Shown: piece after piece, positions 1 through 64,000 of the stretch
How the letters are laid out: every line of letters starts with the position of its first letter
Numbering within the stretch: position 1 is the stretch's first letter
NCBI GenBank assembly: GCA_965221105.1
Contig: OZ244871.1
Coordinates: 831,673-895,672, forward strand
Direction: 5' to 3'
Length of the DNA: 64,000 nucleotides
Source of the DNA: Pseudomonadales bacterium
GTDB lineage: Bacteria > Pseudomonadota > Gammaproteobacteria > Pseudomonadales > GM7GCV1
Made by a program: the position numbers and the translations under genes
Notes under the pieces: generated by a model
Seen by the model: the letters and a program-made list of their open reading frames with translations, nothing else
What the model was told of the DNA's origin: nothing
Databases searched by the model: none

Positions 1-264
1 GGTATACTTGGTGGCAACGACCCAGTAGTCACGATCACTGGCTATGAATTCTCCAACCAGTTTTTCGCTCGAGCCGTTCGTGTAGACGTTGGCGCTATCA
101 ATAAAATTACCGCCAAGCTCAGCATAGGCATCAAACTGGCGCTTGCTCTCTTCCTTGTCTGCACCCCAGCCCCAGTCATCACCAAAGGTCATGGCTCCCA
201 GTGAGAGAGGTGATACGCGCAACCCGCTTTTTCCCAATAAAACGTAGTGATCTATCGCTGACAT
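1..264 (-). CDS. aldo/keto reductase, N-terminal part (gene continues past window start)
   Basis: Manual minus-strand translation from ATG at 264-262 gives MSAIDHYVLLGKSGLRVSPLSLGAMTFGDDWGWGADKEESKRQFDAYAELGGNFIDSANVYTNGSSEKLVGEF. This is a typical AKR N-terminus. Confidence 0.75.
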   Translation of the reverse strand, partial: MSAIDHYVLLGKSGLRVSPLSLGAMTFGDDWGWGADKEESKRQFDAYAELGGNFIDSANVYTNGSSEKLVGEFIASDRDYWVVATKYT

Positions 265-730
265 TCCTTCAATCCTTCAGTACATATGAATGTAATTTCT
301 GACTTGATCGGACTCATAACCAGGTCATGTTATTTTGGATGAACAGGCCACCGCCGGAGACAGCCTTGCGGTTTCAGGGCAGACGTGACATCCCAAATAT
401 CGTATGAACCTGCACAGCCCGTGCTTTTCCACAGGTCCTCGATACATCTGTTTATCGAAAATTACCAAAAGGAGCCCGAACTTCAAACCCTCAGCCTCTT
501 TTCCGAAAAACGCGGGAAGAATAAACATCCTGCTGCACAGAATCAACGGCCGCGCAGTTCAGGCGGTCTGATTTCGTGTGATTCGACTGGCGGGCAGGCA
601 ACCAACCCAGGCAGCGACCGCCAGCCCTGCCAGCGATGAACGCTGTTTCCCCGCCTGTGGTGGAAATTCCTGATGAACTTCAGGAAGTATTTTTGCCTTC
701 ACACCAGCCATGGTCTAGCATCGCCGGCCC

Positions 731-1924
731 ATGACCAGGCGCTCCCTCCAACCTGACTCCCGTACGCTGCTGGTCCTGCTGGCAGCGCTAATGGCACTCG
801 GACCCCTGAGCGTCGATATGTATTTACCAGCCATGCCCTTCATGATGGAGGACTTTGGCACGAGCGTGGGTGCCATACATCTCACCATGAGCACCTATCT
901 GGTCGGTTTCGCGGTGTGTCACCTTATCTGCGGCCCGCTGGCTGATCGCCTGGGCCGCAAATCGGTGCTGCTGGGGGGCACGCTGATCTTTGTCACCGCC
1001 TGTGTCGCGTGCAGCCGGTCCGAGTCGGTGACCGAGATGCTGGTGTTTCGCTTCTTTCAGGGAGTCGGCGCCTGCGTGGGACCCACCTTGGCGCGCACTG
1101 TAGCCAGAGACGTGTTTGGCCCCACCGGCGCGGCCAGGGCGCTGTCACTGATCGCCATGATCATGGCCCTGGGACCGGCAATTGCTCCAGCGCTGGTCGG
1201 GGTCATGCTTGCCTTTCTGCCTTGGCGCGGCATTTTCTACTCTCTCGCTACATACGGGGTGCTGATGCTGCTCTGTGTCCATTTTCTTCTGGCCGAATCA
1301 CTGCCAGCACATCAGAGCCTGCATCCTCTGGCAATCGCCCGCAATTTCGGCCGCCTGTTGTCGGACCCTCATTTTCTGGTCCCCGCGGGTGCCAGTGCCA
1401 TGATGTCCTGCGGAATGATGACCTATCTGTCCTGTTCCAGCTTTGTGTATATCAGCATGCTGGGGCTGCCGGTGCAGCTGTACGGGCTGATCTTCTTCAC
1501 CAGCGTGGCGGGCTATATCCTCGGCTCGTACCTGAGCGCCAGGATAAGTCTGCACCAGGATTCCGCACGGATTATTCTGCTGGGGGGAGTGCTTGGCTTC
1601 GCCTCGACCCTGGCGATGTTACTCGGCCATCTCAGTTGGCCGGAGAGCATCGCCGCCCTGGTCCTCCCCGCGGCAGTATTTTTTGCCGCACTGGGCCTTG
1701 TCATTCCCCACTCTATGGCGGTAGCCCTGCAGTACTACCCACTGATGGCCGGCACCACATCCGCCCTGCTGGGGTTTATCCAGATGTCCCTGTCCGCGGC
1801 TGCGACTGCAGTGGCGGGGCAGATGCTCACTGACACACCCTTACCCATGGTGTGGATGATGCTTGTGCTTACCGGTCTCGGGATGGTGCTGTGCGCGACA
1901 GTTCGTCGCCTACCGGTACAATAA
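731..1924 (+). CDS. MFS transporter, Bcr/CflA-type drug efflux family
   Basis: 397-aa ORF with about 12 hydrophobic segments. N-terminal LGPLSVDMYLPAMP and GPLADRLGRK motifs are typical of Bcr/CflA MFS. Confidence 0.85.
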   Translation: MTRRSLQPDSRTLLVLLAALMALGPLSVDMYLPAMPFMMEDFGTSVGAIHLTMSTYLVGFAVCHLICGPLADRLGRKSVLLGGTLIFVTACVACSRSESVTEMLVFRFFQGVGACVGPTLARTVARDVFGPTGAARALSLIAMIMALGPAIAPALVGVMLAFLPWRGIFYSLATYGVLMLLCVHFLLAESLPAHQSLHPLAIARNFGRLLSDPHFLVPAGASAMMSCGMMTYLSCSSFVYISMLGLPVQLYGLIFFTSVAGYILGSYLSARISLHQDSARIILLGGVLGFASTLAMLLGHLSWPESIAALVLPAAVFFAALGLVIPHSMAVALQYYPLMAGTTSALLGFIQMSLSAAATAVAGQMLTDTPLPMVWMMLVLTGLGMVLCATVRRLPVQ

Positions 1925-2036
1925 GTTTCCTGTTTGCTCACAATAGATTTCAAACCATGAGGAGGGCTTCAGAAACGAATTCTGCGTTGCACAGTATGGA
2001 TTGGGTGGAGGATTGCCAGGCATCCCCGCAGCTTTA

Positions 2037-3056
2037 TCACTGCCCAATTGCCTCAACGAGCTGCACGGCTCGAATGCGAGACTCCACTAACCTGATTGCC
2101 CTTGCTTTCTGCTCATGTGGCATATAGCCGCGTTTAATCAGGTCAATGATCTTCTTCTGATCGCTCTCGAGTCTGGCGATGAACGTTCGAACTGGTTTTT
2201 CCCGTAATCCAAGCCGCCGCCCCAGTTCAAGGAAATCGGAGCCGGTATAGTAGCCATAATGGTTGTAGATATCGGAAAAGTACTCACTGTCGTGCTGCCG
2301 GTCATGTAACAGCCCCAGTGCCAACAGCCCCGGACCGGAATCGTTCTCTCCGAACGCATCGCACAAAAGGCAATCGTAATTCGGAGTGAGCCTGTCATAG
2401 AAGAGAGTGTTGTTGTCTGCACGTCTCTGTACGCTGAAATTCTTCAGGTGCAGATCGTCATTACCTGTAATATAGGCGAGAATCACTCGTCGAACGAAGT
2501 CCAGCACAACGGCCTGCTTGCCGTTCGTGACTTCATTAACACGCTGACCGGCTTCCTCGTAGGTCTTCCCGTACTTATTATCACCCGGCAGGTTGAAGCA
2601 TTGCATCAGATCCTCCTGATGCAGTTTACTGCCGTCATCCTGCCGGTCGAATCGTTTGGTAATGTATGCCAGCTCTCCGCCTTCAAAGCTCACCAACCCA
2701 CATTGGGCGGTTTCAATTCCCAACAGTCGGCTGACCTCCATGGCGGTATGTTCATTTTCAGCCGCATGCGGATAGGCTTCCGGGCTGGGTTTGAGTATGT
2801 ACTCTCCCCCCTTTGCAGTGGCCACCAATTCATGTTTTTCATTTTCTCTCAGGGAAAGCTTCTCCTGCGCTCCCGAAATTGACATGCCCTGTATATGCTG
2901 CCGGCTACTTTGGAAAAACCCGGCGCGTGAGAACGGCAAGCACGGGTTCACCCTGGTGCTGCCAAAGAGTGCCTTGAGCGCAGTATCCTGGTACCCGGGC
3001 CTGCTGCGTTTTCCGGTCAGTTTTTTTAAACTGATTTTGCAGTATTCAGTACTCAC
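2037..3056 (-). CDS. hipT: HipT-like Ser/Thr kinase toxin (HipA C-terminal kinase core without N-subdomain)
   Basis: 339 aa with a GTG start. Gly-rich loop MSISGAQEKLSL carries an S59-I-S61 motif, and GNDDLHLKNFS is the catalytic-loop motif of HipA-family kinases. It is the third gene of a hipB-hipS-hipT arrangement. Confidence 0.8.
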   Translation of the reverse strand: MSTEYCKISLKKLTGKRSRPGYQDTALKALFGSTRVNPCLPFSRAGFFQSSRQHIQGMSISGAQEKLSLRENEKHELVATAKGGEYILKPSPEAYPHAAENEHTAMEVSRLLGIETAQCGLVSFEGGELAYITKRFDRQDDGSKLHQEDLMQCFNLPGDNKYGKTYEEAGQRVNEVTNGKQAVVLDFVRRVILAYITGNDDLHLKNFSVQRRADNNTLFYDRLTPNYDCLLCDAFGENDSGPGLLALGLLHDRQHDSEYFSDIYNHYGYYTGSDFLELGRRLGLREKPVRTFIARLESDQKKIIDLIKRGYMPHEQKARAIRLVESRIRAVQLVEAIGQ

Positions 3057-3060
3057 AACT

Positions 3061-3086
3061 ACTCATCAACTCATCAACTCATCAAC
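3061..3086. repeat. 8-bp tandem repeat (ACTCATCA x3.25) spanning hipS stop / hipT start
   Basis: Read directly: actcatca actcatca actcatca ac. On the coding strand (TTGATGAG)n encodes the HipS C-terminus ..DELMS* and lies immediately upstream of the hipT GTG at 3056. Confidence 0.9.
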
Positions 3087-3404
3087 AGGGACAACAGTTA
3101 CTGCACCCACCAGGTCACGTCCGTTCATCAGCAGCAAGCCAAAGCGGTCACTCTCGTCGATCTTTTGCTGCTGCGACTGCAATTTTCGCAACCAGCCTTC
3201 CGCTACTAGGTTCTCAAAGAACCCGGGCAGGCGCTCGTACCTGAAGGGTGCTTCCTGCAGCGGAAATGTGAAAGCAATTGGCGTCCCGCCAGCCAGGTAC
3301 TCGCTGGCATAGGTGAACTCAAAACCCTCGCGGGTTTCAGCGAGTTTGCCGGCAAGTCTCTCGTTGTAGAAAACCTGTGCTACGCGCTCTGTTCCTTCCG
3401 GCAT
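3066..3404 (-). CDS. hipS: HipS-like protein (stand-alone HipA N-terminal subdomain)
   Basis: 112 aa. VFYNERLAGKL..FEFTYASEYL matches the HipA N-terminal (couple_hipA) region. It sits between an XRE gene and the kinase. Confidence 0.75.
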   Translation of the reverse strand: MPEGTERVAQVFYNERLAGKLAETREGFEFTYASEYLAGGTPIAFTFPLQEAPFRYERLPGFFENLVAEGWLRKLQSQQQKIDESDRFGLLLMNGRDLVGAVTVVPVDELMS

Positions 3405-3408
3405 CGGA

Positions 3409-3741
3409 TCATCCTATCCATAACTTCATACCCAGTGCGCGAGCCACATTCACCAGGCTGTCCAGTCGAGCACCTGGATGCCCCCGCTCAACTTTGTTCA
3501 ACGTGGCATAGGCAACACCTGAGAGGTCGCACAGATCATTCAGGGTGAGCCCCTGCTTTTTGCGTTCAGCACGTATCCGCTGTCCTGCTTCTTCAATGGG
3601 TGAAAACGCCGCCGTTTGTGTCGCCATGGCGGCTTCCTTTTGTGCTCTGGTTACGCGTTGACGCAATTCATCCAGCAGTGCGCCGGTATCAACCCTGCCC
3701 AGGGAGGTCGTGGCTATACCGGACTCTTGATTGTTCATCAT
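3409..3741 (-). CDS. hipB: HipB-like XRE-family HTH protein
   Basis: 110 aa. C-terminal HTH LTLNDLCDLSGVAYATLNKVERG. First gene of the three-gene operon. Confidence 0.8.
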   Translation of the reverse strand: MMNNQESGIATTSLGRVDTGALLDELRQRVTRAQKEAAMATQTAAFSPIEEAGQRIRAERKKQGLTLNDLCDLSGVAYATLNKVERGHPGARLDSLVNVARALGMKLWIG

Positions 3742-3745
3742 GGTA

Positions 3746-3769
3746 TATTCTTATCTATGAATAAGAATA
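3746..3769. promoter_or_regulatory. perfect 9-bp inverted repeat (TATTCTTAT-N6-ATAAGAATA) just upstream of hipB; putative HipB operator
   Basis: The palindrome is seen 5 nt upstream of the hipB ATG, in a strongly AT-rich leader. Confidence 0.5.
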
Positions 3770-3852
3770 TTTTATATTCAGTACAGTATATTTCAAGCAG
3801 ATAAAATATATTATTATGAATATATAAATTAATATTTTAAGTAATTATATTC

Positions 3853-4664
3853 GTAACTACTCGCCCCCTCCTCCTTCTTGATCATGTCGGCGGCGATGCC
3901 GTTGAGGGCGATGTGGATGGCAGTCAACGGATTGTAGCCTTGGTGGGCCATGGACTGGAGCGAGCTGGAGATTCGGCAGTGGGCCTGGGCGTGACGGAGG
4001 GTTCGGAAGCAGCCGGAGACCTTCTGCTTGACCTTGGCCATGCGGATATCGCGCTCGGCGCGGGTGTTGGTGAACGGGGTATTGCGGGCGAAGCGCAGCA
4101 CCTCGGTGTCGTACTGGGTCAGCGCCTCGTGGAGGTTCTCGGCATCGGACTTGGCGATGCGCCCGCGCTGTCCGTCGAGACGGGCGGGGGGCTTGTTCCC
4201 CTGTGGCCTGGGTGAGGATGGTCCGGGAGCGCGCGCACGGCCGTGAAGGCTGCCTCGTCGAGGGCCTTGGCGTCGAGTTCGCTGACCCTGCGGCAGGTTC
4301 CGCTCAGGAGGTGGCCCAAGCGCTTGGCCCAGGCGTGGCCGCGGGCGTCCTCGACGAACCTGAGGTCGTGCAGCAGGTGGGCACCGCACAGGGCGTGCTC
4401 ACAGTGATCTCAGGCGAAGGAGCTGGCCCAGCGGTCGTGGACCAGGGCGCCACCAGAGCGGGGGATGACAGTGAGGTCGTCGATGGCGGCGCGACCGCGC
4501 CTTCGGTGGACGAACGTCACCCTCAGGTCCCCGGCACCGATGCTATGCAGCCAGTGGTTCGTGCCATCGACGCGCCTGATCAGGGCCTTGAGGGTCTGCG
4601 CGGCCATGAAACGCACACACCATAGAACCTCTTTCCTATAGCGTCAAGGGGGGTGAGCAGTTAC
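3853..4664 (-). mobile_element. IS66-family element, internally deleted (about 0.8 kb), transposase in broken frames
   Basis: Ends are GTAACTACTCGCCCCC (3853) and the reverse complement GTAACTGCTCACCCCCC (4664). ORF fragments carry IS66 transposase motifs: DGTNHWLHS..LVHDRW and FTNTRAERDIRMAKVKQKVSGCFRT..AHCRISS. Confidence 0.8.
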
Positions 4665-4696
4665 CAAGGTACATAATGTCAGAGAAAGGCTGCATG

Positions 4697-4724
4697 AAAA
4701 AAGGCCCGCCCAAATGGGCGAGCC
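4697..4724 (-). terminator. Rho-independent terminator after 5S rRNA
   Basis: Minus strand reads GGCTCGCCC-ATTT-GGGCGGGCC followed by TTTTTT, about 10 nt downstream of the 5S gene. Confidence 0.7.
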
Positions 4725-4733
4725 TTTCGAATG

Positions 4734-4853
4734 AAGCCTGACGATGACCTACTCTCGCATAGCGAAGCGCTACACTACCATCGGCGATACGCCGTTTCAC
4801 TTCTGAGTTCGGAATGGGATCAGGTGGTTCCAACGCTCTATGTTCGTCAGACA
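4734..4853 (-). rRNA. rrf: 5S ribosomal RNA
   Basis: Minus strand reads TGTCTGACGAACATAGAGCGTTGGAACCACCTGATCCCATTCCGAACTCAGAAGTGAAACG..GAGAGTAGGTCATCGTCAGGC, the canonical bacterial 5S. Ends are approximate (+/-3). Confidence 0.9.
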
Positions 4854-4995
4854 AACCGGTCGGCAGCCTGTCTGCAACAGACTCCCGGAAGTCTTAAAAA
4901 CGTGAATAACTGTACGTATCACATCAGTGTCTCACACACCCACATCAATCGCTTGTGTTTTCCAGCACATGGAACAGCACAATCGCACATTATAT

Positions 4996-7864
<2,869 letters not shown>

Positions 7865-8054
7865 ATATAATGTCAACGACTGTGCTTTTTGAGCTGGAAG
7901 GCGGCTCACTTTTCCCGGAGAGAATCCGCTGCCCTTGCGGGGGCCAGACACTCTCACACAAAACAAACCACCTACTTTTTCTACTCAGTAACGATTGATA
8001 TAAAAACAGATGTCTATAGAGACACGTGCCTTGATACAGTTACAGTTATCCACA

Positions 8055-8067
8055 TTTTTAAAGAACA
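8055..8067 (-). promoter_or_regulatory. boxA-like antitermination element in the tRNA-Ala/23S spacer
   Basis: Minus strand TGTTCTTTAAAAA, compared with the boxA consensus TGCTCTTTAACAA. Confidence 0.55.
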
Positions 8068-8158
8068 TTTGGCTCACAGGCCAAAAAACAACACCCTCAA
8101 AAAGGCCCTGTTTTTTGAACTTGAACCCAGGTCAATCTCAACCTCTGCCAGCATGGGT

Positions 8159-8234
8159 TGGTGGAGCTATGCGGGATCGAACCGCAGACCTCCTGCGTGC
8201 AAAGCAGGCGCTCTCCCAGCTGAGCTATAGCCCC
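8159..8234 (-). tRNA. tRNA-Ala (anticodon TGC)
   Basis: Minus strand GGGGCTATAGCTCAGCTGGGAGAGCGCCTGCTTTGCACGCAGGAGGTCTGCGGTTCGATCCCGCATAGCTCCACCA. Cloverleaf and anticodon were read by eye. Confidence 0.95.
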
Positions 8235-8399
8235 ATTGCCACGCCAACAGAAGCCAACAGAGAGTCTTGCTACCCGGCATCGGGGGCGGCCATTGTACGC
8301 AAATCGCGACCTGAAGCAACATCTTTTTTGCCTGCTCTACAGACGATTAAAACATCATATTGTGACCAGACACATGTCTCGATACTACCGGCTGAGTCA

Positions 8400-8769
8400 T
8401 AATGTAGTGCTCAGGCCGAAAACAGCGGCGGAAATCGTTCGCGAGGCGGTGCTCGAACTCACCTACACAGCGCATGACATGGCACCCTTCGCCCGCGACA
8501 TCGGCTACGTAGACGAAGCTGGCAAAGTGCAACCACCGTTCCCCTGGGACGAAGACCGACGAATTCGCCTCCGCGCGAAACTCGATGCGCTGTATTTCCA
8601 CCTCTACGGCATCACCGAGCGCGACGACATTCGCTACATTTACTCAACCTTTCCCATCGTTGAAAGACAGGAACGCGAGGCCTGGGGTTGCTATCGCTCC
8701 CTCGACCTGTGCCTCGCCTGGTTCAGCGCACTCTCCGCAGGCCGACCAGACGAAACGATCTCTCTTTAA
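8400..8769 (+). pseudogene. C-terminal fragment of a large N6-adenine DNA methyltransferase / type IIG-like R-M enzyme
   Basis: The tail of ORF 8236..8769 reads ..IRLRAKLDALYFHLYGITERDDIRYIYSTFPIVERQEREAWGCYRSLDLCLAWFSAL. I recognise this as the conserved C-terminal tail (LDA.YFHLYG...D..YI..TFPIV.R.E...G.YR) of large methylase/restriction fusion proteins. No N-terminal catalytic part is present. The start coordinate is approximate. Confidence 0.5.
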
Positions 8770-8886
8770 AAAAAGCTTGCTGAGTCAATTATGATCTTTG
8801 CAGGAGTACTTTTGGCGCACTCATAACGAGAGGTGTCTGATCTATAGGTATGTACGGACGCTACAGGATATCATCAGATGATGCGA

Positions 8887-8963
<77 letters not shown>

Positions 8964-9156
8964 ATTACGAGCCCACCTTCGCCATCCCCAACCAAGCGCT
9001 ACGAACCCAGCCTGCTCTGAATACGGATCAGGGGATCGTCTGCTTCAACCCTGCTCCATCGAGCCCGGACACTGTTTCCGGTTTCAAGAATCTGGTACTT
9101 GTAACGAGTGGCACAAGCTGCCCGGAGTCCGGAGGCTGGCCCGAACCGGGGCGCGC

Positions 9157-9184
9157 ATTGTACACCCCGGCCTAACCGAGTCAA
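9157..9184 (-). promoter_or_regulatory. putative sigma70 rRNA-type promoter upstream of tRNA-Ile
   Basis: Minus strand TTGACT-N16-TACAAT followed by the GC-rich discriminator GCGCGCCCC, about 190 nt upstream of tRNA-Ile. The architecture matches the 16S promoter at 23256..23283. Confidence 0.5.
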
Positions 9185-9344
9185 GCACAAGGAATGATCC
9201 ACCGTACGGATCCACGCCACCGATCGTGGACAGTCCTGCTGTCAATTCGGGGCCATTCTAGGGAATGGATTGGGGAGACCGGCCCCGTTGATAACAACAT
9301 CCGGAACAGCGAGCGTGATCGCGGACACACTGTCGAAATCACGG

Positions 9345-9461
9345 GAAACAGGCGAGAACCCATTCATGGGCAGAGTCCGAGCCAGTGCATCCCGCTCTTT
9401 GAGCACTTGCACAGACTGGGGCCACCGGGGTTCGTCTCCGGCCGTCAAGCGGAGTCTACGG
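9345..9461 (+). repeat. 117-nt conserved, hairpin-rich IS leader segment (copy 1)
   Basis: About 90% identical to 13385..13504. Contains hairpins CCCA-TTCA-TGGG, GCTC-TTT-GAGC nested in CCAGTGCA/TGCA..CTGG, and CCGGGG-TTCGT-CTCCGG. Confidence 0.8.
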
Positions 9462-9500
9462 CGTTATACGCGCCTGTCATGCTCCCTCGAACAGCTTGGC

Positions 9501-11667
9501 CTGGTGACACTCGAACCGGTGGGCGACCGGGCTGACCGCCATCGCTGGGAGGCGATGATTGACACCCATCATGAATTGGGATGGAATCGGTCACCCGGCG
9601 GCCAGATGCGCTACTGGGTCCGCTCGGCGCGCCAGGGGGTGCTCGGTGGCATCGGCTTTGGGTCAGCGACCTTTCAACTGAAGGCGCGGGATGACTGGAT
9701 TGGCTGGTCGAACGATGCCCGCGCTGAGAACATCACCCGGGTGCTGTGCACCCATCGCTTCCTGGTGCTCCCTGGGGTGCGTGTCCCGGGTCTGGCCTCG
9801 CAGGTTCTGAGGCTGGCCACGGCGCGGGTGGCCGATGACTGGGACGCGCGGTATGCAGTGCGACCGGTGGCTGTGTATACGCATGTCGCCGCACATCACA
9901 GCGGATACTGTTATCAGTGTGCGGGCTGGACGGTGGCGGGACGTACCAGCGGACGCAGAGCAGGGTCCGGGACACCGGGAACCGTGCGGGTGCTGCCGCT
10001 GGAGGCAGACTGGCAGGAGATCCTGTGTCAGCGGCGCCATCGCCCGATCGGGTCGCAGGTCGGTCTCTACGATGGTGCTGAGGTGGACTGGGCGCAGCGG
10101 CAGTATGGCCGCTGCCGCCACCCTGACGGGCGAGTGCGGCGGCGGATCGTCGAGATGGGCCGGCACTGGATGCGGACTCTGGGGGAGGATCTGACGATGA
10201 TCTTCCCGACCAGGGCGGCACAGAAGGCGGCGTACCGCCTGGTCTCGAATCGAGGGGTGACCATGGAGCATATTCTGGACGCACACTATGAAGCGACGGC
10301 TGATCGCTGCCGCCACCCTGACGGCCGAGGTGGCGCTCATGCTTCAGGACACGACAGTGTTGAACGACAGTACCCTGAAGGCCACCGAGGGACTGGTTCC
10401 GAGTGGGGGTGGCGGCACGGGCAGCCGGGGTCTTCTGGCCCATGCCGGTCTGGCGGTGACACCGCAGGGTCTGCCGCTGGGGCTGTTCAGCATGGAGACC
10501 CGGTTCCGTGATGAGCCGGACAGCGCGGGGACGACCGGGACGAGACAGGCACACACGACAGAGCGTCACCGCTGGATCGCCGGCCTTAGACGGGCACGGG
10601 AAGTGGCCGCCGTCTGCCCGGACACCCGGGTGGTGACGGTCTGTGACCGCGAAGGTGACTTCTGGGCGCTGCTGGCGGAGGCGGACCGTCAGGGCGATGC
10701 GCTGCTGGTGCGCGCCAGCCGTTCGGCCCGGCGGCAGGTACTGACCGCCACTGGAGACAGGGCCTGTCTCTGGGCGCAGGTGGCTGCCACCCCGGCGGTG
10801 GCGATCACGGAACTGACCATCCCCGCCGCTGGCGGCACGCGCGCCCGCAGGGACCGCACTGCCCGCCTGGAGATCCGTGCAACGCCGGTGCAGCTGGCAC
10901 CGCCGGACGAGTCCGCAGGCAGTGATCCGCTGCCCCTGTATGCCGTCTCGGCCACCGAGACGGACGCCCCGGAGGGCACTGACCCGCTGCACTGGCTGCT
11001 GGTGACGACCGAGCATCCGACCCAGGATGAACCGGTCGCCATGCACGCCGCCACCCTGCTGGACTGGTACCAGTGCCGGTGGGCGATCGAGACCTGGTTC
11101 CACACCCTGAAAACCGGTCCCCGGATCGGGGATCGCCGGCTGAACCATGGCGATGACCTGCGCACCTGTCTGGCCTGTGATGCGGTAACCGCCGTGCAGG
11201 TCGCCAACCTGACCATGATGGCGCGGGAGCATCCAGAGACCCCCGCCACTGAGGTGCTCCCTGCTGAGGACATCGACCTGCTCCATACCCTGCTGAGATC
11301 ACAGGGTCATCCGATGGTCGAGGCGCGATCCGCCAGCACCACCATTCGGGCGGTGGTCATCGACATCGGGCGCCTGGTTGGTGCCCATCCCTCTGCGCGT
11401 CAGCCACTGCCAGGCACCAAGAAGGTCTGGCAGGGGCTGGAACGGCTCAACTGGGCGGTGCAGGTACGGGATGCTCTTGGCGAGAAACAGCAGAAAGAGC
11501 GCCTGCGGCCTGGTACATCCGAACACCCAGTGACCGGTCACCGGACAGATGACTGGACGACCTGCTCTGGGGTGCTGACGACACCCCGCCCAGCGGGGTG
11601 GCTCTGGATACCAGCCTCACCCCACAGGAACCAGTCCACTCCTGAATCGCGCCCTGAACCGGGCTGA
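9501..11667 (+). pseudogene. DUF4338 (DruA-like domain) fused to Tn5-like DDE transposase, split by a frameshift near 10300
   Basis: Frame 0 (ORF 9270..10511) contains W.AMIDTHHELGW..QMRYWV..RDDWIGWS..THRFLVLPGVRVPGLAS..YCYQCAGW (DUF4338-like), then DWAQRQYGRCRHPDGRVRRRIVEM..AAYRLVSN..ILDAHYEAT (Tn5 N-terminal DNA-binding region). Frame +1 (ORF 10288..11667) continues ..VALMLQDTTVLN..VCDREGDFW..DWYQCRWAIETWFHTLKTG (DDE core). The start codon is uncertain. Confidence 0.7.
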
Positions 11668-12232
11668 CACCCCCCTGTCCTCGACAGATGCTGAAGCACA
11701 ATGGATGTCTGGTGGGTGCTGCCTGCAATCACATATACAAGAATGACCTATTGAAAGGTTACGGATACCCCGATGACGCCCATGATGCCCGGAGGGATGA
11801 GGACGGCGAGGTCGTCACGTTCACCGACGGCGATCTTGTCCATGGGTTTTGGTTGCACGCGGCGAATGTCGGCGTCGCCAGACCGGTCCCTGCACCCGCA
11901 ACATTTCTGAGCCTGGAACCCTCGACCACATATGTGGCGCAGCTTGTTGTCGGTGAGTTGAGGGACCGGGGAGGCAGGGTTGTGACGAATGACGTCGTGA
12001 GCGGTGCCGCCAGCCCGATCAACGGGAAAAAGCCCAAGCCGGTGCTGGCCCAAGTCTGCTTTGAGACGGCCGCCGGCACCAGTTAGCGGTCGCGCTTGCG
12101 GGGGGCCGGCCCGGCCAGCGCATCACGCACAACACCGAGTTCCGGATCCGCTTCGGACAGCACAAGGTCGCCCGGCGGATCACGCATTTCCAGTTCGCGA
12201 TCGAGACCGATGAACCCCAGACTCGCAAGGTC

Positions 12233-12424
12233 ATGGGCAAGACCGGGAAGAAAAGCAGGAAGGCTGGCAGCCGGCAGGTGCGGATCCGCGAGTTGATCCT
12301 CGAGGTGGATGGGCTGGATCGGCTGATCTCCAGCGAGGCCGATCCCACCGAGAACGACCGGGCACTGATGAAGCAGCGACAGGCGGTGCAGCACGAGCTG
12401 TGCCAGGCCGTCAAACCGACTTGA
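12233..12424 (+). CDS. hypothetical small protein (basic N-terminus, helical)
   Basis: 63-aa ORF directly upstream of the coiled-coil membrane ORF. No recognisable family and a weak call. Confidence 0.3.
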   Translation: MGKTGKKSRKAGSRQVRIRELILEVDGLDRLISSEADPTENDRALMKQRQAVQHELCQAVKPT

Positions 12425-12457
12425 AAACCCGGGCATTAGCCGGATAGGATAGGAGCA

Positions 12458-12733
12458 TTGCCGAAAATTGACAATCAAGATCAGGAAAAGCGGCTCCGGG
12501 AGCTGGAAAAGCAGAATCATGAACTGGCGAGAGACATCGCCGTGCTGAGGCAAACCATGGAAACCCACAAGCAGGAATACAAGACCGACATCGCCCGGCT
12601 GGCTGAACAGATGGCCAACTGGAAGACCGACATGGCCCAGAGGGAAAACCGGCAGTTGCTGGCCATCATCGTAGTGGTCGGCGTGGCCACCGCGATACTG
12701 GGTGTGCTGATCGCCGGCATCCCGGCGACATGA
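12458..12733 (+). CDS. small coiled-coil protein with C-terminal transmembrane anchor
   Basis: 91 aa with a TTG start preceded by AGGAG 5 nt upstream. Heptad-like N-terminal 65 aa (EKRLRELEKQNHELARDIAVLRQ..) followed by LLAIIVVVGVATAILGVLIAGI. Confidence 0.5.
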   Translation: MPKIDNQDQEKRLRELEKQNHELARDIAVLRQTMETHKQEYKTDIARLAEQMANWKTDMAQRENRQLLAIIVVVGVATAILGVLIAGIPAT

Positions 12734-12834
12734 ACTCATGCTGCAGCCGTCCGCGCGGAACATCGGCAATATGGATTTTCGCATGTTCGGGAAGTACGAA
12801 AAGTCAACTGGCAGAAGACGATTTTCGGATATAA

Positions 12835-13209
12835 TTGAACGCTGAGTCAATTACAGAGCTTTTGGTCTTTGCATTTACCACTGTACAGCATGGACTCGGA
12901 AAACCGCCTGGCCCACTCTGCCCTCACCAGCGCCGCGATCACCAAGGGTGGTGGCCGTCGACCATGTGCAGGCAGCCCGCGAAGAGATCGCGCCATGAGG
13001 TGGTCGCGCGACTACGGCATCTGCCAGATACCCGCCAACTGGGCGCGCCGGGACAGGCACTGGCCGTCTCTGACTGGCTGACAGAACTCTCGGCGGTCGT
13101 CTGGCACCGCTACGAGATGCCGATACGCGACCTGCTCGAAGCTGAGACCGAGTACCGCAATCCCGCCCAGCAGGACCTGTTTGAGTTCGACGACCCCATA
13201 CCGTTCTGA
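12835..13209 (+). CDS. hypothetical protein / gene remnant (only the C-terminal about 50 aa look protein-like)
   Basis: ORF tail is ..AVSDWLTELSAVVWHRYEMPIRDLLEAETEYRNPAQQDLFEFDDPIPF. The N-terminal part is Arg/Pro-rich and probably not genuine. Confidence 0.25.
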   Translation: MNAESITELLVFAFTTVQHGLGKPPGPLCPHQRRDHQGWWPSTMCRQPAKRSRHEVVARLRHLPDTRQLGAPGQALAVSDWLTELSAVVWHRYEMPIRDLLEAETEYRNPAQQDLFEFDDPIPF

Positions 13210-13344
13210 CACGCCCCTGGCGGCATGGCCTGCCGCCACGTCCTCTCTCAGCCACCCACTCTGTCCCGTCCATGGCAGACGCATCCCGCCTGCCAGGTTC
13301 ACCACTCTGCTCCAGCTCCTACGGATATCTCACCGGCGTAAACA

Positions 13345-13504
13345 CTGTGGGAAATCCCTGCTGAACGGTGGAGAATGAACTCAAGAAACAGGCGAGAACC
13401 CACTTGTGGGTAGAGTCCGAGCCAGTGCATCGCGCTCTTTTTTGAGCACTTGCACAAACTGGGGCTACCGGGGTTCGTCCCCGACCGTCTAGCGGAGTCT
13501 ACGG
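13345..13504 (+). mobile_element. solo left-end fragment of the DUF4338-Tn5-like IS
   Basis: ACACTGTGGGAAATCC resembles the IS end ACACTGTCGAAATCAC at 9327. It is followed, after about 26 extra nt, by a 120-nt copy of the conserved leader (13385..13504). No transposase follows. Confidence 0.6.
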
Positions 13505-13577
13505 TACTACTAACGCAACAACCCGCTGCAACCAGGATGTGGTCGCGGCGACTCCATAAAACAGTCCGCTATAACCA

Positions 13578-14039
13578 TTAGCTACACGGCATCAAATCGT
13601 CGTCATTAATGGTGTAGACAATTTCCCGATAGCTACTGTCATCCAGGGTGACTCTCACCGTGGCGATATCAGCGCTATTGCGGCAATTGTCGTCCTTGGT
13701 GATGATCTGCCAGTGGACTTCGTCAGGCTCGCTACCCGAGTCAAAGGTGAAGGTGGTGGTGTTCTCTCCTGGAGTAGGCCAGACCACATCAGGCTGTGCA
13801 TAGGCGGGGATCGTGTACTCGTTCTGGCAAACGTGGTTGGGAACCGGGTTTCCGCCACCGTCAAAGGCCGCTTCATCTAAGCAGATGGTCTCTTCCGCCA
13901 CAGCGGTGGTTTCGTCGTTCTCACCGCGGACGCCAAGACCGCTTCCAAGACGGATACGTGTGGTAGTGCCGAGAACTTCAAGTTTGGCTACTTTTTGGTC
14001 GGCGATGTCCAGTTCGTGCGCCCAATGGCTTCCCTCCAT
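13578..14039 (-). CDS. hypothetical acidic protein with 4 Cys, no recognisable leader
   Basis: ORF 13578..14168, with the likely start at Met44 (MEGSHWAHELD..). No family recognised. Confidence 0.4.
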   Translation of the reverse strand: MEGSHWAHELDIADQKVAKLEVLGTTTRIRLGSGLGVRGENDETTAVAEETICLDEAAFDGGGNPVPNHVCQNEYTIPAYAQPDVVWPTPGENTTTFTFDSGSEPDEVHWQIITKDDNCRNSADIATVRVTLDDSSYREIVYTINDDDLMPCS

Positions 14040-14236
14040 ACCGGTAAACCTTGCAGGGCGAATAGAGTGTATTGACAGGGTGCGAGATACGGTTGGCGTC
14101 TGGAACAGGGATCGAAATAATCGACAAACCAGGGTAGATTGGCAATGTGGCGCAGACGATGCGCGCACCAGGCTAAGACGGCTTTACCCGAAATATTAAG
14201 ATATACAATATACTAGTTTCAACCGGCAAAACAACG

Positions 14237-14260
14237 GATTTGAAAACTGAGCCACTACCG
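14237..14260 (-). repeat. dispersed 24-nt repeat, copy on minus strand (CGGTAGTGGCTCAGTTTTCAAATCC)
   Basis: Matches copies at 20253, 20286 and 31474 (consensus GGYAGTGNCTCAGTTYNNAAAWYC). Confidence 0.7.
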
Positions 14261-14330
14261 AAAACGATAATCTTTGCCCTGCGGAAAAGTCTGGTTATGA
14301 TGCGCAAAGCTCGGCACAGCAGGCCAATTC

Positions 14331-15077
14331 TTGAACTCGAAACAGGTCAACATTCTCTGCATGAAATGGGGCGACAAATACGGCCCTATCTACGTCAACC
14401 GCCTCTATTCTATGGTGGCGCGCAATCTCAGTCTGCCATTCAGATTCGTATGTCTGACCGACGATTCGGACGGGCTCGTTCCCGACATTGAGAGTTTCCC
14501 CATACCGGAAGTGGGGGCAAACATGGACGATCCAGAGGGACTGAAGCGGGTTCAGGCCTGGAAGAAACTGACGACCCTCCAAAAACCCCTGTACGATATT
14601 TCCGGAACCTGTCTTTTTCTGGATCTGGACATCCTTATCGTCGACAGGATCGACTGTTTCTTCGACCCCGACGGGGAGTTCTTCATCATTCATGAATGGG
14701 ATACCGATGAGACAGTGGGAAACTCGTCAGTGTATCGATTTGAATCCGGAACGCTGGAAGAGGTTCTCAATCACTTTGTCGCACACCGTGATCAGATCGT
14801 GAGCACTTTTGCCAACGAACAGCTCTACCTGTCCAGAAAAGTGGAAGAGATGGGATTGCTGAATTTCTGGCCGAATACATGGTGCCCCAGCTACCGCAAG
14901 CACTGCCTTCCGCACAACCGGATAAAGCGCTGGTTCTCTCCCGGCAGGAAGCCTGAGGGTGCCAGGATTATCATCTTTCACGGTGCACCAGATCCTGAGG
15001 ACGCGATTGCAGGCAAGGGCGATCGGTTTTATCGGCGTCTGGCACCGACGCCCTGGATTGCCGACTACTGGCGATAG
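14331..15077 (+). CDS. putative glycosyltransferase (uncharacterised GT-A-like family)
   Basis: 248 aa. N-terminal ILCMKWGDKYGPIYVNRLYSMVARN and a later DLDILIV acidic motif are recalled from conserved hypothetical glycosyltransferases. Clustered with two other GT genes. Confidence 0.55.
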   Translation: MNSKQVNILCMKWGDKYGPIYVNRLYSMVARNLSLPFRFVCLTDDSDGLVPDIESFPIPEVGANMDDPEGLKRVQAWKKLTTLQKPLYDISGTCLFLDLDILIVDRIDCFFDPDGEFFIIHEWDTDETVGNSSVYRFESGTLEEVLNHFVAHRDQIVSTFANEQLYLSRKVEEMGLLNFWPNTWCPSYRKHCLPHNRIKRWFSPGRKPEGARIIIFHGAPDPEDAIAGKGDRFYRRLAPTPWIADYWR

Positions 15078-16062
15078 TGCGGTGGCCAGAAGAGGGCTCC
15101 CTCCCGGTCCCACCGATTATCGTGCGGACATGGCTCACTGCATCAGCCTGGACTTTCAGGAGGACTAACTCCAGGCGGTGTAATACCCGGGTAACCCAGG
15201 ATGTGCTGACGGCGTTGTATCGGAACGGCCGCCGCACAGTGCCGTTCTGTGTGGTCAGGAAATCCTCGGCAAAGGGAAGGCGAACGATATCCCTCGCCCT
15301 CATGCCGGCAACTTCTTCCTCTGTCATGTAATGAAACGCCTGTACATCACTGCCTACACGACGGCTGGCCAGACGCGAACCAAGGGTCGCCTTCCTGCCG
15401 CGAAAGACCGGTACTTCGGGCACATGCATCACAAAGGGGTGAGCCATCTGCAGCATCTTGGAGAAATGCGATCTGGCCAGCTCGGCATTCGCGGTTTCAG
15501 TTTCCTGAAACTGCCAGCCCACAGTGCGCAACCGCTCGACATGGGCAATCACGACATCGCAGTAATACATGGATACCGGTCGCGGTTTCAGCACCTCCGG
15601 GATACTGTGGTAATAGCCTTGGAATTTTTTCTGTACCCGAACCTGGCGGACAATACTGCTGCGCCGATGGCCCTTCAGAAACACCGGGTTTACAAAGGCG
15701 GCACCAGTACTGGTCGAGAAAAACAGATCCAGTTCCCGCACGTCCCTCCTCTCCAGAGTGCGGACCATCTGGACATCATCCTGCAGGAAAAGAAGATATC
15801 TGGAGGGAGCCCAGGCCAGCGCTTTCTGCATATTCGCATAGAGTCCGCCGTGTCTGCCGGAATCTGTCCCGGAGTGCAACTCCACCAGGCCCGGATAATC
15901 CTGCTCCAGCTGCCTGAGATAGGCACAGGCACCCTCTTCGGTGCTTCCATCATCGAACAGCCGCAGCGGAACAGTATCCGGCATGCAGTGCCACAGGGAT
16001 TCGAGACAGTTTTTCACGCAGTTGCGGCGGTTGTAGGAAAAAACGGCTGCAGCAATGTCCAC
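14971..16062 (-). CDS. glycosyltransferase family 2-like protein
   Basis: 363 aa. N-terminal AAVFSYNRRNCVKNCLESL...LFDDGSTE and a later LQDD match the GT2 pattern. The 3' end overlaps the convergent GT gene by about 100 nt, and the last about 50 aa are low-complexity, so the true stop is uncertain. Confidence 0.6.
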   Translation of the reverse strand: MDIAAAVFSYNRRNCVKNCLESLWHCMPDTVPLRLFDDGSTEEGACAYLRQLEQDYPGLVELHSGTDSGRHGGLYANMQKALAWAPSRYLLFLQDDVQMVRTLERRDVRELDLFFSTSTGAAFVNPVFLKGHRRSSIVRQVRVQKKFQGYYHSIPEVLKPRPVSMYYCDVVIAHVERLRTVGWQFQETETANAELARSHFSKMLQMAHPFVMHVPEVPVFRGRKATLGSRLASRRVGSDVQAFHYMTEEEVAGMRARDIVRLPFAEDFLTTQNGTVRRPFRYNAVSTSWVTRVLHRLELVLLKVQADAVSHVRTIIGGTGREPSSGHRTIASSRQSRASVPDADKTDRPCLQSRPQDLVHRER

Positions 16063-16970
16063 TAGGTCGCCTCAATGCGTTGCAGAAACTCAACGGCCGA
16101 GTCGTCTTTGAGGGTATCCGAATCAATCTTGTGCAGCATGGCAGGCAGCTTTTCGGCATATCTATTGGAGCGACTGTGCACGATGTGGCCCTTGCCAATC
16201 TTGTTGGCAAATTCCTTTTCCGAGCGAGTGTAGTAGTGATTGAGCTGCAGGCTTTCAACGGAATAGAAGGCCTCCGTGCTGCGCTTTTCTGCCGGAAAAA
16301 CCTCACCACGGTCATTGCAGCTTAACCATGCAGCCTGGTTGTCGGTTTGCATGGAATGCACACGCAAGGCTGTCAAATGACAGGGGTCGACAATGCATTT
16401 GAAATTACACAGCCCCGGTTCCGTTGTCATGGGGTTGCGGTGCCTGTGCCTGAAATTAACCACAACGGAACCCCCGGGGTCAGTCCTGTGCCCACTTGTT
16501 CCATACATATGCCAGGGCAGAGACAGGTTTCGACAGCCGCCAAGCGGCTCAAGTGCCGCCGGAATTGAAGTGGCTTTTTTGGGTATCAGGAATTCGTCGA
16601 CATCAATAAAAGCCATCCACCGATAGTCAGCCCCAAAGTTGGACGCAGCGTGGGCATAGGCCAGCACCTGATTGTGGATCTGGCTCCGCCTGAACCGGGC
16701 GTCTCCAACAGTCTGTTTCCAGGGGAGCAGAGTCAGCACTTCGGATGGCAGACAGTTGCGCAGGATGCACTCTGTCGCGTCAGTCGAGCCGTTATCGTAG
16801 ATAAAGAAATGGCGTATGCCGGCTCGATGGTGGAACCCTGCCCATTCTTCAATGTAGCGCGATTCATCCTTGACAATAGCGACCAGGGCTACGCCCTGCC
16901 TTCCGGGATTTTTCTCGGGTGGAACCATTGAAAACCGGCTGATGGTTGTTAACGTGCTGATAAAGCTCAA
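16062..16970 (-). CDS. glycosyltransferase family 92-like protein
   Basis: 302 aa. VAIVKDESRYIEEWAGFHHRAGIRHFFIYDNGSTD and FIDVDEF are typical of the GT92/DUF23-type family. Confidence 0.7.
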   Translation of the reverse strand: MSFISTLTTISRFSMVPPEKNPGRQGVALVAIVKDESRYIEEWAGFHHRAGIRHFFIYDNGSTDATECILRNCLPSEVLTLLPWKQTVGDARFRRSQIHNQVLAYAHAASNFGADYRWMAFIDVDEFLIPKKATSIPAALEPLGGCRNLSLPWHMYGTSGHRTDPGGSVVVNFRHRHRNPMTTEPGLCNFKCIVDPCHLTALRVHSMQTDNQAAWLSCNDRGEVFPAEKRSTEAFYSVESLQLNHYYTRSEKEFANKIGKGHIVHSRSNRYAEKLPAMLHKIDSDTLKDDSAVEFLQRIEAT

Positions 16971-17291
16971 GGAAGACTGGTTTCTGTGGCTACCAGAGCG
17001 CTATAGTAGCATCTTGAAACCTGGTCTTGCAGAACGAAGGTTCCCATCCTCCTGTTGACGAGCCCGAAATCTGGCTGAATTACCTGTACGATCAGGGCCG
17101 ACCGACCGAGCGGTGCAACAGCGGCCAACAACCCCGTGCAATGCGCCGTCGACCTGTGTGCGGGATGGAAGACGATACCCATTGGAAAGCGCACTGCGGA
17201 TCGCGTAATTTGTCACGCGAATTGACCGCACCGAACACAGTCCTGAAGCGGCACAGTGGCAGGATGTTTTTCCCATACAAGGCATTCATCT

Positions 17292-18185
17292 ATGAGTTCC
17301 CTGATTTCAGTACATGAATTGCACAAGTACTTTGGCTCCAACCATGCAGTACGTGGCCTGAGTTTCGAAATCAAACAGGGGATCTGCCTGGGGCTGCTGG
17401 GGCCAAACGGTGCCGGCAAAACAACCACCATTGAAATTCTTGAGGGCATTAAAAGTCCCAGCTCGGGAGAGATTCTGTATCGCGAGCGACCACTGACAGG
17501 CGCACACAAAACCGACTACAAAAGCCGGATCGGCATCCAGTTTCAGGCCACTGCGCTCATGGACTATCTCTCGGTAACAGAGGTTCTGAAGCTTTTTGGC
17601 GGTTTCTATGCTGATCCCATGCCTGTGGACGAGCTTGTTGGACTCTGTGATCTGTCAGAATTTGCCCACCAGCACGCCAACCGGATCTCTGGTGGCCAGC
17701 GACAGCGTCTCCTGCTGGCCATTGCACTGGTCAACAATCCTGAGATTCTTTTCCTGGATGAGCCCACCACCGGGCTGGATCCCCAGTCGCGGCGCAATTT
17801 CTGGACCCTGATCAACCGGATCAAACTGCAGGGTAAAACTGTAGTGTTGACAACCCACTACATGGACGAAGCCCAGACGTTGTGCGACGAACTGCTGATC
17901 GTGGATTACGGCAGCATGGTTGCTCAGGGGTCGCCAGAAGCCCTGCTCGAACAGCACTTCGACAGCCAGCAGGTGTGGCTTGAAGAGATGCCTGGGATCG
18001 AGGTTGAACCCGAACTGGCAATCCCCGGAACCATTGGCGATATGCCGGTGTTTGAGACCCGGAAACCTGCGGATCTCATCGGATATCTCGTCGAAAATGG
18101 CTTCAATATCAACGGGTTGCAGGTGCGATCACCGACACTCGAAGATCTGTTCCTCAAACTGACCGGCCACGCCTTGCGGGACTGA
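17292..18185 (+). CDS. ABC transporter ATP-binding protein
   Basis: Walker A GPNGAGKTT, signature ISGGQRQRL, Walker B ILFLDEPT. Start taken at MSSLISVHEL. Confidence 0.9.
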   Translation: MSSLISVHELHKYFGSNHAVRGLSFEIKQGICLGLLGPNGAGKTTTIEILEGIKSPSSGEILYRERPLTGAHKTDYKSRIGIQFQATALMDYLSVTEVLKLFGGFYADPMPVDELVGLCDLSEFAHQHANRISGGQRQRLLLAIALVNNPEILFLDEPTTGLDPQSRRNFWTLINRIKLQGKTVVLTTHYMDEAQTLCDELLIVDYGSMVAQGSPEALLEQHFDSQQVWLEEMPGIEVEPELAIPGTIGDMPVFETRKPADLIGYLVENGFNINGLQVRSPTLEDLFLKLTGHALRD

Positions 18186-18188
18186 TCC

Positions 18189-19181
18189 GTGCGCACTTTC
18201 CTCGCCCTTGTCATTGCCAGAAACAAGGAGTTCTACCGCGACCGCTCGGCGATGGTCTGGACCATTGTCTTCCCGCTGCTTTTGATCGTCGGCTTCACCT
18301 TTGCCTTTTCCCGGCCCGCGGATGCGATCTTCAAGCTGGGCGTCTGGGGCGACGCGCCTCAGCTGGAACTTCCCGAATATGTGGAACTGGTGACCTATCA
18401 GGACTGGGGCAGGGCAGTGACCCGACTGCGCCACCACGAACTGGATCTCCTCCTCAACCGGGAACAGGGGGTTGCCCTCTACAACGAACTCTCCCCGTCA
18501 AGCGGCGCACTGCTCGATCTGTTGCGTCCCCAGCTGCCACCCGAACTCGAAGTCGAAACCATGCAGGGCAAGGCAGTTCGCTACGTGGAGTGGGCAATAC
18601 CCGGTGTAGTCGGCATGAACATCATGTTCGGCGCCCTCTTTGGTGTGGGTTATGTGATCGTCCGCTATCGCAAGAATGGCGTGTTGAAGCGACTGTCGGC
18701 CGCACCTGTCTCGCCCTTTGCCTTTCTTTCGGCACAGATGCTCTCGCGCTTTATGATCGTCATGATTTCCAACGGAGCCATTCTGGCAGGCTGCGTACTC
18801 ATGCTGGACCTGCGTATGGAGGGAAGCTGGCTGGATCTCACCCTAGCACTCGCTGCCGGGTGCCTGACGATGATCTGCATCGGACTGGTGGTTGCCAGCA
18901 GAGTGAGTAGTGAAGAGCTGGCGGGCGGACTGCTCAATGTACTGAGCTGGCCCATGATGATACTGTCAGAACTCTGGTTTTCCCTGGACAATGCGCCTCA
19001 ATGGATGCAGGCCATTTCCAATCTGCTGCCGCTCACCCACATGGTCAGGGCCATTCGCTCTGTCATGGTTGATGGAGCGGGCCTTATCGGAATCCTGCCA
19101 AACTTGCTCGCACTGGGGTTATTTGGAATCTTCAGCGTGATCTTGGCCGCATGGCTGTTTCGCTGGGAGCCCGGTCAATAG
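18189..19181 (+). CDS. ABC-2 type transporter permease
   Basis: 330 aa with a GTG start 4 nt after the ATPase stop and multiple TM segments. Has the usual ABC-2 layout of a long periplasmic loop after TM1. Confidence 0.85.
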   Translation: MRTFLALVIARNKEFYRDRSAMVWTIVFPLLLIVGFTFAFSRPADAIFKLGVWGDAPQLELPEYVELVTYQDWGRAVTRLRHHELDLLLNREQGVALYNELSPSSGALLDLLRPQLPPELEVETMQGKAVRYVEWAIPGVVGMNIMFGALFGVGYVIVRYRKNGVLKRLSAAPVSPFAFLSAQMLSRFMIVMISNGAILAGCVLMLDLRMEGSWLDLTLALAAGCLTMICIGLVVASRVSSEELAGGLLNVLSWPMMILSELWFSLDNAPQWMQAISNLLPLTHMVRAIRSVMVDGAGLIGILPNLLALGLFGIFSVILAAWLFRWEPGQ

Positions 19182-19221
19182 ACTGGCCGAGTCAAAGGCT
19201 CACCAGGCAGACATAACAAAA

Positions 19222-19245
19222 GGGACTTATATACGAAAGTTGACA
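19222..19245 (+). repeat. left arm of 24-bp inverted repeat GGGACTTATATACGAAAGTTGACA
   Basis: 21/24 identical to the reverse complement of 21322..21345 (GGGAATTACATAGGAAAGTTGACA). Confidence 0.8.
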
Positions 19246-19310
19246 CGTCATAGCGACCTGCTTCGTTCCGCTATTCTTTGACGCTTCACAGGCCGACCAA
19301 TGTCGCCGCC

Positions 19311-19970
19311 TCAACGTCCAGCAGCCCTCGTCCCCAAGGCGAGTATGCTCAAATGCGGCATGATGTCCGCATTGTCCTGATGTCCGCACGCACGGCACCG
19401 GAAGGCGGCCTGCGATGGACGGTTTCCCGTGTGGGCGAACCCGCACACCGGGCACGCACGGCTCGTATGCTTCGGATTCACTTCGACAATATGCCCGGCT
19501 TTGTAGGCGAGCTTCCGCTTCAGGCCATGCCATCCCGTCTCAAGAATGGATTTGTTCAGCCCTGACTTCTGCTTGACGTGCTTGCCGGGTGCTTCTTCCG
19601 TGCCTTTCGCCGAAGCTATCATGCCCTTCGTGTTGAGCTTCAGGGCCACCACCGTTTCGGCTTTGTCGGCGATCTGCTGTGACGTGTGATGCTGCCGGTT
19701 GTCTCGGTAGCATCGGATATTGCGATACACCTTCGACCGGCGCTGCTTTGTGACGTTCCGCCGGTTCGACCCTTTCACCTGCCGCGCCATCCGTCGCTGA
19801 TAGCGACGCTTGCGGGCTTCAAGACGCTGTAGCCGCTGCCCATCCAAACGGTAGATTACGATGCGGCTGTATCTGACGATACGGGTGAATGCGATCGCCC
19901 GGACCGATGTCGTGATACGACGCGTGGATGCTGTCCTCAAACGAAGAACCGAAAAAGGGTACCGCCTCAC
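19311..19970 (-). pseudogene. tnpB: TnpB (IS200/IS605-family OrfB) remnant lacking the N-terminal half
   Basis: 219 aa with ..RKRRYQRRMARQVKGSNRR..ALKLNTKGM..KSGLNKSILETGWHGLKRKLAYKA..VNPKHTSRACPVCG..NRPSQAAFRCRACGHQDNADI. These are the RuvC-II/III and zinc-finger regions only. No tnpA is present. Confidence 0.75.
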
Positions 19971-19980
19971 TTTGAAATTC
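19963..19980 (+). repeat. partial copy of dispersed repeat (CGCCTCACTTTGAAATTC)
   Basis: Aligns to CTCAGTTTGAAAAATTC at 20261..20277. Followed by GTGA as in the 20253 copy. Confidence 0.55.
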
Positions 19981-20252
19981 GTGAGTGTCAGTCCATTTTC
20001 AGGGTCGATGCCGCCGCTGTCACATCCGTTGCGGCCTCCCCGATTACGTCAGTCGTCGTCCCGGATGTCGAACACTACATTTTGGCGCGGATTGTGGGCC
20101 AGGGTGACGATGAGTCGGTTTGCGGGATTGTCCCTGACCGCATTGTTATTCGTCGCCGCCACAAGGTAAGCTTGGGCTGCGGAGCCTGCGGCCACGGTAG
20201 CGCCACACAAAGTGAGTGGACACTGTGGCCATGTCAACCTCTCCTGAAATCT

Positions 20253-20277
20253 GGTAGTGCCTCAGTTTGAAAAATTC
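20253..20277 (+). repeat. dispersed 24-nt repeat copy (GGTAGTGCCTCAGTTTGAAAAATTC)
   Basis: Read directly. Tandem with the 20286 copy. Confidence 0.7.
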
Positions 20278-20285
20278 GTGATTTT

Positions 20286-20309
20286 GGCGGCATCTCAGCT
20301 TGAATTTTC
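20286..20309 (+). repeat. dispersed 24-nt repeat copy (GGCGGCATCTCAGCTTGAATTTTC)
   Basis: Read directly. Confidence 0.65.
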
Positions 20310-20380
20310 AGCCACGGCCCCGTCGGGCCCCTGGCCAGCCCCGCGCCGGAAGAGACCTCCCGTGCCTGGTGTGACGGCCG

Positions 20381-21201
20381 TCAGCGCCGCACATCGACCG
20401 TGACATCACACCATTTGGCATAGGCTGGCGCACCGGCCGCCTCCAGCTCTGGCGTGGGCCAGCTGGGCGGGCCGCAATGACGGTCGGTCCGAAAGGTGGC
20501 CCCATAGCCTGCAGCATTGGCAACGAAAGCAAAGCCCGGGGGCGGCGTGGGGTTGTTCAGGTTCCAACAGCGCTGCACATTGGACGCAGCTGCATGACAC
20601 ACCTTGCCCCAGATCCGCACTTTGAAAATGCCGTTGCTCGGGGTCCGGGTCGGGGTGAACGAGTCACCTTGCTGAGTCGGTGTGTTCCCCGTGTATTGGC
20701 CAGTCAGGGGGGTTACATCGTCACTCGCTTCACTGCACCGCGGGTACCCTTTATTGGCGGTGAACGTCCGGCCCATGAAGGTCACGCTGCGCGAGCATTT
20801 GCGGGTCGTATAGGTCTGGCAGGCGATGGCGATGGGCCCGCCGCGGGAATAGGTGCCGGTCGGGTTGTGGAATTCGACCCCTCCGCTGACTCCCGCACTC
20901 TGGGCGCAATGGGAACCGGGTCCCACGCCGAAGGTCGTCCTGTCGTGAGTCATCTCGACCTCGTCTGGATGGTCCGGTGCAGCCTCGATCGTCAGGTTGG
21001 TGACCGCGCCGGACAAGTTCCGGTTGTTCACCGAGGGGGCAGGAAAGACCAGGTTCTGGTTCAGCCCGGTCACATAAGTAGCAGCGGGCTGCGACACCCG
21101 TGAAAATCTGGCCGCCCGTTCTACCTGTGCCGATGCCGGCAGGGCAAGGACTGTCAGCAGGACGGCGGCGCACGCCTTAGGAAAGAGTCGGGGGGGGGCA
21201 T
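20381..21201 (-). CDS. Cys-rich secreted protein A with poly-C tract after the ATG; out of frame at the current tract length
   Basis: ATG at 21201 is followed by C9. One extra C gives MPPPRLFPKACAAVLLTVLALPASAQ.. in frame with ORF 20381..21097 (8 Cys). With C9 there is a stop after 15 codons. Confidence 0.6.
21190..21198. repeat. homopolymer G9 (+ strand) / C9 (coding strand)
   Basis: Counted directly in the sequence. Confidence 0.95.
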
Positions 21202-21300
21202 GTCATGCATTGTTGGTCCACGGGGCAGATACCTTCTTGAGTGCAGTAAAAAAGCTTGAGTGATACGTCAACCAGTTGTACCGCCACAAAAATGATGGGA

Positions 21301-21327
21301 TTTATAAAAGGAAAGGAAGGCTGTCAA
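21301..21327 (-). promoter_or_regulatory. possible promoter reading into secreted-protein gene A (TTGACA-N15-TATAAA)
   Basis: The -35 TTGACA is the inner end of the right inverted repeat. The spacer is only 15 nt, so this is a weak call. Confidence 0.35.
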
Positions 21328-21345
21328 CTTTCCTATGTAATTCCC
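21322..21345 (-). repeat. right arm of 24-bp inverted repeat
   Basis: Reverse complement is GGGAATTACATAGGAAAGTTGACA. Pairs with 19222..19245. Confidence 0.8.
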
Positions 21346-21346
21346 T

Positions 21347-21371
21347 AAAAAACCCGCAGCCGGGGCCGCGG
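21347..21371 (-). terminator. Rho-independent terminator about 90 nt downstream of 16S rRNA
   Basis: Minus strand CCGCGGCC-CC-GGCTGCGG followed by GTTTTTT. Confidence 0.7.
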
Positions 21372-21457
21372 TTGTTGTGTCTGCGAAGACGACCCTCGCT
21401 TACAATCCGATCAAAACAATGCGTGTGGATGCTTGACTGAGAGTCAGGTATTTCGTT

Positions 21458-22981
<1,524 letters not shown>

Positions 22982-23190
22982 TCTTTTACCTCTTCTCAAG
23001 AGAAAGAGGAGACCGTGTTGCAGAGACCCTGCATACGATCCAAAAACCCGGCCAAACGCCAATTTGAACCTAAATAAAATCAAGGCCAAATCTGATGGCC
23101 ATTAATTCGGAATGAATTGATGGATATCTTGCGTTTGATATCGTGTATACCACAACAGCTCAGCAAGCACCCACACGCATTGCTTGATCA

Positions 23191-23205
23191 GATTGTTAAA
23201 GAACA
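23191..23205 (-). promoter_or_regulatory. boxA antitermination element in 16S leader
   Basis: Minus strand TGTTCTTTAACAATC. Confidence 0.6.
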
Positions 23206-23255
23206 TTCGCTGTGCAGCTGTTCAGTCGGACGACTGCGCTGTGCGAGGGGTGCGT

Positions 23256-23283
23256 ATTCTAATGATTCGCAAACCTGAGTCAA
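23256..23283 (-). promoter_or_regulatory. rRNA promoter (TTGACT-N16-TAGAAT plus GC-rich discriminator)
   Basis: Minus strand TTGACTCAGGTTTGCGAATCATTAGAATACGCACCCC, about 275 nt upstream of 16S. Confidence 0.6.
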
Positions 23284-23451
23284 CCACATTCTGAATGTTT
23301 TTGGTGCGTCCCGGCGGAAGCCCACACTGCCCTGCCAGCCCCTGCTTTCGCAGCTCAACGCAAAGCGGGTACATTCGAGTGCCCGGACTTTTGATGTCGA
23401 CCTGAGTTTTTCCGATGTCAAAACCAGGCGTGGTCCCGACCACATTGCGGT

Positions 23452-24174
23452 TCAAACACCCAACCTTTCCTCAAGAAAATTCCAGGCTGCCTGAAAGGCA
23501 CGCGTGCTGGCCGTCTCGTTGTAGATGGTACCCAGTACCGGGTCATGTGCCCCGGGGTTGGTGAACGCGTGCTGCGTGCCTCCATAGGCATGGATTTGCC
23601 AGTCGGCTTCAGCCTCAGTCAGTTCAGCTCCCAGTGCCACCATTGACTCGGGCGGAACCATTGGGTCGTCGTAGCCGTGCAGCGCGAGAATACTCGCCCT
23701 GACCGGCGGGTTGCATCCACTCTCGGGCGGCATGAACAGACCATGGAAGCTGACGACAGCTGCAAGCCGGGCACCGCTTCGGGCAAGGTCCAGCACACAG
23801 AGCCCGCCAAAGCAAAAACCAACCGCCGCGAGCCTGGATGCGTCCACTTCAGCCTGGCCGCTACATGTTTCCAGTGCCAGTGTGATGCGAGTCAGCAATT
23901 CTCCCCTGTCATCGAGCAGAGGCTGCATTAACCCGGCGTTCTCTTCCGCACTGCACCCTGTCCTGCCGCCTCCATACATATCTATAGCGAAACCGACATA
24001 TCCCCTTTCGGCAAGTCTATGGGCTGCATTTTTCTCAAGCTCGCTACAGCCGCCCCAAGCGTGTGCGACAAGAACACCGGGTCTCGGATCCGGATGTGCA
24101 TCGTCCCAGACCATGTAACCGACGAAAGTGTTGTCGCCTGCACTGTAATCGACAGTTCGACTCGAAAGTGTCAT
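23452..24174 (-). CDS. dienelactone hydrolase family protein
   Basis: 240 aa. Nucleophile motif GFCFGG, C-terminal His, and the overall DLH-fold pattern (HAWGG..YVGFAIDMYG). Confidence 0.85.
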   Translation of the reverse strand: MTLSSRTVDYSAGDNTFVGYMVWDDAHPDPRPGVLVAHAWGGCSELEKNAAHRLAERGYVGFAIDMYGGGRTGCSAEENAGLMQPLLDDRGELLTRITLALETCSGQAEVDASRLAAVGFCFGGLCVLDLARSGARLAAVVSFHGLFMPPESGCNPPVRASILALHGYDDPMVPPESMVALGAELTEAEADWQIHAYGGTQHAFTNPGAHDPVLGTIYNETASTRAFQAAWNFLEERLGV

Positions 24175-24227
24175 ATGAGGTCTCCCAATCCATCATGGGG
24201 CGGAGTCCAACCCGTTCCCGCGCCCAA

Positions 24228-25517
24228 CTAGGCTGTAAACAGGTGGTAGCTCTTTTTACCCAATCTTACCAGATAATACCTGCCGTGCCGGGCATTATCC
24301 GGCGCAAAAACCGCGTGCGCATGCATGTTGTCGTTCCAGCTCAGGGAAGCTCCATTCACCTTCATCGCTGCGCCCGTGAGAGCGTCTTTCACCTGTTTGC
24401 CATTTTTGGCAAGCCCGGCTTGGGTGAAGATGGTTGTCAAGGGTGTGGTCCCCAGATCGAAATCAGTCAACACCGAGCACGGCAGGCCATCCTGCCCCAG
24501 TTGCTTGAAATCCTCAACAGACAAGTCATCAGTATTGCCTGAGAACAGCGCATGAGTAATCCTCCGGGCCGCTCTCAGGGCGTCTTCACCATGCACCAGG
24601 CGGGTGACTTCCTCGGCGAGGACACGCTGGGCTTCCGGGCGTCCCTGGCACTTGGCATCCTCGCGCTCCAGGCGATCAATATCGGCGACACCCAGAAAGG
24701 TAAAGTATCTCAGGAACCTGTATACATCGGCATCCGCGGTCTGCAGCCAGAACTGGTAGAAAGCATAGGGCGATGTTTTGGAGGCATCCAGCCAGACAGT
24801 GCCACATTCGGTTTTTCCGAACTTGGACCCGTCCGTTCTGGTGATCAGGGGCATGGTCAGGCCAAACACCCGGGTCCCATGCAGGCGTCTGGTCAGATCA
24901 GTGCCCCCGGTAATGTTGCCCCACTGGTCAGAGCCACCGATCTGCACTGTGCACTGGTACTGGCGAAACAGCTCGGCGAAATCCCATGATTGCAACAGCA
25001 TGTAGGCAAACTCGGTAAAGGATATGCCACTGCCCGCTCTGTCAATGCGCTGTCGCACAGAGTCCTTCTGAATCATTGCATTTACGGAAAAGTGTTTGCC
25101 GACATCCCGCAGAAAATCGAGTACACTGACATGGCCGGTCCAATCAAGATTGTTGACCAGAATTGCGCCCTGTTCAAAATCCACAAAGCGATGTATCTGG
25201 GTTTTCAGCCGGTCACACCGCTGCTGTACAGCCTCCGGTCCCTGAAGTGTGCGCTCGTCAGCCTTGAAGCTGGGGTCGCCAATGAGACCGGTAGATCCGC
25301 CTACCAATACAATGGGGCTGTGCCCGGCCAGCTGAAAGCGCCTGAGCGCCAGCAAAGGTACCAGGCTGCCAATGTGCAGGCTGTCAGCTGTGGGATCGAA
25401 TCCACAGTAGACCGTGCGGGGCACCGTCAGGTGTTCGTCAAGCTCTGCTTCGGCAGTGCGTTGCGCGATCAATCCGCGCTCGTTCAAATCGGCTAAAAGA
25501 GCAGTGTCGATCGTCAT
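24228..25517 (-). CDS. tyrS: tyrosine--tRNA ligase
   Basis: 429 aa. YCGFDPTADSLHIGSL (HIGH region), KFGKT (KMSKS equivalent), and a C-terminal S4-like domain. Confidence 0.95.
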   Translation of the reverse strand: MTIDTALLADLNERGLIAQRTAEAELDEHLTVPRTVYCGFDPTADSLHIGSLVPLLALRRFQLAGHSPIVLVGGSTGLIGDPSFKADERTLQGPEAVQQRCDRLKTQIHRFVDFEQGAILVNNLDWTGHVSVLDFLRDVGKHFSVNAMIQKDSVRQRIDRAGSGISFTEFAYMLLQSWDFAELFRQYQCTVQIGGSDQWGNITGGTDLTRRLHGTRVFGLTMPLITRTDGSKFGKTECGTVWLDASKTSPYAFYQFWLQTADADVYRFLRYFTFLGVADIDRLEREDAKCQGRPEAQRVLAEEVTRLVHGEDALRAARRITHALFSGNTDDLSVEDFKQLGQDGLPCSVLTDFDLGTTPLTTIFTQAGLAKNGKQVKDALTGAAMKVNGASLSWNDNMHAHAVFAPDNARHGRYYLVRLGKKSYHLFTA

Positions 25518-25672
25518 GGATCAGCAAAAGGGGGTAGACAAGGCGGCGTACAATAACCTAAAGTTCAATAAACTCAAGAGCATCGCAGCTTTTTTTAATC
25601 TGATTTAGTGAAATTTTGGTTGGTTTTCCGGCAGTCTTTTTATTACACTTACAGCCACGGGCCATACTGCAG

Positions 25673-27073
25673 ATGCGACGACTCAGATCACAGGCCACGC
25701 GCGCCAGAAAAATTCAAAACCCTTTACTTGAGGGTCTGAAGGCTCCCCACCCCCGAAATTTCCCCTCTGCGCTGCTTCTGACCCCGCTGGCATTGGTGTT
25801 ACTCGCGGTTCTGGGCGGCTTCTTCATGGGTGGCGAATCCACCGTAACGCAGCCCCAATCCCAGGCCCAGAAGGTTCGGACCGCTCCCCTTCCCCTGCGC
25901 CTTGACTCCGACGAACAGGCTGGTGCCACGGAGTCGCCTGCACTGCCCGGGCCCGAGCCCCTGAGTATCACGGTGAGGCGCGGCGACAGCATGTCGCACA
26001 TTTTTGAAAGAGCCGGAATCGGGCCAGGTCTTCTGCATCAGTTGGCCTATGAAAGTGCTCACGGGAAACACTTTCGGAAAATTCTGCCAGGCAAGACGTT
26101 TCTGTTCCACTTCGACGAAAACAATTCCGTCACGCGAATCATCTATGAGGTATCACCTCTGGAGTACTATGAGGCTATTGCCGGAGCACGCGGCTTCACC
26201 ACATCCCACCACCTGCGAACACCGGACATCTATACCACCCTGAGACACGGAGAGATTCACAGCAGTTTTTATCTGGACGGCCTCCGCGCCGGTCTGAATG
26301 ACAACCAGATTATGGAGCTGGCCAGTATTTTCGGCTGGGACATCGATTTTGCCCTGGAAATCAGAGCCGGCGACCAGTTTTCGGTGCTCTACGAGGAAAA
26401 ATTTCTGGGCGGGGAATATCTGGGAACCGGGCGAATTCTGGCAGCCGAATTTATCAATCGGGGCAAGTCCATACGTGCCCTGCGTTATGAAGACCAGTCA
26501 GGAAAGGCCTCGTATTACACGCCCGAAGGCCTGAGCATGCGCAAGGTCTTTCTGCGCACGCCGCTGGATGTGTTCCGCATAAGCTCCCATTTCAACCTCA
26601 AGCGCAAGCACCCGATACTCAACACCATCCGTGCGCACAAAGGCACCGACTACGCAGCTCCGCGAGGCACGCCAATCAAGGCTGCTGGCGATGGCAAGGT
26701 CGTCTTTGCAGGCAGAAACGGCGGCTATGGTAATATGGTAAAAATCTCTCATGGTCAAACCTATGAGACCCGCTACGGCCATCTCAGAGGTTTCGCCACA
26801 GGCATACGGGCTGGAAAGCGGGTACGGCAGGGCCAGATCATCGGGTACGTTGGCAGTACCGGCTTGGCCACAGGGCCCCATCTCCATTACGAGTTCTATG
26901 TGAACGGCTCGGTCAGGAATCCGGTAACGGTCAAACTGCCAAATGGAAAACCAATCAGTGCTTCAGAGCTGCCACTATTCAAGGCCAGCACAGCACCCAT
27001 GCTGACAATGCTTGATGTTCGGTCCAGCAATTACGTTGCACTTGATGACACGCGCGATGCAAACGACTCTTGA
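25673..27073 (+). CDS. M23-family peptidoglycan DD-metalloendopeptidase (OapA/LysM-like N-terminal region)
   Basis: HKGTDYAAPRGTPIKAAGDGKV..YGHL..GSTGLATGPHLHYE is the LytM/M23 catalytic motif. An N-terminal TM segment is present. Start taken at MRRLRSQ. Confidence 0.85.
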   Translation: MRRLRSQATRARKIQNPLLEGLKAPHPRNFPSALLLTPLALVLLAVLGGFFMGGESTVTQPQSQAQKVRTAPLPLRLDSDEQAGATESPALPGPEPLSITVRRGDSMSHIFERAGIGPGLLHQLAYESAHGKHFRKILPGKTFLFHFDENNSVTRIIYEVSPLEYYEAIAGARGFTTSHHLRTPDIYTTLRHGEIHSSFYLDGLRAGLNDNQIMELASIFGWDIDFALEIRAGDQFSVLYEEKFLGGEYLGTGRILAAEFINRGKSIRALRYEDQSGKASYYTPEGLSMRKVFLRTPLDVFRISSHFNLKRKHPILNTIRAHKGTDYAAPRGTPIKAAGDGKVVFAGRNGGYGNMVKISHGQTYETRYGHLRGFATGIRAGKRVRQGQIIGYVGSTGLATGPHLHYEFYVNGSVRNPVTVKLPNGKPISASELPLFKASTAPMLTMLDVRSSNYVALDDTRDANDS

Positions 27074-28194
27074 GCACAGGCACTGATCAGGAAACCTGTA
27101 TCGGACTTATGTCCGGAACCAGCATGGATGCTGTTGACGCAGCTCTGGTTCAGTTCAACGGCCGGTCCCTCAAATTGCTGGCCTACGAGCAATTCCCCAT
27201 AGACACCGCACTCAAGGGCGCGGTGCGCCGTCTGGACGGAAGCAGCCCGGTCTCCGAAGTGACGCGATACGATGCGATGCTTGGCGAACTCTTCGCTGAA
27301 GCTGTCCTGAGAATTCTGGAGATATCCGGATGTCCGGCCGATCAGGTAACGGCCATCGGCAGTCACGGTCAGACGATCCTGCATCTGCCGGAGGAGCCCT
27401 ATCCCCGGACCATGCAGATTGGTGACCCGAACCTGATCGCCCTGAGAACGGGCATTCCCTGCGTGGCTGATTTCAGGCGTATGGATATGGCGGGCGGAGG
27501 TCAGGGGGCTCCCTTGGCACCGGCGTTTCACGAAGACCTGTTCCGCATCGATGGCACGGAGAGAGCAGTCCTCAATATCGGCGGTATTGCCAATCTGACT
27601 CTGCTGCCGGGCAATCCCGATCAGGCTGTTTCCGGGTTTGACTGTGGACCGGGAAATGGCCTTCTGGATGAGTGGAACCGGCGCCATCGGGGAACGGATA
27701 TGGATGTGGACGGAGCCTGGGCGGCTGCGGGCACAGCCGATTCCGAGCTTCTCGAAGCCATGCTCGCAGACCCCTACCTGAACGCGGCACCCCCCAAGAG
27801 TACCGGTCGGGATTACTTTAACCTGGCATGGGTGGAAGACATGATGGCGCGATGCAATACCCGACCTGTACCGGGAGATATTCAGGCAACACTGCTCGAA
27901 CTCAGCGTGCACACCATGGCAAGAGCCGCACGGGACTATTGCCCGGAAGCCCGCTCGGTCTTCCTCTGCGGAGGCGGTGTGCACAATACCCGCATGGTCG
28001 CACGGCTCAGGGAACTGTTGCCCGAAATCACAGTTGCCGACACTGGAGAACTGGGCCTGAATCCCGATGCAGTGGAGGCTGTTGCCTTTGCCTGGCTCGC
28101 CCGGCAGAGGATCAACAGAGCAATGGGCAATCAGCCCTCGGTCACAGGCGCGGACAGGCCGCTGGTTCTGGGCGGACTCTACCAGGCAGGCTGA
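27070..28194 (+). CDS. anmK: anhydro-N-acetylmuramic acid kinase
   Basis: IGLMSGTSMDAVDAAL N-terminus and ..PKSTGRDYFN.. are typical of AnmK. 374 aa. The exact start (TTG or a downstream ATG) is uncertain. Confidence 0.9.
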   Translation: MSTGTDQETCIGLMSGTSMDAVDAALVQFNGRSLKLLAYEQFPIDTALKGAVRRLDGSSPVSEVTRYDAMLGELFAEAVLRILEISGCPADQVTAIGSHGQTILHLPEEPYPRTMQIGDPNLIALRTGIPCVADFRRMDMAGGGQGAPLAPAFHEDLFRIDGTERAVLNIGGIANLTLLPGNPDQAVSGFDCGPGNGLLDEWNRRHRGTDMDVDGAWAAAGTADSELLEAMLADPYLNAAPPKSTGRDYFNLAWVEDMMARCNTRPVPGDIQATLLELSVHTMARAARDYCPEARSVFLCGGGVHNTRMVARLRELLPEITVADTGELGLNPDAVEAVAFAWLARQRINRAMGNQPSVTGADRPLVLGGLYQAG

Positions 28195-28209
28195 GCTGCC
28201 TGGACATCG

Positions 28210-29766
28210 TTAATGTCTCGGGATTGACGGCCCTGCTTTACCGTCCAGTGCCGCTTGAACAAGTGCGCCCAAGAATTTTGTAAAAGGCTCTATGTTTTGG
28301 TTTGTGCTCGCTTCTTCCAAAGCAGCCATGTAATCATTGCGCTTTTCCAGCGGCACAATCGTCCAAGGGTAGCCGCCACTGGCAAGCATGGCATTCATTA
28401 AAAAACGCCCTGTACGGCCATTGCCATCCATATAGGGATGAATATAAACAAAGATAAAATGCCCCAGCACAACACGCACAGCGGCATTTTCTTCGGCTTG
28501 CAGCAACTCAAAAAACGCTGGTATAGCATCGCGCACAGCCTCTCGGCTTGGTGGCGTGTGCATGGAACGCCGGATAAAAACGGGCGCATTCCGATAACCA
28601 GCAAGATCAGCAGGCTTGTGAATGCCAGCCGTCACTCCGGGCGCAAACATTTCGCGATACCATACGCGATGATCGTTATCGACGACTTCCCCTGCATTAT
28701 GCCCATCGAGTATCTGCTCTATGCTCTTGCGCACGGCTTGATAAGCCTGCCAATAGCCTCGGGCGGCCAAGGCATTCAGCCGCTCTTTATCATCGGCATT
28801 TTGTTCTGGGTTCCAGTCTCCAGTGCGAACGCGGTTGATCAGTTCTGGCGTGACACGATATCCCTCAATAGAAAGCGAGTGATAGGCATCTGTCACATAC
28901 ACATCTTCAACATGCTGCATGTATGCGGTTTTATCGACTGTTTGCGAGGGCGATGCGGGAAAGTGTGCTATCACTGTTTCCCGCATATCTTGCCACATAA
29001 GCCGAATACGATTGACGTATGGGGATTGCTCGCGCCCTGAGAAGCTTAGGCTGGATTGTTGTTCAAACGGGTCTGTTTCGCGCAAGTCATACCCAGCCGC
29101 GCGCATTGTACCCATAATATCGTCAGCAATTTGAGCGCGGCTAATATTCCTGAATGCCCCTGCTAAACGGCCAGCAATAGAACTATGCCCACCCTCTAGC
29201 AATTGCTCCAAGACTTCAGATGCATCACTGACCATGGATAACGCCGCGCGCATATCGGTTGGGTTTTGAGTGAAGCTTTGCTTGCTACAGGCAATCAACG
29301 CAGCAGGACGGTTGTATATACGCAGACCGTTTTTGGTCGTCACCTGAGCGGGTGACGGGAGCGTAGCGCGAATATCTAATAATGACGTGCCGTGAGGTAA
29401 TTCTGTTACATTGTTCCGTGCCTTGGTCGCTCGAACTAATAACTGTTTCGGTACAGTCATATTCTCGGTATGAAGCGCGATAGATTGCTCAGGTGATAAG
29501 CACCAGTCGTCGCCTTTTAAGTGATTAAGGTAGGCTGCACAAAATTGCCAGAAGGACGCATACCAAGCCGTGCTTTCCCCGCGCGTTTCATCGGGGCGTG
29601 CTGGTACATACCAGCCCTTGATAACTTCCTCAAGGAAGCCGTTTTGAACGAGACGTTCACGATGAGTGCGCGAGAGATCGGCAGAGCGTATGGCAACTGA
29701 GCCATGTGTCTGAAGGTCGTGAAGTGCTTCTAATGCATCAGCCAGTTTTGCGGAAGGGGTCGCCAT
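28210..29766 (-). CDS. Fic-family protein with N-terminal winged-helix (AbiEi-like) region
   Basis: 518 aa. Fic motif HPYMDGNGRTGR. The N-terminus ..SVAIRSADLSRTHRERLVQNGFLEEVIKGWYV resembles AbiEi-type wHTH. The segment is AT-richer than its surroundings. Confidence 0.85.
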   Translation of the reverse strand: MATPSAKLADALEALHDLQTHGSVAIRSADLSRTHRERLVQNGFLEEVIKGWYVPARPDETRGESTAWYASFWQFCAAYLNHLKGDDWCLSPEQSIALHTENMTVPKQLLVRATKARNNVTELPHGTSLLDIRATLPSPAQVTTKNGLRIYNRPAALIACSKQSFTQNPTDMRAALSMVSDASEVLEQLLEGGHSSIAGRLAGAFRNISRAQIADDIMGTMRAAGYDLRETDPFEQQSSLSFSGREQSPYVNRIRLMWQDMRETVIAHFPASPSQTVDKTAYMQHVEDVYVTDAYHSLSIEGYRVTPELINRVRTGDWNPEQNADDKERLNALAARGYWQAYQAVRKSIEQILDGHNAGEVVDNDHRVWYREMFAPGVTAGIHKPADLAGYRNAPVFIRRSMHTPPSREAVRDAIPAFFELLQAEENAAVRVVLGHFIFVYIHPYMDGNGRTGRFLMNAMLASGGYPWTIVPLEKRNDYMAALEEASTNQNIEPFTKFLGALVQAALDGKAGPSIPRH

Positions 29767-29771
29767 GGTGG

Positions 29772-29867
29772 TTCTTCTCGCTTATCGTGCGTATCTGTTA
29801 TTCGCTTATTCTGTTGTATCATTATTCGCTTATTGTGTCGAGCGATAATTCGCTTACTGTGCAAAAA
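29772..29867. repeat. four direct repeats at exact 24-bp spacing (core TTCGCTTAT/C) between the XRE and Fic genes
   Basis: Core TCGCTTAT occurs at 29778, 29802 and 29826, and TCGCTTAC at 29850. Confidence 0.9.
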
Positions 29868-29907
29868 TGGTGTAAGCAGTTGAGGTTCTAGAAGCTACAT
29901 TTGCCCA

Positions 29908-30225
29908 TTATTCGGTGTCCCCTGGCAAGCCTTGCCACGGGTCTTCATTCAGGGGCTTCTTGTTTTGAGTATCGACCGCCGTTGTGTTGTCGTCTAATAC
30001 CGCCAATACGGTGGCCAGCTTCTCTTGTGGAATGAACAGCAGTTCGCTCTTGAGCCCCTTTGCGATCAACTCAAGGGTATCCAGTCGTGGATTGCCCTTG
30101 GATTCCAGTCGCTGATATTGCTGGCGCGACATTCCAACGCGCATCATCATATCGTGCTGTTTGAACGCTAGCTCTAATCGGCGCTTTTTGATTTGTTTGA
30201 GTAGTGAATTCATATTGAAACTCAT
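29908..30225 (-). CDS. XRE-family HTH transcriptional regulator
   Basis: 105 aa. HTH FKQHDMMMRVGMSRQQYQRLESG-like segment. Confidence 0.8.
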   Translation of the reverse strand: MSFNMNSLLKQIKKRRLELAFKQHDMMMRVGMSRQQYQRLESKGNPRLDTLELIAKGLKSELLFIPQEKLATVLAVLDDNTTAVDTQNKKPLNEDPWQGLPGDTE

Positions 30226-30285
30226 GTGTTGTTATTTCTTGATTAAGAAATATTTTGGTTTCTTTTTTAGGTTTAAACAACACAT
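30224..30285. promoter_or_regulatory. 10-bp perfect inverted repeat (ATGTGTTGTT ... AACAACACAT) overlapping the XRE start codon
   Basis: Arms at 30224..30233 and 30276..30285, separated by 42 nt. Confidence 0.4.
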
Positions 30286-30550
30286 ATGTTGCTATTCGGT
30301 CGATAGCATGGCTGTCAATCGCCTGATTTTCTCTTCACAAAAGTTCTTTACAACATAAAGGCTCCTGCTTTACGGTAGGCCGATCCTTGGGTCTTGAATA
30401 TCGTTCCCAGCACCCAGCTGTGTTCATCTTTTCTTGGGTTCCAGGTTTTCAACAGATGCACAAAATGGTTTTTATAGCGTCTACTGCTTGAAGTGGCGCG
30501 ATTTACTCTGTCAAGACTATGATCAGATTCTGACCTCGTGGTCTGATTTT

Positions 30551-30584
30551 CGTCATCAGATATTCCGATACCTATCTGATGACG
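30551..30584 (+). terminator. orphan hairpin (12-bp perfect stem CGTCATCAGATA/TATCTGATGACG) followed by a T-rich tract
   Basis: Read directly. No convincing upstream gene on the + strand. Confidence 0.35.
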
Positions 30585-31199
30585 TGTCTATTTTTGTAGT
30601 TTTTGGGTGTGCAGTGCTCGGTTTCCATGTGTCGCCATACTATGGTGGACACTGTGAGAAATCAGCCATGCATTCACTACCCTTCAGGCACCCAGATTGG
30701 CATCCGGGTTCTCCTCCGCGTGTGTCGACGGCATCACCCAGTTCTCATCACTTCGACCTTTCAGCATCCACGACGAGGCTGACCGCACCCTATACCACGC
30801 CGACATGACCGTGCAGGTCACCGACGTCCTGACCAGATGTGACGTCAGCCCGACCACCATTCACCGGGCGACAGCCAAGCTGCGTATGCGGTATGAGCTG
30901 CCTGAAACGGGTGAAAACCGGCGTATGATCTCCCAAACAATTGAACAGAAAAAGGCCCGAGGTCGGGATGTCTGATGTGCGATCCTTTGAATCGAGGAGT
31001 CTGTTCAGAGCCAGTTGCGCTGTTCTGTAGTTGTTGATTCGTAAGGGTGTGCAGACGCCCTCCACACATACTGTACCCCAGGACAGGGCGGTTTTCGGGC
31101 CGTTTCGGCCCATGGTGCCGTCTCCGGTGCGATTCTCCATCAGGGCCAGGGGCGCAGAGAGCCCCATTGACAGGTCGGATATATGGCAGCAGCCCGTCT

Positions 31200-31444
31200 C
31201 TTCCAGATCGACACAGTGCTCGTGCACACCGGGGCGGGTCATATATGTGTCAGGAGATCGATCAGCGCCTACACTTGAAGTTTCAGCAGAATGTGTCGGG
31301 GTGCTTCAGGAAGCGAGTGCACGCCGCGGCCTACTGTCGGCTCTCCAGCTGCCTGCACAATGGCACACACGGGCTACACGTCCCCGGTAGCGACCCAGAT
31401 GACGGTTGCTGGCCGACCTGCCCCCAAAGGGGGCGAGTAGTTAC
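31200..31444 (+). mobile_element. IS66-family 3' remnant (decayed transposase C-terminus plus right end)
   Basis: ..KFQQNVSGCFRKRVHAAAYCRLSS.. parallels ..KVKQKVSGCFRTLRHAQAHCRISS.. of the 3853..4664 copy. It ends GGGGGCGAGTAGTTAC at 31444. The left limit is approximate. Confidence 0.6.
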
Positions 31445-31473
31445 AGATATTTAGTACATGCCTATGAAATTTT

Positions 31474-31497
31474 GGCAGTGTCTCAGTTCGAAAATCC
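31474..31497 (+). repeat. dispersed 24-nt repeat copy (GGCAGTGTCTCAGTTCGAAAATCC)
   Basis: Read directly. Confidence 0.7.
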
Positions 31498-31660
31498 CGG
31501 TAGTGGTTTTTCTGGAAGATCGTGCATGTCTGCATAAGAGAAGGGCGGCCCGCAGGCCGCCCCGTGCATATGCGGTCTCCGGCTCCCTTGTGGGTCGGCG
31601 GATGCGCACCCCGTTCCTATCATGGACAGGGTCGCGCGGTTCGTTGTGGCCGCAGGGCGG

Positions 31661-32243
31661 TCAGCGGCGGCCGCAGCCCTCGCCAGTCGAGATGAAGGAG
31701 TGGACGGAGGTGAGCTTCTCAGTAAACAGCTTGGGATTGGACCTGACCTCATCAATCTTGAAGGACATCATGCCGCTGCCGATGGCGTTGCCGCCATTGG
31801 GGTCTCGCCCGAAGCCCTTGATCACGGCCCCGGCTTTGGGCCGGATATCCAGGGTCAAGTCCCGGGTCGTAGAGCCGGTTCCAAAACTTATATTCGTTAG
31901 ATTTCCGACATCGGTCCACCCTCTTTCCTCGCGCCGCCATTCAAGCAGGCTTTTTTCATTTACAGGAATAGTGCTAAAAAAGAGGCCAAGAACTCTTGAA
32001 CCAAAGTCTTCGAAGGTGACTTCGGGGTCGGTGGACGACAGGCGCACATGATAGCGCAGGTAGTCGCCGCCGCAGCCTTCCACGTGGTAGCCGTTGATGT
32101 TGCCGGTGACGGACACCGTGCATGTCTGAGCCGTGCAGCGTCTTGACTGCGCCAGCACCGCCGATGGCAGGGCCAGCATCAGGGCCACCAGTGCGACGGC
32201 AAGGGCCGTCAGTCTAGCGGGGGGGGGTCAAAGTTATGGCCAT
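31661..32243 (-). CDS. secreted protein B with poly-C tract in the leader; out of frame at the current tract length
   Basis: ATG at 32243, then GCC ATA ACT TTG A, then C9. With C8 or C11 the leader is MAITLTPP(P)ARLTALAVALVALMLALPSAVLAQ, in frame with ORF 31661..32188 (4 Cys). With C9 there is a TAG after 9 codons. Confidence 0.55.
32219..32227. repeat. homopolymer G9 (+) / C9 (coding strand)
   Basis: Counted directly. Confidence 0.95.
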
Positions 32244-32350
32244 GGCTTAGGTTCTCCATGTAAACGGAAGCTCTAGCTTAACAAAATATGCGACTCGAAA
32301 GCAAGTTCAGACGTCCTGACCTCGTGACCTGATTTCAGGTACATTCGGGG

Positions 32351-32694
32351 TCAATTTCTTCCCCCGTGCCAGTCTGAAGTGCAACACTGGTATGTACCGC
32401 ATGCCTGCTTGATCGAGGACAGGTTGCGGGAGAGTTGTTCGGAAATGTCCTGTTCAGAAAGACCGAAATCTTCTAACGAGTAACGGTGTGCGCCTTGTGA
32501 GTGTTGGTGGTTTTTCTGTCCCATCTGACAATATTTTGTTTCGCTTCACCAGTGAGTTCGTGATAACAAAAGCTGTGCAGTTCTTCCGCCACAGTGTCTG
32601 CAGAATCAGTGAGTTGGGCATAGGGGATATCAAGTATTTTGATGTGCGGATGGTTTTCGCGGAAGTCAGGATGCAGATTGAGTCCGTGGATCAA
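32351..32694 (-). pseudogene. sulfotransferase-family gene remnant with frameshift
   Basis: One frame gives ..HPHIKILDIPYAQLTDSADTVAEELHSFC.. (ORF 32473..32694). A shifted frame continues HRYSLEDFGLSEQDISEQL.., which is the typical C-terminal tail of bacterial sulfotransferases. The N-terminal PAPS-binding part is absent. Confidence 0.45.
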
Positions 32695-32897
32695 CTGGAA
32701 AATCTGATTCTGATAACGGGTGTTTCGTCACATGCCTTATGGTAGCTGGCAACAATACTGCAGAATGAGAGAGTCGAAGCGTTCAAGGTCTTTCCGCGTT
32801 TTTTTATTCCCTGTGTGCTTTTCCGAGCTACGAGGTCGTCCGACAGTACCACCAGGAGCATGCACCAGGTACACCGGGTTCTCTCAGCAGTGTGGCG

Positions 32898-33266
32898 CTA
32901 TATGGAAAAGGAAGCCCCACAACCGCAGGTTGTCGAGGCATTTGGGTTGTTGACAACGAAGCGGGCACCCTCCAGACCCTCCTGGTAGTCCACCGAAGCG
33001 CCAATCAGATATTGAAAGCTCAAGGGGTCCACAAGCACACATATTCCATCTTTCTCAACCAGGGTGTCCTCCTCGTCAGGTGCCTCGTCGAAAGTAAAAC
33101 CATACTGAAACCCTGAGCAGCCACCGCCTGTCACAAAGACCCTGAGCTTCAGGCCGGGATTGCCCTCATCCTCAACCAGCGCCTGCACCTTGCGCACAGC
33201 GCTCGCGGTGATATCCAGCAGTACTGGGTTGGGTTCAAATATCTCCGGTTGGGACATCGCAATCAT
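32898..33266 (-). CDS. erpA: iron-sulfur cluster insertion protein ErpA
   Basis: [14 protein letters not shown] and C-terminal CGCGASFSI. Confidence 0.9.
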
Positions 33267-33316
33267 CCAAGCATCATTATATAAGGTCCAATTGTCTCAT
33301 TAACCGAGTAAATTGA

Positions 33317-33781
33317 TCAAGAATTCGCCGTATCCTGCCGCCCGTGTCCTGCTGACCACTCCTGGGGCTCGGCCGCAGGCGTCGCCGTAGTGGCCTGCTT
33401 GTCTGTTGCACGGGCAGCAGGTGGTGTGTGAACCATATTGCCGTTGATCTGCGCGCCCTGTTCCACCTCGAGCAGATTGTAGTGCAGATTGCCATCGATC
33501 ACTGCATCAGAGGCGAGAATCAGTTGACCACTGGTATGAACATTGCCGACCACATGGCCATTGATAACAGCATCAGGAGAACGGATGTCTCCCTTGATCT
33601 TTCCGTCGACGGCAATCCGAACCACGGAGTCCTTCTCATTGTCTGCATGGATATCTCCGGCGATCACGCCTTCAACGGTCAATACGCCGGTGAATCTGAC
33701 CGTTCCCTCAATCACTGTATTGCGGGAAACGAGTGTCTCAACTCCCCGTGCGCCGCTGGAGGCACTTTTTGATCCGAACAT
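33317..33781 (-). CDS. bactofilin-family polymer-forming protein
   Basis: 154 aa of repetitive beta-helix pattern (V.G.V.F.G.L.V.G.I.GDI...), typical of bactofilin/CcmA. Confidence 0.85.
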   Translation of the reverse strand: MFGSKSASSGARGVETLVSRNTVIEGTVRFTGVLTVEGVIAGDIHADNEKDSVVRIAVDGKIKGDIRSPDAVINGHVVGNVHTSGQLILASDAVIDGNLHYNLLEVEQGAQINGNMVHTPPAARATDKQATTATPAAEPQEWSAGHGRQDTANS

Positions 33782-33806
33782 TGTTCCGGTCCCTCACATT
33801 GTACGA

Positions 33807-34538
33807 TTACGATTTCCACGCATAGGTTTCGTCCAGACTTGGCGAATTGCTTCCGTCCAGGCGGACGATGACGCGGACCTTGCTGGGGCTGAACCCTTCC
33901 GGTAAAACCAGATCACCGTTGAATTGCTGAAAAAACTTGAATCCCAGCGCCAAAAAATCCCCGCCCTGGCTCAGCTCACCGAGTGAAACCGCTCGGGCTG
34001 CGCCGGCATCTGCATCCGAGATCAGCTGCAGACTCATCGTGCCGCTGACTTTGCGGTGGTTCGATGAGCGTTGTGCAACAATGATGTTGTACAAGTAGGC
34101 TCCATCTGTCTCCGCGGGTTCAATATCCACTCTCTCGAGGTACACGCCGCTCTTTTCCGGATCGGGATCCATGAGCGACTGATAGAGGCGAACCTGTTCG
34201 CTCAGAAAATCTATCTGCTCACGCGCCTGCATCATCTGGATACGCATCTGCTCGACGGAACCCCTATCAACCTCAGACGCCAGCTCAGCATTTGTTGCAG
34301 CCTGCGCCAGACTGATCAGCTCTTCATTCAGGCTCTGCATCTGGGCAGTTTGTCGATCAAAGCTTTCTGTCAGGTCACGATGTTGCTCACCCAAGTGCCA
34401 GACTGTGCCCACATAGGTGATCAACGGCAGCACCAGAATGACACCGACAATCAGCAGCACCCGCCCGATCCGGGCGGTGCGACTGAGCCTGACCACATAG
34501 GCCCTCTCAGAGTGAATAGTGTTCCTGGGAACTGTCAT
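33807..34538 (-). CDS. membrane-anchored coiled-coil protein (DUF6776-like), conserved neighbour of bactofilin
   Basis: 243 aa with an N-terminal TM (VLLIVGVILVLPLITYV) followed by a coiled coil. The family name is from memory only. Confidence 0.5.
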   Translation of the reverse strand: MTVPRNTIHSERAYVVRLSRTARIGRVLLIVGVILVLPLITYVGTVWHLGEQHRDLTESFDRQTAQMQSLNEELISLAQAATNAELASEVDRGSVEQMRIQMMQAREQIDFLSEQVRLYQSLMDPDPEKSGVYLERVDIEPAETDGAYLYNIIVAQRSSNHRKVSGTMSLQLISDADAGAARAVSLGELSQGGDFLALGFKFFQQFNGDLVLPEGFSPSKVRVIVRLDGSNSPSLDETYAWKS

Positions 34539-34592
34539 GCCAGCTGACTCTACCCTGGTTTCACCTGTTTCCTGAAGAACCGCGCATGGAAT

Positions 34593-35630
34593 CTATGGCA
34601 CAAGGGCCACGGACTCCAGCCCCATGGCTTCGTCCAGTCCGAACATGATATTCATATTCTGGACCGCTTGACCAGAAGCACCTTTGGTCAGATTGTCCAC
34701 AACCGAGGTGATGACCAGCTTGTCTCTCCCCTGTGGCCGACATACCGAAATCCTGCACATATTGGTTCCCCGCACTGACCTCAGGGTCGGCTGCATGCCC
34801 TGAGGGAGTACATCCACAAAGGGCTCGTGTGCATAATCACGCTCAAACAGCGCCTGAAAATCGGTCGCGTCCGGTTCCGGCAGATCCGCATATATGGTCG
34901 CCAGTATCCCTCTGTTCACCGGCAGGAGATGGGGTACAAAGGTGATGTGCACTGGTCGGTCCGCAACCCGTTCCAGATACTGCTCTATCTCGGGAAGATG
35001 TCTGTGCCCGTCTACCGCATAGGCTTGAAAGCTGTCGCCAACCTCGGCATACAGATTATGTATTGTCGCCTGCCTGCCGGCACCTGAGGTGCCCGAGGCC
35101 GCGTTGGCAACCAGTGTCAGGGGATTGACCATGCCCGGCTCCCTCAGCAGGGGAGCAAGGCCGAGCAGGATGCTGGTCGGATAACAGCCGGGGCAGGCTA
35201 CCAGACGTGCGTCCGCAATCTGCTGCCTGTTGAGTTCCGGCAGACCATACACTGCCTCGGCGACCAACCCAGGGCTTGCGTGCGTCTGCGCATACCAGTG
35301 TTCCCAAACACCTCTGTCCCGAAGCCTGAAATCAGCCGAGAGGTCAATTGCGCGGACACCCGACTCCAGTACTTGTGGCATCTGCGCCTGAGCAATACCA
35401 TGGGGTGTGGCAAAAAACACCAGATCTATCCCGGCATAACCGATATCCTCTGGGACACACAGCTCCAGATCGAAATGCCCCCGCAGACTTGGGAACAGGT
35501 CCGCTACAGATCGCCCATTTTCGGTGCGCGAACTGATGGCCTGAACATCGGCTTCGGGATGCCGGGCCAGCAGTCTCAGCAGCTCCACACCGGTGTACCC
35601 GGTGCCGCCGATAATTGCTATCTTGATCAA
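34593..35630 (-). CDS. argC: N-acetyl-gamma-glutamyl-phosphate reductase
   Basis: [16 protein letters not shown].., active-site ..PGCYPT... Confidence 0.95.
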
Positions 35631-35767
35631 GTTCTATCCGCCTGTCTGCTGTCGGTGGAACGCAATGATAAAAGCCTTCACGGGAATAACAAAGTGCTCC
35701 AACCTGCTAGAATGACACCGGTTCACCCAGGCTCACCACTGAATCCGGCACAGTAATTGATAGTTCG

Positions 35768-36193
35768 ATGGCTTTTCTATGGTTCAAGGCCCTCCACATA
35801 GTGGCTTTTGTCTGCTGGTTCGCAGCTCTTTTCTACCTGCCCAGGCTGTTTGTCTACCATGCAGGCACTGAGGATCCAATCAGCGACGAGCGCTTCAAAT
35901 TGATGGAACGCAGACTCTACCGGGGTATAGGCACCCCGGCCATGATCGCCACCCTCATCTTTGGCCTGGCGATGCTGGTATCCAATACCGACTATCTCAT
36001 GCAAGGCTGGATGCAGGCCAAACTCGCCCTGGTGGCGGCGCTGGTCACCTATCACCTGATGTGCGGATGTCACCTCGCGAAATTTGCACACAACCAGAAC
36101 GTGAAAGACCACATCTATTTCCGCTGGTTCAACGAAGTCCCCACCGTTGCTCTGCTGGCAATTGTGTTCTTTGCCACACTCAGACCTTTCTGA
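35768..36193 (+). CDS. hemJ: protoporphyrinogen oxidase HemJ
   Basis: 141 aa. [27 protein letters not shown] matches the HemJ/UPF0093 signature. Confidence 0.8.
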
Positions 36194-36210
36194 CCCAATC
36201 TGGATCCACG

Positions 36211-37497
36211 ATGAGCCAATCGCAGCACTTGTTTGACCGGGCCAAACAGTCCATTCCCGGCGGAGTGAACTCGCCGGTGCGGGCTTTCCAGGCAGTTGGT
36301 GGAACACCACTGTTCATCGAACGAGCCCGGGGAGCTCATCTCTATGATTGCAGTGGCAACAAATATCTGGACTATGTGCTTTCCTGGGGCCCCATGATCC
36401 TTGGTCACGCCCACCCGGAGGTGATTGAAGCAGTGACCGAAGCTGCCAGATCGGGACTGAGTTACGGAGCACCGACCCGGATTGAAACCTTGCTGGCCGA
36501 GGAAGTCTGCACACTGGTTCCCGGCATTGAGTTGCTGCGCATGGTGAATTCGGGTACCGAAGCGACCATGAGTGCACTTCGGCTGGCGCGTGGCTTCACC
36601 GGAAGGAACACGATTATCAAGTTCGAGGGCTGTTATCATGGGCACTCCGACTCGTTGCTGGTTAAGGCTGGCTCGGGTGCGCTGACCTTGGGAGTACCCA
36701 GTTCCCCGGGCGTTCCCGAGAGTCTGGTGCAGCACACCATGACACTCACCTACAACGACAGCGGGTCCGTCGAAGACGCTTTTTCAGCCCGTGGGGAAGA
36801 GATCGCCTGTGTCATTGTTGAACCGGTTGCGGGCAATATGAACTGTATTCCTCCGGAATCCGGCTTTCTGGAGTGCCTGAGAGAACAGTGCACCCGCTAT
36901 GGTTCAGTCCTGATTTTTGACGAGGTCATGACCGGGTTCAGGGTCGCTCTTGGCGGTGCCCAAGCGAAATATGGCGTTGTGCCCGACCTGACCTGCCTGG
37001 GCAAAGTGGTTGGCGGCGGCATGCCGGTTGGTGCCTTTGGTGGACGACGGGACATCATGGAATATATTTCGCCCCTGGGACCCGTGTATCAGGCGGGCAC
37101 ACTGTCTGGCAATCCGGTCGCCATGGCTGCCGGTCTCAAGACACTCCAGCTCATTCAGGAGGCCGGATTTTACGGGAGTCTGGAAGAGAAGGTGTCATAC
37201 CTGACCAAGGGCTTGCGCACCATAGCCTCGGGCAGGGGCATTCCGCTGACCACCAACCAGTCCGGCAGCATGTTCGGATTCTTTTTTACCAAGGCTGAAC
37301 AGGTGACGCGCTATTCACAGGTCATGGACTGCGACACCGAGCAGTTCGTACACTTCTTCCAGAGCATGCTCAATGCCGGAGTCTACCTGGCTCCCGCCGC
37401 CTTTGAAGCCGGGTTCATGTCAGCGGCCCATTCCACGGCCGATCTGGATTACACCCTTGAGCAGGCGGATGCGGCGCTGCGGTCGCTGAATCGATAA
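36211..37497 (+). CDS. hemL: glutamate-1-semialdehyde 2,1-aminomutase
   Basis: [26 protein letters not shown].. and ..[17 protein letters not shown]... Start set at the ATG at 36211, not at the longer ORF start. Confidence 0.95.
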
Positions 37498-37500
37498 GTG

Positions 37501-38499
37501 ATGGCGTACGACATTCTGGGCATAGGCGCGGCCCTCGTGGACACCGAAATACTGGTTGACGACGAGGATCTGAACAACCTCAAGATCGACAAGGGTTTGA
37601 TGACACTCTGTGATGAAGCCCAGCAGGGACGCTATCTGCGCTACCTGCGAGAGCATATTGATCGGGCTCACAGAGCCTGTGGAGGGTCCGCTGCAAATTC
37701 AATGATAGCCTCCAGCCTGCTCGGGTGCAGGGTACACCTGACCTGCCAGGTGGCAGACGATTCCGACGGGAGGTTCTTCCTGCACGATCTGGGACATGCG
37801 GGTGTGTCATGCAACAGCAGGCATCAGGCGAGACCAGGTGTCACCGGGAAATGCCTCGTGATGGTGACTCCGGACGCGGAGCGAACCATGAATACCGCAC
37901 TCTGTATCAGCGAAACACTGTCCACCAGAAACATAGAACCGGACATTTTTGAGAATGCCGGCTATCTGTATCTGGAGGGGTATCTGGCGACATCGACAAG
38001 CTGCATGGACGCGGCCATCTCCATGCGGGAACAGGCGCGCCAGAATGGTGCCGCTGTCAGTATCAGTCTGTCTGATCCCGGAATCGCGAAACATTTCGAA
38101 CCGGAGTTACGTGCAATGATCGGCGGTCGGGCAGATCTGATATTCTGTAATGCACATGAGGCCATGCAGTGGACACACACCGACAGCATCAGCGACGCGG
38201 CTGAGAAGCTGAAAGAGGACACCCGCACCTACGCCATTACGCTGGGCCCGGACGGAGCCTTGGTCTTTGATGGATCCGAGGCATGCCGAGTCGATTCACC
38301 GAGAGTCGAGGCCATCGATACGAACGGTGCCGGTGACATGTTTGCCGGAACTTTTCTTGCAGCCATCTGCCAGGGGAAGAACTTCGCCGAAGCGGCAGCA
38401 CTGGCCTGCCAGGGCGCTGCGCAGGTTGTATCACGGATGGGTCCAAGGCTTGACAGCGACGGCTACGGGCTCATACGTGGCGCGCTTCAGTCCGGTTGA
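37501..38499 (+). CDS. PfkB-family kinase (adenosine kinase-like)
   Basis: YDILGIGAALVDTE N-terminus and C-terminal DTNGAGDMFAGTFL (PfkB signature 2). Confidence 0.8.
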   Translation: MAYDILGIGAALVDTEILVDDEDLNNLKIDKGLMTLCDEAQQGRYLRYLREHIDRAHRACGGSAANSMIASSLLGCRVHLTCQVADDSDGRFFLHDLGHAGVSCNSRHQARPGVTGKCLVMVTPDAERTMNTALCISETLSTRNIEPDIFENAGYLYLEGYLATSTSCMDAAISMREQARQNGAAVSISLSDPGIAKHFEPELRAMIGGRADLIFCNAHEAMQWTHTDSISDAAEKLKEDTRTYAITLGPDGALVFDGSEACRVDSPRVEAIDTNGAGDMFAGTFLAAICQGKNFAEAAALACQGAAQVVSRMGPRLDSDGYGLIRGALQSG

Positions 38500-38507
38500 G
38501 ACCGGAG

Positions 38508-38939
38508 CTATCTCTGCTCAACCCGTGCCGACACCTGCTGAAGACTGCCATCATCGAACTCGAGGATCAGGTCCATCTGGCCGGAGCGGATCGCGGCGGG
38601 TTCGGGATCAAACAGCATCAGGTGGAGACCTCCCTCGGTAAACAGGACGGCTTCCCCGGCGGGCAACGCTACCGACTCCATCTCCACCATGCGCATCATG
38701 GTGTCTTCCATGACATGTGTGTGCATTTCAATCCGGCTCGCAGAACCGGACTTTACTCCAACGAGCGCCCGAGCATCGGACCCCCCGTTGCTGAGCAGGA
38801 AATAACCTGCGCTGATCGATTGGCCCGGGATGGGCGCAACGATCCGGGCATCGCTGACGCGAATCTCCGCGAACACAAGGGCTGGCAGCACAAGGAGGAG
38901 GAGGGCTGGAATAATTTTCAATTGGGTGTCCTCAGACAT
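38508..38939 (-). CDS. periplasmic copper chaperone PCu(A)C
   Basis: Signal peptide plus ..IEMHTHVMEDTMMRMVEM..GGLHLMLF.., the H(M)X10MX21HXM-type motif of DUF461/PCuAC. Confidence 0.8.
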   Translation of the reverse strand: MSEDTQLKIIPALLLLVLPALVFAEIRVSDARIVAPIPGQSISAGYFLLSNGGSDARALVGVKSGSASRIEMHTHVMEDTMMRMVEMESVALPAGEAVLFTEGGLHLMLFDPEPAAIRSGQMDLILEFDDGSLQQVSARVEQR

Positions 38940-38979
38940 TCAGCAATGATTATTATAGGGTACTCTGCATACACAACCT

Positions 38980-39443
38980 GTAACTGCTCGCCCCCCTTGA
39001 GATCATAGGAAAGAGGTTCTCTGGTGTGTGCATTTCATGAGTGCACAGGGTCATGGGCACCACACAGTTCAGTTCCAAGGCGACGGCGGGGGTGTGTCAG
39101 GCGCTGATGCCGCCGGCGATCATGGCGGTGGAGTCCGGGTAGCCCATGGCGACGGTCAACACAGCATCGCTGCGCTCGGAGTTCGACGCGCTCAAGGGGC
39201 GCTTCGAGACGCTGTGCGCGGACGCCCACGACCACGTCTGGGCCAAGCGCTTGGGCCACCTCCTGAGCGGAACCTGCCGAAGGGTCAGTGAACTCGGCAC
39301 CAAGGCCCTCGACGAGGCCCACTGCCGAATCTCAAGCTACCCAATCCATGGCCCACCAAGGCTACAATTTGCTGACCGCCATCCAGATCGCACTCAGCAC
39401 CGCCGCCACAATGATCAAGCGGGAGAAGGGGGCAAGCAGTTAC
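38980..39443 (+). mobile_element. IS66-family miniature deletion derivative (about 0.46 kb)
   Basis: Left end GTAACTGCTCGCCCCCC.. is near-identical to the reverse complement of 4600..4664. Right end is GGGGGCAAGCAGTTAC. The internal ORF joins the transposase N-terminal part (..KRLGHLLSGTCRRVSELGTKALDEA) directly to the C-terminal tail (HCRISSY..QGYNLLTAIQIAL). Confidence 0.75.
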
Positions 39444-39555
39444 GCTGGATCATTGATCGCGGTCGTTGCACCAGCTTTCTACCTGCTGTTTTGTGGAGCC
39501 GTATCGCCGTCTGCAGAGGAAATCTGGGCACTTGCACAACAGAAGTCATCAGCGA

Positions 39556-40158
39556 TCAGAAGCTGCCGCAAGTTCCAGTTCCAGTTCCCAAGCCCTGGTA
39601 CTTGTTGACCTTGATTTGGGGGGTATCAATCTCCACCCATAGTTGATCTGTTATGCCATAGCCTTTTGGCTGCATCGCCTTGAACGTGCCTGAACCTGCG
39701 GTCGACATAGTCGACGTCCAGTAGACGTTCCCAATATGATCTTCGCCAGCCTCAACAGTGACGCCGCGGAAGACGTTGGTAGGATTTCCATTGAAGTCCG
39801 TGTATCTCATGGCCGGGTATCCATTGACATCTTTGGCGATGAGCCACGCGCTAATATTTTCTGACCCAGGAGTAGGATTTCCTTCATCATCCAAAGTTGT
39901 TGTACCATACGAGATAGATGCAACACCATTCATTCCGTCTGCGTTCACAGTAGCTTTGATACAGACGCGCTGGCCCCAATCCTCTATCGCCTGCGATTCG
40001 TTCCTGGCAACCGCGGTGGTGTCAACATTCTTAAAAAAATCCTGCGCCGTTTGCGCCATTACTGCAGTTAGCGGAGACAGCATCAATGCCGCAAGCGCGA
40101 TGGCGGGTGCCGTCAGTCGTTTACGGGGGGGGGGGGGTAATTTGCTTATTGTGTTCAT
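39556..40158 (-). CDS. secreted protein C with poly-C(13) tract in the leader; in frame (ON)
   Basis: MNTISKLPPPPRKRLTAPAIALAALMLSPLTAVMAQ (Sec-type signal peptide, AXA site) followed by a 164-aa mature part with 2 Cys. The PPPP is encoded by the C13 run. Confidence 0.65.
   Translation of the reverse strand: MNTISKLPPPPRKRLTAPAIALAALMLSPLTAVMAQTAQDFFKNVDTTAVARNESQAIEDWGQRVCIKATVNADGMNGVASISYGTTTLDDEGNPTPGSENISAWLIAKDVNGYPAMRYTDFNGNPTNVFRGVTVEAGEDHIGNVYWTSTMSTAGSGTFKAMQPKGYGITDQLWVEIDTPQIKVNKYQGLGTGTGTCGSF
40125..40137. repeat. homopolymer G13 (+) / C13 (coding strand)
   Basis: Counted directly. Confidence 0.95.
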
Positions 40159-40473
40159 AGTTCTGTCCAAAGTTAGTAACTATCAGATGGTTTTGTACTT
40201 GAATTATTGGGAATTTGCAAGTACTTGTGAGGGATTTGCGCTGTAGGGTTTTTCGCCACGCCCGATGTCATTGATGGAGCAACGGTTGGCCTGCTGGAGT
40301 ACACGCTGGGACGTCAAGACGGTTCGCAGGGCCAACAATGCCTCTGGATCCGGCCCATATGAGAACGAGTGTCGTTTGGACGCGCCGGACGGGCAGGCAC
40401 CCTCCCAGGGGAAGGCCCGGCCGATGCATTGTTAACCTATCACCACCCCACACATGACGCAGTGTTGTTGTGA

Positions 40474-41470
40474 TCATCCAGAGTTCCAGTCCTCTACAGT
40501 GATTTTTCCAGCTGTGAGCGCCCTGAGTGTCCGTATGCCAGCCATGACCTCGACGGTGCCGAGCCAGAGGAGCTTGGTTCCGGGAACCGGCTGTCGTGTG
40601 CTTGGCTGAAAGCCGGCCAGCCTGCCCAGGTTCACCACATACTCACGGATGCTCAGATCAGGTGGTGCCCTGATCGGCATCTTCGGATACAGATCGTGCA
40701 GCAGCAGCTGACAGGTAGCGATCTCCTCAGGTTCGACGACCTCCCGAGCGGGCGTGTCGGGTTCGTGCTTCGCACGCCGCTGCAGATCGAACACGCGCCA
40801 GGCCGTCACCGCATCACAGGCCATGCACTTGAGCAGGGCCTCAGTATCATCGAACTGCCGCTTCTCGATCTCACAGCCGCTGTTCAGGACTCTGAAGTAC
40901 TCCTCAATGCCCCAGCGGGTCTCATACCAGCGGCAGATGCGCAGGGCCGTGTCGGCATCGACCTCCCCCTCGGTACACAGCAGCAGCCAGTTCACCGGCT
41001 CCCTGATCTGCTCGGGCGGGTCATCCTCAGTGATGGACACCGCGATCACCGGCAGACTGTCATGGCCGTGTCGTCCCCGCCGGTGCCTTCAGGTGAACGC
41101 GTGCAATCCGCAGCCCCACCTGATCGGCCAGCGCGTGCTGGCGCTCACACATCGCCCAGTCATCCCCCTCCCGGTCACAGACCGTCACCACCCGGGTCGG
41201 TGCCGGTACCGGAGCCTCGCCCTCAGCCATCAGCCTCCGGGTGTCAGCGCAGGCACTCGCCAGCTCCCCGGCCAGCTCCAGCCCCTCCACCCAGCGGACG
41301 GACTCTGTCAGCTGCGCATCATCTGCAGCACGGGCGCGGAAGTGACCGTCGATCTCCAGCACCCCAAGCACCCGGCTGCCAGTCTCTGAGAACGCCACAC
41401 TGGCATGGGCACAGATCCCCCGGGCCGTGCCACCGATGGAGGTCAGCCCCCTGGTCACCACGCTGTGCAA
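40474..41470 (-). pseudogene. IS4-family (Tn5-like) transposase, 5'-truncated and frame-broken
   Basis: ORF 40474..41049 has ..WYETRWGIEEYFRVLNSGCEIE..CMACDAVTAWRVFDL..PGTKLLW... ORF 41060..41470 has ..VVTVCDREGDDWAM.. in another frame. It is a paralog of the 9501..11667 gene. Confidence 0.75.
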
Positions 41471-41489
41471 TCCTGCAGATCCAGATGAG

Positions 41490-41627
41490 AGCCCGGATAT
41501 TTTCTTCGCTCAGCATGTGCTCGGGCACGCCAATATCCAGACCACACGAAATTACGTTGAGCCGCATGTGAGTTCCCGGCGGGAGTACATGGAGCGAATG
41601 CTTAACAGGAGAGGCTCACGTGGCTGA
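41490..41627 (+). pseudogene. tyrosine recombinase/integrase C-terminal stub
   Basis: ..DIFFAQHVLGHANIQTTRNYVEPH.. matches the conserved LGH..I.TT..Y catalytic-Tyr region. Everything upstream is replaced by the IS4 remnant. Confidence 0.55.
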
Positions 41628-41837
41628 GGCGGATCCTGCGTGAACTGCGCACAGCCCGTGAATTGACTGGAGCCGGGGATTGACGCGTCCCCTGTCAGGG
41701 TGAATACTCCCTCCCATACCATCATCCGGAACCCGCACAGGTCGAGCAGGCCGGACATTCGCTCCTGTGCGCGATGTCACGACGACCGGGCGCGGTATAG
41801 GCTTTTTGAACTCTGAACGGGAGGAATCACGCCATGC

Positions 41838-42020
41838 ATGAACGGTGAACGCAACATCGGCGACAGAATTGGCAGGTTTTTAGTCTTTGCAGTGCTGTCG
41901 TTCATCACATTTGGAATCTATCCGGTGTACTTTGTGGTGACTCGAATCGAGGAGCAGAATGTTCTGCTGGAGCAGATTCTGTCACAGGCCAGGCGCAACG
42001 AGAAAGAGTGGACGGATTGA
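41838..42020 (+). CDS. small membrane protein (DUF4234-like)
   Basis: 60 aa. FLVFAVLSFITFGIYPVYFVV hydrophobic hairpin. GGGAGGA lies 13 nt upstream of the ATG. Confidence 0.4.
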   Translation: MNGERNIGDRIGRFLVFAVLSFITFGIYPVYFVVTRIEEQNVLLEQILSQARRNEKEWTD

Positions 42021-42143
42021 GAAACGACTTAAAACGGACAGACAGGAGCATCAACCTCCTTCGGTGCAGCTCTCGCCATCCTCTTGCGCTCTACGCCAGA
42101 CTCGGAAGTACTCACGATTTCGCGCAACCCCTAATACTCATGC

Positions 42144-42494
42144 TCAAGCAGCACGCATATGCATATCCATGTGGATATCCAAGTAGGGACAGCACACTCT
42201 TCCAGAGTCGGTCCTCTCTATCAGACCCAATTCCAACAATACCTGGATATCATCATGCACGCGACGCACATCCCGCTCTATTGTGCGGGCAACCTCCCTG
42301 ACGCCCATCTCACCAGCGCCCTGTAACGCATTGACGAGCGCCCATCTCCTGGCAGTTAACTTGCCAAAAAATAATTCAGGGGATGCGAAACTGAGTTTCT
42401 CACCAAGCTTTTCTCCCTTGAAGGCCTGTTTGGCATTCTGTGCAAGTTGGCCTTTCCAATCAGGCTCGATAGTGATGGTTAAACTGCGGCTCAT
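42144..42494 (-). CDS. HTH DNA-binding protein, TumA-like putative antitoxin
   Basis: 116 aa. ..RRWALVNALQGAGEMGVREVARTIERDVRRVHDDIQVLLELGLIE is a wHTH. It starts 4 nt after the upstream gene. Confidence 0.55.
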   Translation of the reverse strand: MSRSLTITIEPDWKGQLAQNAKQAFKGEKLGEKLSFASPELFFGKLTARRWALVNALQGAGEMGVREVARTIERDVRRVHDDIQVLLELGLIERTDSGRVCCPYLDIHMDMHMRAA

Positions 42495-42497
42495 GGG

Positions 42498-42782
42498 TTA
42501 CCTCCGATTTTTCACCTCGCGAATAAAGTCTCCTATCACCTGGTCGACGCTCACAAACTTGTATGAAAATTCGTTTCCATCTAAATGACAATGATCACCT
42601 TTGCCACGTTCGTTATCGTATCCGACTACCCTTACCCCTTTCACTATATAGACCAATCGGTATTTTAAACGATGTTCACCAGGTGGCACTGGCTTCGGTA
42701 CGCGCCAGATCACCATCTCCAAGGTCTCTTCATCAGAAAGGATGTCTTTTCGCCTGAGCAGTAATTCAGCTTGAAGCGTCAT
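42498..42782 (-). CDS. TumE-like (DUF6516) putative toxin
   Basis: ..LEMVIWRVPKPVPPGEHRLKYRLVYIVKGVRVVGYDNERGKGDHCHLDG.. matches my memory of the DUF6516/TumE pattern. Start set at MTLQAELLL. Confidence 0.55.
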   Translation of the reverse strand: MTLQAELLLRRKDILSDEETLEMVIWRVPKPVPPGEHRLKYRLVYIVKGVRVVGYDNERGKGDHCHLDGNEFSYKFVSVDQVIGDFIREVKNRR

Positions 42783-43069
42783 GTTGTCAATTATGACAAC
42801 ATATGTGGTTCTGTCAACACAATTGCGCTCTGCGCCAGACATTAAAAGCGCGAAATGCAGCTGATACCAAAAGCCGAAGGCTCCGCATCAATAGCTTTAT
42901 GATGACGCAGTCCTGGACAGTTTTGTCCGCAGTGTATCTTCAAACACTATTGACTTACCGTCTGTCTGATGATGGTAATACACACGAAAATCGCACTTTC
43001 CTGTGTTTTATCGTACGCCTTGGCTGTCACACGCTGACAGAGTTACACCATGTCCTCTATACACCGAGC

Positions 43070-43209
43070 GCGACGGAATCAGCGCGATCAGCTCCTGACA
43101 CACCCCCGCCGTCGCCTTGGAACTGAAATATGCGGTGCCCATGGCCCTTCATGAAACGCACACATCATAGAATCGCCTCCCTATGACGTCAAGGGGGGTG
43201 AGTATTTAC
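43070..43209 (-). mobile_element. IS66-family left-end fragment (about 140 bp)
   Basis: The reverse complement GTAAATACTCACCCCCCTTGACGTCATAGG..GTGTGCGTTTCATGAAGGGCCATGGGCACC..TTCAGTTCCAAGGCGACGGCGGGGGTGTGTCAGG aligns with 38980..39115. Confidence 0.65.
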
Positions 43210-43296
43210 TGGAATTCTGCACTCCGGATCACCGATAATGCGGGTCCGATCCCGAACAGCACCTCATATATCCGCACCCAGGAGCGCTGCCCCGGG

Positions 43297-45051
43297 ATGC
43301 TGAACGCCTGCACACCAGAAATGTTACAACATCTACCACAACCCCTGTGCTTCCTGATGCTGGCCGTGCTGATGCCCCTATCAGCTGTCGCGCAGCCCCC
43401 TGGCGGGCGAACGGGCCTGGATCTGGACAGTTTCGCCAATTCGGAGTTTCTGCCTGTCAAACAAGCCTACAGCCCGGATGCCTGGTTTGAGGGCGAGGAC
43501 CTAGTCGTGCAGTGGACCATCGCACCGGGCTATTACCTGTACCGGGATCGTACCTTTTTTTCTGCATCTGACCTGACATTCGGTGAGCCGGTATTTGCCG
43601 AGGGACTGCTCATTGAAGATGAGTTCTTTGACACGCAGATGGTGGTCTACTACGGAGAAACCCGGATGCGATTGCCCGATATTGCCGGACAGGGTCTGGT
43701 GACAATCGAGGCCCAGGGTTGTGCCGACGCAGGGCTGTGCTATCCACCCACCGATTTCTGGCTGGAGGTGGATACGGCTGCGCAGACCCTGATCTATCAT
43801 CAGGAGCAGCCGGACGGTCTGGCACTGAGCGACGGCACTGCCACGCACGGTGCCGCTCAAACGCCCATGTATCTGTGGCTGGCGCTGATCATGGCCTTTA
43901 CGGGAGGTCTGATCCTAAACCTCATGCCCTGTGTGTTTCCCGTCCTTGCGATCAAGGCCCTCAAGATAGTCAGCAGTTCTGAAAACCTTGCCCACAGGGC
44001 AGGTGAAGCCGGAGCCTATACAGCAGGCGTTCTCGTCACTGTACTCAGCATGGCGGGCATTCTGATCGCGCTGCGCGCTGGCGGCACCCAGATCGGCTGG
44101 GGGTTCCAGCTTCAATCCCCGGAGATTGTCTTCCTGCTTACCCTGCTGTTTTTTGTGATTGGTTTGAGTTTTTCAGGTTGGATACAGATTGGGACCAAAC
44201 TCATGGGAACAGGCCAGAGCCTCACTGAAGATGGCAAGCCGCTGGCCTCCTTCTGTACCGGAGCGCTTGCCATGGTCGTCGCCAGCCCCTGCTCTGCTCC
44301 CTTCATGGCAGCGGCGCTTGGTTATGCCATTGGTCAACCGGCTCTGATTTCACTGGCGGTCTTTGCCAGCCTCGGCCTGGGCGTGGCCACGCCGCTGATT
44401 CTGCTCTACCTGATACCTGGTGTAGCTTCATTTCTGCCCAGGGCCGGTGCCTGGATGGAAACGCTCAAGCAGTTCCTGGCGTTTCCGATGTACCTGACCT
44501 GCGTCTGGCTGATTTGGGTGCTGACCGCCCAGGTTGGCACGACCGGTGCTGCCCTGGTTCTGGCATCCCTGTGCCTGGTCGCCATGGCAGCCTGGGCCCA
44601 CAATCTGCCGCGAGGGTCTCGTACCTGGCTATTCAGAATCATGACCCTGCTGTGTCTGGGCTGCGCCGTTGTCCTCGCATCGGCAGGACTTGCGCAGGAA
44701 AAGGACTCTCCAGCCGGGTCCACGACACCATTTGTGCTGGCTGACCTTGATCGCCTGGTCGGGGGTGATCGGGCCGTATTTCTGGATGTGACCGCCGACT
44801 GGTGCATCACCTGCAAGTTCAATGAGGCGCGGGTATTGGAGCATTCAGAGGTCAAGGCTCTTTTTCAGAGCCAATCCGTGGCCTATGTGGTCGCCGACTG
44901 GACCAACGGAAATCCCGATATCAGTGCCCTGCTAGACCGCTATCAGCGGGTGGGTATTCCCCTGTATCTCTACTTTCCGGCAGGACAGAGAACACCCGAG
45001 ATTCTGCCGCAGATTCTGACCAGGGAGATGCTGCGGGAACTGCTGATGTAA
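43297..45051 (+). CDS. dsbD: thiol:disulfide interchange protein DsbD
   Basis: N-terminal periplasmic domain, central multi-TM core with ..LMPCVFPVL.., and a C-terminal thioredoxin-like domain with WCITC. Confidence 0.9.
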   Translation: MLNACTPEMLQHLPQPLCFLMLAVLMPLSAVAQPPGGRTGLDLDSFANSEFLPVKQAYSPDAWFEGEDLVVQWTIAPGYYLYRDRTFFSASDLTFGEPVFAEGLLIEDEFFDTQMVVYYGETRMRLPDIAGQGLVTIEAQGCADAGLCYPPTDFWLEVDTAAQTLIYHQEQPDGLALSDGTATHGAAQTPMYLWLALIMAFTGGLILNLMPCVFPVLAIKALKIVSSSENLAHRAGEAGAYTAGVLVTVLSMAGILIALRAGGTQIGWGFQLQSPEIVFLLTLLFFVIGLSFSGWIQIGTKLMGTGQSLTEDGKPLASFCTGALAMVVASPCSAPFMAAALGYAIGQPALISLAVFASLGLGVATPLILLYLIPGVASFLPRAGAWMETLKQFLAFPMYLTCVWLIWVLTAQVGTTGAALVLASLCLVAMAAWAHNLPRGSRTWLFRIMTLLCLGCAVVLASAGLAQEKDSPAGSTTPFVLADLDRLVGGDRAVFLDVTADWCITCKFNEARVLEHSEVKALFQSQSVAYVVADWTNGNPDISALLDRYQRVGIPLYLYFPAGQRTPEILPQILTREMLRELLM

Positions 45052-45136
45052 ACACCGTACACCGAATCCCGGCACCAGGACTGCCGGGGCGTGTCAGGAC
45101 TCGATGAAGTCTCGCAGGGCGGTGCTGGGGGGTAGC

Positions 45137-45547
45137 TCAGCTGCGCTTTGGCTTGACGTACAGTACCAGTGAATGCCCAACCAGTTCATAGCCCTTGGAT
45201 GCCACCACTTCCTTCTGCAGTTCCTCGATCTCGTCGTTGTGAAACTCAATAACCGTGCCGGTCTCGGTACATACCATGTGGTCATGATGCTCACCCCGGT
45301 TGATCTCAAAGAGCGCCTTTCCACCCTCAAAATTGTGGCGCAGTACAAGATCCGCCTGCTCGAACTGGGTCAGCACTCTGTAGACAGTAGCCAGTCCAGT
45401 CTGCTCTCCTTCCTCCAGAAGCCGCTGGTATATGTCCTCCGCGCTCAGGTGTCCATCTTCGGCATTTTCGAGCAGTTCAAGGATTTTTACACGCGGCATG
45501 GTGACCTTGAGGCCTGCCTTGCGCAGTTCACGATTTTCGTTGCCCAT
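45137..45547 (-). CDS. fur: ferric uptake regulator
   Basis: LRKAGLKVTMPRVKILELL..HLSAEDIY..GLATVYRVLTQFE..HHDHMVC.. are classic Fur motifs. Confidence 0.95.
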   Translation of the reverse strand: MGNENRELRKAGLKVTMPRVKILELLENAEDGHLSAEDIYQRLLEEGEQTGLATVYRVLTQFEQADLVLRHNFEGGKALFEINRGEHHDHMVCTETGTVIEFHNDEIEELQKEVVASKGYELVGHSLVLYVKPKRS

Positions 45548-45613
45548 ATGCGACTTCTTCTGAAACTCGGGTTCAAGTATTATGCGCGATACGCCATCGA
45601 ATGGAACCCTCAA

Positions 45614-45961
45614 ATGAATTACAAGGCCCTGTTACTGGCCATATTTTTGCCCTTGCTCACCAGTTGCAGCGATTTCGCTTTCTTTCCCGGTATTCATACA
45701 GTCGATGTCCAGCAGGGTAACATCATCAATCAGAGTATGGTGGACCAGTTGAAACCGGGCATGAGCAAGGCTCAGGTCCGGTTTGTGCTGGGAACGCCTT
45801 TGATCGCCGATACCTTTGACCAGGATCGGTGGGACTATTTCTATTCACTGGAGGACAGTGACGAAGAGGTGTCCACAGTGCAGTTCTCGGTGTTCTTCTT
45901 CGATGACCAGCTTGATTCGTTCGAGGGAAATCTCGCGCCCCTCAGCCAGGACGGCGGTTAG
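45614..45961 (+). CDS. bamE: outer membrane protein assembly factor BamE (OmlA/SmpA)
   Basis: Lipobox LLTSC, then ..VDVQQGNIINQSMVDQLKPGMSKAQVRFVLGTPL..D.F..DRWDY. Divergent from fur, as in many gammaproteobacteria. Confidence 0.85.
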   Translation: MNYKALLLAIFLPLLTSCSDFAFFPGIHTVDVQQGNIINQSMVDQLKPGMSKAQVRFVLGTPLIADTFDQDRWDYFYSLEDSDEEVSTVQFSVFFFDDQLDSFEGNLAPLSQDGG

Positions 45962-45985
45962 TATTTCAGATGCCCACTAGCCGGA

Positions 45986-46318
45986 TCACCTTGCATCCTT
46001 GGCAGCGCGACGTTCTGCTGCCTCTGCAGCACGCTGCTTTCTGATCTCCTTGGGATCGGCAATCAGCGGACGATATATTTCCACGCGATCGCCTTCGTTC
46101 AATATATAGGCCTCTGGCCGCGGCATACCCCTGGATCCGAGAGCATTTCCGAAAATGCCCTTGGGCGATCCGGCTACATCCAGGCCAGGAAATTCCCTGT
46201 CGATCCCGGACAATTCCGCAGCTTTGGCAGCCGTGGTCCCGACATCGACCTCAAGCGCGACAATTTTCTGCTTCCGGGGGGTGGCGTACGCCACCTCAAC
46301 CCGTATTTTCTCGGTCAT
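45986..46318 (-). CDS. rnfH: RnfH-family ubiquitin-like protein
   Basis: IRVEVAYA.P.KQ....L.V..G.T...A...SGI...FP....... L.EGDRVEIYRPL..DPKE.R pattern. Confidence 0.8.
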   Translation of the reverse strand: MTEKIRVEVAYATPRKQKIVALEVDVGTTAAKAAELSGIDREFPGLDVAGSPKGIFGNALGSRGMPRPEAYILNEGDRVEIYRPLIADPKEIRKQRAAEAAERRAAKDAR

Positions 46319-46753
46319 CTAGCTGCTGCTCCCATATCTCCGCCGCGCTTCCGTGGCGATTGAATCGACCAGTGAATCCGCGGCCTCGCTGACGGCCTGT
46401 TCCAGTAGAGCCTGCAAAACGCCACCCATTTCCAGATCCAATGTGAAACTCACCTTGCATCCAACATCACCCAGGGTCTGAATCTTCCACTGGCCACTCA
46501 GTGCCTCCATGGGGCCTTCGAGCAATTCGAGCCTGATGCCCCAAGGGGGATCCAGATGGTTACGCGATGTAAAGCTTCGCTGCCAGCCACCCCAGCGTAT
46601 GTCCAGACGTGCCTCCATCACATCCTCGCCGCAATGCAGTATTTTTGACCCTGCACAACCGTCGAAATAGTCGGGATAAGACTCGATATCATTAATCACA
46701 TCAAAAATCTGGTCCGCCCGGTGGGGCAGCAGGGCGGACTTGAAGACGTGCAT
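46319..46753 (-). CDS. ratA: SRPBCC-fold RatA/Coq10-like protein
   Basis: SALLPHRADQIFDVINDIESYPDYF... Start set at MHVFKS. Adjacent to rnfH, as is usual. Confidence 0.8.
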   Translation of the reverse strand: MHVFKSALLPHRADQIFDVINDIESYPDYFDGCAGSKILHCGEDVMEARLDIRWGGWQRSFTSRNHLDPPWGIRLELLEGPMEALSGQWKIQTLGDVGCKVSFTLDLEMGGVLQALLEQAVSEAADSLVDSIATEARRRYGSSS

Positions 46754-46785
46754 TACCAAAACCGCTGGAGGAACCAGCTCGCCCT

Positions 46786-48144
46786 TCAGGAAAAGATGTT
46801 CATAGCGGCGATCACAAGGATCAGCAGCGGTGAGATCCACATCAGGACAGAGCGCCAGAGTGAAAAAACCCTGCCGCTGATATCCAGGGCACTGAGCAGT
46901 TCAGACTTGCGGCTGAGATGGCCGACAAAAACAGCCATGAGAACACCGCCAAGCGGCAACATAATATTGGCAGTCACATAGTCAGACAGTTCGAACCAAT
47001 TGTGGCCGAACACCCTGGGGGCATCGCTCCAGATGTTAAATGACAGCGCTGAACCGACGCCAATGGCCCAACAGAGCGTGCCCAGCAAGAGCCCGGCCTG
47101 CAGCCGTGTGGCCCGACCCGTGTCGACCATCCAGGCCACGGCTGGCTCGATCAGGGAAATAGCTGAAGTCCAGGCTGCGATTGATACCAGCGCAAAAAAC
47201 AGGGTGCCAAAAAAAATGCCTGCCGGCATGGATCCAAAGGCAACCGGCAGGCTCACAAACAGAAGACCCGCCCCCTGGGCAGGCTCAATATCCGGGCTGG
47301 CGAATACTATGGGGAATATGGCCATGCCGGCAACGAGCGCGACAGAGGTATCCATGATGGCTACCACCAGAACAGTTCTTGCGATGGGGGCATGCTCTGG
47401 CATGTAGGAGCCATATGCCATGATGGCACCCATGCCAAGACTCAGCGTAAAGAACGCATGACCCAGGGCTTCCAACACCGAGTCCATTGACAGCCGACTG
47501 AAATCGAAGAAAAACAGGTACTCCAACGCCTGAGTGAATTCACCTTCCACTATGGAAAAACTCAACAGAATCAACAGGAGTACGAAGAGAACCGGCATCA
47601 GGATCTCCACTGCCTTGCCCAGCCCTCGGGTAACCCCTGTGATCACCACAGCCATGGTCATCACCATGAAGAAACTGTGCCAGCCAAGCAACACGTCCGG
47701 TCGCGCCAGGTGGCGGGCAAAGACCGCGTTTGATCCCGCTCCATCGACACCTGTAAAGGTACCCGCAAGCATCTTGGGCAGATAGGCCAGAGCCCAACCT
47801 GCCACGACGCTGTAGTAGGACAGGATTACGACACCCGCCACTACACCCATGGCACCAAGCCAACGCCAGTGGTGCGACAGACCCGACTCGGCGGCAAGTT
47901 TCTGCACTGCCAGCACGGGGGAGGTGCGGGCCCGTTTGCCCATATATACCTCAGCGATCATCACCGGTATACCTGCCAGAAGTATGCAGATCAGATAGAG
48001 AGCGACAAAGGCACCACCACCGTTCTCACCGGTGATGTAGGGGAATTTCCAGATATTCCCCAAACCGACAGCGGAACCTGTAGCAGCCAGGATAAAGGTC
48101 AGCCTGTTGGACCAGGTCGCCCGAGGCACTGTGCGTGTCGACAT
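46786..48144 (-). CDS. sodium-dependent transporter (neurotransmitter:sodium symporter, SNF family)
   Basis: WSNRLTFILAATGSAVGLGNIWKFPYITGENGGGAFV is the NSS signature. About 12 TMs. Confidence 0.85.
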   Translation of the reverse strand: MSTRTVPRATWSNRLTFILAATGSAVGLGNIWKFPYITGENGGGAFVALYLICILLAGIPVMIAEVYMGKRARTSPVLAVQKLAAESGLSHHWRWLGAMGVVAGVVILSYYSVVAGWALAYLPKMLAGTFTGVDGAGSNAVFARHLARPDVLLGWHSFFMVMTMAVVITGVTRGLGKAVEILMPVLFVLLLILLSFSIVEGEFTQALEYLFFFDFSRLSMDSVLEALGHAFFTLSLGMGAIMAYGSYMPEHAPIARTVLVVAIMDTSVALVAGMAIFPIVFASPDIEPAQGAGLLFVSLPVAFGSMPAGIFFGTLFFALVSIAAWTSAISLIEPAVAWMVDTGRATRLQAGLLLGTLCWAIGVGSALSFNIWSDAPRVFGHNWFELSDYVTANIMLPLGGVLMAVFVGHLSRKSELLSALDISGRVFSLWRSVLMWISPLLILVIAAMNIFS

Positions 48145-48247
48145 GAGTTCTCCCGTCTGTCGTGGTGTTGTGTTTCCTGAAAGAATACCAGCGACTGGTC
48201 GCACTGCGCGAGCAGTCCCGGATCAAACCCCTCATACCATGACGTGA

Positions 48248-49555
<1,308 letters not shown>

Positions 49556-50752
49556 TTATGTGAAGTCGACAAGCACCCAGGAACCCTCTCGCTCGATTAG
49601 CTGCTGCTCACAGGTGTATTCGGAGCGGTAGGGTTCCTCGGTCGCATAACCGAGCTGCACGCGATAACCCTGTTCGCGCAGTTCCCCAACCCGATTCCAG
49701 AAAGCACGCCTCGATGCCCCAATAGCGGGCACAGCTGCGTAGATCGCCTGGGGCCTTGACTGCTCGGTTTTCATAAGGCTCGCCAGCACACGCAAGTCAG
49801 CACTGAAGCCAGTTGCAGGACGCGACCGGCCAAAGGCGGCACCGACTTCGTTATAGCGCCCACCGTTTGCAACCATCACCGGCACATCGTCCAGTTCACA
49901 ATAGGCCCTGAAGATCAGTCCCGAATGATAGTCACTGACATGAATTTCACCCGGATTGAAGAACAGCCTGACCTGCGGATACATACCTCCGATACGATCA
50001 GCCAGCAGCGCCATTTCATCCAGAGACTGCACGATCAGCGCATCCTGGGAAAACAGTCTGCCAGCCTCCTCCAGAATGGACACACCCCCCATGAGCCGGG
50101 GCAGGTGCCCAAGTTTTTTGGCAGTCGCGGAATCGATTCCCGAGCGATCCAGGCAGCTGTCCAGTTCGGGCAGGCGCTTGGTACCGATCAGTTGCAGCAG
50201 CAGTTCCGAATCCAGACCGGCCATCTGCGCTTTTTCCTCCACCCACGAACGCACGGACTGGTGTGATACCTCCAGGGTAACGCCCTGGTTGTGCGCTGTC
50301 TCCAGCGCGGTCAGCATCAGCGCGACAATTTCAAAATCCGCATCAATCTCGTCAACGCCAAAGAGCTCTGCGCCGACCTGAATTGGTGCCCGATGGGCAT
50401 GTGCACCTTGCGGATTGGCCCGCACGACGGTGCCAGCATAGCAGAGCCTGTTGGCACCCAGGTATCCGAGGCTGTGAGCATCAATCCTGGCGACCTGTGG
50501 CGAAATATCCGCACGCAGACCAAGAGTTTGTCCCGACTGGCTGTCACTGAACTGAAATGTCTGCTGATCGAGATTCTCGCCCAGACCGGTCAGGAGGGAG
50601 TCAGTAAACTCCACTATTGGAGGGATCGCCAGATCGTATCCCCAAGCGTCAAACAGATCCAGCAGCTTGCGTCTCAGGGCTTCAAGCGCCCGGGCATCAT
50701 CGGCGACAAGTTCATCAATTCCGTTGGGCAGCAACCACCGATTTTTGGCCAT
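49556..50752 (-). CDS. hisZ: ATP phosphoribosyltransferase regulatory subunit
   Basis: 398-aa HisRS-like paralog (WLLPNGIDELV..) located upstream of purA, the usual hisZ position. Confidence 0.85.
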   Translation of the reverse strand: MAKNRWLLPNGIDELVADDARALEALRRKLLDLFDAWGYDLAIPPIVEFTDSLLTGLGENLDQQTFQFSDSQSGQTLGLRADISPQVARIDAHSLGYLGANRLCYAGTVVRANPQGAHAHRAPIQVGAELFGVDEIDADFEIVALMLTALETAHNQGVTLEVSHQSVRSWVEEKAQMAGLDSELLLQLIGTKRLPELDSCLDRSGIDSATAKKLGHLPRLMGGVSILEEAGRLFSQDALIVQSLDEMALLADRIGGMYPQVRLFFNPGEIHVSDYHSGLIFRAYCELDDVPVMVANGGRYNEVGAAFGRSRPATGFSADLRVLASLMKTEQSRPQAIYAAVPAIGASRRAFWNRVGELREQGYRVQLGYATEEPYRSEYTCEQQLIEREGSWVLVDFT

Positions 50753-50763
50753 GATCAGGACAC

Positions 50764-50985
50764 TTACAGAAGGTACAGAAAAAAGAGGCCCAAGAGCATC
50801 GAGATCAGGCCTGCCAGGCGCAGGGCGCGGTCATCCGTCCGGGACACCAGATCCAGCATGGAACGCCATCGGCCCGGGTATAAAAACGGCATGATCCCCT
50901 CAATTATCAGCAGCAGGCAGAATGCACGCGCCAGCTCAACCCAGATTGTGTCCACGCTTGACTCCCGACGTTCAGGCACAATCAT
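50764..50985 (-). CDS. DUF2065 small membrane protein (YjeT-like)
   Basis: ..LLLIIEGIMPFLYPGRWRSML......DDRALRLAGLISMLLGLFFLYL is the DUF2065 pattern. Only the last about 70 codons of ORF 50764..51192 are credible, and the start is uncertain. Confidence 0.6.
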   Translation of the reverse strand: MIVPERRESSVDTIWVELARAFCLLLIIEGIMPFLYPGRWRSMLDLVSRTDDRALRLAGLISMLLGLFFLYLL

Positions 50986-51371
50986 TGTGCACAAAAAAGC
51001 CGGAGTTCTCCCCGGCCTGGGGATTCTATCACGGCGAATCCACACACCGATAGCCTGCCTGCCTGGGCACATAAGCCTGAAGCAGTGTTCTTGCATCGGA
51101 GCGGTATAGTTGATCGAGACAGTGCTGTTGCCTGCAGCAAAGAATCGCAGCCCTGCACGCCCGATTGGTCTTGTTTTAAATGCGTTGATCACCCGGCATC
51201 TCTCTCAAGGGCGTATCCTGGGGTAGGACTGGGGCACGCCCTGGATCGCCGTCCCTGGTGAAGCCAAAAGTGAGTGCGGGTTTTTCGGATTCCCGAAGTC
51301 TGGTCAGGGTCCTCATCTTGGAGGGTGACTCTGAACAACCTGGTTAAAGGAGCACATTGCACTCTGTCTGT

Positions 51372-51577
51372 TCAAGCAGGCGAGTAAGGATCGACCACTA
51401 TTCCATCCGCCTTTGAACGCATGCGAATCACATCATGCCAAGCCTGCATTTTCAACAACAAATCCATGCTTGCACCGAACCACTTTTCGAAACGCAGGGC
51501 CATCTCCGGGAAATGCTCAGACGCAGTTCCCCAATCACCTCATCACGAATGAAGAATCCGGGATGGGAAGGGGTCAT
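51372..51577 (-). pseudogene. higA-like antitoxin remnant (internal deletion/frameshift removes the HTH)
   Basis: MTPSHPGFFIRDEVIGELRLS.. then a shifted frame ..EMALRFEKWFGASMDLLLKMQAWHDVIRMRSK... These are the N- and C-terminal pieces of a HigA-type antitoxin without the middle. Confidence 0.55.
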
Positions 51578-51603
51578 TGCCACTTTGAGGGGTTTATCGC
51601 TGA

Positions 51604-51687
51604 TCAGTGGCAGTCCTCGAGGTTCAACCGTTCAATCGCGCCGTCATTTTCTTGAAACGTGATTCGCCAGCTGCCGGACACCGAAAT
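51604..51687 (-). pseudogene. higB-like toxin C-terminal stub
   Basis: ..SVSGSWRITFQENDGAIERLNLEDCH* matches the HigB/RelE-family C-terminus (..WRI.F....G....V...DYH). It is preceded by an in-frame stop. Confidence 0.5.
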
Positions 51688-51728
51688 ACTTCAGTCATCC
51701 TCTCGGTCTCCAGAAAGCCGGGGGTCAG

Positions 51729-52601
51729 TCAGCTGCCCTCGGCTTCGTTTAAATAGCGAAAAAAGTCACTGTCCGGCTCAATCACCAGAAGGTCTTCGCG
51801 GCTGCCAAAACTCTGCCGGTACGCCTCAAGGCTGCGCACAAACCTGAAAAACTCCGGATCCTTGTTGAAGGCGGTCGCGTAGATGGCCGCTGCCTCGGCA
51901 TCACCCTGGCCCCGGATTTCCTCAGACTCGCGGTAGGCTTCAGCCTCAATCAGAACCTTCTGCCGATCGGCATCAGCCCTGATCTTGGTGGCCTCTTCCT
52001 CACCCTGAGAGCGGAATTCCCGCGCAAGTTTCTCCCGCTCTGCCCGCATCCGGCGATAGACATCATCGCTGATTTCCTCGGGCAGATCGATGCGCTTGAC
52101 GCGGACATCGAGTACCTCAATGCCCAGACTCTCCTTGACAGTGGTGTTGAGTTCCTGGGTCAGTTTCTCCATCAGGATATCGCGTTCGCCCGATACAACT
52201 TCGTTGAGCGTGCGTGTACCGAATTCGTTGCGAAGTCCGTCGTTGATCCTTGCAGCCAGTCGGTTTCTGGCAGTAAATTCGTCCCCGCCTGTCGCACGGT
52301 AGTAGTTACCCACATCAGACACCCGGTACTTGGCGTAGGAATCCACGATCAGGCGCTTTTTCTGGACGGTATAGAAACTCTCTGGAGGTGCATCCACAGT
52401 CAGCACACGAGCATCAAACTTGCGGATATCATCCACAAAGGGCAGCTTGATATGCAGGCCAGGAGGAATGTCTTCAGCAATCAGGGCACCGAAGCGAAGC
52501 TGGACTGCCTTTTCCTTCTCATTCACCCGGTAGAGAGTGACCGAAGCCGCCAGAGCGACTATCGCCAGCGCAACCAGCGCAATATAGCCTTTGTTTTTCA
52601 T
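51729..52601 (-). CDS. hflC: protease modulator HflC
   Basis: 290-aa SPFH/band-7 protein following hflK. Confidence 0.92.
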   Translation of the reverse strand: MKNKGYIALVALAIVALAASVTLYRVNEKEKAVQLRFGALIAEDIPPGLHIKLPFVDDIRKFDARVLTVDAPPESFYTVQKKRLIVDSYAKYRVSDVGNYYRATGGDEFTARNRLAARINDGLRNEFGTRTLNEVVSGERDILMEKLTQELNTTVKESLGIEVLDVRVKRIDLPEEISDDVYRRMRAEREKLAREFRSQGEEEATKIRADADRQKVLIEAEAYRESEEIRGQGDAEAAAIYATAFNKDPEFFRFVRSLEAYRQSFGSREDLLVIEPDSDFFRYLNEAEGS

Positions 52602-53740
52602 TATCTGACCCTCTGAATGTTGCCAATTCGCTGCTGCACCTCGCGCAGCACATCGTTCACCAGTTGCTCGCGGTCAAAGCCGGTCTCCGAATCTGCATTC
52701 GAGTCCGACCTGCGCAACTGGTCTAACGGGAGATACATCATGTTGTTGCCACCTTCGACATCAACCATCACCTTGGAACTGTTTTGCATCACTTCCTGTA
52801 CTGCGCCTATATACAGCCTGTCGCGGGTGACTTCAGGAGCACGCTTGTATTCAGCGAAGAGCTGTTCGAAGCGTGCTGCTTCACCCTGGGCTCTGGCAAT
52901 CAGCTCTCCCTTGTAGGCATTGGCTTCCTCAATCATGCGCTGAGCCTGCCCACGTGCCTGCGGCAGCACGCCGTTTCGATAGGCCTCTGCCTGGTCAATC
53001 AGGCGGTCCTTGTCCTGTTCAGCGGCATTGACGTCATCAAAGGCGTCATTGACCTGGGCTGGGGGCTCGCCGCGTTGCAGGGTTACGTCAATCACATTGA
53101 CACCGGTGCGATAGTCGTCCAGATAGGCCTGAAGTCTCAGTTCGACTTCGTCTGCCATCTGGGAGCGCCCTTCACTGAGCACTTCCTCAAGCAGCGTGCT
53201 GCCGACAACATGGCGGATTGCGCTGTCAGTGGCCTGCTCCAGCGTTTTGATGGGATCGCGGACATTGAGCACATAATCCCTGATGTCCTTGATGTTGTAC
53301 TGGACGGTCAGAGGCACCTGGACGATATTCTCGTCCTGAGTCAGCATCAGGCTGTTGGTTCCCGCTGCCGTGTACTGGCGCTCTTCGGTGACCCGCTCAA
53401 CCTCAACCGTATCAATCAGGTAGGGATTGAAACTCAGGCCCGGGTCCAGAACTTTGTGAAACTTACCGAAGCGCATGACGACGCCGCGTTCTTTCTCATC
53501 CAGCACATAGAAACTCGAGAACAGCCAGGCTGCTGCAAGCAGGCCCAGAATAATGGACACGGGGAACGCTGATCTATTGCCGCTGGAACCATTGGCTCCC
53601 GAGTTCCTACCCTTTCCGCCAAACAGCCTTTCGAAGGCCAGGCGTACTTTCTTGATCAGATCGTCGAGATCAGGCGGGCCTTCTCCGTTGCGCTTTCCCC
53701 AGGGATCGCGGTTGCCGCCGCCAGGTTCATTCCAGGCCAT
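52601..53740 (-). CDS. hflK: protease modulator HflK
   Basis: MAWNEPGGGNRDPWG.. N-terminus with TM and SPFH domain. 379 aa. Confidence 0.92.
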   Translation of the reverse strand: MAWNEPGGGNRDPWGKRNGEGPPDLDDLIKKVRLAFERLFGGKGRNSGANGSSGNRSAFPVSIILGLLAAAWLFSSFYVLDEKERGVVMRFGKFHKVLDPGLSFNPYLIDTVEVERVTEERQYTAAGTNSLMLTQDENIVQVPLTVQYNIKDIRDYVLNVRDPIKTLEQATDSAIRHVVGSTLLEEVLSEGRSQMADEVELRLQAYLDDYRTGVNVIDVTLQRGEPPAQVNDAFDDVNAAEQDKDRLIDQAEAYRNGVLPQARGQAQRMIEEANAYKGELIARAQGEAARFEQLFAEYKRAPEVTRDRLYIGAVQEVMQNSSKVMVDVEGGNNMMYLPLDQLRRSDSNADSETGFDREQLVNDVLREVQQRIGNIQRVR

Positions 53741-53862
53741 GTAAGACTCCGTATGCTGAAGTTGGGTTATGAGTTGAACACTGCATGCTGTGCCACGAAA
53801 GTGCGGATTCTAATTCGAATCAGGCTCGCTTTCACCTGCAATGTCACAAAACAGTGAACTGC

Positions 53863-55152
53863 CTAGAGTGATTCGAGCTGGTCAACACCCACACCCTCCT
53901 GGTGCAGGGCACGATTCCAGTCCGCCTGACTGATGCGGACGGATATCTCGACATTGCCACGCTCGTCAAAAGACTCCTCATACACCGCATTCAGCCGGTG
54001 CAGTCTGGCCCTCAGGCTTCCCAGATGCGCAGGCAGCCGGTATCGACCCACAACGGCGTCGGCAAGCAACAGGTCAGTCAACGCCGTTAACAGCCTGCCA
54101 CAGCCCTCGCCGCTTTTGGCTGACAGCCAGATTGATTGGGGTCGCCCCTCGCCATCGAGGTCAACCCGCGATTGTGCTCCGGGTACCAGATCGATCTTGT
54201 TGAATACTTTGAGAACCGGAATGTCCTGAGCCCCGATTTCTGTCAGTACCTGATCCACGGCCTCGATAGTATCGCGCCAGTCGGGATCTGCGGCATCGAC
54301 CACGTGGAGCAGCAGGCTCGCGTTTGAGGCTTCCTCAAGGGTTGCCCGAAAGGCGTCCACGAGGTTGTGCGGCAGCTGGCGAATGAAGCCGACCGTATCC
54401 GAGAGCACCAGTTTCCCGATACTGGGGACATCCAGCTGACGCATGGTGGGATCCAGCGTGGCAAAAAGCCGGTCCTGGACATGTACCCCGGCTGAGGTCA
54501 ACTGGTTGAACAGCGTTGACTTTCCTGCATTGGTATAGCCGACGACCGACACTGTAGGCACTTCCGCTTTTTTTCTCGAACGCCTGCCCTGATCACGTTG
54601 GGTTCGAACCTTGGCAAGTCGTGCATTGAGGTTCTTTATGCGCGCCCGCAGCAGTCTCCGGTCGGTCTCGAGCTGCGTTTCACCTGGTCCGCGCAGGCCA
54701 ATTCCGCCCTTCTGGCGCTCAAGATGCGTCCAGCCACGAACCAGCCTGGTGCTCAAATGCTCAAGTTGGGCAAGCTCAACCTGAAGCTTGCCCTCGTGAG
54801 TGCGGGCCCGCTGGGCAAAAATATCCAGTATCAGGCCGGTTCGACCGAGTACGCGACAGCGCAGTTCCCGTTCGAGGTTGCGCTCCTGACTGGGCGACAG
54901 GTCATGATTCAATATCACAATTTCGGCATCGACTGTCTGCAGCGTTCGTGCCAGTTCCTCAAGCTTGCCGGAGCCAATGTAGGTTCGTGGCTGGGGGTAT
55001 TGACGACTGCCGGTAACCAGCGCGCAGGTCTCAACTCCCGCTGAGCGGGCCAATTCTTCGAATTCAGTGCAATCCTGATTCTGCGCACTGGCACCGAAAC
55101 GCATGGAAACCAATACGGCCCGCTCCCCGGACCGGTAGCGATCAAAAAACAA
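53863..55152 (-). CDS. hflX: GTPase HflX
   Basis: G1 GYTNAGKST, G3 DTVGF, G4 NKID. Lies between hfq and hflK. Confidence 0.93.
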   Translation of the reverse strand: MFFDRYRSGERAVLVSMRFGASAQNQDCTEFEELARSAGVETCALVTGSRQYPQPRTYIGSGKLEELARTLQTVDAEIVILNHDLSPSQERNLERELRCRVLGRTGLILDIFAQRARTHEGKLQVELAQLEHLSTRLVRGWTHLERQKGGIGLRGPGETQLETDRRLLRARIKNLNARLAKVRTQRDQGRRSRKKAEVPTVSVVGYTNAGKSTLFNQLTSAGVHVQDRLFATLDPTMRQLDVPSIGKLVLSDTVGFIRQLPHNLVDAFRATLEEASNASLLLHVVDAADPDWRDTIEAVDQVLTEIGAQDIPVLKVFNKIDLVPGAQSRVDLDGEGRPQSIWLSAKSGEGCGRLLTALTDLLLADAVVGRYRLPAHLGSLRARLHRLNAVYEESFDERGNVEISVRISQADWNRALHQEGVGVDQLESL

Positions 55153-55249
55153 TCAGCCAGCACTCCCGCCAGCCGTTGGGTGGCTGACTATCCTGTAACG
55201 GGGAGGGCCTTGTGCCAGCGGTGACAGGCAACCAGACTCTCTGAAGAGG

Positions 55250-55525
55250 CTAAAAGTTACCTTCAGCATCCCCCGGTTCCGCACCTGCGCCCTGCTCGTA
55301 GGGAGCGACCATCGGTATTTTGATGGGTCGCGATGGAACGATCGTGGAAACGGCGTGCTTGTACACCATCTGGCTCACAGTGTTCTTGAGTAAAATGACA
55401 AACTGATCGAACGACTCGACCTGGCCCTGCAACTTGATACCGTTTACCAGGTAAATGGCGACCGTAACCCGCTCTTTCCTGAGCAGGTTGAGGAAAGGGT
55501 CTTGTAGACTGTGCCCTTTGGACAT
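55250..55525 (-). CDS. hfq: RNA chaperone Hfq
   Basis: [58 protein letters not shown]. Confidence 0.97.
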
Positions 55526-55617
55526 GACATATCTCCGATTGTTGGTGGCCCAGTCCAGAGGTAACAATTCGCTGCGTGCTACTGGGCCAAGTTAGGATGT
55601 CAGCTGGCTGACCTGAC

Positions 55618-56592
55618 TTAAGATGGCTTCAAACCAAGAATTTTCAAGACCTCAAGTGCCAGAACTGAGTGTTCCAGTGTACGCCCCTGGAGGTCATCCG
55701 TATAGAGAGTGGTCAGCTCTGGCCATGATCGCAACCAGGTTAACTGTCGCTTGGCAAGGTGACGGGTCGCGACCAGCGACCTGTGCACGGCCTCCCCGAG
55801 ATCATATCTGCCCTCGAAGAATGACCAGAGCTGTTGGTATCCGACAGCCCGAATTGAAGGAAGTTCCCCATGAAGATCATCTCTTTCATATAAAACCCGA
55901 ACTTCATCCACAAAACCCGACTCAAACATTTTTTCCAGACGCTCCTCGATCCGCTGGTACAGGGTTTCCCGACGCCTGGGCATTATTGCCAGTTGCAGGA
56001 GATCATGTTCCGCAGTCAGTTGGCTCCCGCCCTGGGTGGCATGTATGTGTGACAGAGGTCTGCCGGTGATCCGGTGCACCTCGAGAGCCCGCAGAATCCG
56101 CTGACCATGGTTTGGGTGCAGCCGGGCAGCCGTTTCAGGATCGACATCCATGAGTTCTGCGTGAAGCGCTGACCAGCCTTCCTGCCCGGCGCGCCTTTCC
56201 AGTTCGGCGCGGATTTGCGGGTCTCCTGCAGGCAGGCCCTCAAGTCCCTCGCGCAGCGCCTTAAAGTACATCATGGTGCCGCCAACCAGTATGGGCAGTC
56301 TGCCCTGGCCGTGCGCATCCTCAATCGCCTGCCATGCATCCCTGACAAAGTCAGACGCTGAGTAGGGCGAGGCCGGATCGCGAATGCCCACAAGCCGATG
56401 GGGGTAGTGTCTCAATGTAGCGGCATCCGGTTTAGCTGTGCCTATGTCCATTCCCCGATACACCAGGGCCGAGTCAACGCTGATCAATGAGGCAGCTGTA
56501 TTGCGACACAGCTCAATGGCAAGATCGGTTTTTCCTGAAGCCGTCGGCCCCATCAGAAAGACGATCTGTTTGCCGGGTTCTGCTTCTGGCAT
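55618..56592 (-). CDS. miaA: tRNA dimethylallyltransferase
   Basis: LMGPTASGKTDLAIEL.., ISVDSALVYRGMDIGTAKP. Confidence 0.95.
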   Translation of the reverse strand: MPEAEPGKQIVFLMGPTASGKTDLAIELCRNTAASLISVDSALVYRGMDIGTAKPDAATLRHYPHRLVGIRDPASPYSASDFVRDAWQAIEDAHGQGRLPILVGGTMMYFKALREGLEGLPAGDPQIRAELERRAGQEGWSALHAELMDVDPETAARLHPNHGQRILRALEVHRITGRPLSHIHATQGGSQLTAEHDLLQLAIMPRRRETLYQRIEERLEKMFESGFVDEVRVLYERDDLHGELPSIRAVGYQQLWSFFEGRYDLGEAVHRSLVATRHLAKRQLTWLRSWPELTTLYTDDLQGRTLEHSVLALEVLKILGLKPS

Positions 56593-56689
56593 CGATGCAC
56601 TCTGGCCGGGGATCGGTGTTCAGTCAGGACGGCTCCGACCTGCTGTGCCTGTCACCACCGACTATGGAGACATGGAGCACTGGCATGGT

Positions 56690-57271
56690 CTAGTCTGATA
56701 AATGTCCGAGCTTGCCCACCTTGGTCTCGAGGTAGCGCTCGTTGTGTGGATTCTCCCCTGTACGGTGCGCCAGGCGTTCGTCCACAGTGATATTCATTTC
56801 AGTCAGGGCTGTCACTTTGCGGGGGTTGTTCGTCATCAGTCGAACCCGTTGGATTCCCAGATGCTCAAACATTGGCTTGCACATGCCGTAATCACGCAGA
56901 TCGGCATCGAAACCCAGTTTTTCGTTTGCCTCCACGGTATCCGAACCCCGATCCTGCAGATGGTAGGCACGCACCTTGTTGAGCAATCCGATACCTCGCC
57001 CTTCCTGGCGCAGGTACAGGATGGCACCGGCACCTTCGGCTGCAATTCTTTGCTGGGCCAGTGCCAGCTGCGGGCCGCAGTCACACCGCTTGGAAAACAG
57101 CGCATCCCCGGTCAGACATTCCGAATGCAGGCGCACCAGTACCGAGTCCCCCGGCGACCACTGGCCATGGGTGATTGCCAGATGACATTTGTCGTTGGCA
57201 ACATCTTCAAATGCGTGCAACTGGAAGAGCCCCCACTCAGTGGGGAGTGCGCATGATTCGATAAATCGCAT
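56690..57271 (-). CDS. ribA: GTP cyclohydrolase II
   Basis: RLHSECLTGDALFSKRCDCGPQL.. and ..LRQEGRGIGL.NK... Confidence 0.93.
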   Translation of the reverse strand: MRFIESCALPTEWGLFQLHAFEDVANDKCHLAITHGQWSPGDSVLVRLHSECLTGDALFSKRCDCGPQLALAQQRIAAEGAGAILYLRQEGRGIGLLNKVRAYHLQDRGSDTVEANEKLGFDADLRDYGMCKPMFEHLGIQRVRLMTNNPRKVTALTEMNITVDERLAHRTGENPHNERYLETKVGKLGHLSD

Positions 57272-57720
57272 GGTGTATGGAGTTCTTCCGTGTAGCTTTC
57301 AGTACTGTAGGCTTGGAGCAGGCCCCGGCTGTCCACAGGAGCAAATGCCAGGCACCATATTCTAGCAACTAAAGTGACGAGCTTCCCATTGGGTTGGCAC
57401 AAGCAGACACCGGAAATCTTTCCAATCTGCGGCCAATACGACCCAGAGGGTCGTCACGAAAAGTGCCACTCTACTCATCAGCCACCGAAGGAGGTGGCTC
57501 ATAAGACGAACTGAATGGCTACAGGAGACCCGACTGATGAGGTTTTGAAGAAGGATATGTGGGCTGGAATGTCCTGCATTTATAGCCCTGCTGCAAGCGG
57601 GATGGTGGTCAGCGCAGCTCTACTTGGGTGAAGAACAAGCTGCAAGAGACGCGAAGCGGCGACCTGGTCAGCTGGTGATACTTGATTACCGCAATTCAAG
57701 ACGCAATGCGTCCATCCAGG

Positions 57721-58110
57721 CTAAGTATCAATCTTCTCCAGAATTTTGGTCAATGTCGGAGTGCTGGTATTGGAGTAACACTCTGCTTCGTACCTCAAAA
57801 TCTGGCGAGCACTCACACCGACTTTTCGGCTAAAGGCATCAACGCTCATATGTGACGCAATCCGGTACCGGATCGGTGTTACCATCAAGTCCTGAATGGA
57901 ATGAATTTCCAGTTCTTCCGGTGAACTGGCCTTGAGCGCTTCATATTCCCTGATTTCAGCCCCAATATCTTCAATAAGGCTTTGCAGTTGCGCTTGCCCA
58001 GTCTCTTTGATGACTTCCGGTAGATCTTCTTGTGTTCTAGCCTGCACAGCTTCGGAAAGCATTGCCAGCTGCTTTTGCGAGGCCGCATATTGTCTGCCAC
58101 TTGTAATCAT
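57721..58110 (-). CDS. XRE-family HTH protein with N-terminal helical extension (putative antitoxin/regulator)
   Basis: 129 aa. C-terminal HTH MSVDAFSRKVGVSARQILRYEAE. It starts 17 nt after the upstream NTase-fold gene. Confidence 0.7.
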   Translation of the reverse strand: MITSGRQYAASQKQLAMLSEAVQARTQEDLPEVIKETGQAQLQSLIEDIGAEIREYEALKASSPEELEIHSIQDLMVTPIRYRIASHMSVDAFSRKVGVSARQILRYEAECYSNTSTPTLTKILEKIDT

Positions 58111-58126
58111 CCCGCGTCTCCTAACT

Positions 58127-58588
58127 TCACAACCAGAATTCCTTTTGCATCACCTTCTCGATTGAACTGAAAAATCCTGGGAAGGGCAAACCACTTGCAT
58201 CTTCGATAATCCGGGCTATGAAAAAGTCCAGCCTGTATTTCTTCATAGTTTCTTCTCTGGCGTTTTTACCTGCGAACACAGAATCAATCTTTGCAAGATC
58301 AACACCACTACCGTAGCCCCAGCATCCATCTATATCGTTTGGCTCGGCCTTATCTCTTACAAAACTCCCATCAACCCACATAGCCTTTACACCAGCTTCT
58401 TTCAGGTTTCGAGCGGCTCGGTGCACATGAGCCATTAGCAACCGCCTTCGCCCATTAGAGCTTCCAAATACAGCCTCTATTTCCTCTAGAGTAGCTTCAT
58501 ACTCCCCTTCAGGTAATTCGCCCATTTCATTCAAAGCCGGTATAGCCACAGTCCCTTTCTTATAGTTATGATATGGCAGATCTGTCAT
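58127..58588 (-). CDS. minimal nucleotidyltransferase-fold protein (DUF6932-like)
   Basis: 153 aa. ..GELPEGEYEATLEEIEAVFG...RRRLL......L..AG....WVDGSFVRDKAEPNDIDGCW contains the G-S-x9-D-x-D pattern of pol-beta-type NTases. The family name is from memory. Confidence 0.6.
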   Translation of the reverse strand: MTDLPYHNYKKGTVAIPALNEMGELPEGEYEATLEEIEAVFGSSNGRRRLLMAHVHRAARNLKEAGVKAMWVDGSFVRDKAEPNDIDGCWGYGSGVDLAKIDSVFAGKNAREETMKKYRLDFFIARIIEDASGLPFPGFFSSIEKVMQKEFWL

Positions 58589-58768
58589 GTCATATCAGTC
58601 ATATATAGCCGATTTCATACCCACAGCCTGACCCTGACACCCTGACCACCTCTGTCTTGCGACTGAACTCAATGACTGCAGGAATCAACGGGAATGACCG
58701 GGGATTTTCCCAGCAGTGCCTCCGGCCCGGTCTGACGCACACCCGACCGGTGCGGGAATATCCAAATT

Positions 58769-59296
58769 TTATGGGAATACCTGCAGCAGTTCAGCTTGGG
58801 CAATTGCGTGAGCTGCCTGCAACAGGAACAGACTGTAGGCACCCGCAATCAGGTCGTCGAGCATGATACCCAGGCCACCCGCCACCCTGGCATCCGCCCA
58901 TCTGATGGGCCAGGGCTTGAGGATATCGAACAGCCGAAAGAACAGGAAGGCGGCCACCAGCCATACCCATCCCGGCGGAAGCAGGATGAGGCAGAACCAC
59001 AGGCCGACGAATTCATCCCACACGATCCCGCCGTGATCATGGGCACCCAGATCCCGACTCGCCCTGCCACACAGATAGATCCCGCCGACAAAGGCCAGCG
59101 CAACACAGATCAGGTGCCACTGCCAGGGAATGGGCCCCAGCAGATGCTGAACGCCCAGGTAGAGCACCAGAGCCACTAGGGTTCCCCAGGTTCCGGGTGC
59201 GAAAGGCGCAAGCCCGGCGCCGAATCCGATTGCCAGACAATGCCCCGGGTCGCGCAGAAATGTGACGGGGATGCCTGTCCGCTCTGGATGTGCCAT
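58769..59296 (-). CDS. pgpA: phosphatidylglycerophosphatase A
   Basis: ..GFGAGLAPFAPGTWGTL.. and ..DHGGIVWDE.. ..FRLFDILKPWPI... Confidence 0.9.
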   Translation of the reverse strand: MAHPERTGIPVTFLRDPGHCLAIGFGAGLAPFAPGTWGTLVALVLYLGVQHLLGPIPWQWHLICVALAFVGGIYLCGRASRDLGAHDHGGIVWDEFVGLWFCLILLPPGWVWLVAAFLFFRLFDILKPWPIRWADARVAGGLGIMLDDLIAGAYSLFLLQAAHAIAQAELLQVFP

Positions 59297-60294
59297 CAGA
59301 AGTGCCGGTACCCTGCCAGTGCCATCGGTACCTCCCTGCCGTCACCATCCACCACCCGCGGTGCCGTTCGGCCTGCTTCTGCTGACTCAAAGACACCCGC
59401 AACTGTCAGGTCAATGCCCAGCCGTTGCGCCAGTTCCTGCAGCTGCGCGAGCTCTGCCGGATCCACTGCCAGACAGAGTTCGTAATCGTCGCCTGCGACT
59501 AGCGCTCTGCGCCGCATGTCAGCATTCTGGCGCAACAGATCTTCGCTCACTGGAATCCGCTCCAGGTCAAGGCGCGCAGAAACCTGGCTGCGCGCGCAGA
59601 TATGGCCCAGATCGGCCAGCAATCCATCAGAGATATCACAGGTGGCACGGATATGTGCTGCCCCCGAATGGGCAAATTCGACACGTGGTTCAGGCAACCA
59701 GTAGCGCTGCAGGCAGTGTGTGCGAAGCCTGTCCTCGTCCGACCCGGCATCGGGCAGGACAGATTCACAGACTTCAGCAGTCATAGCTGCCCCCGCATCG
59801 CCAAGCTGCCCGGTAACAACCAGCAGGTCTCCCGGTCGAGCTCCGGAGCGGGTCAGCACAGACTGACCTGATGGAACAATTCCCAGCATCTGGATACCGA
59901 TATTCAGGGGGCCAGCGGTGGTATCGCCGCCGATCAACCTGCAGCCGTACGACTCGGCGTCCCCGTAGAGCCCTCGGCTAAAGGCCTCCAACCAGCCCTC
60001 ATCAGCTTCCGGCAGCGTCAGCGCCAGGGTGAACCAGCGGGGCGTTGCACCCATGGCTGCCATATCACTCAGATTGACCCGCAGCGCCCTTCTGGCAACC
60101 AGTTCGGCAGGCGCATTCTCCGGGAAGTGGACTCCCTCGATCAGCGAATCCACGCTGACTACCAGTTGCTGACCATCGAGTCCGCCAAGCACGGCAGCAT
60201 CGTCGCCCACCCCGAGGAGCACATTGTCATCACCACCCTGAACGGGCCGGGAAAAATACTCCGCAATTAGCTCAAACTCACCGGATTTGCTCAC
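59296..60294 (-). CDS. thiL: thiamine-monophosphate kinase
   Basis: ..GEFELIAEYF..GVGDDAAV.. . Start placed at the GTG (VSKSGEFEL) rather than the longer ORF, so the start is uncertain. Confidence 0.88.
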   Translation of the reverse strand: MSKSGEFELIAEYFSRPVQGGDDNVLLGVGDDAAVLGGLDGQQLVVSVDSLIEGVHFPENAPAELVARRALRVNLSDMAAMGATPRWFTLALTLPEADEGWLEAFSRGLYGDAESYGCRLIGGDTTAGPLNIGIQMLGIVPSGQSVLTRSGARPGDLLVVTGQLGDAGAAMTAEVCESVLPDAGSDEDRLRTHCLQRYWLPEPRVEFAHSGAAHIRATCDISDGLLADLGHICARSQVSARLDLERIPVSEDLLRQNADMRRRALVAGDDYELCLAVDPAELAQLQELAQRLGIDLTVAGVFESAEAGRTAPRVVDGDGREVPMALAGYRHF

Positions 60295-60334
60295 GCTGGA
60301 CTCTCTTGCGATGTGCGGGGGTCTGTCTAACCTG

Positions 60335-60796
60335 TCAGGATGCCCCTTCAGTGCGGGCAGCATGCAGTTCAGCCTTGCGGTGGCGCGGGGCGAGACGGTC
60401 CATAACCGCGTTCACGAATTTCTGGCTGTCCTGGGGACCAAATTTCCTTGCCAGGTTCACAGCTTCATTGATGACCACCCGAAAAGGCACATCAGGGCGC
60501 TCGGCCATTTCGTAGGCACCGATTCGCAGAATGCTGAGTGAAACCGGATCCAGTTCATCCAGCCGACGGTCGAGCAGTGCTGTGTAGTTGGAGTCAATGT
60601 CCGGGCACCGCGAGCAGATCGCTCGCAGGAGACTGCCATAGTACTCGACATCCACCTTGTCCATGTTGTTGTCGGCGTGGAACTGTGCCTCGATCTGGAC
60701 AGGATCCTGACCAGCCAGTTCCCATTGGTAGAGCGATTGGACCAGCATTTCCCGGGCTTTTTTTCGGGATGAGGCCAAGCTCACTGCGGCACTCAT
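60335..60796 (-). CDS. nusB: transcription antitermination factor NusB
   Basis: ..SRKKAREMLVQSLYQWELAG.. ..VINEAVNLARKFG... Confidence 0.93.
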   Translation of the reverse strand: MSAAVSLASSRKKAREMLVQSLYQWELAGQDPVQIEAQFHADNNMDKVDVEYYGSLLRAICSRCPDIDSNYTALLDRRLDELDPVSLSILRIGAYEMAERPDVPFRVVINEAVNLARKFGPQDSQKFVNAVMDRLAPRHRKAELHAARTEGAS

Positions 60797-61275
60797 TGGC
60801 CCTGCCCGATTTTCTGCATCAGGGCGATCATTTCAAGGGCGGTGAGTGCGGCTTCTTCGCCCTTGTTGTTGGGGTCCTCTCCCGAGCGTTCCACCGCCTG
60901 GTCGACAGTATCGACAGTGAGCACACCAAAGGTAACGGGAATGCCGGTCTCAAGCTGGACCTGATTCAGACTCTGGTTACAGCCACTGGCAACAAACTCA
61001 AAATGGGGTGTGGCACCGCGGATAATGCACCCCAGCGCGACAATGGCGGCGTATTCACCAGTATCAGCCAGCTTTTTCGCGGGCAGGGCCAGCTCATAGG
61101 CTCCGGGAACACGCACTATCTGGATCTGGGACTGATCGATCCGGTTGCGCTGAAAGGCGCGCATGGCACCCGCGACCAGGTTATCAGTGATAAAACTGTT
61201 CCAGCGGGTCACCAACACCGCAATTTTCCCCTCAACGGGGCCAATGTCAGCTTCGATCTGGTCTGCGTCCGTCAT
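60793..61275 (-). CDS. ribH: 6,7-dimethyl-8-ribityllumazine synthase
   Basis: ..VRVPGAYELALPAKKLA.. ..GATPHFEFV.. ..PVTFGVLT... Confidence 0.95.
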   Translation of the reverse strand: MTDADQIEADIGPVEGKIAVLVTRWNSFITDNLVAGAMRAFQRNRIDQSQIQIVRVPGAYELALPAKKLADTGEYAAIVALGCIIRGATPHFEFVASGCNQSLNQVQLETGIPVTFGVLTVDTVDQAVERSGEDPNNKGEEAALTALEMIALMQKIGQGQ

Positions 61276-61281
61276 GGGTTC

Positions 61282-62415
61282 CTATCTGGCCTGGTCATTT
61301 ACCGGCTGAATATACTCGACCACTTCGAGGTCAAATCCTGCAATACCCCTGTATTTGATGGGTGCACCCATAAGCCGCATTTTGCGCACGCCCAGGGTGC
61401 GCAGTATCTGGGAGCCAACGCCCACCTGCATAATCTGCGAGTTGGTGTTGACCTGCGCCTTCTCCGCTTCACCGAACATCTGCTCCAGTTGCGTCTCCAC
61501 CGCATCGACAGACGCGCCCTGCTGACCGAGAATAACGAGCACACCCCGCCCTTCGAGGGCAATACGCTCAAGACTGCTGCAGGCCGTCCAGGGGGGGCTG
61601 TCCGGAAAGCGGGGTTCCACAAGACCGAGAACATCTCGTGTGGCAGAAGGTATATGAACACGCGCCAGGACGGGCTCTTCGCGGTCGAGGTCTCCCCTGA
61701 CCAGACAGTGGTGGTGCTGGTTCCTGGCCAGATCCCTGTAGGTGTTGAGAGTGAACTCTCCGCAGAAAGTCAGCACCTCGCGACTCTTGACGCACTCGAC
61801 GGTGGTCTCGGTACTGAGCCTGTAATGAATCAGGTCTTCAATAGTGCCTATTTTCAGCCTGTGCCGACCGGCAAAATCCTCCAGGTCAGGCCGACGCGCC
61901 ATGGTGCCGTCCTCATTCATGATTTCCACGATAACGGCTGCAGACTCCAGGCCTGCGAGTCTCGCGAGATCACACCCTGCCTCAGTGTGGCCGGCGCGGC
62001 TGAGCACCCCTCCTGGCTGGGCCATAATCGGAAAGATGTGTCCCGGCTGCACCAGATCCCGTGGACTGGCCTGGGGTGCAACCGCAGCCTGCACGGTGCG
62101 TGCGCGATCCGCCGCCGAGATTCCGGTGGTGACACCCTCCGCTGCTTCAATTGATGCGGTAAAGTTGGTACCCTGTGCCGAGTCATTGGCATTCACCATG
62201 GGCACCAGATTGAGCTGCTCACAGCGTTCGCTCGTCAGCGTCAGACATATGAGTCCACGGGCCTGGGTTGCCATAAAGTTGATATCCCGAGACCCCACGA
62301 AAGAGGCCGCCATGACCAGGTCGCCCTCGTTTTCACGGTCCTTGTCATCCATGAGCACCACCATTTTCCCCTGGCGGATATCGTCAATCAGTTCTTCAGT
62401 AGCATTCAGCTTCAT
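61282..62415 (-). CDS. ribB: 3,4-dihydroxy-2-butanone-4-phosphate synthase with C-terminal GTP cyclohydrolase II-like domain
   Basis: ..MVVLMDDKDRENEGDLVMAA.. ..TGISAADRA.. ..GHTEA.. . The C-terminal half is GCH-II-like. Confidence 0.92.
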   Translation of the reverse strand: MKLNATEELIDDIRQGKMVVLMDDKDRENEGDLVMAASFVGSRDINFMATQARGLICLTLTSERCEQLNLVPMVNANDSAQGTNFTASIEAAEGVTTGISAADRARTVQAAVAPQASPRDLVQPGHIFPIMAQPGGVLSRAGHTEAGCDLARLAGLESAAVIVEIMNEDGTMARRPDLEDFAGRHRLKIGTIEDLIHYRLSTETTVECVKSREVLTFCGEFTLNTYRDLARNQHHHCLVRGDLDREEPVLARVHIPSATRDVLGLVEPRFPDSPPWTACSSLERIALEGRGVLVILGQQGASVDAVETQLEQMFGEAEKAQVNTNSQIMQVGVGSQILRTLGVRKMRLMGAPIKYRGIAGFDLEVVEYIQPVNDQAR

Positions 62416-62424
62416 GGGACTATC

Positions 62425-63072
62425 TTATGCTCCTTTTCCGTCTCTGGGCTCGTTCGTTTCCGACTCTGCGTTCACCGGGATATCTGCGGACATGAGTCTT
62501 TCGAGGTGGCGGGCGATCAGATCCACCTCGACATTGACCTGCACCCCAGGCCGGTACCCGTCCATGATTGTCTCGCGCAGGGTATGGGGAATGACCGTCA
62601 GACAAAACTCGTTTCCGTTCACGGCGTTGACGGTCAGGCTGGTGCCATCAATCGCAATTGAACCCTTGTGCGCAATATAGCGCGCCAGCTCCCGGGGTGC
62701 ACGCAGCCAGAACACCTCCGCCCGTGCGCTGGTCTCCTGGCCGATCACTTCACCGATTCCATCGACATGACCGGACACCAGATGACCACCAAGGCGAGTG
62801 CGAGGTGTCAGGGATTTTTCCAGGTTGACCCGCACACCCGGGCCCCAGTGCTGCAGGGTCGTCAACCTGAGCGTCTCCGTGGACACATCAGCGATGTAGC
62901 CATCTCCGGGCAGATCCACCACCGTGAGGCAGCAGCCATTTGCCGCAATACTGTCACCCAGCGCGACATCCTCAAGATCCAATGCACCCGTGGCAATGTG
63001 CAGGCGCATATCTCCCCTACAGGGTTCGACCGAGACAACGGTTCCTATGGCCTCAATAATTCCGGTGAACAT
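62425..63072 (-). CDS. ribE: riboflavin synthase
   Basis: MFTGIIEAIGTV.. and an internal repeat with ..GHVDGIGEV.. ..GSIAIDGTSLTV... Confidence 0.95.
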   Translation of the reverse strand: MFTGIIEAIGTVVSVEPCRGDMRLHIATGALDLEDVALGDSIAANGCCLTVVDLPGDGYIADVSTETLRLTTLQHWGPGVRVNLEKSLTPRTRLGGHLVSGHVDGIGEVIGQETSARAEVFWLRAPRELARYIAHKGSIAIDGTSLTVNAVNGNEFCLTVIPHTLRETIMDGYRPGVQVNVEVDLIARHLERLMSADIPVNAESETNEPRDGKGA

Positions 63073-63110
63073 GGTATCTATCCTCTATGTACAGGCGCAA
63101 CCACAGTACC

Positions 63111-64000
63111 CTATTCCAGATCTGGCCTGGCAGTTATGCGGAGATCGCGACCCAGGATGCGAATATCCGTGAAGTGAAGAGGGAGTGCCTCATTCATCAC
63201 CTGCAATGGCAGATCAAAGAGCGGGCGCGCCAGGCTGCCCATCAGCTTGGGTGCCATGTATATCAGCAGTTCGTCAACCAGCCCCGACCGGAGAAAAGCG
63301 CCGGACAGGCCCGGCCCGGCTTCGACCAGAACCTCATTGCACTCACGATCACCAAGTATGGTGAGCAGTTGCAGCAGATCAACGTGCCCGTCCCGCTCAT
63401 CAAAACACTGGTGCTCAACATGATCCCGGGTACCCGCACGCTCCAGATTGGCCACCAGAATGGGTGAGGTCTCCTGAAAGAAGGGAACGTCCAGCGGGAG
63501 CCTGTTGCGACTGTCCAGCAGTACCCGCAGTGGCTGCCGTCCACCAAATCTGTCGGTATCCAGGCCAAACTGCTCCGGTCGCAGGGTTAACCTGCTCTGA
63601 TCCTGGGCAACCGATTGCCACCCCGTGACCACCGCACAACTTCTGCCGCGCTGGAGCTGGACATCCGCTCGCGCAGCAGGCCCGGTTATCCAGAAACTGT
63701 TGTTGTCCGGCATGGCTGTGCGGCCATCAGCGCTGATCGCCATTTTGATTCTCACCTGCGGCAGGCCGGTGCACATGCGCTTGGTAAAACCTGGATTCAA
63801 TCCGCGAGCCTCGGCATCCATCAGCGGGCCGTCAACATCCAGACCTGCCCGGCGAAGACGGTCAACACCACGGCCCGCGACCCGTGGATTTGGATCCTCC
63901 TGGCCGTAGACCACCCGTGAAACGCCAGCGGCGATCAAAGCCTGGGTGCAGGCTCCGGTTTTCCCCCTGTGGTCACAGGGTTCCAGAGTCACGTAGCAGG
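63111..64000 (-). CDS. ribD: riboflavin biosynthesis protein RibD (deaminase/reductase), N-terminus beyond window end
   Basis: ..YVTLEPCDHRGKTGAC.. is the zinc-binding deaminase motif, at the window edge. The reductase domain follows. Confidence 0.9.
   Translation of the reverse strand, partial: CYVTLEPCDHRGKTGACTQALIAAGVSRVVYGQEDPNPRVAGRGVDRLRRAGLDVDGPLMDAEARGLNPGFTKRMCTGLPQVRIKMAISADGRTAMPDNNSFWITGPAARADVQLQRGRSCAVVTGWQSVAQDQSRLTLRPEQFGLDTDRFGGRQPLRVLLDSRNRLPLDVPFFQETSPILVANLERAGTRDHVEHQCFDERDGHVDLLQLLTILGDRECNEVLVEAGPGLSGAFLRSGLVDELLIYMAPKLMGSLARPLFDLPLQVMNEALPLHFTDIRILGRDLRITARPDLE

What the first reader, a model, noticed from the sequence alone, without database searches (positions are those of the whole stretch)
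8963..21458. Split rRNA operon: 16S is separated from tRNA-Ile-tRNA-Ala-23S-5S by 12.5 kb, with its own terminator and a second rRNA-type promoter
All rRNA and tRNA genes are on the minus strand in canonical order, but 12.5 kb lies between the 16S 3' end (21458) and tRNA-Ile (8963).
- About 90 nt after 16S, once the 3' half of the 16S processing stem has passed, there is a strong intrinsic terminator (21347..21371).
- About 190 nt upstream of tRNA-Ile there is TTGACT-N16-TACAAT plus a GCGCGCC discriminator (9157..9184). This closely mirrors the 16S promoter TTGACT-N16-TAGAAT plus ACGCACC (23256..23283).
- Both the 16S and 23S processing stems and the boxA elements look intact, so both halves appear functional.
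- The intervening DNA carries genes on both strands (ABC exporter, glycosyltransferases) plus IS4, TnpB and IS remnants.
This points to an IS-mediated rearrangement that has since been stabilised, not a fresh insertion.
Basis: partly seen in the sequence, partly recalled or inferred. Interest (0 to 1): 0.6.

Follow-up and report, generated by a model that had tools for sequence, protein, structure and literature searches.

The report
Family-wide split ribosomal RNA operon
In this sponge-associated bacterium the single set of ribosomal RNA genes really is cut into separately promoted pieces by 12.5 kb of other DNA. The same cut is present in every relative of its family that could be checked, so it is an old example of the already known 'unlinked rRNA genes', not an assembly error or a fresh transposon hit.

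Summary
Observation confirmed. On the minus strand lie 16S (22979-21458), tRNA-Ile (8963-8887), tRNA-Ala, 23S and 5S. The 16S to tRNA-Ile gap is 12.49 kb. This is the only rRNA set in a closed 2.77 Mb genome.

The split is not a misassembly. All 7 other family genomes where it can be judged have the same co-oriented 16S ... tRNA-Ile-tRNA-Ala-23S layout, with gaps of 6.5-40.6 kb. Other families of the order, and outgroups with the same tyrS-16S neighbourhood, have linked operons.

The terminator after 16S is conserved in 7 of 8 genomes, with compensatory stem changes. The promoter before tRNA-Ile (GC-rich discriminator) is present in 7 of 7.

Both processing stems and the boxA elements before 16S and 23S are intact. 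RNase III, NusB, DksA and RelA/SpoT genes are present.

'IS-mediated' is not supported. The IS4, TnpB and repeat debris is specific to this genome. Relatives carry surface-sugar genes in the gap instead: LPS-core heptose, pseudaminic-acid-type, or glycosyltransferases.

This is a new lineage of a known kind (Brewer et al.). The scan has noted split rRNA loci in many other genomes, mostly CPR bacteria. Interest is modest.

The parts
24228..25517 (-). tyrS (tyrosyl-tRNA synthetase), the ancestral upstream neighbour of the rRNA operon
   Evidence: Pfam tRNA-synt_1b E 5e-81. tyrS sits directly before a linked 16S-tIle-tAla-23S-5S in outgroup loci L015, L018, L048, L065 and L075, and before 16S in G002 and G003.
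23256..23283 (-). 16S promoter: TTGACT-N16-TAGAAT, followed by discriminator ACGCACCC
   Evidence: Scan gives 10/12. Conserved in G003, G002, G006 and both G004 copies.
23193..23205 (-). boxA TGTTCTTTAACAA in the 16S leader
   Evidence: Sequence. Core is invariant across 7 aligned leaders.
23146..23197 (-). 5' strand of the 16S processing stem
   Evidence: Duplex with the trailer at -70.9 kcal/mol, against -43.9 +/- 4.2 for shuffled trailers.
21458..22979 (-). 16S rRNA gene, the only copy in the genome
   Evidence: Rfam RF00177, 1569.8 bits, full length. Single BLAST hit in the genome.
21401..21452 (-). 3' strand of the 16S processing stem
   Evidence: Conserved in the relatives' trailers.
21347..21371 (-). 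Intrinsic terminator ending the 16S unit
   Evidence: Top terminator hit, -13 kcal/mol. A homologous hairpin plus T-run is present in 7 of 8 family genomes; 98% of cells pair and 4 of 8 pairs show compensatory changes.
19221..21346 (.). 2.1-kb element bounded by 25-nt inverted repeats, abutting the terminator's T-run. It carries a TnpB fragment (19311-19970, minus strand) and a poly-C secreted-protein gene (20381-21097, minus strand).
   Evidence: Inverted repeat I1, 88% complementary. Pfam Cas12f1-like_TNB and OrfB_IS605. Positions 20299-21198 are 99% identical to G000:317777-318675. The end sequences recur elsewhere in the genome. No target-site duplication seen.
17256..19181 (+). ABC-2 type exporter: ATPase 17256-18185 and permease 18189-19181. 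It is antisense to the rRNA genes.
   Evidence: Pfam ABC_tran 5e-30 and ABC2_membrane 8e-25. NCBIfam DrrA/DrrB-like subfamily.
14971..16970 (-). Two glycosyltransferase genes: GT92-like/GT2_4 at 16062-16970 and GT2 at 14971-16062
   Evidence: Pfam. Homologues lie in the 16S/tRNA-Ile gap of G002 at 41-59% amino-acid identity.
14331..15077 (+). 248-aa protein of unknown family that recurs in the gap of G002 and G007
   Evidence: No Pfam or NCBIfam hit. 35-42% identity to gap ORFs of G002 and G007.
9270..13504 (.). Insertion-sequence debris. It comprises a frameshifted IS4-type transposase (9270-10511 and 10288-11667, plus strand), a 117-nt direct repeat (9345-9461 and 13385-13504), and a 4-copy repeat (12902-13394).
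   Evidence: Pfam DruA, Tnp_DNA_bind and DDE_Tnp_1. Repeats. Not present in relatives' gaps.
9157..9184 (-). Promoter of the tRNA-Ile unit: TTGACT-N16-TACAAT, followed by discriminator GCGCGCCC (9156-9149)
   Evidence: Scan gives 10/12. TTGAC-N17-TAAAAT/TAAGAT plus (G/A)CGCGCC is conserved in G003, G006, G007, G005 and G009. G002 has TTGATT-N17-TAGAAT plus GCGCCACC 36 nt before the tRNA.
9082..9091 (-). Degenerate boxA-like ATTCTTGAAA in the tRNA-Ile leader
   Evidence: Sequence. G003, G006, G005 and G009 have a clear G(T/C)TCTTTAA at the equivalent place.
8887..8963 (-). tRNA-Ile(GAT), the only such gene in the genome
   Evidence: ARAGORN on the window and on the whole genome.
8374..8769 (+). 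Antisense remnant (C-terminal 131 aa) of a roughly 1350-aa type IIG restriction-modification enzyme gene. It lies in a ~555-nt insertion between tRNA-Ile and the tRNA-Ala promoter.
   Evidence: About 80% identity to the C-termini of 1340-1360-aa proteins carrying PF07669/PF02384, named 'restriction endonuclease' or 'N-6 DNA methylase'. The spacer is 84-170 nt in G003, G005, G006, G007 and G009, and 390 nt in G002.
8292..8319 (-). Third promoter, before tRNA-Ala: TTGCTT-N16-TACAAT plus GGCCGCCC, with an A-tract upstream
   Evidence: GTAnAAT and CGCCC are invariant in the A5 alignment. A -10 hexamer plus GC-rich discriminator was found in all 7 genomes scanned. Absent from outgroup tIle-tAla spacers.
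8159..8234 (-). tRNA-Ala(TGC)
   Evidence: A second tRNA-Ala(TGC) exists elsewhere in the genome.
8055..8087 (-). Hairpin (8085-8068) followed by boxA TGTTCTTTAAAAA (8067-8055) ahead of 23S
   Evidence: Sequence. The hairpin is listed.
4994..7864 (-). 23S rRNA gene, the only copy, flanked by leader and trailer processing stems
   Evidence: Rfam RF02541, 2889 bits. Single genome hit. Stems.
4736..4851 (-). 5S rRNA gene
   Evidence: Rfam RF00001, 90 bits.
4698..4728 (-). Strong terminator after 5S
   Evidence: 13-bp hairpin at -23.9 kcal/mol followed by a T-run. Listed.
3848..4575 (.). End of an IS66-type element present in more than 40 copies in the genome, just beyond the 5S terminator
   Evidence: 43-55 BLAST hits per 500-nt tile. 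Pfam DDE_Tnp_IS66.

Best explanation
This is an ancient, family-wide case of unlinked rRNA genes. In the ancestor of this small family, foreign DNA was lodged in the spacer between 16S and tRNA-Ile of the single tyrS-linked rRNA operon. The family is uncultured, sponge-associated and gammaproteobacterial, and comprises 11 genomes in 5 genera.

The locus now works as separate transcription units:
1. Promoter, boxA, 16S with both strands of its RNase III stem, then an intrinsic terminator.
2. A second rRNA-type promoter driving tRNA-Ile.
3. A third rRNA-type promoter between tRNA-Ile and tRNA-Ala. Alone or together with read-through from unit 2, it drives tRNA-Ala, boxA, 23S, 5S and a terminator.

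All three promoters carry a GC-rich discriminator. The inferred mechanism is that 16S and 23S/5S output is kept matched by common growth-rate/stringent (ppGpp-DksA) control rather than by co-transcription.

The gap itself is a fast-turnover island that mostly holds cell-surface sugar genes. In this genome it has additionally filled with transposon debris.

Shown here: the layout, its age, and the conservation of the terminator, the promoters, the stems and boxA. Inferred: promoter activity, termination efficiency and co-regulation.
For: Layout and copy number
- Positions are given.
- There is a single copy of 16S, 23S, 5S and tRNA-Ile(GAT) in a closed single-contig genome.

Age of the split
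- Co-oriented gaps: 40.6 kb (G003), 6.5 kb (G002), 12.1 kb (G006), 15.1 kb (G005), 12.0 kb (G009), 7.9 kb (G007), and more than 7.7 kb (G001).
- G004 is fully dispersed.
- In the order-level outgroups where both genes lie on one contig, 16S and 23S are 335-790 nt apart.
- tyrS is followed by a linked operon in five outgroup loci.

Terminator
- It occupies the same position in 7 of 8 genomes.
- 98% of cells pair, 4 of 8 pairs show double changes, and 0 of 500 shuffles reach the covariation score.
- Slid controls collapse to 27-48% paired.

Promoters
- The promoter table for all three sites is; alignments are.
- Outside the tRNA itself, the best-conserved 12-column block upstream of tRNA-Ile is the -10/discriminator.
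- Outgroup spacers lack both internal promoters.

Processing and regulation
- Processing stems are shown.
- Genes are present for RNase III, NusB, DksA-type proteins and RelA/SpoT.
- The antisense ABC exporter genes lie between 16S and tRNA-Ile, so one long sense transcript is implausible.
Against: - No transcript data exist, so promoter use and termination are inferred from sequence and conservation only.
- This genome's tRNA-Ile leader has lost a clean boxA. Antitermination for 23S would then rest on the boxA at 8067-8055.
- The -35 of the tRNA-Ala promoter is weak and varies between genera (TTGCTT, TGGCAT, TGGTTT).
- G002 shows no obvious terminator after 16S.
- Only 11 genomes represent the family, most of them draft metagenome bins.
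- The origin by in-place insertion cannot be separated cleanly from duplication followed by reciprocal loss.
Confidence: 0.8

Rival explanations
1. Assembly chimera: rRNA and IS repeats caused the assembler to join 16S and the tRNA-23S-5S block wrongly, and the true operon is contiguous.
For: rRNA genes and IS copies are classic misassembly sites. The genome holds more than 40 copies of one IS next to the 5S gene.
Against: - There is only one rRNA set, so no second copy exists to mis-join.
- The genome is a single closed contig.
- Seven independently assembled relatives show the same split on single contigs.
- The junctions carry dedicated, conserved signals: a terminator and promoters.
Confidence: 0.02
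2. A recent IS-mediated insertion or rearrangement specific to this genome split a previously intact operon.
For: - IS4-type transposase debris starts about 90 nt upstream of the tRNA-Ile promoter.
- An inverted-repeat-bounded element abuts the 16S terminator.
Against: - The split is shared by five genera whose gaps hold no transposase domains among the ORFs tested.
- The IS pieces are fragments with near-identical copies elsewhere in this genome only.
- No target duplication flanks the inverted-repeat element.
- Order and orientation are unchanged.
Confidence: 0.05
3. Duplication with reciprocal loss: an ancestor had two co-oriented rRNA operons a few kb apart. The upstream copy lost tRNA-23S-5S and the downstream copy lost 16S, leaving an rRNA promoter and leader in front of tRNA-Ile.
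For: - The tRNA-Ile promoter shares TTGACTC, the 16-nt spacing and a hairpin-then-boxA leader with the 16S promoter.
- Order relatives have 1-4 operons.
- G004 has two 16S genes but one 23S.
Against: - The shared motifs are all functional elements, so convergence would also produce them.
- No remnant of a 16S gene or of its processing stem is evident in the tRNA-Ile leaders.
- The model does not explain the extra promoter before tRNA-Ala.
Confidence: 0.15

Closest known systems
Unlinked rRNA genes as surveyed by Brewer et al. (bioRxiv 10.1101/705046, later ISME J 2020)
   Same: - The 16S and 23S genes are more than 1500 bp apart.
- The trait is conserved within a lineage.
- rRNA copy number is low (here one).
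- It occurs in a slow-growing or host-associated organism.
   Different: - In Gammaproteobacteria, the only conserved unlinked clade that paper's figure legend names is Buchnera; this is a marine, sponge-associated family of the Cellvibrionaceae/Porticoccaceae/Halieaceae order.
- RNase III, whose loss they found associated with unlinking, is retained here, along with long processing stems.
Buchnera aphidicola 16S unit unlinked from 23S-5S (Munson et al. 1993, cited in PMC7761764; details from my own knowledge)
   Same: - It is a gammaproteobacterial symbiont with a single rRNA set.
- 16S has its own promoter and terminator, and 23S-5S lies elsewhere.
   Different: - Buchnera's two units are far apart in a tiny, IS-free genome.
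- Here order and orientation are kept and the gap is only 6.5-40 kb.
- Here the tRNA-Ile/tRNA-Ala pair stays with 23S, and the genome is IS-rich and 2.8 Mb.
Split rRNA loci of CPR/Patescibacteria noted repeatedly by this scan (e.g. e1-2710037, e1-1307033)
   Same: - The ancestral gene order is kept, with protein genes wedged between 16S and 23S.
- There is a terminator after 16S, and each unit has its own promoter.
   Different: - The phylum is different.
- No leader mini-gene or terminator 'attenuator' is seen ahead of the 23S unit here. No terminator-like site was flagged in 8964-9156, and the leaders are not conserved beyond boxA.
E. coli rrn P1/P2 tandem promoters with boxA antitermination (established knowledge; Paul et al. 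2004 as cited in PMC7761764)
   Same: - -10 hexamers are followed by GC-rich discriminators.
- An A-rich stretch lies upstream of the tRNA-Ala promoter.
- boxA lies after a hairpin.
- Two successive promoters feed the 23S unit.
   Different: - The two promoters are separated by a whole tRNA gene, and in this genome by a further 555-nt insertion.
- They serve only the large-subunit half.

Membership tests
Unlinked rRNA genes (sensu Brewer et al.) | The 16S and 23S genes are separated by more than 1500 bp | tested here: met
   13,593 bp lie between the 16S 3' end (21458) and the 23S 5' end (7864). The threshold is quoted.
Unlinked rRNA genes (sensu Brewer et al.) | The arrangement is genuine (not an assembly artefact) and conserved in the lineage | tested here: met
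   A closed genome with a single rRNA set. The same split is seen in all 7 other assessable family genomes, while other families of the order are linked.
Unlinked rRNA genes (sensu Brewer et al.) | Associated trait, not defining: loss of RNase III | tested here: not met
   A gene with a PF14622 match (122.8 bits) is present at G000:2352236-2352598. Processing stems are intact.
Canonical single-transcript rrn operon | 16S, spacer tRNAs, 23S and 5S are contiguous and co-transcribed, with no terminator in between | tested here: not met
   A 12.5 kb gap containing antisense genes, and a conserved terminator after 16S. Transcription itself was not measured.
rRNA-type (stringently controlled) sigma-70 promoter | -35 and -10 hexamers at 16-17 nt spacing, followed by a GC-rich discriminator | tested here: met
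   All three sites meet this, in this genome and in relatives.
rRNA-type (stringently controlled) sigma-70 promoter | Actual transcription start and response to ppGpp/DksA | not testable with these tools
   Only the presence of DksA-type and RelA/SpoT genes could be shown.
rrn antitermination leader (boxA/Nus system) | A boxA close to the consensus lies ahead of each rRNA gene | tested here: met
   boxA at 23205-23193 before 16S and at 8067-8055 before 23S. nusB is present.
rrn antitermination leader (boxA/Nus system) | boxA in the leader of the tRNA-Ile promoter | tested here: inconclusive
   It is clear in G003, G006, G005 and G009. This genome has only ATTCTTGAAA, an 8 of 10 match.
IS-mediated rearrangement | The same IS, or its ends and target duplications, sits at the breakpoints, and the event is shared by the genomes that share the split | tested here: not met
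   The IS debris is specific to this genome. No transposase domains were found in the relatives' gap ORFs tested. No target duplication is present at 19221/21346.

The most novel reading that the evidence does not exclude
The gap inside the rRNA locus is not just tolerated junk. It may be a dedicated swap site for cell-surface sugar gene cassettes.

In every genus it holds a different glycan set: LPS-core heptose genes, pseudaminic-acid-type genes, or GT2/GT92 glycosyltransferases with an ABC-2 exporter. It is flanked by the most conserved DNA in any genome (16S on one side, tRNA-Ile/Ala and 23S on the other). These flanks could serve as homology arms that let even diverged symbionts exchange surface-antigen cassettes by recombination.

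On this reading, the three stringent-type promoters would be what makes this arrangement affordable.
Probability: 0.12. Interest if true: 0.6.

Novelty: new member of a known kind. Interest (0 to 1): 0.3.

Why it matters
The finding adds a free-standing, non-insect gammaproteobacterial lineage to the list of clades with conserved unlinked rRNA genes.

It also offers unusually clean comparative evidence for how such a locus is wired:
- a covarying terminator placed just after the 16S processing stem;
- two internal rRNA-type promoters, absent from the outgroup spacers examined, that share a GC-rich discriminator with the 16S promoter.

There are two practical consequences:
- 16S-ITS-23S long-amplicon methods will miss this family.
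- Metagenome binning cannot link its 16S to its 23S through an ITS.

The recurring glycan content of the gap is a testable lead on how sponge symbionts vary their surface.

Tried and rejected
- **Rfam 23S search across relatives.** It failed twice on the server. I replaced it with a BLAST search using the 23S sequence.
- **Whole-leader duplex energies.** The 16S stem stands out at about 6 sd from shuffles. For 23S the score is barely better than a GC-rich unrelated leader, so I rely on the visible complementary segments instead.
- **Neighbour-capture hypothesis.** The idea was that the heptose cluster was an ancestral neighbour of the operon, captured by an inversion. It is rejected: in outgroups hldE lies 50 kb to megabases from any rRNA operon.
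- **Target-site duplication** around the inverted-repeat element 19221-21346. None was found: ATAACAAA on one side, AAAAAACC on the other.
- **Unnamed ORFs.** Pfam and NCBIfam gave nothing for ORFs 11688-12086, 12083-12850, 13578-14168, 14331-15077 and 20381-21097.
- **Leader attenuator** of the kind earlier notes report in CPR bacteria. No terminator-like site lies in the tRNA-Ile leader, and nothing is conserved beyond boxA.
- **Organism name.** The tyrS scan returned only relatives at 67% identity or less, so the family remains unnamed here.
- **Homology versus convergence** of the 16S and tRNA-Ile leaders. I did not test this statistically, because all the shared positions are functional motifs.

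Full report
**What is there**

Rfam and ARAGORN confirm, all on the minus strand:
- 16S at 22979-21458
- tRNA-Ile(GAT) at 8963-8887
- tRNA-Ala(TGC) at 8234-8159
- 23S at 7864-4994
- 5S at 4851-4736

The 16S to tRNA-Ile gap is 12,494 bp. The window lies in a closed, single-contig genome of 2.77 Mb and 55% GC. That genome holds exactly one 16S, one 23S, one 5S and one tRNA-Ile(GAT). There is therefore no second operon to compare with, and none that could have been mis-joined.

The consensus scan ranks the hairpin at 21371-21354 plus GTTTTTT as the best terminator in the region. It folds at -13 kcal/mol.

- TTGACT-N16-TAGAAT at 23283-23256
- TTGACT-N16-TACAAT at 9184-9157, followed by GCGCGCCC

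boxA is TGTTCTTTAACAA at 23205-23193. It leads straight into the 5' strand of a roughly 50-bp near-perfect duplex whose 3' strand lies at 21452-21401, just before the terminator. A hairpin and a second boxA, TGTTCTTTAAAAA at 8067-8055, precede 23S. The 23S leader and trailer pair both beside the gene and in an outer stem. A strong terminator follows 5S (4728-4698, -23.9 kcal/mol).

One claim is only half true. The leader of the tRNA-Ile promoter in this genome has no clean boxA, only ATTCTTGAAA at 9091-9082.

**Is the split real, and how old is it?**

The held collection has 11 genomes of this family, in 5 genera. Wherever the two halves can be placed, they are co-oriented on one contig but far apart:

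| Genome | Gap |
|---|---|
| G003 (closed genome, same genus) | 40.6 kb |
| G002 | 6.5 kb |
| G006 | 12.1 kb |
| G005 | 15.1 kb |
| G009 | 12.0 kb |
| G007 | 7.9 kb |
| G001 | at least 7.7 kb of non-16S DNA before tRNA-Ile |

G004 is dispersed further: two 16S genes, one 23S without tRNAs, and tRNA-Ala on another contig.

In other families of the same order where both genes lie on one contig, 16S and 23S are 335-790 nt apart.

The gene upstream of 16S is tyrS, with an M23 peptidase gene beyond it. tyrS also sits before 16S in G002 and G003. In five outgroup loci it is followed within about 0.5 kb by a linked 16S-tRNA-23S operon, with 5S also found in three of them.

The 16S end of the locus is thus in its ancestral place, and order and orientation are unchanged. 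The split dates at least to the family ancestor. This rules out misassembly and a fresh insertion. It fits an insertion into the 16S/tRNA-Ile spacer better than a rearrangement.

**Comparative test of the terminator**

In 7 of 8 family genomes an A-tract, a GC hairpin and a T-run follow the 3' strand of the 16S stem within a few tens of nucleotides. The stems differ between genomes, for example CCGCAGC/GCTGCGG, CCGGAGC/GCTCCGG and GCCACGGC/GCCGTGGC.

On the alignment, 98% of cells pair and 4 of 8 pairs change on both sides. No shuffle of 500 reaches the covariation score, and sliding the partner by one to three columns drops pairing to 27-48%. G002 has no obvious terminator.

**Comparative test of the promoters**

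Upstream of tRNA-Ile the flanks are unalignable. A block reading CTTGAC-N17-TAAAAT/TAAGAT followed by (G/A)CGCGCC is nevertheless shared by G003, G006, G007, G005 and G009. G002 has TTGATT-N17-TAGAAT followed by GCGCCACC, 36 nt before the tRNA. Apart from the tRNA itself, this is the best-conserved block in that alignment. Four relatives follow it with a hairpin and G(T/C)TCTTTAA.

Between tRNA-Ile and tRNA-Ala, the A5 alignment (8 sequences, G001 only in part) shows GTAnAAT and CGCCC as invariant. A motif scan found an A-tract, a variable -35, a 16-nt spacer, TA(G/A/C)AAT and a GC-rich discriminator in all 7 genomes scanned. In this genome the element is TTGCTT-N16-TACAAT plus GGCCGCCC at 8319-8292.

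Outgroup operons have 16-121 nt between the two tRNAs and nothing comparable. No comparable promoter is visible in the outgroup 16S/tRNA-Ile spacers either. The family therefore has two internal promoters that the outgroups examined lack.

**How it most likely works**

The locus is read as separate units:
1. 16S with its own promoter, boxA, complete RNase III stem and terminator.
2. tRNA-Ile from the second promoter.
3. tRNA-Ala, boxA, 23S and 5S from the third promoter, probably with read-through from the second.

An antisense ABC exporter operon lies between 16S and tRNA-Ile, so a single sense transcript is implausible.

All three promoters have the GC-rich discriminator typical of growth-rate and stringently controlled rRNA and tRNA promoters (established knowledge). 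The genome keeps the relevant genes: RelA/SpoT, DksA-type proteins, NusB and RNase III. I infer that the two ribosomal halves are matched by common regulation instead of co-transcription. Promoter activity, termination efficiency and co-regulation have not been shown.

**What fills the gap**

In this genome, reading in the rRNA direction:
- A 2.1-kb element bounded by 25-nt inverted repeats abuts the terminator's T-run (19221-21346). It carries a TnpB fragment and a poly-C secreted-protein gene. 900 bp of it is duplicated at 99% identity elsewhere in the genome.
- An ABC-2 exporter pair, on the opposite strand.
- GT92-like and GT2 glycosyltransferases.
- A 248-aa unknown protein.
- Repeat debris and a frameshifted IS4-type transposase reaching to about 90 nt from the tRNA-Ile promoter.

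Relatives differ:
- G006, G009, G008 and G005 share a syntenic gene set. Domain-typed in G006, it reads as an LPS-core set: GmhA-, GmhB- and HldE-type heptose genes, a GT9 heptosyltransferase, two GT1 genes, an asparagine-synthase-like gene and a sulfotransferase.
- G007 holds a pseudaminic-acid-type set: NeuB, PseB-like dehydratase, DegT aminotransferase, cytidylyltransferase and a GT28-like gene.
- G002 holds GT1, GT2 and two GT92-like genes homologous to those here.
- G003 has one GT1, plus TonB receptor and sugar-acid dehydrogenase genes among the ten largest ORFs of its 40.6-kb gap.

No transposase domain appeared among the relatives' ORFs tested. In outgroups, hldE lies far from any rRNA operon. 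The IS material is therefore a late, genome-specific addition, and 'IS-mediated' origin has no support. What recurs is surface-glycan cargo. This suggests, but does not show, that the site acts as a variable glycan island.

**Origin**

In-place insertion is the simplest reading. A rival is duplication followed by reciprocal loss. The tRNA-Ile promoter shares TTGACTC, its spacing and a hairpin-then-boxA leader with the 16S promoter, and G004 has two 16S genes. All shared positions are functional motifs, however, and no 16S remnant is visible in the leaders.

**Comparison with what is known**

Unlinked rRNA genes are well documented. They are defined by a gap over 1500 bp, conserved in clades, and linked to low copy number, slow growth and host association (PMC7761764).

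This locus meets that definition. It differs in three ways:
- The lineage is a marine gammaproteobacterial family. The only conserved unlinked gammaproteobacterial clade that paper's figure legend names is Buchnera.
- It keeps RNase III and long processing stems.
- Gene order is retained.

The scan has already logged split rRNA loci in more than 100 other genomes, mostly CPR bacteria. The leader attenuators reported in several of them are not seen here.

**Verdict**

This is a new member of a known kind, of modest interest.

Noticed in passing
window 8332-8886 (ORF 8374-8769, plus strand): A ~555-nt insertion between tRNA-Ile and the tRNA-Ala promoter is the antisense 3' end of a type IIG restriction-modification gene. 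It encodes the last 131 aa of a ~1350-aa protein, at about 80% identity to full-length proteins carrying PF07669/PF02384. No paralogue exists in this genome.
   Followed up: yes
L004:13232-13976 (relative G002, inside its 23S gene): The 23S gene of relative G002 is interrupted near position 1899 by a ~720-nt group I intron (Rfam RF00028, 47.6 bits, E 8e-11). The intron carries a LAGLIDADG homing-endonuclease ORF (Pfam E 2e-23). This genome's own 23S is uninterrupted.
   Followed up: partly
L004:10689-10899 (relative G002): Two tandem tRNA-Ile-like copies follow the real tRNA-Ile gene. Each has a ~20-nt insertion in the anticodon region, and ARAGORN and Rfam do not call them tRNAs.
   Followed up: no
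window 3848-4575: The end of an IS66-type element lies just beyond the 5S terminator. The element is present in more than 40 copies in this 2.77 Mb genome, a sign of heavy IS expansion.
   Followed up: partly
window 19221-21346: A 2.1-kb unit is bounded by 25-nt inverted repeats (88% complementary) and inserted exactly at the end of the 16S terminator's T-run. It holds a TnpB fragment and a poly-C secreted-protein gene. The end sequences recur at three other genomic places, flanking shorter units. No target duplication was seen.
   Followed up: partly
window 2037-3741 (minus strand): A HipBA-type toxin-antitoxin set (HTH 3409-3741, HipA N-terminal domain 3066-3404, HipA C-terminal domain 2037-3056) lies downstream of the rRNA locus. 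HipA is split into two ORFs.
   Followed up: no
genomes G000-G004 and G007 compared with G005, G006, G008-G010: The heptose-pathway gene hldE was found only in two of the five genera. There it lies inside the rRNA gap. It was not found with this query in this genome or its genus, which suggests a heptose-less LPS core.
   Followed up: partly

What the first reader, a model, noticed from the sequence alone, without database searches (positions are those of the whole stretch)
20381..21201. Secreted-protein gene A: C9 tract directly after the ATG leaves an 8-Cys secreted protein out of frame (phase-OFF copy)
The minus strand reads ATG (21201-21199), then C9 (21198-21190), then GACTCTTTCC. As sequenced, the reading frame is ATG CCC CCC CCC GAC TCT TTC CTA AGG CGT GCG CCG CCG TCC TGC TGA, which is a dead end. 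With 10 (or 7) C the frame becomes MPPPRLFPKACAAVLLTVLALPASAQVERAARFSRVSQPAATYVTG.. . That is a clean signal peptide, and it joins the 238-aa ORF 20381..21097 exactly in frame. I checked this by position arithmetic: ATG to the ORF start codon is 104 nt, and an in-frame junction needs 105 or 102. The mature part has 8 Cys, an even number consistent with disulfides in an exported protein. A signal peptide that appears only after a 1-nt tract change is hard to explain by chance.
Basis: partly seen in the sequence, partly recalled or inferred. Interest (0 to 1): 0.72.

Follow-up and report, generated by a model that had tools for sequence, protein, structure and literature searches.

The report
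Poly-C switch on secreted-protein gene
Nine C's just after the start codon put a small exported, cysteine-rich protein gene out of frame, and relatives (probably sponge-associated bacteria) show this run is a hypervariable on/off switch shared by several exported-protein families.

Summary
On the minus strand, ATG (21201, with another in-frame ATG at 21210) is followed by C9 (21198-21190). As sequenced the frame stops after 15 codons. One more C (or two fewer) gives a 273-aa protein with a signal peptide (…LALPASA|Q) and 8 invariant Cys.

Comparative data support the phase-variation reading.
- Across the leaders scored in 14 related MAGs, a conspecific genome and this window, the same position holds a C run of 8-27 nt.
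- 12 of 38 are in frame, which matches the random 1/3.
- 24 of 26 out-of-frame copies keep at least 185 open codons.
- In a conspecific genome (16S 99.93% identical) the syntenic locus carries C12 and is ON.
- A second tract gene in the window (C13, ON) has C18 (OFF) at its syntenic locus there.

The only three G/C runs of 9 nt or more in the window all sit in such leaders, on three unrelated exported-protein families.

Gene A's body was swapped relative to the conspecific strain. The junctions lie exactly at the tract and at a 22-nt motif downstream.

The protein family is tiny (48 hits in 1.84 billion representatives) and has no Pfam, PDB or fold match.

The mechanism is a known kind (compare Neisseria pilC and opa) in a new family and setting. 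Read-level switching was not testable, and homopolymer length in long-read MAGs is uncertain by about 1 nt.

The parts
21208..21210 (-).
   Evidence: One search shows the sequence. The syntenic orthologue P0009 is annotated from this ATG (MHDMSPPPLIEAC).
21199..21201 (-).
21190..21198 (-). Poly-C tract (C9), the frame switch. As sequenced the gene is OFF. C10, C7 or C13 would be ON.
   Evidence: The same position holds C8-C27 in homologues. The syntenic locus of a conspecific genome has C12.
21128..21190 (-). Rest of the signal peptide in the ON frame: RLFPKACAAVLLTVLALPASA, with predicted cleavage ASA|Q
   Evidence: One search gives the translation. The leader is conserved across the family. 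The cleavage site was judged by the AxA rule only; no SignalP tool was available.
20381..21127 (-). Mature domain (about 248 aa, 8 invariant Cys) plus stop codon. Member of an uncharacterised, very small family.
20250..20304 (-). Two copies of the 22-nt motif TTCAARCTGAG…CCARA. They mark the 3' end of the conserved cassette.
   Evidence: Homology to paralogue L047 ends at 20249.
21354..21371 (-). Terminator-like hairpin plus T run after the 16S rRNA gene. It separates the 16S gene from gene A's own 5' region.
31661..32243 (-). Sister gene B: ATG 32243, C9 at 32219-32227, OFF as sequenced (ON with C8 or C11). Unrelated mature domain.
39556..40158 (-). Sister gene C: ATG 40158, C13 at 40125-40137, ON as sequenced. 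The syntenic orthologue in the conspecific genome has C18 and is OFF.

Best explanation
Gene A is a simple-sequence-repeat contingency locus. A poly-C run sits in the coding region between the start codon and the hydrophobic core of a Sec-type signal peptide. Gain or loss of C's, presumably by slipped-strand mispairing during replication, moves the ATG in and out of frame with a roughly 270-aa exported protein that has four likely disulfides. With C9 the ribosome stops after 15 codons, and no in-frame start exists downstream of the tract that would keep the signal peptide. The copy in this assembly is therefore OFF. A change of +1 or -2 nt turns it ON.

The same tract-plus-signal-peptide leader is fused to at least three unrelated exported-protein families in this genome and its relatives. 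The gene body behaves as an exchangeable cassette bounded by the tract on the 5' side and by a terminator plus a 22-nt motif on the 3' side.

Shown here: the tract, the frames, the tract-length polymorphism between paralogues and between conspecific orthologues, maintenance of the ORFs, and the cassette mosaic.

Inferred: the slippage mechanism, reversibility within a population, export of the protein, and its biological role. My guess for the role is a surface or secreted factor under host or phage selection, held with low confidence.
For: - Sequence and frames are as described.
- The only three G/C runs of 9 nt or more in 64 kb are all in this kind of leader.
- I scored 38 leaders, from the 14 related MAGs, the conspecific genome and this window. 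Tract length is 8-27 nt. 12 are ON and 26 OFF. This matches 1/3 (binomial p = 1.0) and rejects 'always in frame' (p = 2e-25). Among tracts of 10 nt or less the split is 4 ON and 11 OFF. 24 of 26 OFF copies keep 185-286 open codons.
- dN/dS of gene A against homologues is 0.44-0.69, and OFF and ON copies look alike. The 8 Cys are invariant.
- A conspecific genome is 99.93% identical in 16S and 98.6% in the neighbouring DLH (dienelactone hydrolase) gene. Its syntenic locus reads ATGCATGACATG-T-C12, which is ON.
- Gene C has C13 (ON) here and C18 (OFF) at the syntenic locus there, with flanks 97.75% identical. In the two alignments covering gene C and its coding flank (37148-40442), the other indels are multiples of 3.
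- The gene caller annotated many homologues as N-terminally truncated, as expected for OFF copies.
- Strong Shine-Dalgarno motifs (GGAG/GAGG) precede the ATG upstream of the tract in most homologues.
Against: - No read-level or culture data are available, so reversible switching in a clonal population is unproven.
- The related MAGs are probably PacBio HiFi/metaMDBG consensus assemblies. I infer this from a sponge genome note that reports a MAG family named's titles (PMC12859430) and from the relative's contig name. Homopolymer lengths, especially the long ones, could be off by 1 nt or more.
- The ON fraction of 1/3 is also what a neutral, non-functional tract would give.
- The Shine-Dalgarno motif before gene A's ATG is weak.
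- dN/dS of 0.4-0.9 shows only moderate constraint.
- Two homologues (L007, L008) have extra frame breaks, so some copies do decay.
Confidence: 0.78

Rival explanations
1. Homopolymer miscall. The real tract is C10 (or the population is mostly C10), and gene A is simply an intact, constitutively translatable gene that encodes a short poly-proline stretch.
For: The relatives appear to be long-read MAG consensus sequences, a platform whose indel errors concentrate in homopolymers (the error profile is general knowledge). A single base decides ON or OFF.
Against: This would change only the state of this one copy, not the nature of the locus. Homologous tracts range from 8 to 27 nt and two thirds are out of frame, including 11 of 15 tracts of 10 nt or less. 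In the two alignments that cover gene C and its coding flank (37148-40442), indels against the conspecific genome are multiples of 3 apart from the tract, so the assemblies are not generally frameshift-prone.
Confidence: 0.1
2. Tract length does not gate expression. RNA polymerase or ribosome slippage on the long C run produces a mixture of frames from any allele, so every copy is partly expressed. The tract mainly serves as a recombination junction or an expression damper.
For: An ON fraction equal to the random 1/3, together with maintained ORFs, is what this model also predicts. Homology between paralogues very often begins exactly at the tract. Slippage of polymerases and of tRNA-Pro on homopolymeric or CCC-C runs is known, from my own knowledge of the transcriptional-slippage and EF-P/m1G37 literature.
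Against: From my own knowledge, transcriptional slippage is well documented mainly for A/T runs and is weak for runs of 8-10 nt, which are the commonest lengths here. The closest precedents with G/C tracts in signal-peptide regions behave as DNA-level switches (pilC, PMC13017665).
Confidence: 0.1
3. Decaying pseudogene. A frameshifted remnant of a mobile cassette that landed next to the 16S gene.
For: The gene is out of frame as sequenced. A truncated TnpB gene lies just downstream. The gene's GC content (63.8%) differs from the window's (56.3%). The Shine-Dalgarno motif is weak.
Against: A 268-codon open frame follows the tract, the 8 Cys are intact, and dN/dS is 0.44-0.69. The 5' region is 85-100% identical (60-nt alignment windows) to that of the ON orthologue. 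The same out-of-frame-but-open state recurs in 24 of 26 OFF copies.
Confidence: 0.02

Closest known systems
Neisseria pilC1/pilC2 poly-G tract
   Same: A homopolymeric G/C run lies inside the signal-peptide coding region, and frameshifts there switch an exported protein on and off (PMC13017665).
   Different: There is no sequence or fold relation to PilC. The tracts here reach 27 nt. The same leader serves several unrelated small Cys-rich proteins. The host is probably a sponge-associated gammaproteobacterium, not a human pathogen.
Neisseria opa multigene family (CTCTT repeats in the leader peptide)
   Same: Many paralogous loci per genome, each with its own repeat in the leader-peptide coding region, most of them OFF at any time. 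Diversity arises largely by recombination between paralogues (PMC3960869). Here there are up to 7 copies per genome, about 2/3 are OFF, and a cassette was replaced at a syntenic locus.
   Different: The repeat here is a homopolymer, not a pentamer. The product is not an Opa-type beta-barrel; no Pfam or PDB match was found. However, alphaproteobacterial copies carry a perfect 13-nt tandem repeat upstream instead of the C run.
Poly-G/C contingency loci of Campylobacter, Helicobacter and Haemophilus
   Same: Genome-wide use of G/C homopolymers at the 5' ends of genes for surface structures (PMC8355987 and PMC2823697, listed).
   Different: Those organisms are host-adapted pathogens or commensals of vertebrates. 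I found no report of this in sponge symbionts.
pilE/pilS gene conversion with a G-quadruplex initiator (Neisseria antigenic variation)
   Same: A variable cassette is exchanged between loci, and a G-rich element lies next to the recombination junction. This is my own knowledge, offered as an analogy only.
   Different: Here only one historical replacement between two strains is seen. No silent-copy archive is known and no G4 role was tested.

Membership tests
SSR-mediated translational phase variation (contingency locus) | Hypermutable simple repeat inside the 5' coding region | tested here: met
   C9 lies between the ATG and the signal-peptide core.
SSR-mediated translational phase variation (contingency locus) | Repeat-length change toggles between a full-length and a truncated product | tested here: met
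   C9 gives a stop after 15 codons. C10 or C7 gives a 273- or 272-aa protein. No alternative in-frame start retains the signal peptide.
SSR-mediated translational phase variation (contingency locus) | Repeat length is polymorphic between closely related strains while the flanks are conserved | tested here: met
   C9 here versus C12 at the syntenic locus of a genome with 99.93% identical 16S. Gene C has C13 versus C18. The range across paralogues is 8-27 nt.
SSR-mediated translational phase variation (contingency locus) | OFF alleles stay functional (ORF maintained under selection) | tested here: met
   24 of 26 OFF copies have at least 185 open codons. dN/dS is 0.44-0.69. The Cys are invariant.
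SSR-mediated translational phase variation (contingency locus) | High-frequency, reversible switching within a clonal population | not testable with these tools
   This needs read pile-ups, amplicon sequencing or reporter assays.
SSR-mediated translational phase variation (contingency locus) | Product is surface-exposed or exported | tested here: inconclusive
   A classical n-h-c signal peptide with ASA|Q and an even number of conserved Cys are seen by inspection. No signal-peptide predictor or experiment was available.
Opa / PilC protein families (homology) | Sequence or fold similarity to Opa beta-barrels or to PilC | tested here: not met
   No Pfam, NCBIfam or PHROG hit. No PDB sequence hit. 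Foldseek best E-value is 1.6 against PDB and 1.3 against BFVD.
Programmed frameshift / transcriptional-slippage gene | Conserved slippery run of fixed length with a conserved out-of-frame arrangement | tested here: not met
   Length varies from 8 to 27 nt and one third of copies are in frame.
Pseudogene | Accumulating stops or frameshifts and neutral substitution pattern | tested here: not met
   Gene A has a single frame break, at the tract. dN/dS is below 1.

The most novel reading that the evidence does not exclude
The window may show one locus of a modular, horizontally shared variation system, probably of sponge symbionts. In this reading a poly-C 'switch leader' (promoter, Shine-Dalgarno motif, ATG, a few codons, then C run) is combined with interchangeable exported-protein cassettes that end in a terminator plus a 22-nt inverted-repeat motif. 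The tract would work both as an on/off switch and as the 5' recombination junction, possibly by forming G4 or i-motif DNA. Cassettes would then move between loci, strains and even bacterial classes. This would give mutualistic symbionts an Opa/pilE-like combination of phase variation and antigenic variation of their secretome.
Probability: 0.3. Interest if true: 0.8.

Novelty: new member of a known kind. Interest (0 to 1): 0.6.

Why it matters
Contingency loci are a hallmark of bacteria in an arms race with a host immune system or with phages. They have been studied almost only in vertebrate pathogens and commensals.

Here the same device appears in genomes whose relatives carry sponge-symbiont names. 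It involves long poly-C runs, several paralogues per genome and at least three unrelated exported-protein families. This suggests the symbionts stochastically vary what they expose to the sponge or to phages.

It also nominates a concrete, previously uncharacterised set of small Cys-rich proteins, with no detectable known fold, as candidate host- or phage-interaction factors.

There is a practical point for annotation. Two thirds of these genes are annotated as N-terminally truncated or are missed, because the consensus tract is out of frame.

Tried and rejected
- **Function by homology.** Pfam, NCBIfam and PHROGs searches on A, B and C gave nothing. A PDB profile search gave nothing. The AlphaFold2 model (pLDDT 77.7, pTM 0.73) had no Foldseek match in PDB or BFVD.
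- **Wider distribution.** Two scans of JGI metagenomes (protein patterns; leader DNA pattern) and one of IMG/VR found no relatives. The family seems confined to one set of ENA/NCBI MAGs.
- **The window's own genome.** The DLH neighbour and P0084 (100% identical to gene C's product) could not be located by exact-protein look-up. The source record is therefore unnamed. P0084 sits on a 2,769,150-bp contig.
- **RNA element in the 3' flank.** There is no Rfam hit and no unusual fold (z = 0.48).
- **Sigma-70 promoter scan upstream of gene A.** A TTGACA-N15/16-TATAAA-like site is visible by eye only.
- **Target-site duplications around the 22-nt motif.** None were seen, so a transposon model is not supported.
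- **Opposite-strand ORF 20477..21103.** I rejected it as the gene, because conservation, the Cys pattern and dN/dS all follow the minus-strand frame.

Full report
**1. The observation**

The minus strand of the window reads …CAACA ATG CAT GAC ATG CCCCCCCCC GACTCTTTCCTAAGGCGTGC…. The second ATG is at 21201-21199 and the C9 run at 21198-21190. Translated as sequenced, it gives MPPPDSFLRRAPPSC and then a stop. With one more C (or two fewer) it gives MPP(P)RLFPKACAAVLLTVLALPASAQVERAARFSRVSQPAATYVTG…, which continues without a stop to 20381.

This has the shape of a Sec signal peptide: basic residues, a hydrophobic core, then ASA|Q. The mature part has 8 Cys.

The window (56% G+C) contains only three G or C runs of 9 nt or more: 21190-21198 (9), 32219-32227 (9) and 40125-40137 (13). 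All three are C runs on the minus strand. All three lie 0-18 nt after the last base of an ATG and directly before a hydrophobic signal-peptide core. As sequenced, gene B (ATG 32243) is out of frame and gene C (ATG 40158) is in frame.

**2. What the protein is**

The corrected protein has no Pfam, NCBIfam or PHROG match. A word-indexed search of 5.8 billion protein clusters found 36 homologues. A full HMM search of 1.84 billion representatives found 48 (10 below 1e-30). This is a very small family.

Eight Cys and a C-terminal block (GIFRVRIWG…C…GYGATF…CGP…WPT…YAEWCDVTVD) are conserved. An AlphaFold2 model built on the family alignment is moderately confident (pLDDT 77.7, pTM 0.73, mostly beta). 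It has no Foldseek match in PDB or BFVD (best E-values 1.6 and 1.3) and no PDB sequence match. The biochemical function is therefore unknown.

**3. The tract in relatives**

A scan of one genome per GTDB species returned 46 loci in 14 MAGs. Their titles are Arenicellales, Ca. Poriferihabitans/Poriferihabitaceae, Ca. Azotimanducus, Pseudohongiella, Pseudomonadales, Paracoccaceae and Alphaproteobacteria, and there are up to 7 copies per genome.

Most copies carry a C run at the same place, after an ATG plus 1-8 codons and before the hydrophobic core. I scored 38 such leaders, including neighbouring genes, the three window genes and three loci from a conspecific genome.
- Tract lengths are 8-27 nt.
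- 12 are in frame with the nearest upstream start and 26 are not. This equals the random 1/3 (p = 1.0) and is incompatible with a normally constrained coding poly-proline (p = 2e-25).
- Among tracts of 10 nt or less, where sequencing is most reliable, 4 are ON and 11 OFF.
- 24 of the 26 OFF copies still have 185-286 open codons after the tract.

dN/dS of gene A against 13 homologues is 0.44-0.69, with no difference between ON and OFF partners. Many database homologues are annotated from internal starts. They lack the signal peptide, as expected when the gene caller meets an OFF allele. A few homologues have lost the tract altogether (P0001 and P0002, MSTDYTLPRLF…).

**4. Orthologous loci in a conspecific genome**

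A 2.81-Mb circular contig (ERZ25070844, ctg10134_56x_c) carries the same neighbourhood: DLH hydrolase, then 16S rRNA, then the gene. Its 16S is 99.93% identical to the window's, and the DLH gene is 98.6% identical. There the leader reads ATGCATGACATG-T-C12. It is in frame and annotated as MHDMSPPPLIEAC… (P0009). This also suggests that the real start in the window is the ATG at 21210.

Gene C's syntenic orthologue in that genome has ATGAACACAATAAGCAAATT-C18 (OFF, annotated as truncated), against …AAATTA-C13 (ON) in the window. The flanks are 97.75% identical. In the two alignments that cover gene C and its coding flank (37148-40442), every other indel between the two genomes is a multiple of 3.

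So at two orthologous loci of two near-identical genomes the tract length differs, and the ON/OFF state is reversed.

**5. Cassette structure**

Upstream of the tract (21200-21440) the window is 85-100% identical, in 60-nt alignment windows, to the syntenic locus L048. From the tract to 20249 it is only 35-90% identical to L048. Over that same stretch it is 77-100% identical to L047, a paralogue elsewhere in the relative's genome. L047 has a different start peptide (GTG AGC ACA GAT TCT A) and a C22 tract. The body of the gene at this locus has therefore been replaced, with junctions at the tract and about 130 nt past the stop.

In all-against-all comparisons, left homology boundaries cluster either at the tract (0 to +18) or 70-110 nt upstream. 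Right boundaries cluster between the stop and about +130.

The 3' boundary coincides with a terminator hairpin followed by a 22-nt motif, TTCAAACTGAG(N)CACTACC. In many loci the same motif occurs inverted about 70 nt upstream of the start, just before a -10-like TATAAT. In the window it occurs only three times: twice after gene A and once after gene B.

Family genes keep 62-71% G+C while their host flanks range from 45 to 73%. Nucleotide identity to gene A is 82-88% in MAGs labelled with different orders and classes. This suggests horizontal spread. I did not verify the taxonomic labels.

**6. Mechanism and rivals**

The best-supported reading is translational phase variation by length change of the poly-C run. 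It is the same logic as the poly-G tract in the signal-peptide region of Neisseria pilC (PMC13017665) and the CTCTT repeats in the leader peptide of the multicopy opa genes (PMC3960869).

What remains inferred is the slippage itself, its reversibility and its rate.

The rivals are:
- a 1-nt consensus error, which would alter only this copy's state;
- frame-independent expression through RNA polymerase or ribosome slippage, with the tract acting mainly as a recombination junction;
- a pseudogene, which the open frame and dN/dS contradict.

The related MAGs probably come from PacBio HiFi/metaMDBG sponge metagenomes. I judge this from a sponge genome note that reports Ca. Poriferihabitaceae MAGs (PMC12859430) and from the contig naming. 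Individual tract lengths, especially the long ones, carry some uncertainty.

**7. Context and novelty**

The window's 16S is 85.4% identical to that of E. coli and is of full gammaproteobacterial length.

Four full-text searches combining sponge or symbiont terms with phase variation, contingency loci, homopolymeric or slipped-strand terms returned nothing relevant.

The mechanism is of a well-known kind. Three things are new: the protein families, the apparent ecological setting, and possibly the modular leader/cassette organisation.

I rate the finding as a new member of a known kind. Interest is moderate to high, because it points to a specific, testable set of variable exported proteins in what are probably sponge symbionts.

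Noticed in passing
window 4736-8963 and 21458-22979: The rRNA operon is split. The 16S gene (21458-22979, minus strand) is followed by a terminator-like hairpin and then about 12.5 kb of ordinary genes (ABC transporter, TnpB fragment, gene A). Only then come tRNA-Ile, tRNA-Ala, 23S and 5S. The conspecific genome shares at least the DLH, 16S and secreted-gene part of this arrangement.
   Followed up: partly
window 20250-20271, 20283-20304, 31471-31492; L002-L047 flanks: A 22-nt motif, TTCAAACTGAG(N)CACTACC, lies just after the terminator of poly-C-leader genes. In many related loci it also occurs inverted about 70 nt upstream of their start. It occurs nowhere else in the 64-kb window (0 expected by chance). 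I saw no target-site duplications. Its role is unknown: cassette boundary, operator or recombination site.
   Followed up: partly
L018, L019, L021, L023, L044 (about 2690-2960); L022 (about 2795-2900): In the MAG OZ244899, labelled Alphaproteobacteria, family members lack the poly-C run. Instead they have a perfect 13-nt tandem repeat (CTCTCCACGGGGC or CTCACACCGGGGC) in 3 to about 19 copies, immediately upstream of AAGGAGG-ATG. In L022 the unit is inverted. This may be a different repeat-based switch on the same gene family.
   Followed up: partly
L005 3016-3025 vs L007 3006-3013: Two paralogues in one genome differ in the C run (10 vs 13) and also in an (AC)n repeat directly after it, (AC)5 vs (AC)4. 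This is a second small repeat in the leader.
   Followed up: no
L034 minus strand at 2328; L017 plus strand at 3829; L010 minus strand at 2798; L026 plus strand at 3730: Related genomes also carry C runs of 10-19 nt at the 5' ends of ORFs that lack signal peptides. Examples are a 381-codon ORF and a 977-codon ORF. One C19 run sits at the 3' end of a family gene. The set of tract-bearing genes is therefore wider than the exported families.
   Followed up: no
window 19311-19970 (minus strand); also 3853-4470, 19219-19469, 39217-39443: A truncated TnpB (OrfB_IS605 / Cas12f-like TNB domain) gene lies just downstream of gene A. Several short dispersed repeats are shared at 82-95% identity with different places in the conspecific genome.
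   Followed up: partly
L001-L046 record titles vs gene identity: Gene A is 82-88% identical at the nucleotide level to copies in MAGs labelled Pseudomonadales, Arenicellales and Paracoccaceae. The family's G+C stays at 62-71% while host flanks range from 45 to 73%. Either cassettes transfer between classes or the taxonomic labels are unreliable.
   Followed up: partly
window 39371-40442 vs L049; window 20381-21189 vs L048: The tract genes diverge much faster between the two conspecific genomes than their flanks do. For gene C it is 90.2% against 97.75%. For gene A the body is about 63% identical at the protein level, while the neighbouring 16S and DLH genes are 98.6-99.9% identical. These genes look like hot spots of strain-level variation.
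   Followed up: partly

Follow-up and report, generated by a model that had tools for sequence, protein, structure and literature searches.

Three genes with a poly-C tract close to the 5′ end, designated loci A, B and C, lie in the window, the 64-kb stretch of DNA that was analysed. As an earlier sequence-only reading had proposed, they share one strand, the minus strand by the coordinates of the tracts (features given below are on this strand unless the plus strand is indicated). In each gene, the tract is located 4–8 codons past the ATG and is directly followed by a signal peptide.

Locus A has ATG codons in two frames (21199–21210): ATGs 21210–21208 and 21201–21199 share one frame, and ATG 21206–21204 lies in a second frame. 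They are followed by a tract of nine C residues (C9; 21190–21198), the leader RLFPKACAAVLLTVLALPASA (21128–21190; leader HMM E=1.7e-6) with cleavage predicted before Q, and a 248-aa cargo with eight conserved Cys residues and a stop codon (20381–21127). This arrangement of ATG, tract and R-L-F-P-K-A-C-A-A..ALPASA|Q follows the same order as the other two loci with a more diverged leader, as had been claimed. A right TIR, GGTAGTGCCTCAGTTTGAAAAA, occupies positions 20253–20274 on the plus strand, and a left TIR was not seen at this locus.

Locus B offers alternative starts in different frames (32228–32259). ATG 32243–32241 is preceded by GGAG and begins the peptide MAITL, and the upstream ATG 32259–32257 (MENLSHGHNFD) is the start of the annotated protein P0101 in a conspecific (sister) genome, whose flanks are 97–99% identical (99.1% over 17.6 kb). 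The C9 tract (32219–32227) is out of frame (OFF) with both starts. The leader ARLTALAVALVALMLALPSAVLA (32150–32218), recognized in the sequence and by the leader HMM, is predicted to be cleaved before Q and is joined to a 162-aa cargo containing four Cys residues and a stop codon (31661–32149). The 3′ arm contains a terminator-like hairpin (31542–31563), GGGCGGCC..GGCCGCCC, which is also found in the right arms of cassettes from other genomes. A right TIR, GGCAGTGTCTCAGTTCGAAAAT, lies on the plus strand (31474–31495; outer end, 31474); here too, only the right TIR was seen, with no left TIR.

Locus C starts at ATG 40158–40156, and its sequence encodes the pre-tract codons M-N-T-I-S-K-L (40138–40158). 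The pre-tract DNA recurs in the sister genome with one A-to-C change, and the pre-tract peptide of the related locus L001, MNTTSKL, resembles that of locus C. The C13 tract (40125–40137) is followed by the leader RKRLTAPAIALAALMLSPLTAVMA (40054–40125; leader HMM E=1.2e-6), with cleavage predicted before Q, and by a β-rich 165-aa cargo with two Cys residues and a stop codon (39556–40053) that matched no known fold. No TIR is recognizable at locus C. The description of the surroundings as IS-littered islands applies to locus A, where a cassette remnant and a fragment of TnpB adjoin the gene, and to locus C, which has fragments of IS4/Tn5-like and IS66-like elements on its flanks, but not to locus B, which has ordinary gene neighbours. 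The mature sizes reported earlier (215, 150 and 164 aa) are corrected to ~248, 162 and 165 aa for A, B and C, respectively; the even Cys counts (8, 4 and 2) stand and are conserved in homologues.

The three tracts are the only homopolymers of at least 9 nt in the window. Thirteen of the 14 C7 windows fall inside them, compared with ~15 randomly spread windows expected from shuffles, and C/G runs are depleted elsewhere in the 64 kb relative to shuffles. The tracts (C9, C9 and C13) have the 5′ coding position and the length of about 7 or more that characterize contingency loci, and translations demonstrate that tract length shifts the downstream ORF in or out of frame with the start. As read from consensus assemblies, in which long homopolymers may be off by one, C is in frame (ON) and A and B are out of frame (OFF). 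Locus A would be in frame with C10 or C7, or with C8 or C11 from the second ATG; locus B would be in frame with C8 or C11, or with C10, C13 or C16 from the upstream ATG.

Leader module, cargos and tract variation

The DNA and peptide strings originally quoted for the B and C leaders are correct. When anchored at GACTGACGG, the two leaders are identical at 49 of 69 nt. Over all 128,000 window positions, the background averaged 18.2 (sd 3.9), with a maximum of 37/69 at an unrelated position, placing the leader similarity ~8 sd above the window background and beyond generic composition. Within the window, the leader HMM matched A, B and C only. Profile–profile comparison (hhalign) aligned the leaders of the three genes with probabilities of 95% for B–C, 54% for A–B and 28% for A–C. 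Nothing in the mature domains of A, B and C aligned by this method, and no family or fold match was obtained for them. The family is defined by the leader and not by the mature protein, in line with the initial proposal.

On inspection, the leaders display Sec/signal peptidase I features, for example RKRLT-APAIALAALMLSPL-TAVMA|Q, without a lipobox Cys at +1. The pattern comprises a positive n-region, an h-region of 10–15 hydrophobic residues and small residues (A-x-A) at −3 and −1. The leader-end motif LPASAQ by itself is common in unrelated bacteria and metagenomic contigs.

The shared module reaches upstream of the leader into the promoter, Shine-Dalgarno sequence and start. The 5′ part MIRFTPPPP is found on both A and B cargo, and MIRLTPPPP on C cargo; MSFHTIR[LM]FPACAA and MKRLMTL each occur on A and B cargo. 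Moreover, the related locus L002 carries C cargo behind a B-type leader, and protein P0131 combines an RLTAL leader with an A-type domain.

A census of 836 kb, comprising the window and related loci, bore out the expectation of further members, with 37 genes composed of a start codon, a poly-C tract and a signal peptide. The leader HMM gave 37 matches (E<1e-3) in six-frame translations of the same DNA, and all of these matches are tract genes except one tract-less copy and one N-terminally disrupted copy. The 37 tracts in leader context span 9–27 C; as assembled, 11 are ON and 26 are OFF, and the cargo ORF is intact in 35 of the 37. An ON share of ~1/3 would equally be expected if expression did not depend on the frame or if tract length drifted neutrally. 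The cargos of the 37 genes fall into 8–10 groups without BLAST connection. Tract genes or their homologues were found in MAGs of >13 species at loci with a GC content of 47–70%; family A occurs in 13 species-level MAGs, in which the gene has a GC content of 60–70% throughout and the flanks range from 46 to 70%. Going by record titles and taxon names, the carriers are apparently uncultured marine Proteobacteria, sponge-symbiont taxa among them, which fits the earlier guess of a host-associated organism.

Tract length is polymorphic between the window and the sister genome, as the contingency-locus interpretation had anticipated. The sister genome has C16 (ON) at locus B and C18 (OFF) at locus C, as opposed to C9 (OFF) and C13 (ON) in the window. 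Clusters at 90% identity contain PPP, PPPP and PPPPPPP variants, together with many gene calls begun at an internal Met. The cargos of B and C evolve with dN/dS above 1 between the two genomes: B differs by nine nonsynonymous and no synonymous changes, and C has a dN of 0.124, a dS of 0.087 and a dN/dS of 1.42, compared with 0.08–0.26 for housekeeping genes in the same stretch.

Cassette ends and the mosaic at locus A

The genes are carried on cassettes bounded by TIRs and target-site duplications in related genomes and, in part, in the window. The full unit in related genomes is ~1 kb long (986–1066 bp) and contains one cargo ORF, with the transposase not inside. It begins with a 22-bp TIR, GGTAGTGKCTCRGTTTGAAAAT, followed in order by a promoter-like stretch, a Shine-Dalgarno sequence, an ATG, 3–8 codons, the poly-C tract, a Sec-type signal peptide ending in ..ALP-x-x-A|Q, a cargo of 150–270 aa, a terminator hairpin and an inverted copy of the TIR. 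The 22-bp TIR consensus is present at both ends in L005, L010, L011, L013, L015 (two cassettes), L016, L018 and L038. Perfect 8-bp target duplications surround the units of L010, L016 and L018, and 7 of 8 bp match in L013; the tandem cassette pair of L015 is bounded by a common outer AAAAAAAA. Target duplications are absent around the TIR pairs of L005, L011 and L038. Between the window and other genomes, homology is limited to the gene and starts at the TIR. Searches of the 836 kb and of the plasmid collection detected no cognate transposase and no autonomous IS that shares these ends. By their sequence, A, B and C are assigned to a large, previously undescribed set of putative ~1-kb mobile gene cassettes, which within the data examined was apparently met only in uncultured marine, apparently sponge-associated, bacteria.

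Integron cassettes possess attC sites, lack a promoter and rely on an integrase. They resemble the poly-C cassettes in their small size and in holding a single gene per unit, with cargo that is diverse and mostly uncharacterized, and in sometimes forming tandem arrays (as in L015), but the poly-C cassettes instead have TIRs and 8-bp duplications and bring a promoter-like arm of their own. Assignment to integron gene cassettes was rejected because 22-bp TIRs accompanied by 8-bp duplications, and not attC, form the ends; an integrase was not noted among the neighbouring genes listed or scanned.

Locus A is demonstrably a mosaic with its breakpoint at the poly-C tract. The DNA 5′ of the tract matches the syntenic locus of the sister genome (54–56 of 60 positions per block) and not L038, whereas the DNA 3′ of the tract matches L038 and not the syntenic gene of the sister. 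The sister genome contains two identical 5′ arms at this locus, one on A-type cargo and the other on unrelated D-type cargo, and the 5′ arm of locus A is 92–95% identical to both. At the other end, homology to the A cassettes of other genomes starts at 20252–20254, and homology to the syntenic locus of the sister stops at 20252. Beyond this boundary, a fourth cargo gene, of family D, survives as a remnant (19958–20252) that comprises its final ~60 codons together with a right arm and a TIR belonging to this gene (outer end, 19958). The D-type gene is intact in the sister genome and is cut in the window by the right TIR of cassette A. The left junction of cassette A is replaced by the fusion at the tract, so the interruption of the D gene does not represent a clean empty site; for a whole cassette, no such site was obtained.

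A further cassette-like locus (13578–14259) consists of a left TIR and promoter-like arm (14259–14200), with near identity to left arms from other genomes, and an ORF (13578–14168) that has neither tract nor leader and gave no Pfam or PHROG match.

Proposed switch and alternative explanations

The genes are probably mobile contingency cassettes that combine a tract-based switch, an export leader and an exchangeable cargo. Judging from the anatomy and the length polymorphism, slipped-strand mispairing would add or remove bases in the tract. Because the tract separates the start codon from the signal peptide, only every third tract length would yield the exported protein, and a second ATG in another frame, as in A and B, would raise this to two lengths in three. 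Each locus depends on the frame set by its own tract, and ON and OFF states are therefore proposed to be independent per locus. The ON product is predicted to have a poly-Pro stub at its N terminus, followed by a leader of the signal-peptidase-I type and then the cargo. Given their conserved even Cys numbers, the mature proteins probably contain disulfide bonds and reside in the periplasm, on the surface or outside the cell. The cassettes appear to insert with 8-bp target duplications and to move among genomes that differ strongly in GC content and in labelled taxonomy. In the suggested shuffling mechanism, a resident promoter and start would be fused, with the tract and leader serving as the joint, to the leader and cargo of another cassette, so that one 5′ module becomes common to unrelated cargos. 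The cargo is probably diversified by selection, as for molecules seen by a host, phages or competitors.

Other explanations account for parts of these observations. Long homopolymers cause transcriptional slippage, and RNA polymerase or the ribosome could slip on 9–27 C such that some in-frame product comes from each allele and DNA length tunes the level of expression instead of turning the gene ON or OFF. The unusual length of the tracts, up to 27, and the intact ORFs in the two thirds of copies that are out of frame are compatible with such an RNA-level rheostat. It is nevertheless unlikely as the main explanation: tract lengths in conspecific DNA differ by 5–7 nt, which indicates that DNA-level instability is real, yet the two mechanisms can coexist. 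These length differences also exceed the consensus error of about one base and, together with an unchanged codon position of the tracts across independent assemblies of several samples, render it very unlikely that the frameshifts of A and B are inactivating mutations in decaying pseudogenes or homopolymer errors of long-read assemblies. As decay or error would predict, two genes out of three in the window are out of frame, as are 26 of the 37 overall, and two copies (L009 and L010) are truncated, but 35 of the 37 retain full-length cargo ORFs with conserved Cys residues and motifs.

Descent of all members from a single old paralogous family, in which duplicated genes kept the 5′ end and diverged past recognition in the mature part with no exchange of parts, agrees with the very fast evolution of the cargo (dN/dS above 1), with remote relatives of A that have only the C-terminal ~85 aa in common, and with a C-terminal G-x-G-C motif common to B and several groups separated by BLAST. 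We consider this quite improbable given the breakpoint at the tract of locus A, the A-type and D-type cargo behind identical 5′ arms in one genome, the C cargo behind a B-type leader in L002, and A, B and C profiles that are alike in the leader only and differ in Cys pattern. A chance resemblance, with Ala/Leu-rich leaders looking alike in a GC-rich genome and the tracts being coincidental, could draw on the frequency of LPASAQ-type cleavage regions in unrelated metagenomic contigs. This explanation is scarcely credible: it is contradicted by the ~8 sd similarity and the specificity of the leader HMM in 836 kb, by the location of every window homopolymer of at least 9 nt at the three sites, and by recurrence of the architecture at orthologous positions in dozens of loci.

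Within the mobile-cassette reading, the poly-C tract may even serve as a universal adaptor, a segment of identical sequence present in all cassettes, that joins any resident promoter and start to any incoming leader and cargo, an extension that is plausible but somewhat doubtful. If it were true and combined with TIR transposition, co-resident symbionts of different classes would share an exchangeable pool of rapidly evolving secreted proteins with stochastic expression, and the contingency system of a mutualistic or commensal animal microbiome would operate at the level of the community.

Comparison with known systems

In Neisseria, pilC contains a poly-G tract within the sequence that codes for its signal peptide, and the opa genes, which form a multi-copy family with independent switching of its members, carry CTCTT repeats in the leader. 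The analogy to pilC drawn in the sequence-only reading is apt as to mechanism. In pilC and opa, as in the poly-C cassettes, the reading frame of an exported protein is shifted by a repeat located within the leader or the 5′ part of the coding region. However, pilC and opa each serve one homologous cargo family and are not known to involve a TIR- and duplication-bounded cassette, whereas the poly-C cassettes have 8–10 unrelated cargos, move between genomes, and place a tract of up to 27 nt ahead of the entire signal peptide. In Helicobacter pylori, genes for outer-membrane proteins have CT repeats in the signal-sequence region, and Campylobacter has poly-G contingency genes. These host-associated bacteria likewise have many loci per genome with 5′ coding repeats, but they are not known to have a shared mobile 5′ arm, and their cargos are paralogous outer-membrane proteins or glycosylation enzymes. 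In the vlp genes of Mycoplasma hyorhinis and similar variable lipoprotein families, a highly conserved 5′ region with a promoter homopolymer and a leader is joined to divergent mature parts, as in the poly-C cassettes; vlp differs in that the switch is a promoter poly-A tract, the products are lipoproteins and the genes are not known to lie in TIR-bounded cassettes. Bordetella fim promoters have poly-C in the promoter spacer, in contrast to the window tracts, which are translational. In the related genome L008, the module resembles fim in carrying a C10–C11 run between −35-like and −10-like hexamers.

The organization of the unit is comparable to that of mobile insertion cassettes (MICs), in which IS-type inverted repeats surround passenger genes without a transposase, as in Xanthomonas TALE/effector (PMC4337579) and qnrS2 (PMC5444012) examples. 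Both have TIRs, a target-site duplication and a passenger gene alone, with the transposase not inside. Known MICs differ in carrying effector or resistance genes, and none has been reported to contain a slippage switch and an export leader of its own or to exchange cargo at such a switch. In nanH3 of Gardnerella, a poly-C run of 8–14 near the signal-peptide region varies within cultures, and automated annotation yields leaderless proteins (bioRxiv 10.1101/2020.09.16.300947). Unlike the mobile multi-cargo module, nanH3 is a single gene with its tract after the signal peptide. The same leaderless annotation artefact is observed in the poly-C set, in proteins P0102, P0003 and P0008.

Poly-C tracts and the leader behind them

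At 56% GC, the window contains genes of an ordinary chromosome (tyrS, M23 peptidase, anmK, argC, class-III aminotransferase, pfkB and dsbD). Judged against Pseudomonas gene order, the setting of tyrS, M23 peptidase and anmK suggests a gammaproteobacterium. The only homopolymers of at least 9 nt in the window are three poly-C tracts, all on the minus strand: tract A (21190–21198, C9), tract B (32219–32227, C9) and tract C (40125–40137, C13). C/G runs outside the tracts are rarer than in shuffled sequence, and 13 of the 14 C7 windows fall inside the three tracts, with ∼15 expected at random from the shuffles. At each locus, the tract lies 4–8 codons downstream of an ATG and runs directly into a signal peptide, whose n-region is positive, whose h-region is rich in Ala and Leu and whose cleavage region reads A-x-A↓Q. 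Locus C is in frame and encodes a 200-residue precursor that is identical to a database protein (P0001) from a 2,769,150-bp contig. Loci A and B are out of frame as sequenced. Ahead of the tract, both have an additional ATG in a different frame, so that two-thirds of the tract-length classes could be ON (cargo, the mature secreted part, in frame with a start codon), with C9 as the sole class predicted to be OFF at both loci. The public annotation starts the window B gene at an internal Met without the leader (P0102), an example of a systematic error exposed here, in which out-of-frame copies are called as leaderless proteins from an internal Met.

The leader similarity between B and C that the sequence-only reading had claimed stands out from the background of the window. 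Anchored at GACTGACGG, the two leaders are identical at 49 of 69 nt; the B leader compared with every window position on both strands gives a mean of 18.2 matches (sd 3.9) and 37 at the top unrelated position. A leader HMM was built on 26 leaders and searched against all six-frame ORFs of 836 kb, comprising the window and 38 related loci, with a cut-off of E<1e-3. Its 37 matches are all tract genes except one tract-less and one N-terminally disrupted copy, and those within the window are A, B and C only. Profile–profile comparison yielded probabilities of 95% (B–C), 54% (A–B) and 28% (A–C). The aligned region was the leader only and no mature-domain columns were aligned between families A, B and C, in line with the earlier claim that the mature domains are dissimilar. 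The background statistics, HMM specificity and leader-only profile alignment together show that the leader is a specific homologous element, although its final six residues, LPASAQ, are common among unrelated bacteria. The A-type leader end (CCCTGCCNGCATCGGCACA) has 89 matches in JGI metagenome contigs, and none of them lies beside a tract or an A-type cargo, which indicates that the JGI collection lacks the family and that the motif alone is generic. The same pattern has no match in viral contigs.

Cargo families and their distribution

Further family members had been expected and are numerous. Poly-C tracts in the start-codon/tract/signal-peptide context occur 37 times in the 836 kb with lengths of 9–27, 11 in frame and 26 out of frame, and the cargo ORF is intact in 35 of the 37. 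BLAST splits the cargos into 8–10 unconnected groups (A, B, C, a fourth family 'D', several singletons and others), some of which share with B merely a C-terminal G-x-G-C motif. Pre-tract peptides and leader types cross these cargo boundaries. MIRFTPPPP precedes both A and B cargos and its variant MIRLTPPPP a C cargo, and MSFHTIR[LM]FPACAA and MKRLMTL are each found on A as well as B cargos. The database protein P0131 carries an A-type domain behind an RLTAL-type leader. At the related locus L002, the cargo is C-type (78% nucleotide identity to window C), and the leader is nearer to that of window B (73%; c-region 28/33) than to that of window C (58%).

Cargos A, B and C and five others have no match in Pfam, NCBIfam or PHROGs, and a PDB sequence-profile search with B found nothing. 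The AlphaFold model of C is confident and beta-rich (pLDDT 80; ≥90 over most of the mature part), and that of A is partial (pLDDT 68). Foldseek searches with the C model against the PDB and BFVD and with the A model against the PDB gave no hit at E<0.001 and TM values of at most 0.31. A full HMMER pass with the A profile over 1.84 billion representative proteins recovered just 49 relatives, many of which share merely a C-terminal Cys-containing domain of ∼85 residues.

Homologues of all three cargos are confined to NCBI/ENA assemblies of 2.4–4.1 Mb. A scan of one genome per GTDB species located family A in 13 MAGs, titled Arenicellales, Candidatus Poriferihabitans or Poriferihabitaceae, Candidatus Azotimanducus, Pseudohongiella, Paracoccaceae, Aestuariivita, and Alpha- and Gammaproteobacteria bacterium. 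In the NCBI taxonomy, Ca. Poriferihabitans belongs to Arenicellales and Ca. Azotimanducus to Pseudomonadales. Ca. Poriferihabitaceae MAGs were reported from sponge HiFi metagenomes in a genome note on Phakellia ventilabrum (PMC12859430), and we infer a sponge association for the window's own organism as well. The Neisseria-type uptake sequence shows no enrichment, which rules out a Neisseria relative as host. Across the related loci, GC varies between 47 and 70%, and that of gene A stays at 60–70% irrespective of its flanks. The nucleotide similarity of the window to other family-A genomes (82–88%) is limited to the gene itself, and one B-family cluster (≥90% protein identity) covers more than 10 assemblies, including Paracoccaceae-, Gammaproteobacteria- and Arenicellales-labelled MAGs. 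The stable GC, the gene-limited similarity and the cross-taxon cluster point to a probable horizontal spread of the cassette genes.

Several family-A relatives depart from this layout. Six copies in a MAG titled Alphaproteobacteria bacterium (OZ244899; L021–L027) have no leader tract of at least 8 nt and leaders that begin with MSFHTIRM(F/L)P..., which suggests that the module of this lineage is a version without a switch. At L029, a C19 run (10730–10748) occupies the extreme 3′ end of an A-family gene (..CDVTVDERF-PPPPPP-stop), where a length change would alter or extend the C-terminus. At L020 (10829, C11) and L030 (10772, C8), the run lies outside a leader and precedes the start of an ORF, at least 800 residues long, that directly follows the A-family gene.

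Terminal repeats and the mosaic at locus A

In an upstream-region alignment, conservation reaches well upstream of the leader and takes in a promoter-like stretch as well as a Shine-Dalgarno/start context (TGGAGGATCC.TCATGA). Scanning for the sigma-70 consensus gave no convincing promoter in front of A or B and only a weak one for C. A 22-bp motif, GGTAGTG(G/T)CTC(A/G)GTTTGAAAAT, is located ∼80–100 nt upstream of the tract, and an inverted copy lies just past the terminator hairpin downstream of the same genes. The paired ends enclose 986–1066 bp. Perfect 8-bp direct duplications surround the repeat pairs at the related loci L010 (AGATACCA), L016 (AGCTTTCG) and L018 (CATTCCTG), and the duplication at L013 matches at 7 of 8 positions. 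At L015 (8883–10884), two head-to-tail cassettes with unrelated cargos are 7 bp apart, and an 8-bp AAAAAAAA duplication is found around the pair only; the pair may move, or have arisen, as a unit. Such terminal inverted repeats (TIRs) and target duplications are hallmarks of non-autonomous transposable elements with a passenger gene, which are known as mobile insertion cassettes (PMC4337579, PMC5444012). An 89-bp element at L005 (9772–9860) contains little beyond two 22-bp inverted repeats and resembles a MITE version of the cassette.

In the window, the right repeat of A (20253–20274) coincides with the start of homology to A cassettes of other genomes, that of B (31474–31495) lies beyond a hairpin at 31542–31563, and a further right arm is found at 19958. 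No TIR was found at locus C, and a degenerate candidate for the left TIR of B, with 12/22 matches upstream of the gene, was not convincing. On the minus strand, a left TIR with a promoter-like arm (14259–14200) is near-identical to cassette left arms elsewhere (GGTAGTGGCTCAGTTTTCAAATCCGTTGTTTTGCCGGTTGAAACTAGTATATTG). The ORF behind it has at most 196 residues with several Cys and lacks a poly-C tract, a signal peptide and a family match, and the locus (13578–14259) may be a degenerate or leaderless cassette. A transposase with matching 22-bp ends was not found in the 836 kb or in a plasmid collection, and the cassette left arm has no match in the latter.

Locus A is a mosaic. Homology to the syntenic locus (L128) of the sister genome, a conspecific of the window organism, proceeds at 97.6% identity up to window 20252, and the next base, 20253, is the outer base of the A right repeat. 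In a three-way alignment with L038, an A cassette elsewhere in the sister genome, the window upstream of the A tract matches the sister syntenic locus (54–56 of 60 positions per block), with no relationship to L038. Starting at the base next to the tract and continuing through the repeat (leader, cargo and 3′ arm), the window matches L038 and resembles the syntenic gene (P0042) only weakly. The change of relatedness falls inside the C run. The sister genome bears the same 5′ arm (..CAACAATGCATGACATG-Cn) twice, once with C12 followed by an A-type leader and cargo and once with C8, in frame, followed by MHDMPPPRARLTAL.. and a D-type cargo. Only the final ∼60 codons of this D gene survive in the window, where the A repeat truncates it. 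In the simplest history, insertion of cassette A into the D gene would have been followed by a deletion of the DNA that separated the two tracts. The mosaic shows directly that one putative promoter/start arm can drive unrelated leader–cargo units, with exchange apparently occurring at the tract.

IS fragments in the window are IS66-like, IS4/Tn5-like and TnpB. A TnpB/IS605 OrfB-like fragment with a Cas12f1-like TNB domain (19311–19970) overlaps the outer end of the D remnant (19958–20252). IS-end-like repeats, 82–92% identical and both direct and inverted, are found around cassette loci (9345–9461 and 13385–13504; 3892–4664 versus 38980–39407 and 43082–43209), and one such segment adjoins the second 5′ arm in the sister genome (L128, ∼13900). 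A Fic-domain protein with an adjoining HTH gene (28210–30225) lies beside locus B, and a HipA-like kinase near the window start (2037–3056); these toxin–antitoxin-like genes are in the same variable neighbourhoods as the cassettes.

Tract variation, cargo divergence and alternative explanations

A complete sister contig (ctg10134, 2,814,163 bp) is syntenic with, and 99.1% identical to, window 21662–39224. The tract-length polymorphism predicted from the window alone was observed between the conspecific genomes. The B tract is C16 in the sister, in frame with the upstream ATG and hence ON, versus C9 in the window, and the C tract is C18 (OFF) versus C13. Inside 90% clusters, the Pro stub varies (PPP, PPPP, PPPPPP and PPPPPPP), and the annotated start of many members is an internal Met, as is typical when the tract is out of frame. 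The tract differences and stub variation show that the loci change length independently on a very short evolutionary scale.

Between window and sister, dN, dS and dN/dS are 0.0013, 0.0153 and 0.08 for argC, 0.0066, 0.0389 and 0.17 for pfkB, and 0.0051, 0.0196 and 0.26 for tyrS. The C cargo, with 77% amino acid identity and a 3-codon indel after the cleavage site, gives 0.124, 0.087 and 1.42; the B cargo has a dN of 0.025 (9 amino acid changes) and a dS of 0, for which dN/dS is not defined. Such values point either to diversifying selection or to the replacement of alleles. Over its full ∼1.07 kb, the C locus (window 39371–40442 versus L037 9638–10704) is only 90% identical to the sister and the neighbouring DNA ∼99%; IS-related sequence, which is not the same in the two genomes, flanks the divergent block at either end.

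With the anatomy, leader specificity, length polymorphism, TIRs with target duplications, mosaic and elevated dN/dS demonstrated, A, B, C and their relatives are best supported as mobile contingency cassettes. Slipped-strand mispairing in the poly-C tract would set the frame between start codon and signal peptide, and the export of each cargo would thereby be switched stochastically and independently. Cassettes would transpose and recombine, spreading the module and shuffling cargos, which may diversify under selection from host, phages or competitors. The main rival, or complement, is RNA-level slippage on such long tracts, in which case expression would depend only in part on the DNA frame. 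The mosaic at locus A contradicts the divergence of one old family with no exchange of parts. Chance is contradicted by a leader match above the window background and an HMM near-exclusive to tract genes, and an assembly artefact or pseudogenes by the conspecific tract differences and the intact cargo ORFs.

For a few dozen pathogens, phase variation by simple repeats is a textbook subject; in environmental or beneficial symbionts it is, to our knowledge, almost undocumented. The comparison with Neisseria pilC drawn earlier is apt, as the cassette switch would work like those of Neisseria pilC and opa, Helicobacter OMP genes and Gardnerella nanH3. A conserved 5′ region ahead of a variable mature part is shared with Mycoplasma vlp, and the mobility matches that of mobile insertion cassettes. 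We found no published description of a transposable unit with its own promoter, slippage switch, export leader and interchangeable cargo, and no report of contingency loci in sponge-associated bacteria in the literature on sponge symbionts and phase variation or under the taxon names. The data suggest that in uncultured marine bacteria, apparently associated with sponges, many loci for secreted proteins are turned ON or OFF independently and that switch, promoter and export signal travel jointly as a mobile unit between unrelated bacteria. The cargos would be novel folds subject to diversifying selection and hence prime candidates for mediators of recognition by host, phages or neighbouring bacteria.

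Second poly-C runs (C11 and C10) are found on the minus strand of L008 (∼590 and 3504, reverse-strand coordinates), between a −35-like TTGACC and a −10-like TAGGGAT, ∼150 nt upstream of the leader tract, which is decayed in the second copy (CCCCCTC). The promoter run may act as a transcriptional switch in addition to the translational one, similar to that of Bordetella fim.

What the first reader, a model, noticed from the sequence alone, without database searches (positions are those of the whole stretch)
31661..32243. Secreted-protein gene B: C9 tract in codons 6-9 of the leader, again out of frame (phase-OFF copy)
The minus strand reads ATG GCC ATA ACT TTG A, then C9, then GCTAGACTGACGG. 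As sequenced there is a TAG after 9 codons. With 8 or 11 C the frame is MAITLTPP(P)ARLTALAVALVALMLALPSAVLAQSRRCTAQTC.., in frame with ORF 31661..32188. By arithmetic, 55 nt separate the ATG from the ORF start, and 54 or 57 are needed. The mature part has 4 Cys. The gene lies between an IS66 remnant and a sulfotransferase pseudogene.
Basis: partly seen in the sequence, partly recalled or inferred. Interest (0 to 1): 0.7.

Follow-up and report, generated by a model that had tools for sequence, protein, structure and literature searches.

The report
Slippery poly-C switch in secreted-protein gene
A run of nine C's just after the start codon knocks a small secreted-protein gene out of frame, and relatives show this run is a conserved, length-unstable on/off switch carried, with its gene, on a small mobile DNA cassette in a group of uncultured marine bacteria.

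Summary
On the minus strand, ATG 32243 is followed by C9 (32219-32227) and TAG after nine codons. C8 or C11 restores a 193/194-aa preprotein with a Sec-type leader and a 4-Cys beta-sandwich mature domain.

Comparative evidence supports a slipped-strand phase-variation switch. The window's only three G/C runs of 9+ all sit in this position in three unrelated exported-protein genes. Twenty family-B loci carry a tract there, C9 to C20: 7 in frame and 9 out after collapsing near-identical loci. A syntenic sister genome (99.15% identical over 17.6 kb) has C16 where the window has C9, while 57 ordinary homopolymers kept their length. All 20 copies keep intact ORFs and diversify fast (10 nonsynonymous, 0 synonymous against the sister).

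New here: in relatives, promoter, leader, gene and terminator form a ~0.85-kb cassette with 22-bp inverted repeats and 8-bp target duplications (IS66-like ends). The window copy keeps only the 3' end. Similar Pro-run leaders head unrelated cargo proteins.

Not shown: read-level heterogeneity, reversibility, expression, protein function and host. The mechanism class is textbook; the gene families, the lineage and the cassette are new.

The parts
31661..32243 (-). Gene B, full preprotein reading frame as it would be with C8 or C11 (193/194 aa). As sequenced (C9) it is split into a 9-codon stub and ORF 31661-32188.
   Evidence: The public annotation of what is probably this genome starts at the internal Met (P0020).
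32219..32227 (-). Poly-C tract (C9; G9 on the + strand) in codons 6-9, in the signal-peptide n-region. Proposed slipped-strand switch.
   Evidence: The same position carries C9-C20 in relatives and C16 in the sister genome.
32241..32243 (-). Start codon ATG, homologous to the start of P0001 and L002. In frame at C8/C11.
32254..32257 (-). Shine-Dalgarno-like GGAG, 10 nt upstream of ATG 32243.
   Evidence: Read from the sequence. A GAGGG occupies the equivalent place in L018 and L002.
32257..32259 (-). Alternative upstream ATG in another frame with no clear SD. In frame at C7/C10/C13/C16. It is the start used in the sister-genome annotation (MENLSHGHNFDPPPPPARLTAL, P0019).
32214..32216 (-). TAG that ends the stub peptide in the C9 frame. 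The other OFF frame ends at TGA 32209-32211.
   Evidence: OFF-frame stops follow leader tracts at a median of 3.5 codons, against 18 in background.
32150..32218 (-). Rest of the signal peptide after the tract: ARLTALAVALVALMLALPSAVLA. Predicted signal-peptidase cut after VLA, before Q (32149).
   Evidence: Maximum Kyte-Doolittle (12-residue window) 3.04, one Arg ahead of the core, 31-residue presequence. This is a heuristic; SignalP was not available.
31664..32149 (-). Mature domain (162 aa, 4 Cys). Predicted all-beta sandwich, no known family.
   Evidence: Pfam and NCBIfam give no match. AF2 pLDDT 80.4, pTM 0.75. Best PDB match is an adhesin CLIPPER domain, TM 0.39. Only 17 proteins at E<=1e-3 among 1.84 billion representatives.
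32275..32304 (-). Candidate sigma-70 promoter TTGCTT-18 nt-TAAGCT, corresponding to TTGCTT-17 nt-TAAGAT in L018 and L002.
   Evidence: Read from the sequences and alignment. The consensus scan found no promoter at its threshold.
31542..31563 (-). Terminator-like GC-rich hairpin about 100 nt after the stop. It lies in a ~190-nt 3' region conserved across family-B loci.
31467..31503 (+). 3' terminal inverted repeat of the gene B cassette (core GCAGTGTCTCAGTTCGAAAAT, 31475-31495). The 5' repeat is missing in the window copy.
   Evidence: The ends resemble the IS66-family element ISDge4 and share its 8-bp duplication (PMC12898284).
32177..32188 (-). Internal GTG (32188) and ATG (32179). They are starts chosen by gene callers and are unlikely to be used.
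   Evidence: The Met is not conserved in the family.
21190..21198 (-). Sister tract in gene A (C9, OFF; in frame at C7/C10). Gene A is an unrelated 276-aa exported protein (ATG 21210, stop 20381), with the same cassette 3' repeat at 20245-20278.
40125..40137 (-). Sister tract in gene C (C13, ON). Gene C is an unrelated 200-aa exported protein (ATG 40158, stop 39556). The tract is C18 and OFF in the sister genome.

Best explanation
Gene B is a contingency (phase-variable) gene.

Shown:
- A C9 tract lies in codons 6-9, inside the n-region of a Sec-type signal peptide.
- Frame arithmetic gives a full preprotein at C8/C11 and a 9-codon stub at C9.
- The tract position is conserved across the family while its length is not.
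- The ORF behind the tract stays intact in every copy.
- In relatives the unit is a cassette bounded by inverted repeats with 8-bp target duplications.

Inferred:
- The tract gains or loses C's by slipped-strand mispairing during replication. Each cell lineage therefore either makes the preprotein, which is exported, cleaved after VLA and disulfide-bonded into a small beta-sandwich, or makes only MAITLTPPR.
- Both wrong frames stop within 3 codons of the tract, so OFF cells never translate the hydrophobic core.
- In this assembly the majority allele is OFF relative to ATG 32243.
- The protein is probably an exposed or host- or phage-facing molecule under diversifying selection.
- The gene with its promoter, switch and terminator spread as a non-autonomous cassette with IS66-like ends. 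The window copy has lost its 5' end and is probably immobile.
For: Anatomy:
- Sequence and frame arithmetic.
- The three long G/C runs in 64 kb all have the same layout.

Family-B tracts:
- Lengths are C9, 10, 11, 12, 13, 14, 15, 16, 18 and 20 at the same site. After collapsing near-identical loci, 7 are ON and 9 are OFF, and the OFF copies are split between +1 and -1 types.
- Distant members also have PPP(P) leaders.

Sister genome L019:
- 99.15% identity over 17.6 kb with 5 indels. The largest is tract B, C16 against C9.
- Tract C is C18 (OFF) there and C13 (ON) here.
- None of 57 runs of 5-7 nt changed length by slippage.

Second strain pair:
- L003 and L005 are 99.3% identical, and their only indel is a poly-C tract, C10 against C18.

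Protein clusters at >=90% identity:
- Leaders differ in Pro number: MIRSTP3 against P4, MIRFTP4 against P7, MMKHYP4 against P6. Many entries are called without a leader.
- Families C and A behave the same way.

Gene maintenance and design:
- 20 of 20 copies keep an intact ORF whatever the tract state. There are 36 invariant columns. dN/dS has a median of 0.74 and exceeds 1 in close pairs.
- Gene B shows 10 nonsynonymous and 0 synonymous changes against the sister genome. Its neighbours have pN/pS 0.29 (Fisher p = 0.0013).
- OFF-frame stops follow the tract at a median of 3.5 codons, against 18 in background.

Precedent:
- Gardnerella nanH3 has a C8-14 tract next to its signal peptide and the same annotation artefact.
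- 5' homopolymeric tracts are a general inactivation device.
Against: - No reads are available, so within-population length heterogeneity and reversibility are unshown.
- Tract length is not always different between close strains. One paralog is C10 (OFF) in three 99.2-99.9%-identical contigs and in a genome about 86% identical at this locus. Only 3 of 6 near-identical comparisons differ.
- The differences seen are large (5-8 nt), not +/-1.
- Both the window (C9) and its sister (C16) are OFF relative to ATG 32243. Combined with 10N:0S, which has probability 0.05 under neutrality, this also fits a copy that is decaying.
- The ON:+1:-1 split is close to 1:1:1, which is what unselected lengths would give.
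- The assemblies are probably long-read MAGs (inferred from contig names), where long homopolymers can be miscounted.
- The window copy lacks the cassette's 5' repeat, and an adjacent gene is degraded.
Confidence: 0.75

Rival explanations
1. This copy is an ordinary pseudogene. A frameshift in a homopolymer killed gene B in this genome, and it is decaying along with its degraded neighbourhood.
For: - The copy is OFF here, and it is OFF relative to the homologous ATG in the sister genome too.
- 10 nonsynonymous and 0 synonymous changes are compatible with neutrality at p = 0.05.
- A sulfotransferase remnant lies upstream, and the cassette's 5' end is missing.
- dN/dS is 0.79 for OFF-OFF pairs and 0.55 for ON-ON pairs.
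Against: - The 175-codon ORF behind the tract is intact here and in all 20 copies. That includes OFF copies separated by dS 0.23-0.28, where several stops would be expected under neutrality.
- The tract is retained at one position across the family rather than being a one-off lesion.
- Promoter, SD and terminator are conserved.
- pN of gene B (0.024) exceeds the neighbours' pS (0.015), which points to more than relaxation.
Confidence: 0.1
2. The OFF call is an assembly or sequencing artefact. The true tract is C8 (or heterogeneous) and the gene is simply ON. The homopolymer length was miscounted in a long-read MAG.
For: - The contig names of relatives look like HiFi metagenome assemblies (the link to a specific assembler is my inference).
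- Every OFF length is within 1 nt of an ON length.
- Homopolymers are the known weak point of such data; the Gardnerella paper says the same.
Against: - In 17.6 kb shared by two independent assemblies, 57 runs of 5-7 nt agree in length and there is only one single-base indel.
- C9 against C16, C13 against C18 and C10 against C18 are far larger than miscounts.
- Three contigs from two samples agree on C10.
- Even if this rival were true, only the 'OFF' label would change. The tract would remain hypermutable.
Confidence: 0.1
3. Expression bypasses the frameshift. RNA-polymerase slippage or +1 ribosomal slippage of tRNA-Pro on CCC-C within the tract makes full-length protein from the C9 allele, so the tract sets a low or high level rather than ON or OFF. 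The polyproline length could also throttle translation through EF-P dependence.
For: - C9 needs exactly a +1 shift to reach the C8 frame.
- CCC-C near the start codon is a known +1 slippery context, and runs of three or more Pro stall ribosomes without EF-P. Both points are established knowledge recalled from memory and were not tested here.
- An OFF state persists at C10 across diverged genomes that keep intact ORFs.
Against: - OFF copies are split about equally between those needing +1 and those needing -1, and ON copies exist at the same site. No fixed recoding direction is conserved.
- Stops lie 1-3 codons after the tract in both wrong frames.
- No stimulatory RNA element was found.
Confidence: 0.12
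4. Translation normally starts at internal GTG 32188 or ATG 32179 independent of the tract. Alternatively, the tract acts as a promoter spacer (TTGACC-Cn-GC-TAGACT) for that internal start.
For: - Gene callers chose these starts (P0020).
- GGTGG lies 5 nt before ATG 32179.
- TTGACC and TAGACT flank the tract, and the spacer would be 16 nt at C16 (read).
Against: - The resulting presequence is 10-13 residues, uncharged and weakly hydrophobic, yet the mature domain has 4 conserved Cys.
- The internal Met and the GGTGG are absent in most family members.
- The promoter-like hexamers are by-products of the codons TTG-ACC and GCT-AGA-CTG, and they are absent at genes A and C and in other paralogs.
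- The spacer is 9 nt in the window.
Confidence: 0.03

Closest known systems
Gardnerella piotii nanH3 sialidase (poly-C phase variation next to the signal peptide)
   Same: - A C8-C14 tract at the 5' end of a gene for an exported protein.
- Only some lengths give full-length protein.
- Genome annotations lose the signal peptide when the tract is out of frame (bioRxiv 10.1101/2020.09.16.300947).
   Different: - There the tract follows the signal peptide, about 100 nt into the gene, and clone libraries showed the heterogeneity directly.
- Here the tract lies inside the n-region, 15 nt after the ATG, so OFF products are 9-residue stubs.
- The proteins are unrelated, the host lineage differs (Gram-negative MAGs), and there are no read-level data.
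Neisseria pilC G-tract, Neisseria opa CTCTT repeats, and Helicobacter pylori CT repeats in outer-membrane-protein signal sequences (recalled from established literature, not tested here)
   Same: - Slipped-strand repeats sit within the signal-peptide coding region and switch translation of surface or exported proteins.
- Multi-copy, fast-diversifying families.
   Different: - Different repeat types and unrelated proteins.
- Those are cultured human pathogens with measured switching rates.
- As far as I know, those genes are not self-contained cassettes bounded by inverted repeats.
Campylobacter jejuni and Neisseria 'phasomes' of poly-G/C contingency genes
   Same: Many genes per genome carry G/C tracts of 8 or more. 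Here there are 3 in 64 kb, and about 22 leader tracts in all the sequence held.
   Different: - All leader tracts here are poly-C on the coding strand, encoding Pro runs.
- They sit at a stereotyped place, 2-12 codons after the ATG, in exported proteins with similar leaders.
- The genome-wide count was not measured.
Listeria monocytogenes inlA 5' poly-A tract, and 5'-biased homopolymeric tracts generally (Orsi et al. 2010, PMC2831843)
   Same: A 5' homopolymer whose frameshift leaves a stub of about 8 aa, proposed as a reversible inactivation device.
   Different: Poly-A/T of 7 or fewer against poly-C of 9-20. A single gene against several families.
Non-autonomous IS derivatives that carry passenger genes (mobile insertion cassettes, MITE-like elements), with IS66-family ISBst12-group ends
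   Same: - 22-bp terminal inverted repeats, 8-bp target duplications, no transposase inside, multiple copies in different contexts.
- ISDge4 has ends GTAACTGCTCAGCA and an 8-bp duplication.
   Different: - The match to IS66 ends is only GTA...CTCAG (8 of 12).
- No autonomous partner was found.
- The passenger is a complete expression unit with a phase-variable leader, which I have not seen described.
- The window copy has one end only.

Membership tests
Slipped-strand (homopolymeric-tract) phase-variable gene | Uninterrupted G/C tract of about 8 or more within the 5' coding region | tested here: met
   C9 at 32219-32227, codons 6-9.
Slipped-strand (homopolymeric-tract) phase-variable gene | A change in tract length toggles between a full-length ORF and an early stop | tested here: met
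   C8 or C11 gives 193/194 aa. C9 and C10 give 9-11 aa.
Slipped-strand (homopolymeric-tract) phase-variable gene | Tract length is polymorphic between closely related genomes whose flanks are conserved | tested here: met
   - C9 against C16 at 99.15% identity.
- C13 against C18 at gene C.
- C10 against C18 at 99.3% identity.
- Control homopolymers are unchanged.
- However, 3 of 6 close pairs have equal lengths.
Slipped-strand (homopolymeric-tract) phase-variable gene | Length heterogeneity within one population, and reversible switching at a high rate | not testable with these tools
   No reads or cultures. Two co-resident strain contigs from one sample both have C10.
Slipped-strand (homopolymeric-tract) phase-variable gene | The expression phenotype follows tract length | not testable with these tools
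   No transcriptome or proteome data.
Sec-type (SPase I) signal peptide | Positively charged n-region, hydrophobic h-region of 10-15 residues, small residues at -3/-1, no lipobox or twin-arginine motif | tested here: met
   - The leader is MAITLTPPA-R-LTALAVALVALMLALP-SAVLA|Q, with maximum Kyte-Doolittle 3.04.
- ALPSAV(L/M)AQ is conserved.
- There is no Cys at +1 and a single Arg.
- This is a heuristic only; SignalP was not available.
Non-autonomous IS66-like mobile cassette | Terminal inverted repeats at both ends | tested here: inconclusive
   Both arms are present in L002, L003/5, L004, L009, L018, L020-22 and L006 (other cargo). The window copy has only the 3' arm (31467-31503).
Non-autonomous IS66-like mobile cassette | 8-bp target-site duplication | tested here: met
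   - Seen in relatives: AGGCTTCA and AAGTCGTA are perfect, two insertions match 7/8 and one 6/8.
- It cannot be assessed for the window copy, because its 5' end is lost.
Non-autonomous IS66-like mobile cassette | Ends that match an IS66-family transposase partner | tested here: inconclusive
   - GTAGTGTCTCAG against GTAACTGCTCAG of ISDge4 is 8/12.
- No IS66 transposase is present in the window or in the flanks examined.
Programmed frameshift or recoding site | A fixed, conserved frame offset at the site in all homologs | tested here: not met
   In-frame, +1 and -1 configurations all occur at the same site, at about 7:5:5.
Pseudogene | Loss of ORF integrity and neutral evolution downstream of the lesion | tested here: not met
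   - 20 of 20 copies have intact ORFs, and 36 columns are invariant.
- dN/dS alone is not decisive for this single copy.
Promoter-spacer homopolymer switch (fim or porA type) | The tract lies between the -35 and -10 of the promoter driving the gene | tested here: not met
   - The tract is 15 nt downstream of the start codon.
- The chance TTGACC...TAGACT hexamers are not conserved in paralogs.

The most novel reading that the evidence does not exclude
Gene B is one cargo of a family of transposable 'plug-in' modules. IS66-like inverted repeats enclose a promoter, a hypermutable poly-C (poly-Pro) signal-peptide leader with built-in off-frame stops, a small Cys-bonded secreted beta-protein of variable family, and a terminator.

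Such cassettes would let a lineage of uncultured, probably host-associated marine Gammaproteobacteria acquire, copy and exchange ready-made phase-variable exported proteins, possibly with co-resident bacteria. The Pro-run length could additionally tune translation.

Evidence in hand:
- Inverted repeats plus 8-bp duplications around family-B genes and around one unrelated cargo.
- The same 3' end behind unrelated gene A.
- Near-identical leaders on unrelated mature domains.
Probability: 0.35. Interest if true: 0.75.

Novelty: new variant of a known kind. Interest (0 to 1): 0.55.

Why it matters
Homopolymer phase variation is a textbook strategy of cultured human pathogens. Here it appears as a stereotyped device, a poly-C tract in the n-region of the signal peptide. 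At least three unrelated, uncharacterised families of small secreted proteins share it in uncultured marine MAGs whose genomes show signs of host restriction.

- **Biology:** it marks out the proteins these bacteria vary stochastically. They are likely exposed to a host, to phages or to competitors, which makes them priority targets for symbiosis studies.
- **Annotation:** public gene calls for these families are wrong in a consistent way. Roughly half are called from internal Met codons and lack their signal peptide.
- **Mobile cassette:** if this reading holds, it shows that a complete phase-variable expression unit can itself transpose. That would be a new route for spreading contingency loci.

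Tried and rejected
- **Family searches.** Pfam and NCBIfam scans of proteins A, B and C gave nothing.
- **Structure searches.** Foldseek of the AF2 model gave only weak, generic Ig-like matches. The best PDB hit was a CLIPPER adhesin domain (TM 0.39) and the best viral hit had E 6e-3. No function could be assigned.
- **RNA families.** Rfam at E<=1 over 30200-32900 found nothing.
- **IS66 transposase remnant.** Six-frame Pfam of both flanks and blastn of 30230-31660 against plasmids found nothing.
- **Exact look-ups of the window's own genome.** argC, P0020 and P0072 were not on record, so the record name and organism stayed unknown.
- **Host or environment.** Three literature searches did not identify it.
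- **Promoter scan.** No consensus sigma-70 site was found. The promoter given in the parts list is read by eye from conserved hexamers.
- **Considered and rejected:**
  - Twin-arginine export: only some homologs have RR.
  - Lipoprotein: there is no lipobox.
  - Selenocysteine at the in-frame TGA that truncates the C-terminal tail: homologs have Ser/Leu there, not Cys, and conservation after the TGA is relaxed.
  - Tract as a promoter spacer.
  - Programmed frameshifting as the sole mechanism.
- **B and C homology.** Profile comparison showed that only the leaders align, so the mature domains are not related.
- **Co-resident strains.** The contigs from one sample did not show different tract lengths.
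Full report
**1. The observation**

On the minus strand the window reads ATG GCC ATA ACT TTG ACC CCC CCC CGC TAG. The ATG is at 32243, the C9 tract is at 32219-32227 and the TAG is at 32216-32214. ORF 31661-32188 starts 55 nt after the ATG.

Rebuilding the gene with every tract length from C5 to C13 shows that C5, C8 and C11 give a continuous preprotein, MAITLTPP(P)ARLTALAVALVALMLALPSAVLAQSRRC... All other lengths end after 8-12 codons.

The tract is not a chance feature. The window has only three G/C runs of 9 or more, and the next longest is 7. Dinucleotide-preserving shuffles never reach the observed count.

All three runs are poly-C on the coding strand, 2-7 codons after an ATG and just ahead of a hydrophobic leader:
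- gene A: C9 at 21190-21198, out of frame, in frame at C7/C10;
- gene B: the finding;
- gene C: C13 at 40125-40137, in frame.

**2. What the gene encodes**

The repaired leader has one Arg, a strongly hydrophobic core and a VLA|Q cut site. This is a heuristic reading, because SignalP was not available.

The mature part (162 aa, 4 Cys) matches no Pfam or NCBIfam model. AlphaFold2 on a 17-sequence alignment gives a confident all-beta sandwich (pLDDT 80.4, pTM 0.75). It has only weak, generic structural neighbours. The best is the CLIPPER domain of a fibrillar adhesin at TM 0.39, and nothing significant turns up among viral proteins.

The family is very small: 16 clusters by word-seeded search, and 17 proteins at E<=1e-3 among 1.84 billion representatives. 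All come from ENA/NCBI metagenome-assembled genomes, mostly complete chromosomes of 1.8-4.1 Mb, with up to four copies per genome. The function is unknown. I infer an exported, disulfide-bonded, exposed protein.

**3. Comparative test of the switch**

I fetched 17 genomic loci for the family and five more through exact protein look-ups.

- Twenty loci carry a poly-C tract at the same place in the leader. Lengths are C9, 10, 11, 12, 13, 14, 15, 16, 18 and 20.
- After collapsing near-identical loci, 7 are in frame and 9 are out of frame. The out-of-frame copies divide about equally into one-too-many and one-too-few.
- One copy has lost the tract and has a plain leader (L001, MKRLMTL...).
- Distant members found only by the profile search still have PPP(P) leaders.
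- Many database proteins of the family start at internal Met codons and lack the signal peptide. P0020 is identical to the window's protein from Met 32179 onward and sits on a 2,769,150-bp contig that also carries the window's gene C (P0072, 100% identity). The Gardnerella nanH3 study reports the same annotation artefact.

**4. Sister-genome test**

L019 comes from a circular 2.81-Mb contig. It is syntenic with the window across argC, DUF6776, bactofilin, erpA, gene B, HTH, Fic and AnmK, and it is 99.15% identical over 17.6 kb.

That block has five indels. Three are in-frame triplets, one is a single T, and the largest is tract B: C16 there against C9 here. None of 57 ordinary runs of 5-7 nt changed length by slippage. 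Gene C's tract is C18 (out of frame) there and C13 (in frame) here.

A second pair, L003 and L005, is 99.3% identical over 6.6 kb, and its only indel is another poly-C tract, C10 against C18.

Against this, one paralog is C10 (out of frame) in three contigs that are 99.2-99.9% identical, two of them co-resident strains in one sample. It is also C10 in a genome about 86% identical at this locus. Overall, 3 of 6 close comparisons differ. The tracts are the dominant indel hotspots, but they do not change at every step.

**5. Are the out-of-frame copies dead?**

- All 20 copies keep an intact ORF through to a conserved C-terminus, whatever their tract state. That includes OFF-OFF pairs separated by dS 0.23-0.28.
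- The family has 36 invariant columns.
- dN/dS is high: median 0.74, and above 1 in several close pairs.
- Between the window and L019, gene B has 10 nonsynonymous and 0 synonymous changes, while 14 neighbouring genes pool to pN/pS 0.29 (Fisher p = 0.0013). Under strict neutrality, 0 of 10 synonymous has p = 0.05.

This fits maintained, fast-diversifying genes better than pseudogenes. For this single copy, decay cannot be excluded.

**6. Design features**

In 22 tract-bearing leaders in the sequence I hold, the two wrong frames end at a median of 3.5 codons after the tract, against 18 for background off-frames. For gene B they end at TAG 32216 and TGA 32211. OFF cells would therefore make only a stub and never the hydrophobic core.

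All leader tracts are poly-C, never poly-G, on the coding strand, so they encode Pro runs in the tolerant n-region.

Families C and A show the same leader variation, the same truncated calls and occasional tract loss. Profile comparison of B and C aligns only the leaders (37 columns, probability 92%). A family-A protein and a distant family-B protein share MTRLT(RT)LPPPPLDR on unrelated mature domains.

**7. The cassette**

The ~190 nt after gene B's stop, including a terminator-like hairpin (31563-31542), are conserved across family-B loci.

In L002, L003/5, L004, L009, L018 and L020-22, the promoter, gene and terminator are bracketed by 21-32-nt inverted repeats 841-883 bp apart: GGTAGTGTCTCAGTTTGAAAAT ... 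ATTTTCAAACTGAYACACTACC.

Just outside the repeats are 8-bp direct repeats:
- AGGCTTCA and AAGTCGTA, both perfect;
- two insertions at 7/8;
- one insertion at 6/8.

These are the marks of transposition. The same repeats enclose an unrelated gene with a C9 leader tract (L006:1785-2733).

In the window the motif occurs three times, with none expected by chance:
- directly after gene B (31475-31495);
- directly after unrelated gene A (20254-20274);
- ahead of a degraded ORF (14238-14258).

No 5' repeat precedes window gene B. Its homology with complete cassettes begins at the -35 hexamer, so this copy is 5'-truncated.

A published IS66-family element, ISDge4, has ends GTAACTGCTCAGCA and an 8-bp duplication. 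No IS66 transposase is present in the window.

**8. Rivals**

- **Sequencing artefact.** This cannot explain differences of 5-8 nt or the clean homopolymer control. At most it changes the OFF label.
- **Frameshift or slippage bypass.** This is plausible as a leak, because C9 needs a +1 shift and CCC-C is slippery. No fixed offset is conserved, so it cannot be the whole mechanism.
- **Internal starts.** They give a poor presequence and are not conserved.
- **Promoter spacer.** This reading rests on hexamers that are by-products of codons.

**9. Verdict**

The mechanism class, a slipped-strand homopolymer switch in the signal-peptide region, is well known: Gardnerella nanH3, 5' homopolymeric tracts generally, and, from established literature, Neisseria pilC and opa and Helicobacter outer-membrane proteins.

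What is new:
- the gene families and the lineage;
- the stereotyped poly-Pro leader shared by unrelated cargo proteins;
- the packaging of the whole unit in a cassette with IS66-like ends.

What is still missing: read-level heterogeneity, reversibility, expression, protein function, and the identity of the organism and its host.

Noticed in passing
window 21190-21198 (gene A, 20381-21210, minus strand) and 40125-40137 (gene C, 39556-40158, minus strand): Two more leader poly-C tracts sit in unrelated exported-protein genes: A is C9 and OFF, C is C13 and ON. Both families show the same Pro-run variation and leaderless gene calls in databases. Gene C is C18 and OFF in the sister genome.
   Followed up: partly
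L002:3822-4665, L018:7912-8784, L020:2333-3206, L004:3896-4738, L003:3829-4711, L006:1785-2733; window 31467-31503, 20245-20278, 14238-14258: Cassettes of about 0.85-0.95 kb with 22-bp terminal inverted repeats (GGTAGTGTCTCAGTTTGAAAAT) and 8-bp target duplications. Each encloses a promoter, a poly-C leader, a small secreted-protein gene and a terminator. The cargo differs between cassettes. The window copies have only one end.
   Followed up: partly
window 32257-32259, and L019:10001-10606: A second ATG 16 nt upstream, in another frame, would be in frame at C7/C10/C16. The sister-genome protein P0019 is annotated from it. Similar dual-frame ATGs occur in L003 and L005. If both starts work, two of every three tract lengths would be ON.
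   Followed up: partly
window 31595-31663, and equivalents in L019, L018, L001: An in-frame TGA truncates the ancestral 21-aa C-terminal tail (SLPSGYNEPDGHLYEDGVRIR) in this subclade. The remnant (PPCGHNEPRDPVHDRNGVRIR) is still in frame after the stop but shows relaxed conservation. Selenocysteine was considered and judged unlikely.
   Followed up: partly
window 21458-22979 (16S), 4994-7864 (23S), 4736-4851 (5S): The rRNA genes are unlinked: 16S lies about 13.6 kb from 23S/5S, with gene A starting about 250 nt downstream of the 16S. Unlinked rRNA genes are often seen in host-restricted or slow-growing bacteria.
   Followed up: no
L003:6124-6133, L003:7755-7770, L005:6124-6141: A repeated sequence (…cgcaacttaCn gatccaacatcg…) carries C10, C16 and C18 in copies with otherwise identical flanks. 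The tract follows ATG plus 12 codons in a gene with no signal peptide, so the tracts are not confined to exported proteins.
   Followed up: no
window 19311-19970, 9270-10511, 40474-41049, 2037-3056, 42144-42842, 28210-30225: Dense mobile-element and toxin-antitoxin debris:
- a TnpB/Cas12f-like remnant;
- Tn5-like transposase fragments, one fused to a DruA-like domain;
- HipA;
- a TumE/HVO_A0114 pair;
- Fic with an HTH partner.
This is consistent with a genome under host restriction or heavy mobile-element traffic.
   Followed up: no
window 30230-31470: About 1.2 kb downstream of the cassette end has no credible ORF, no Pfam, Rfam or plasmid match, and is 99.8% identical to the sister genome. 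ORF 30790-31242 has zero differences. Its nature is unexplained.
   Followed up: partly
L004, L009, L013, L016 (OZ244059.1), L008 (OZ244066.1), L017: Genomes labelled Aestuariivita or Paracoccaceae (Alphaproteobacteria) carry family-B cassettes 94-97% identical to each other, and about 55% identical in protein to copies in genomes labelled Gammaproteobacteria. Either the cassettes move between co-resident bacteria or the MAG labels are unreliable.
   Followed up: no
L015:3781-3804 and L017:3904-3923: Two family-B copies have very long tracts (C24, C20) that are not in the leader of the called gene. In L015 the tract follows a mini-start (ATG plus 7 codons) about 110 nt upstream of the real ATG. 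In L017 no ATG precedes the tract. These may be tract-bearing upstream ORFs or decayed leaders.
   Followed up: no
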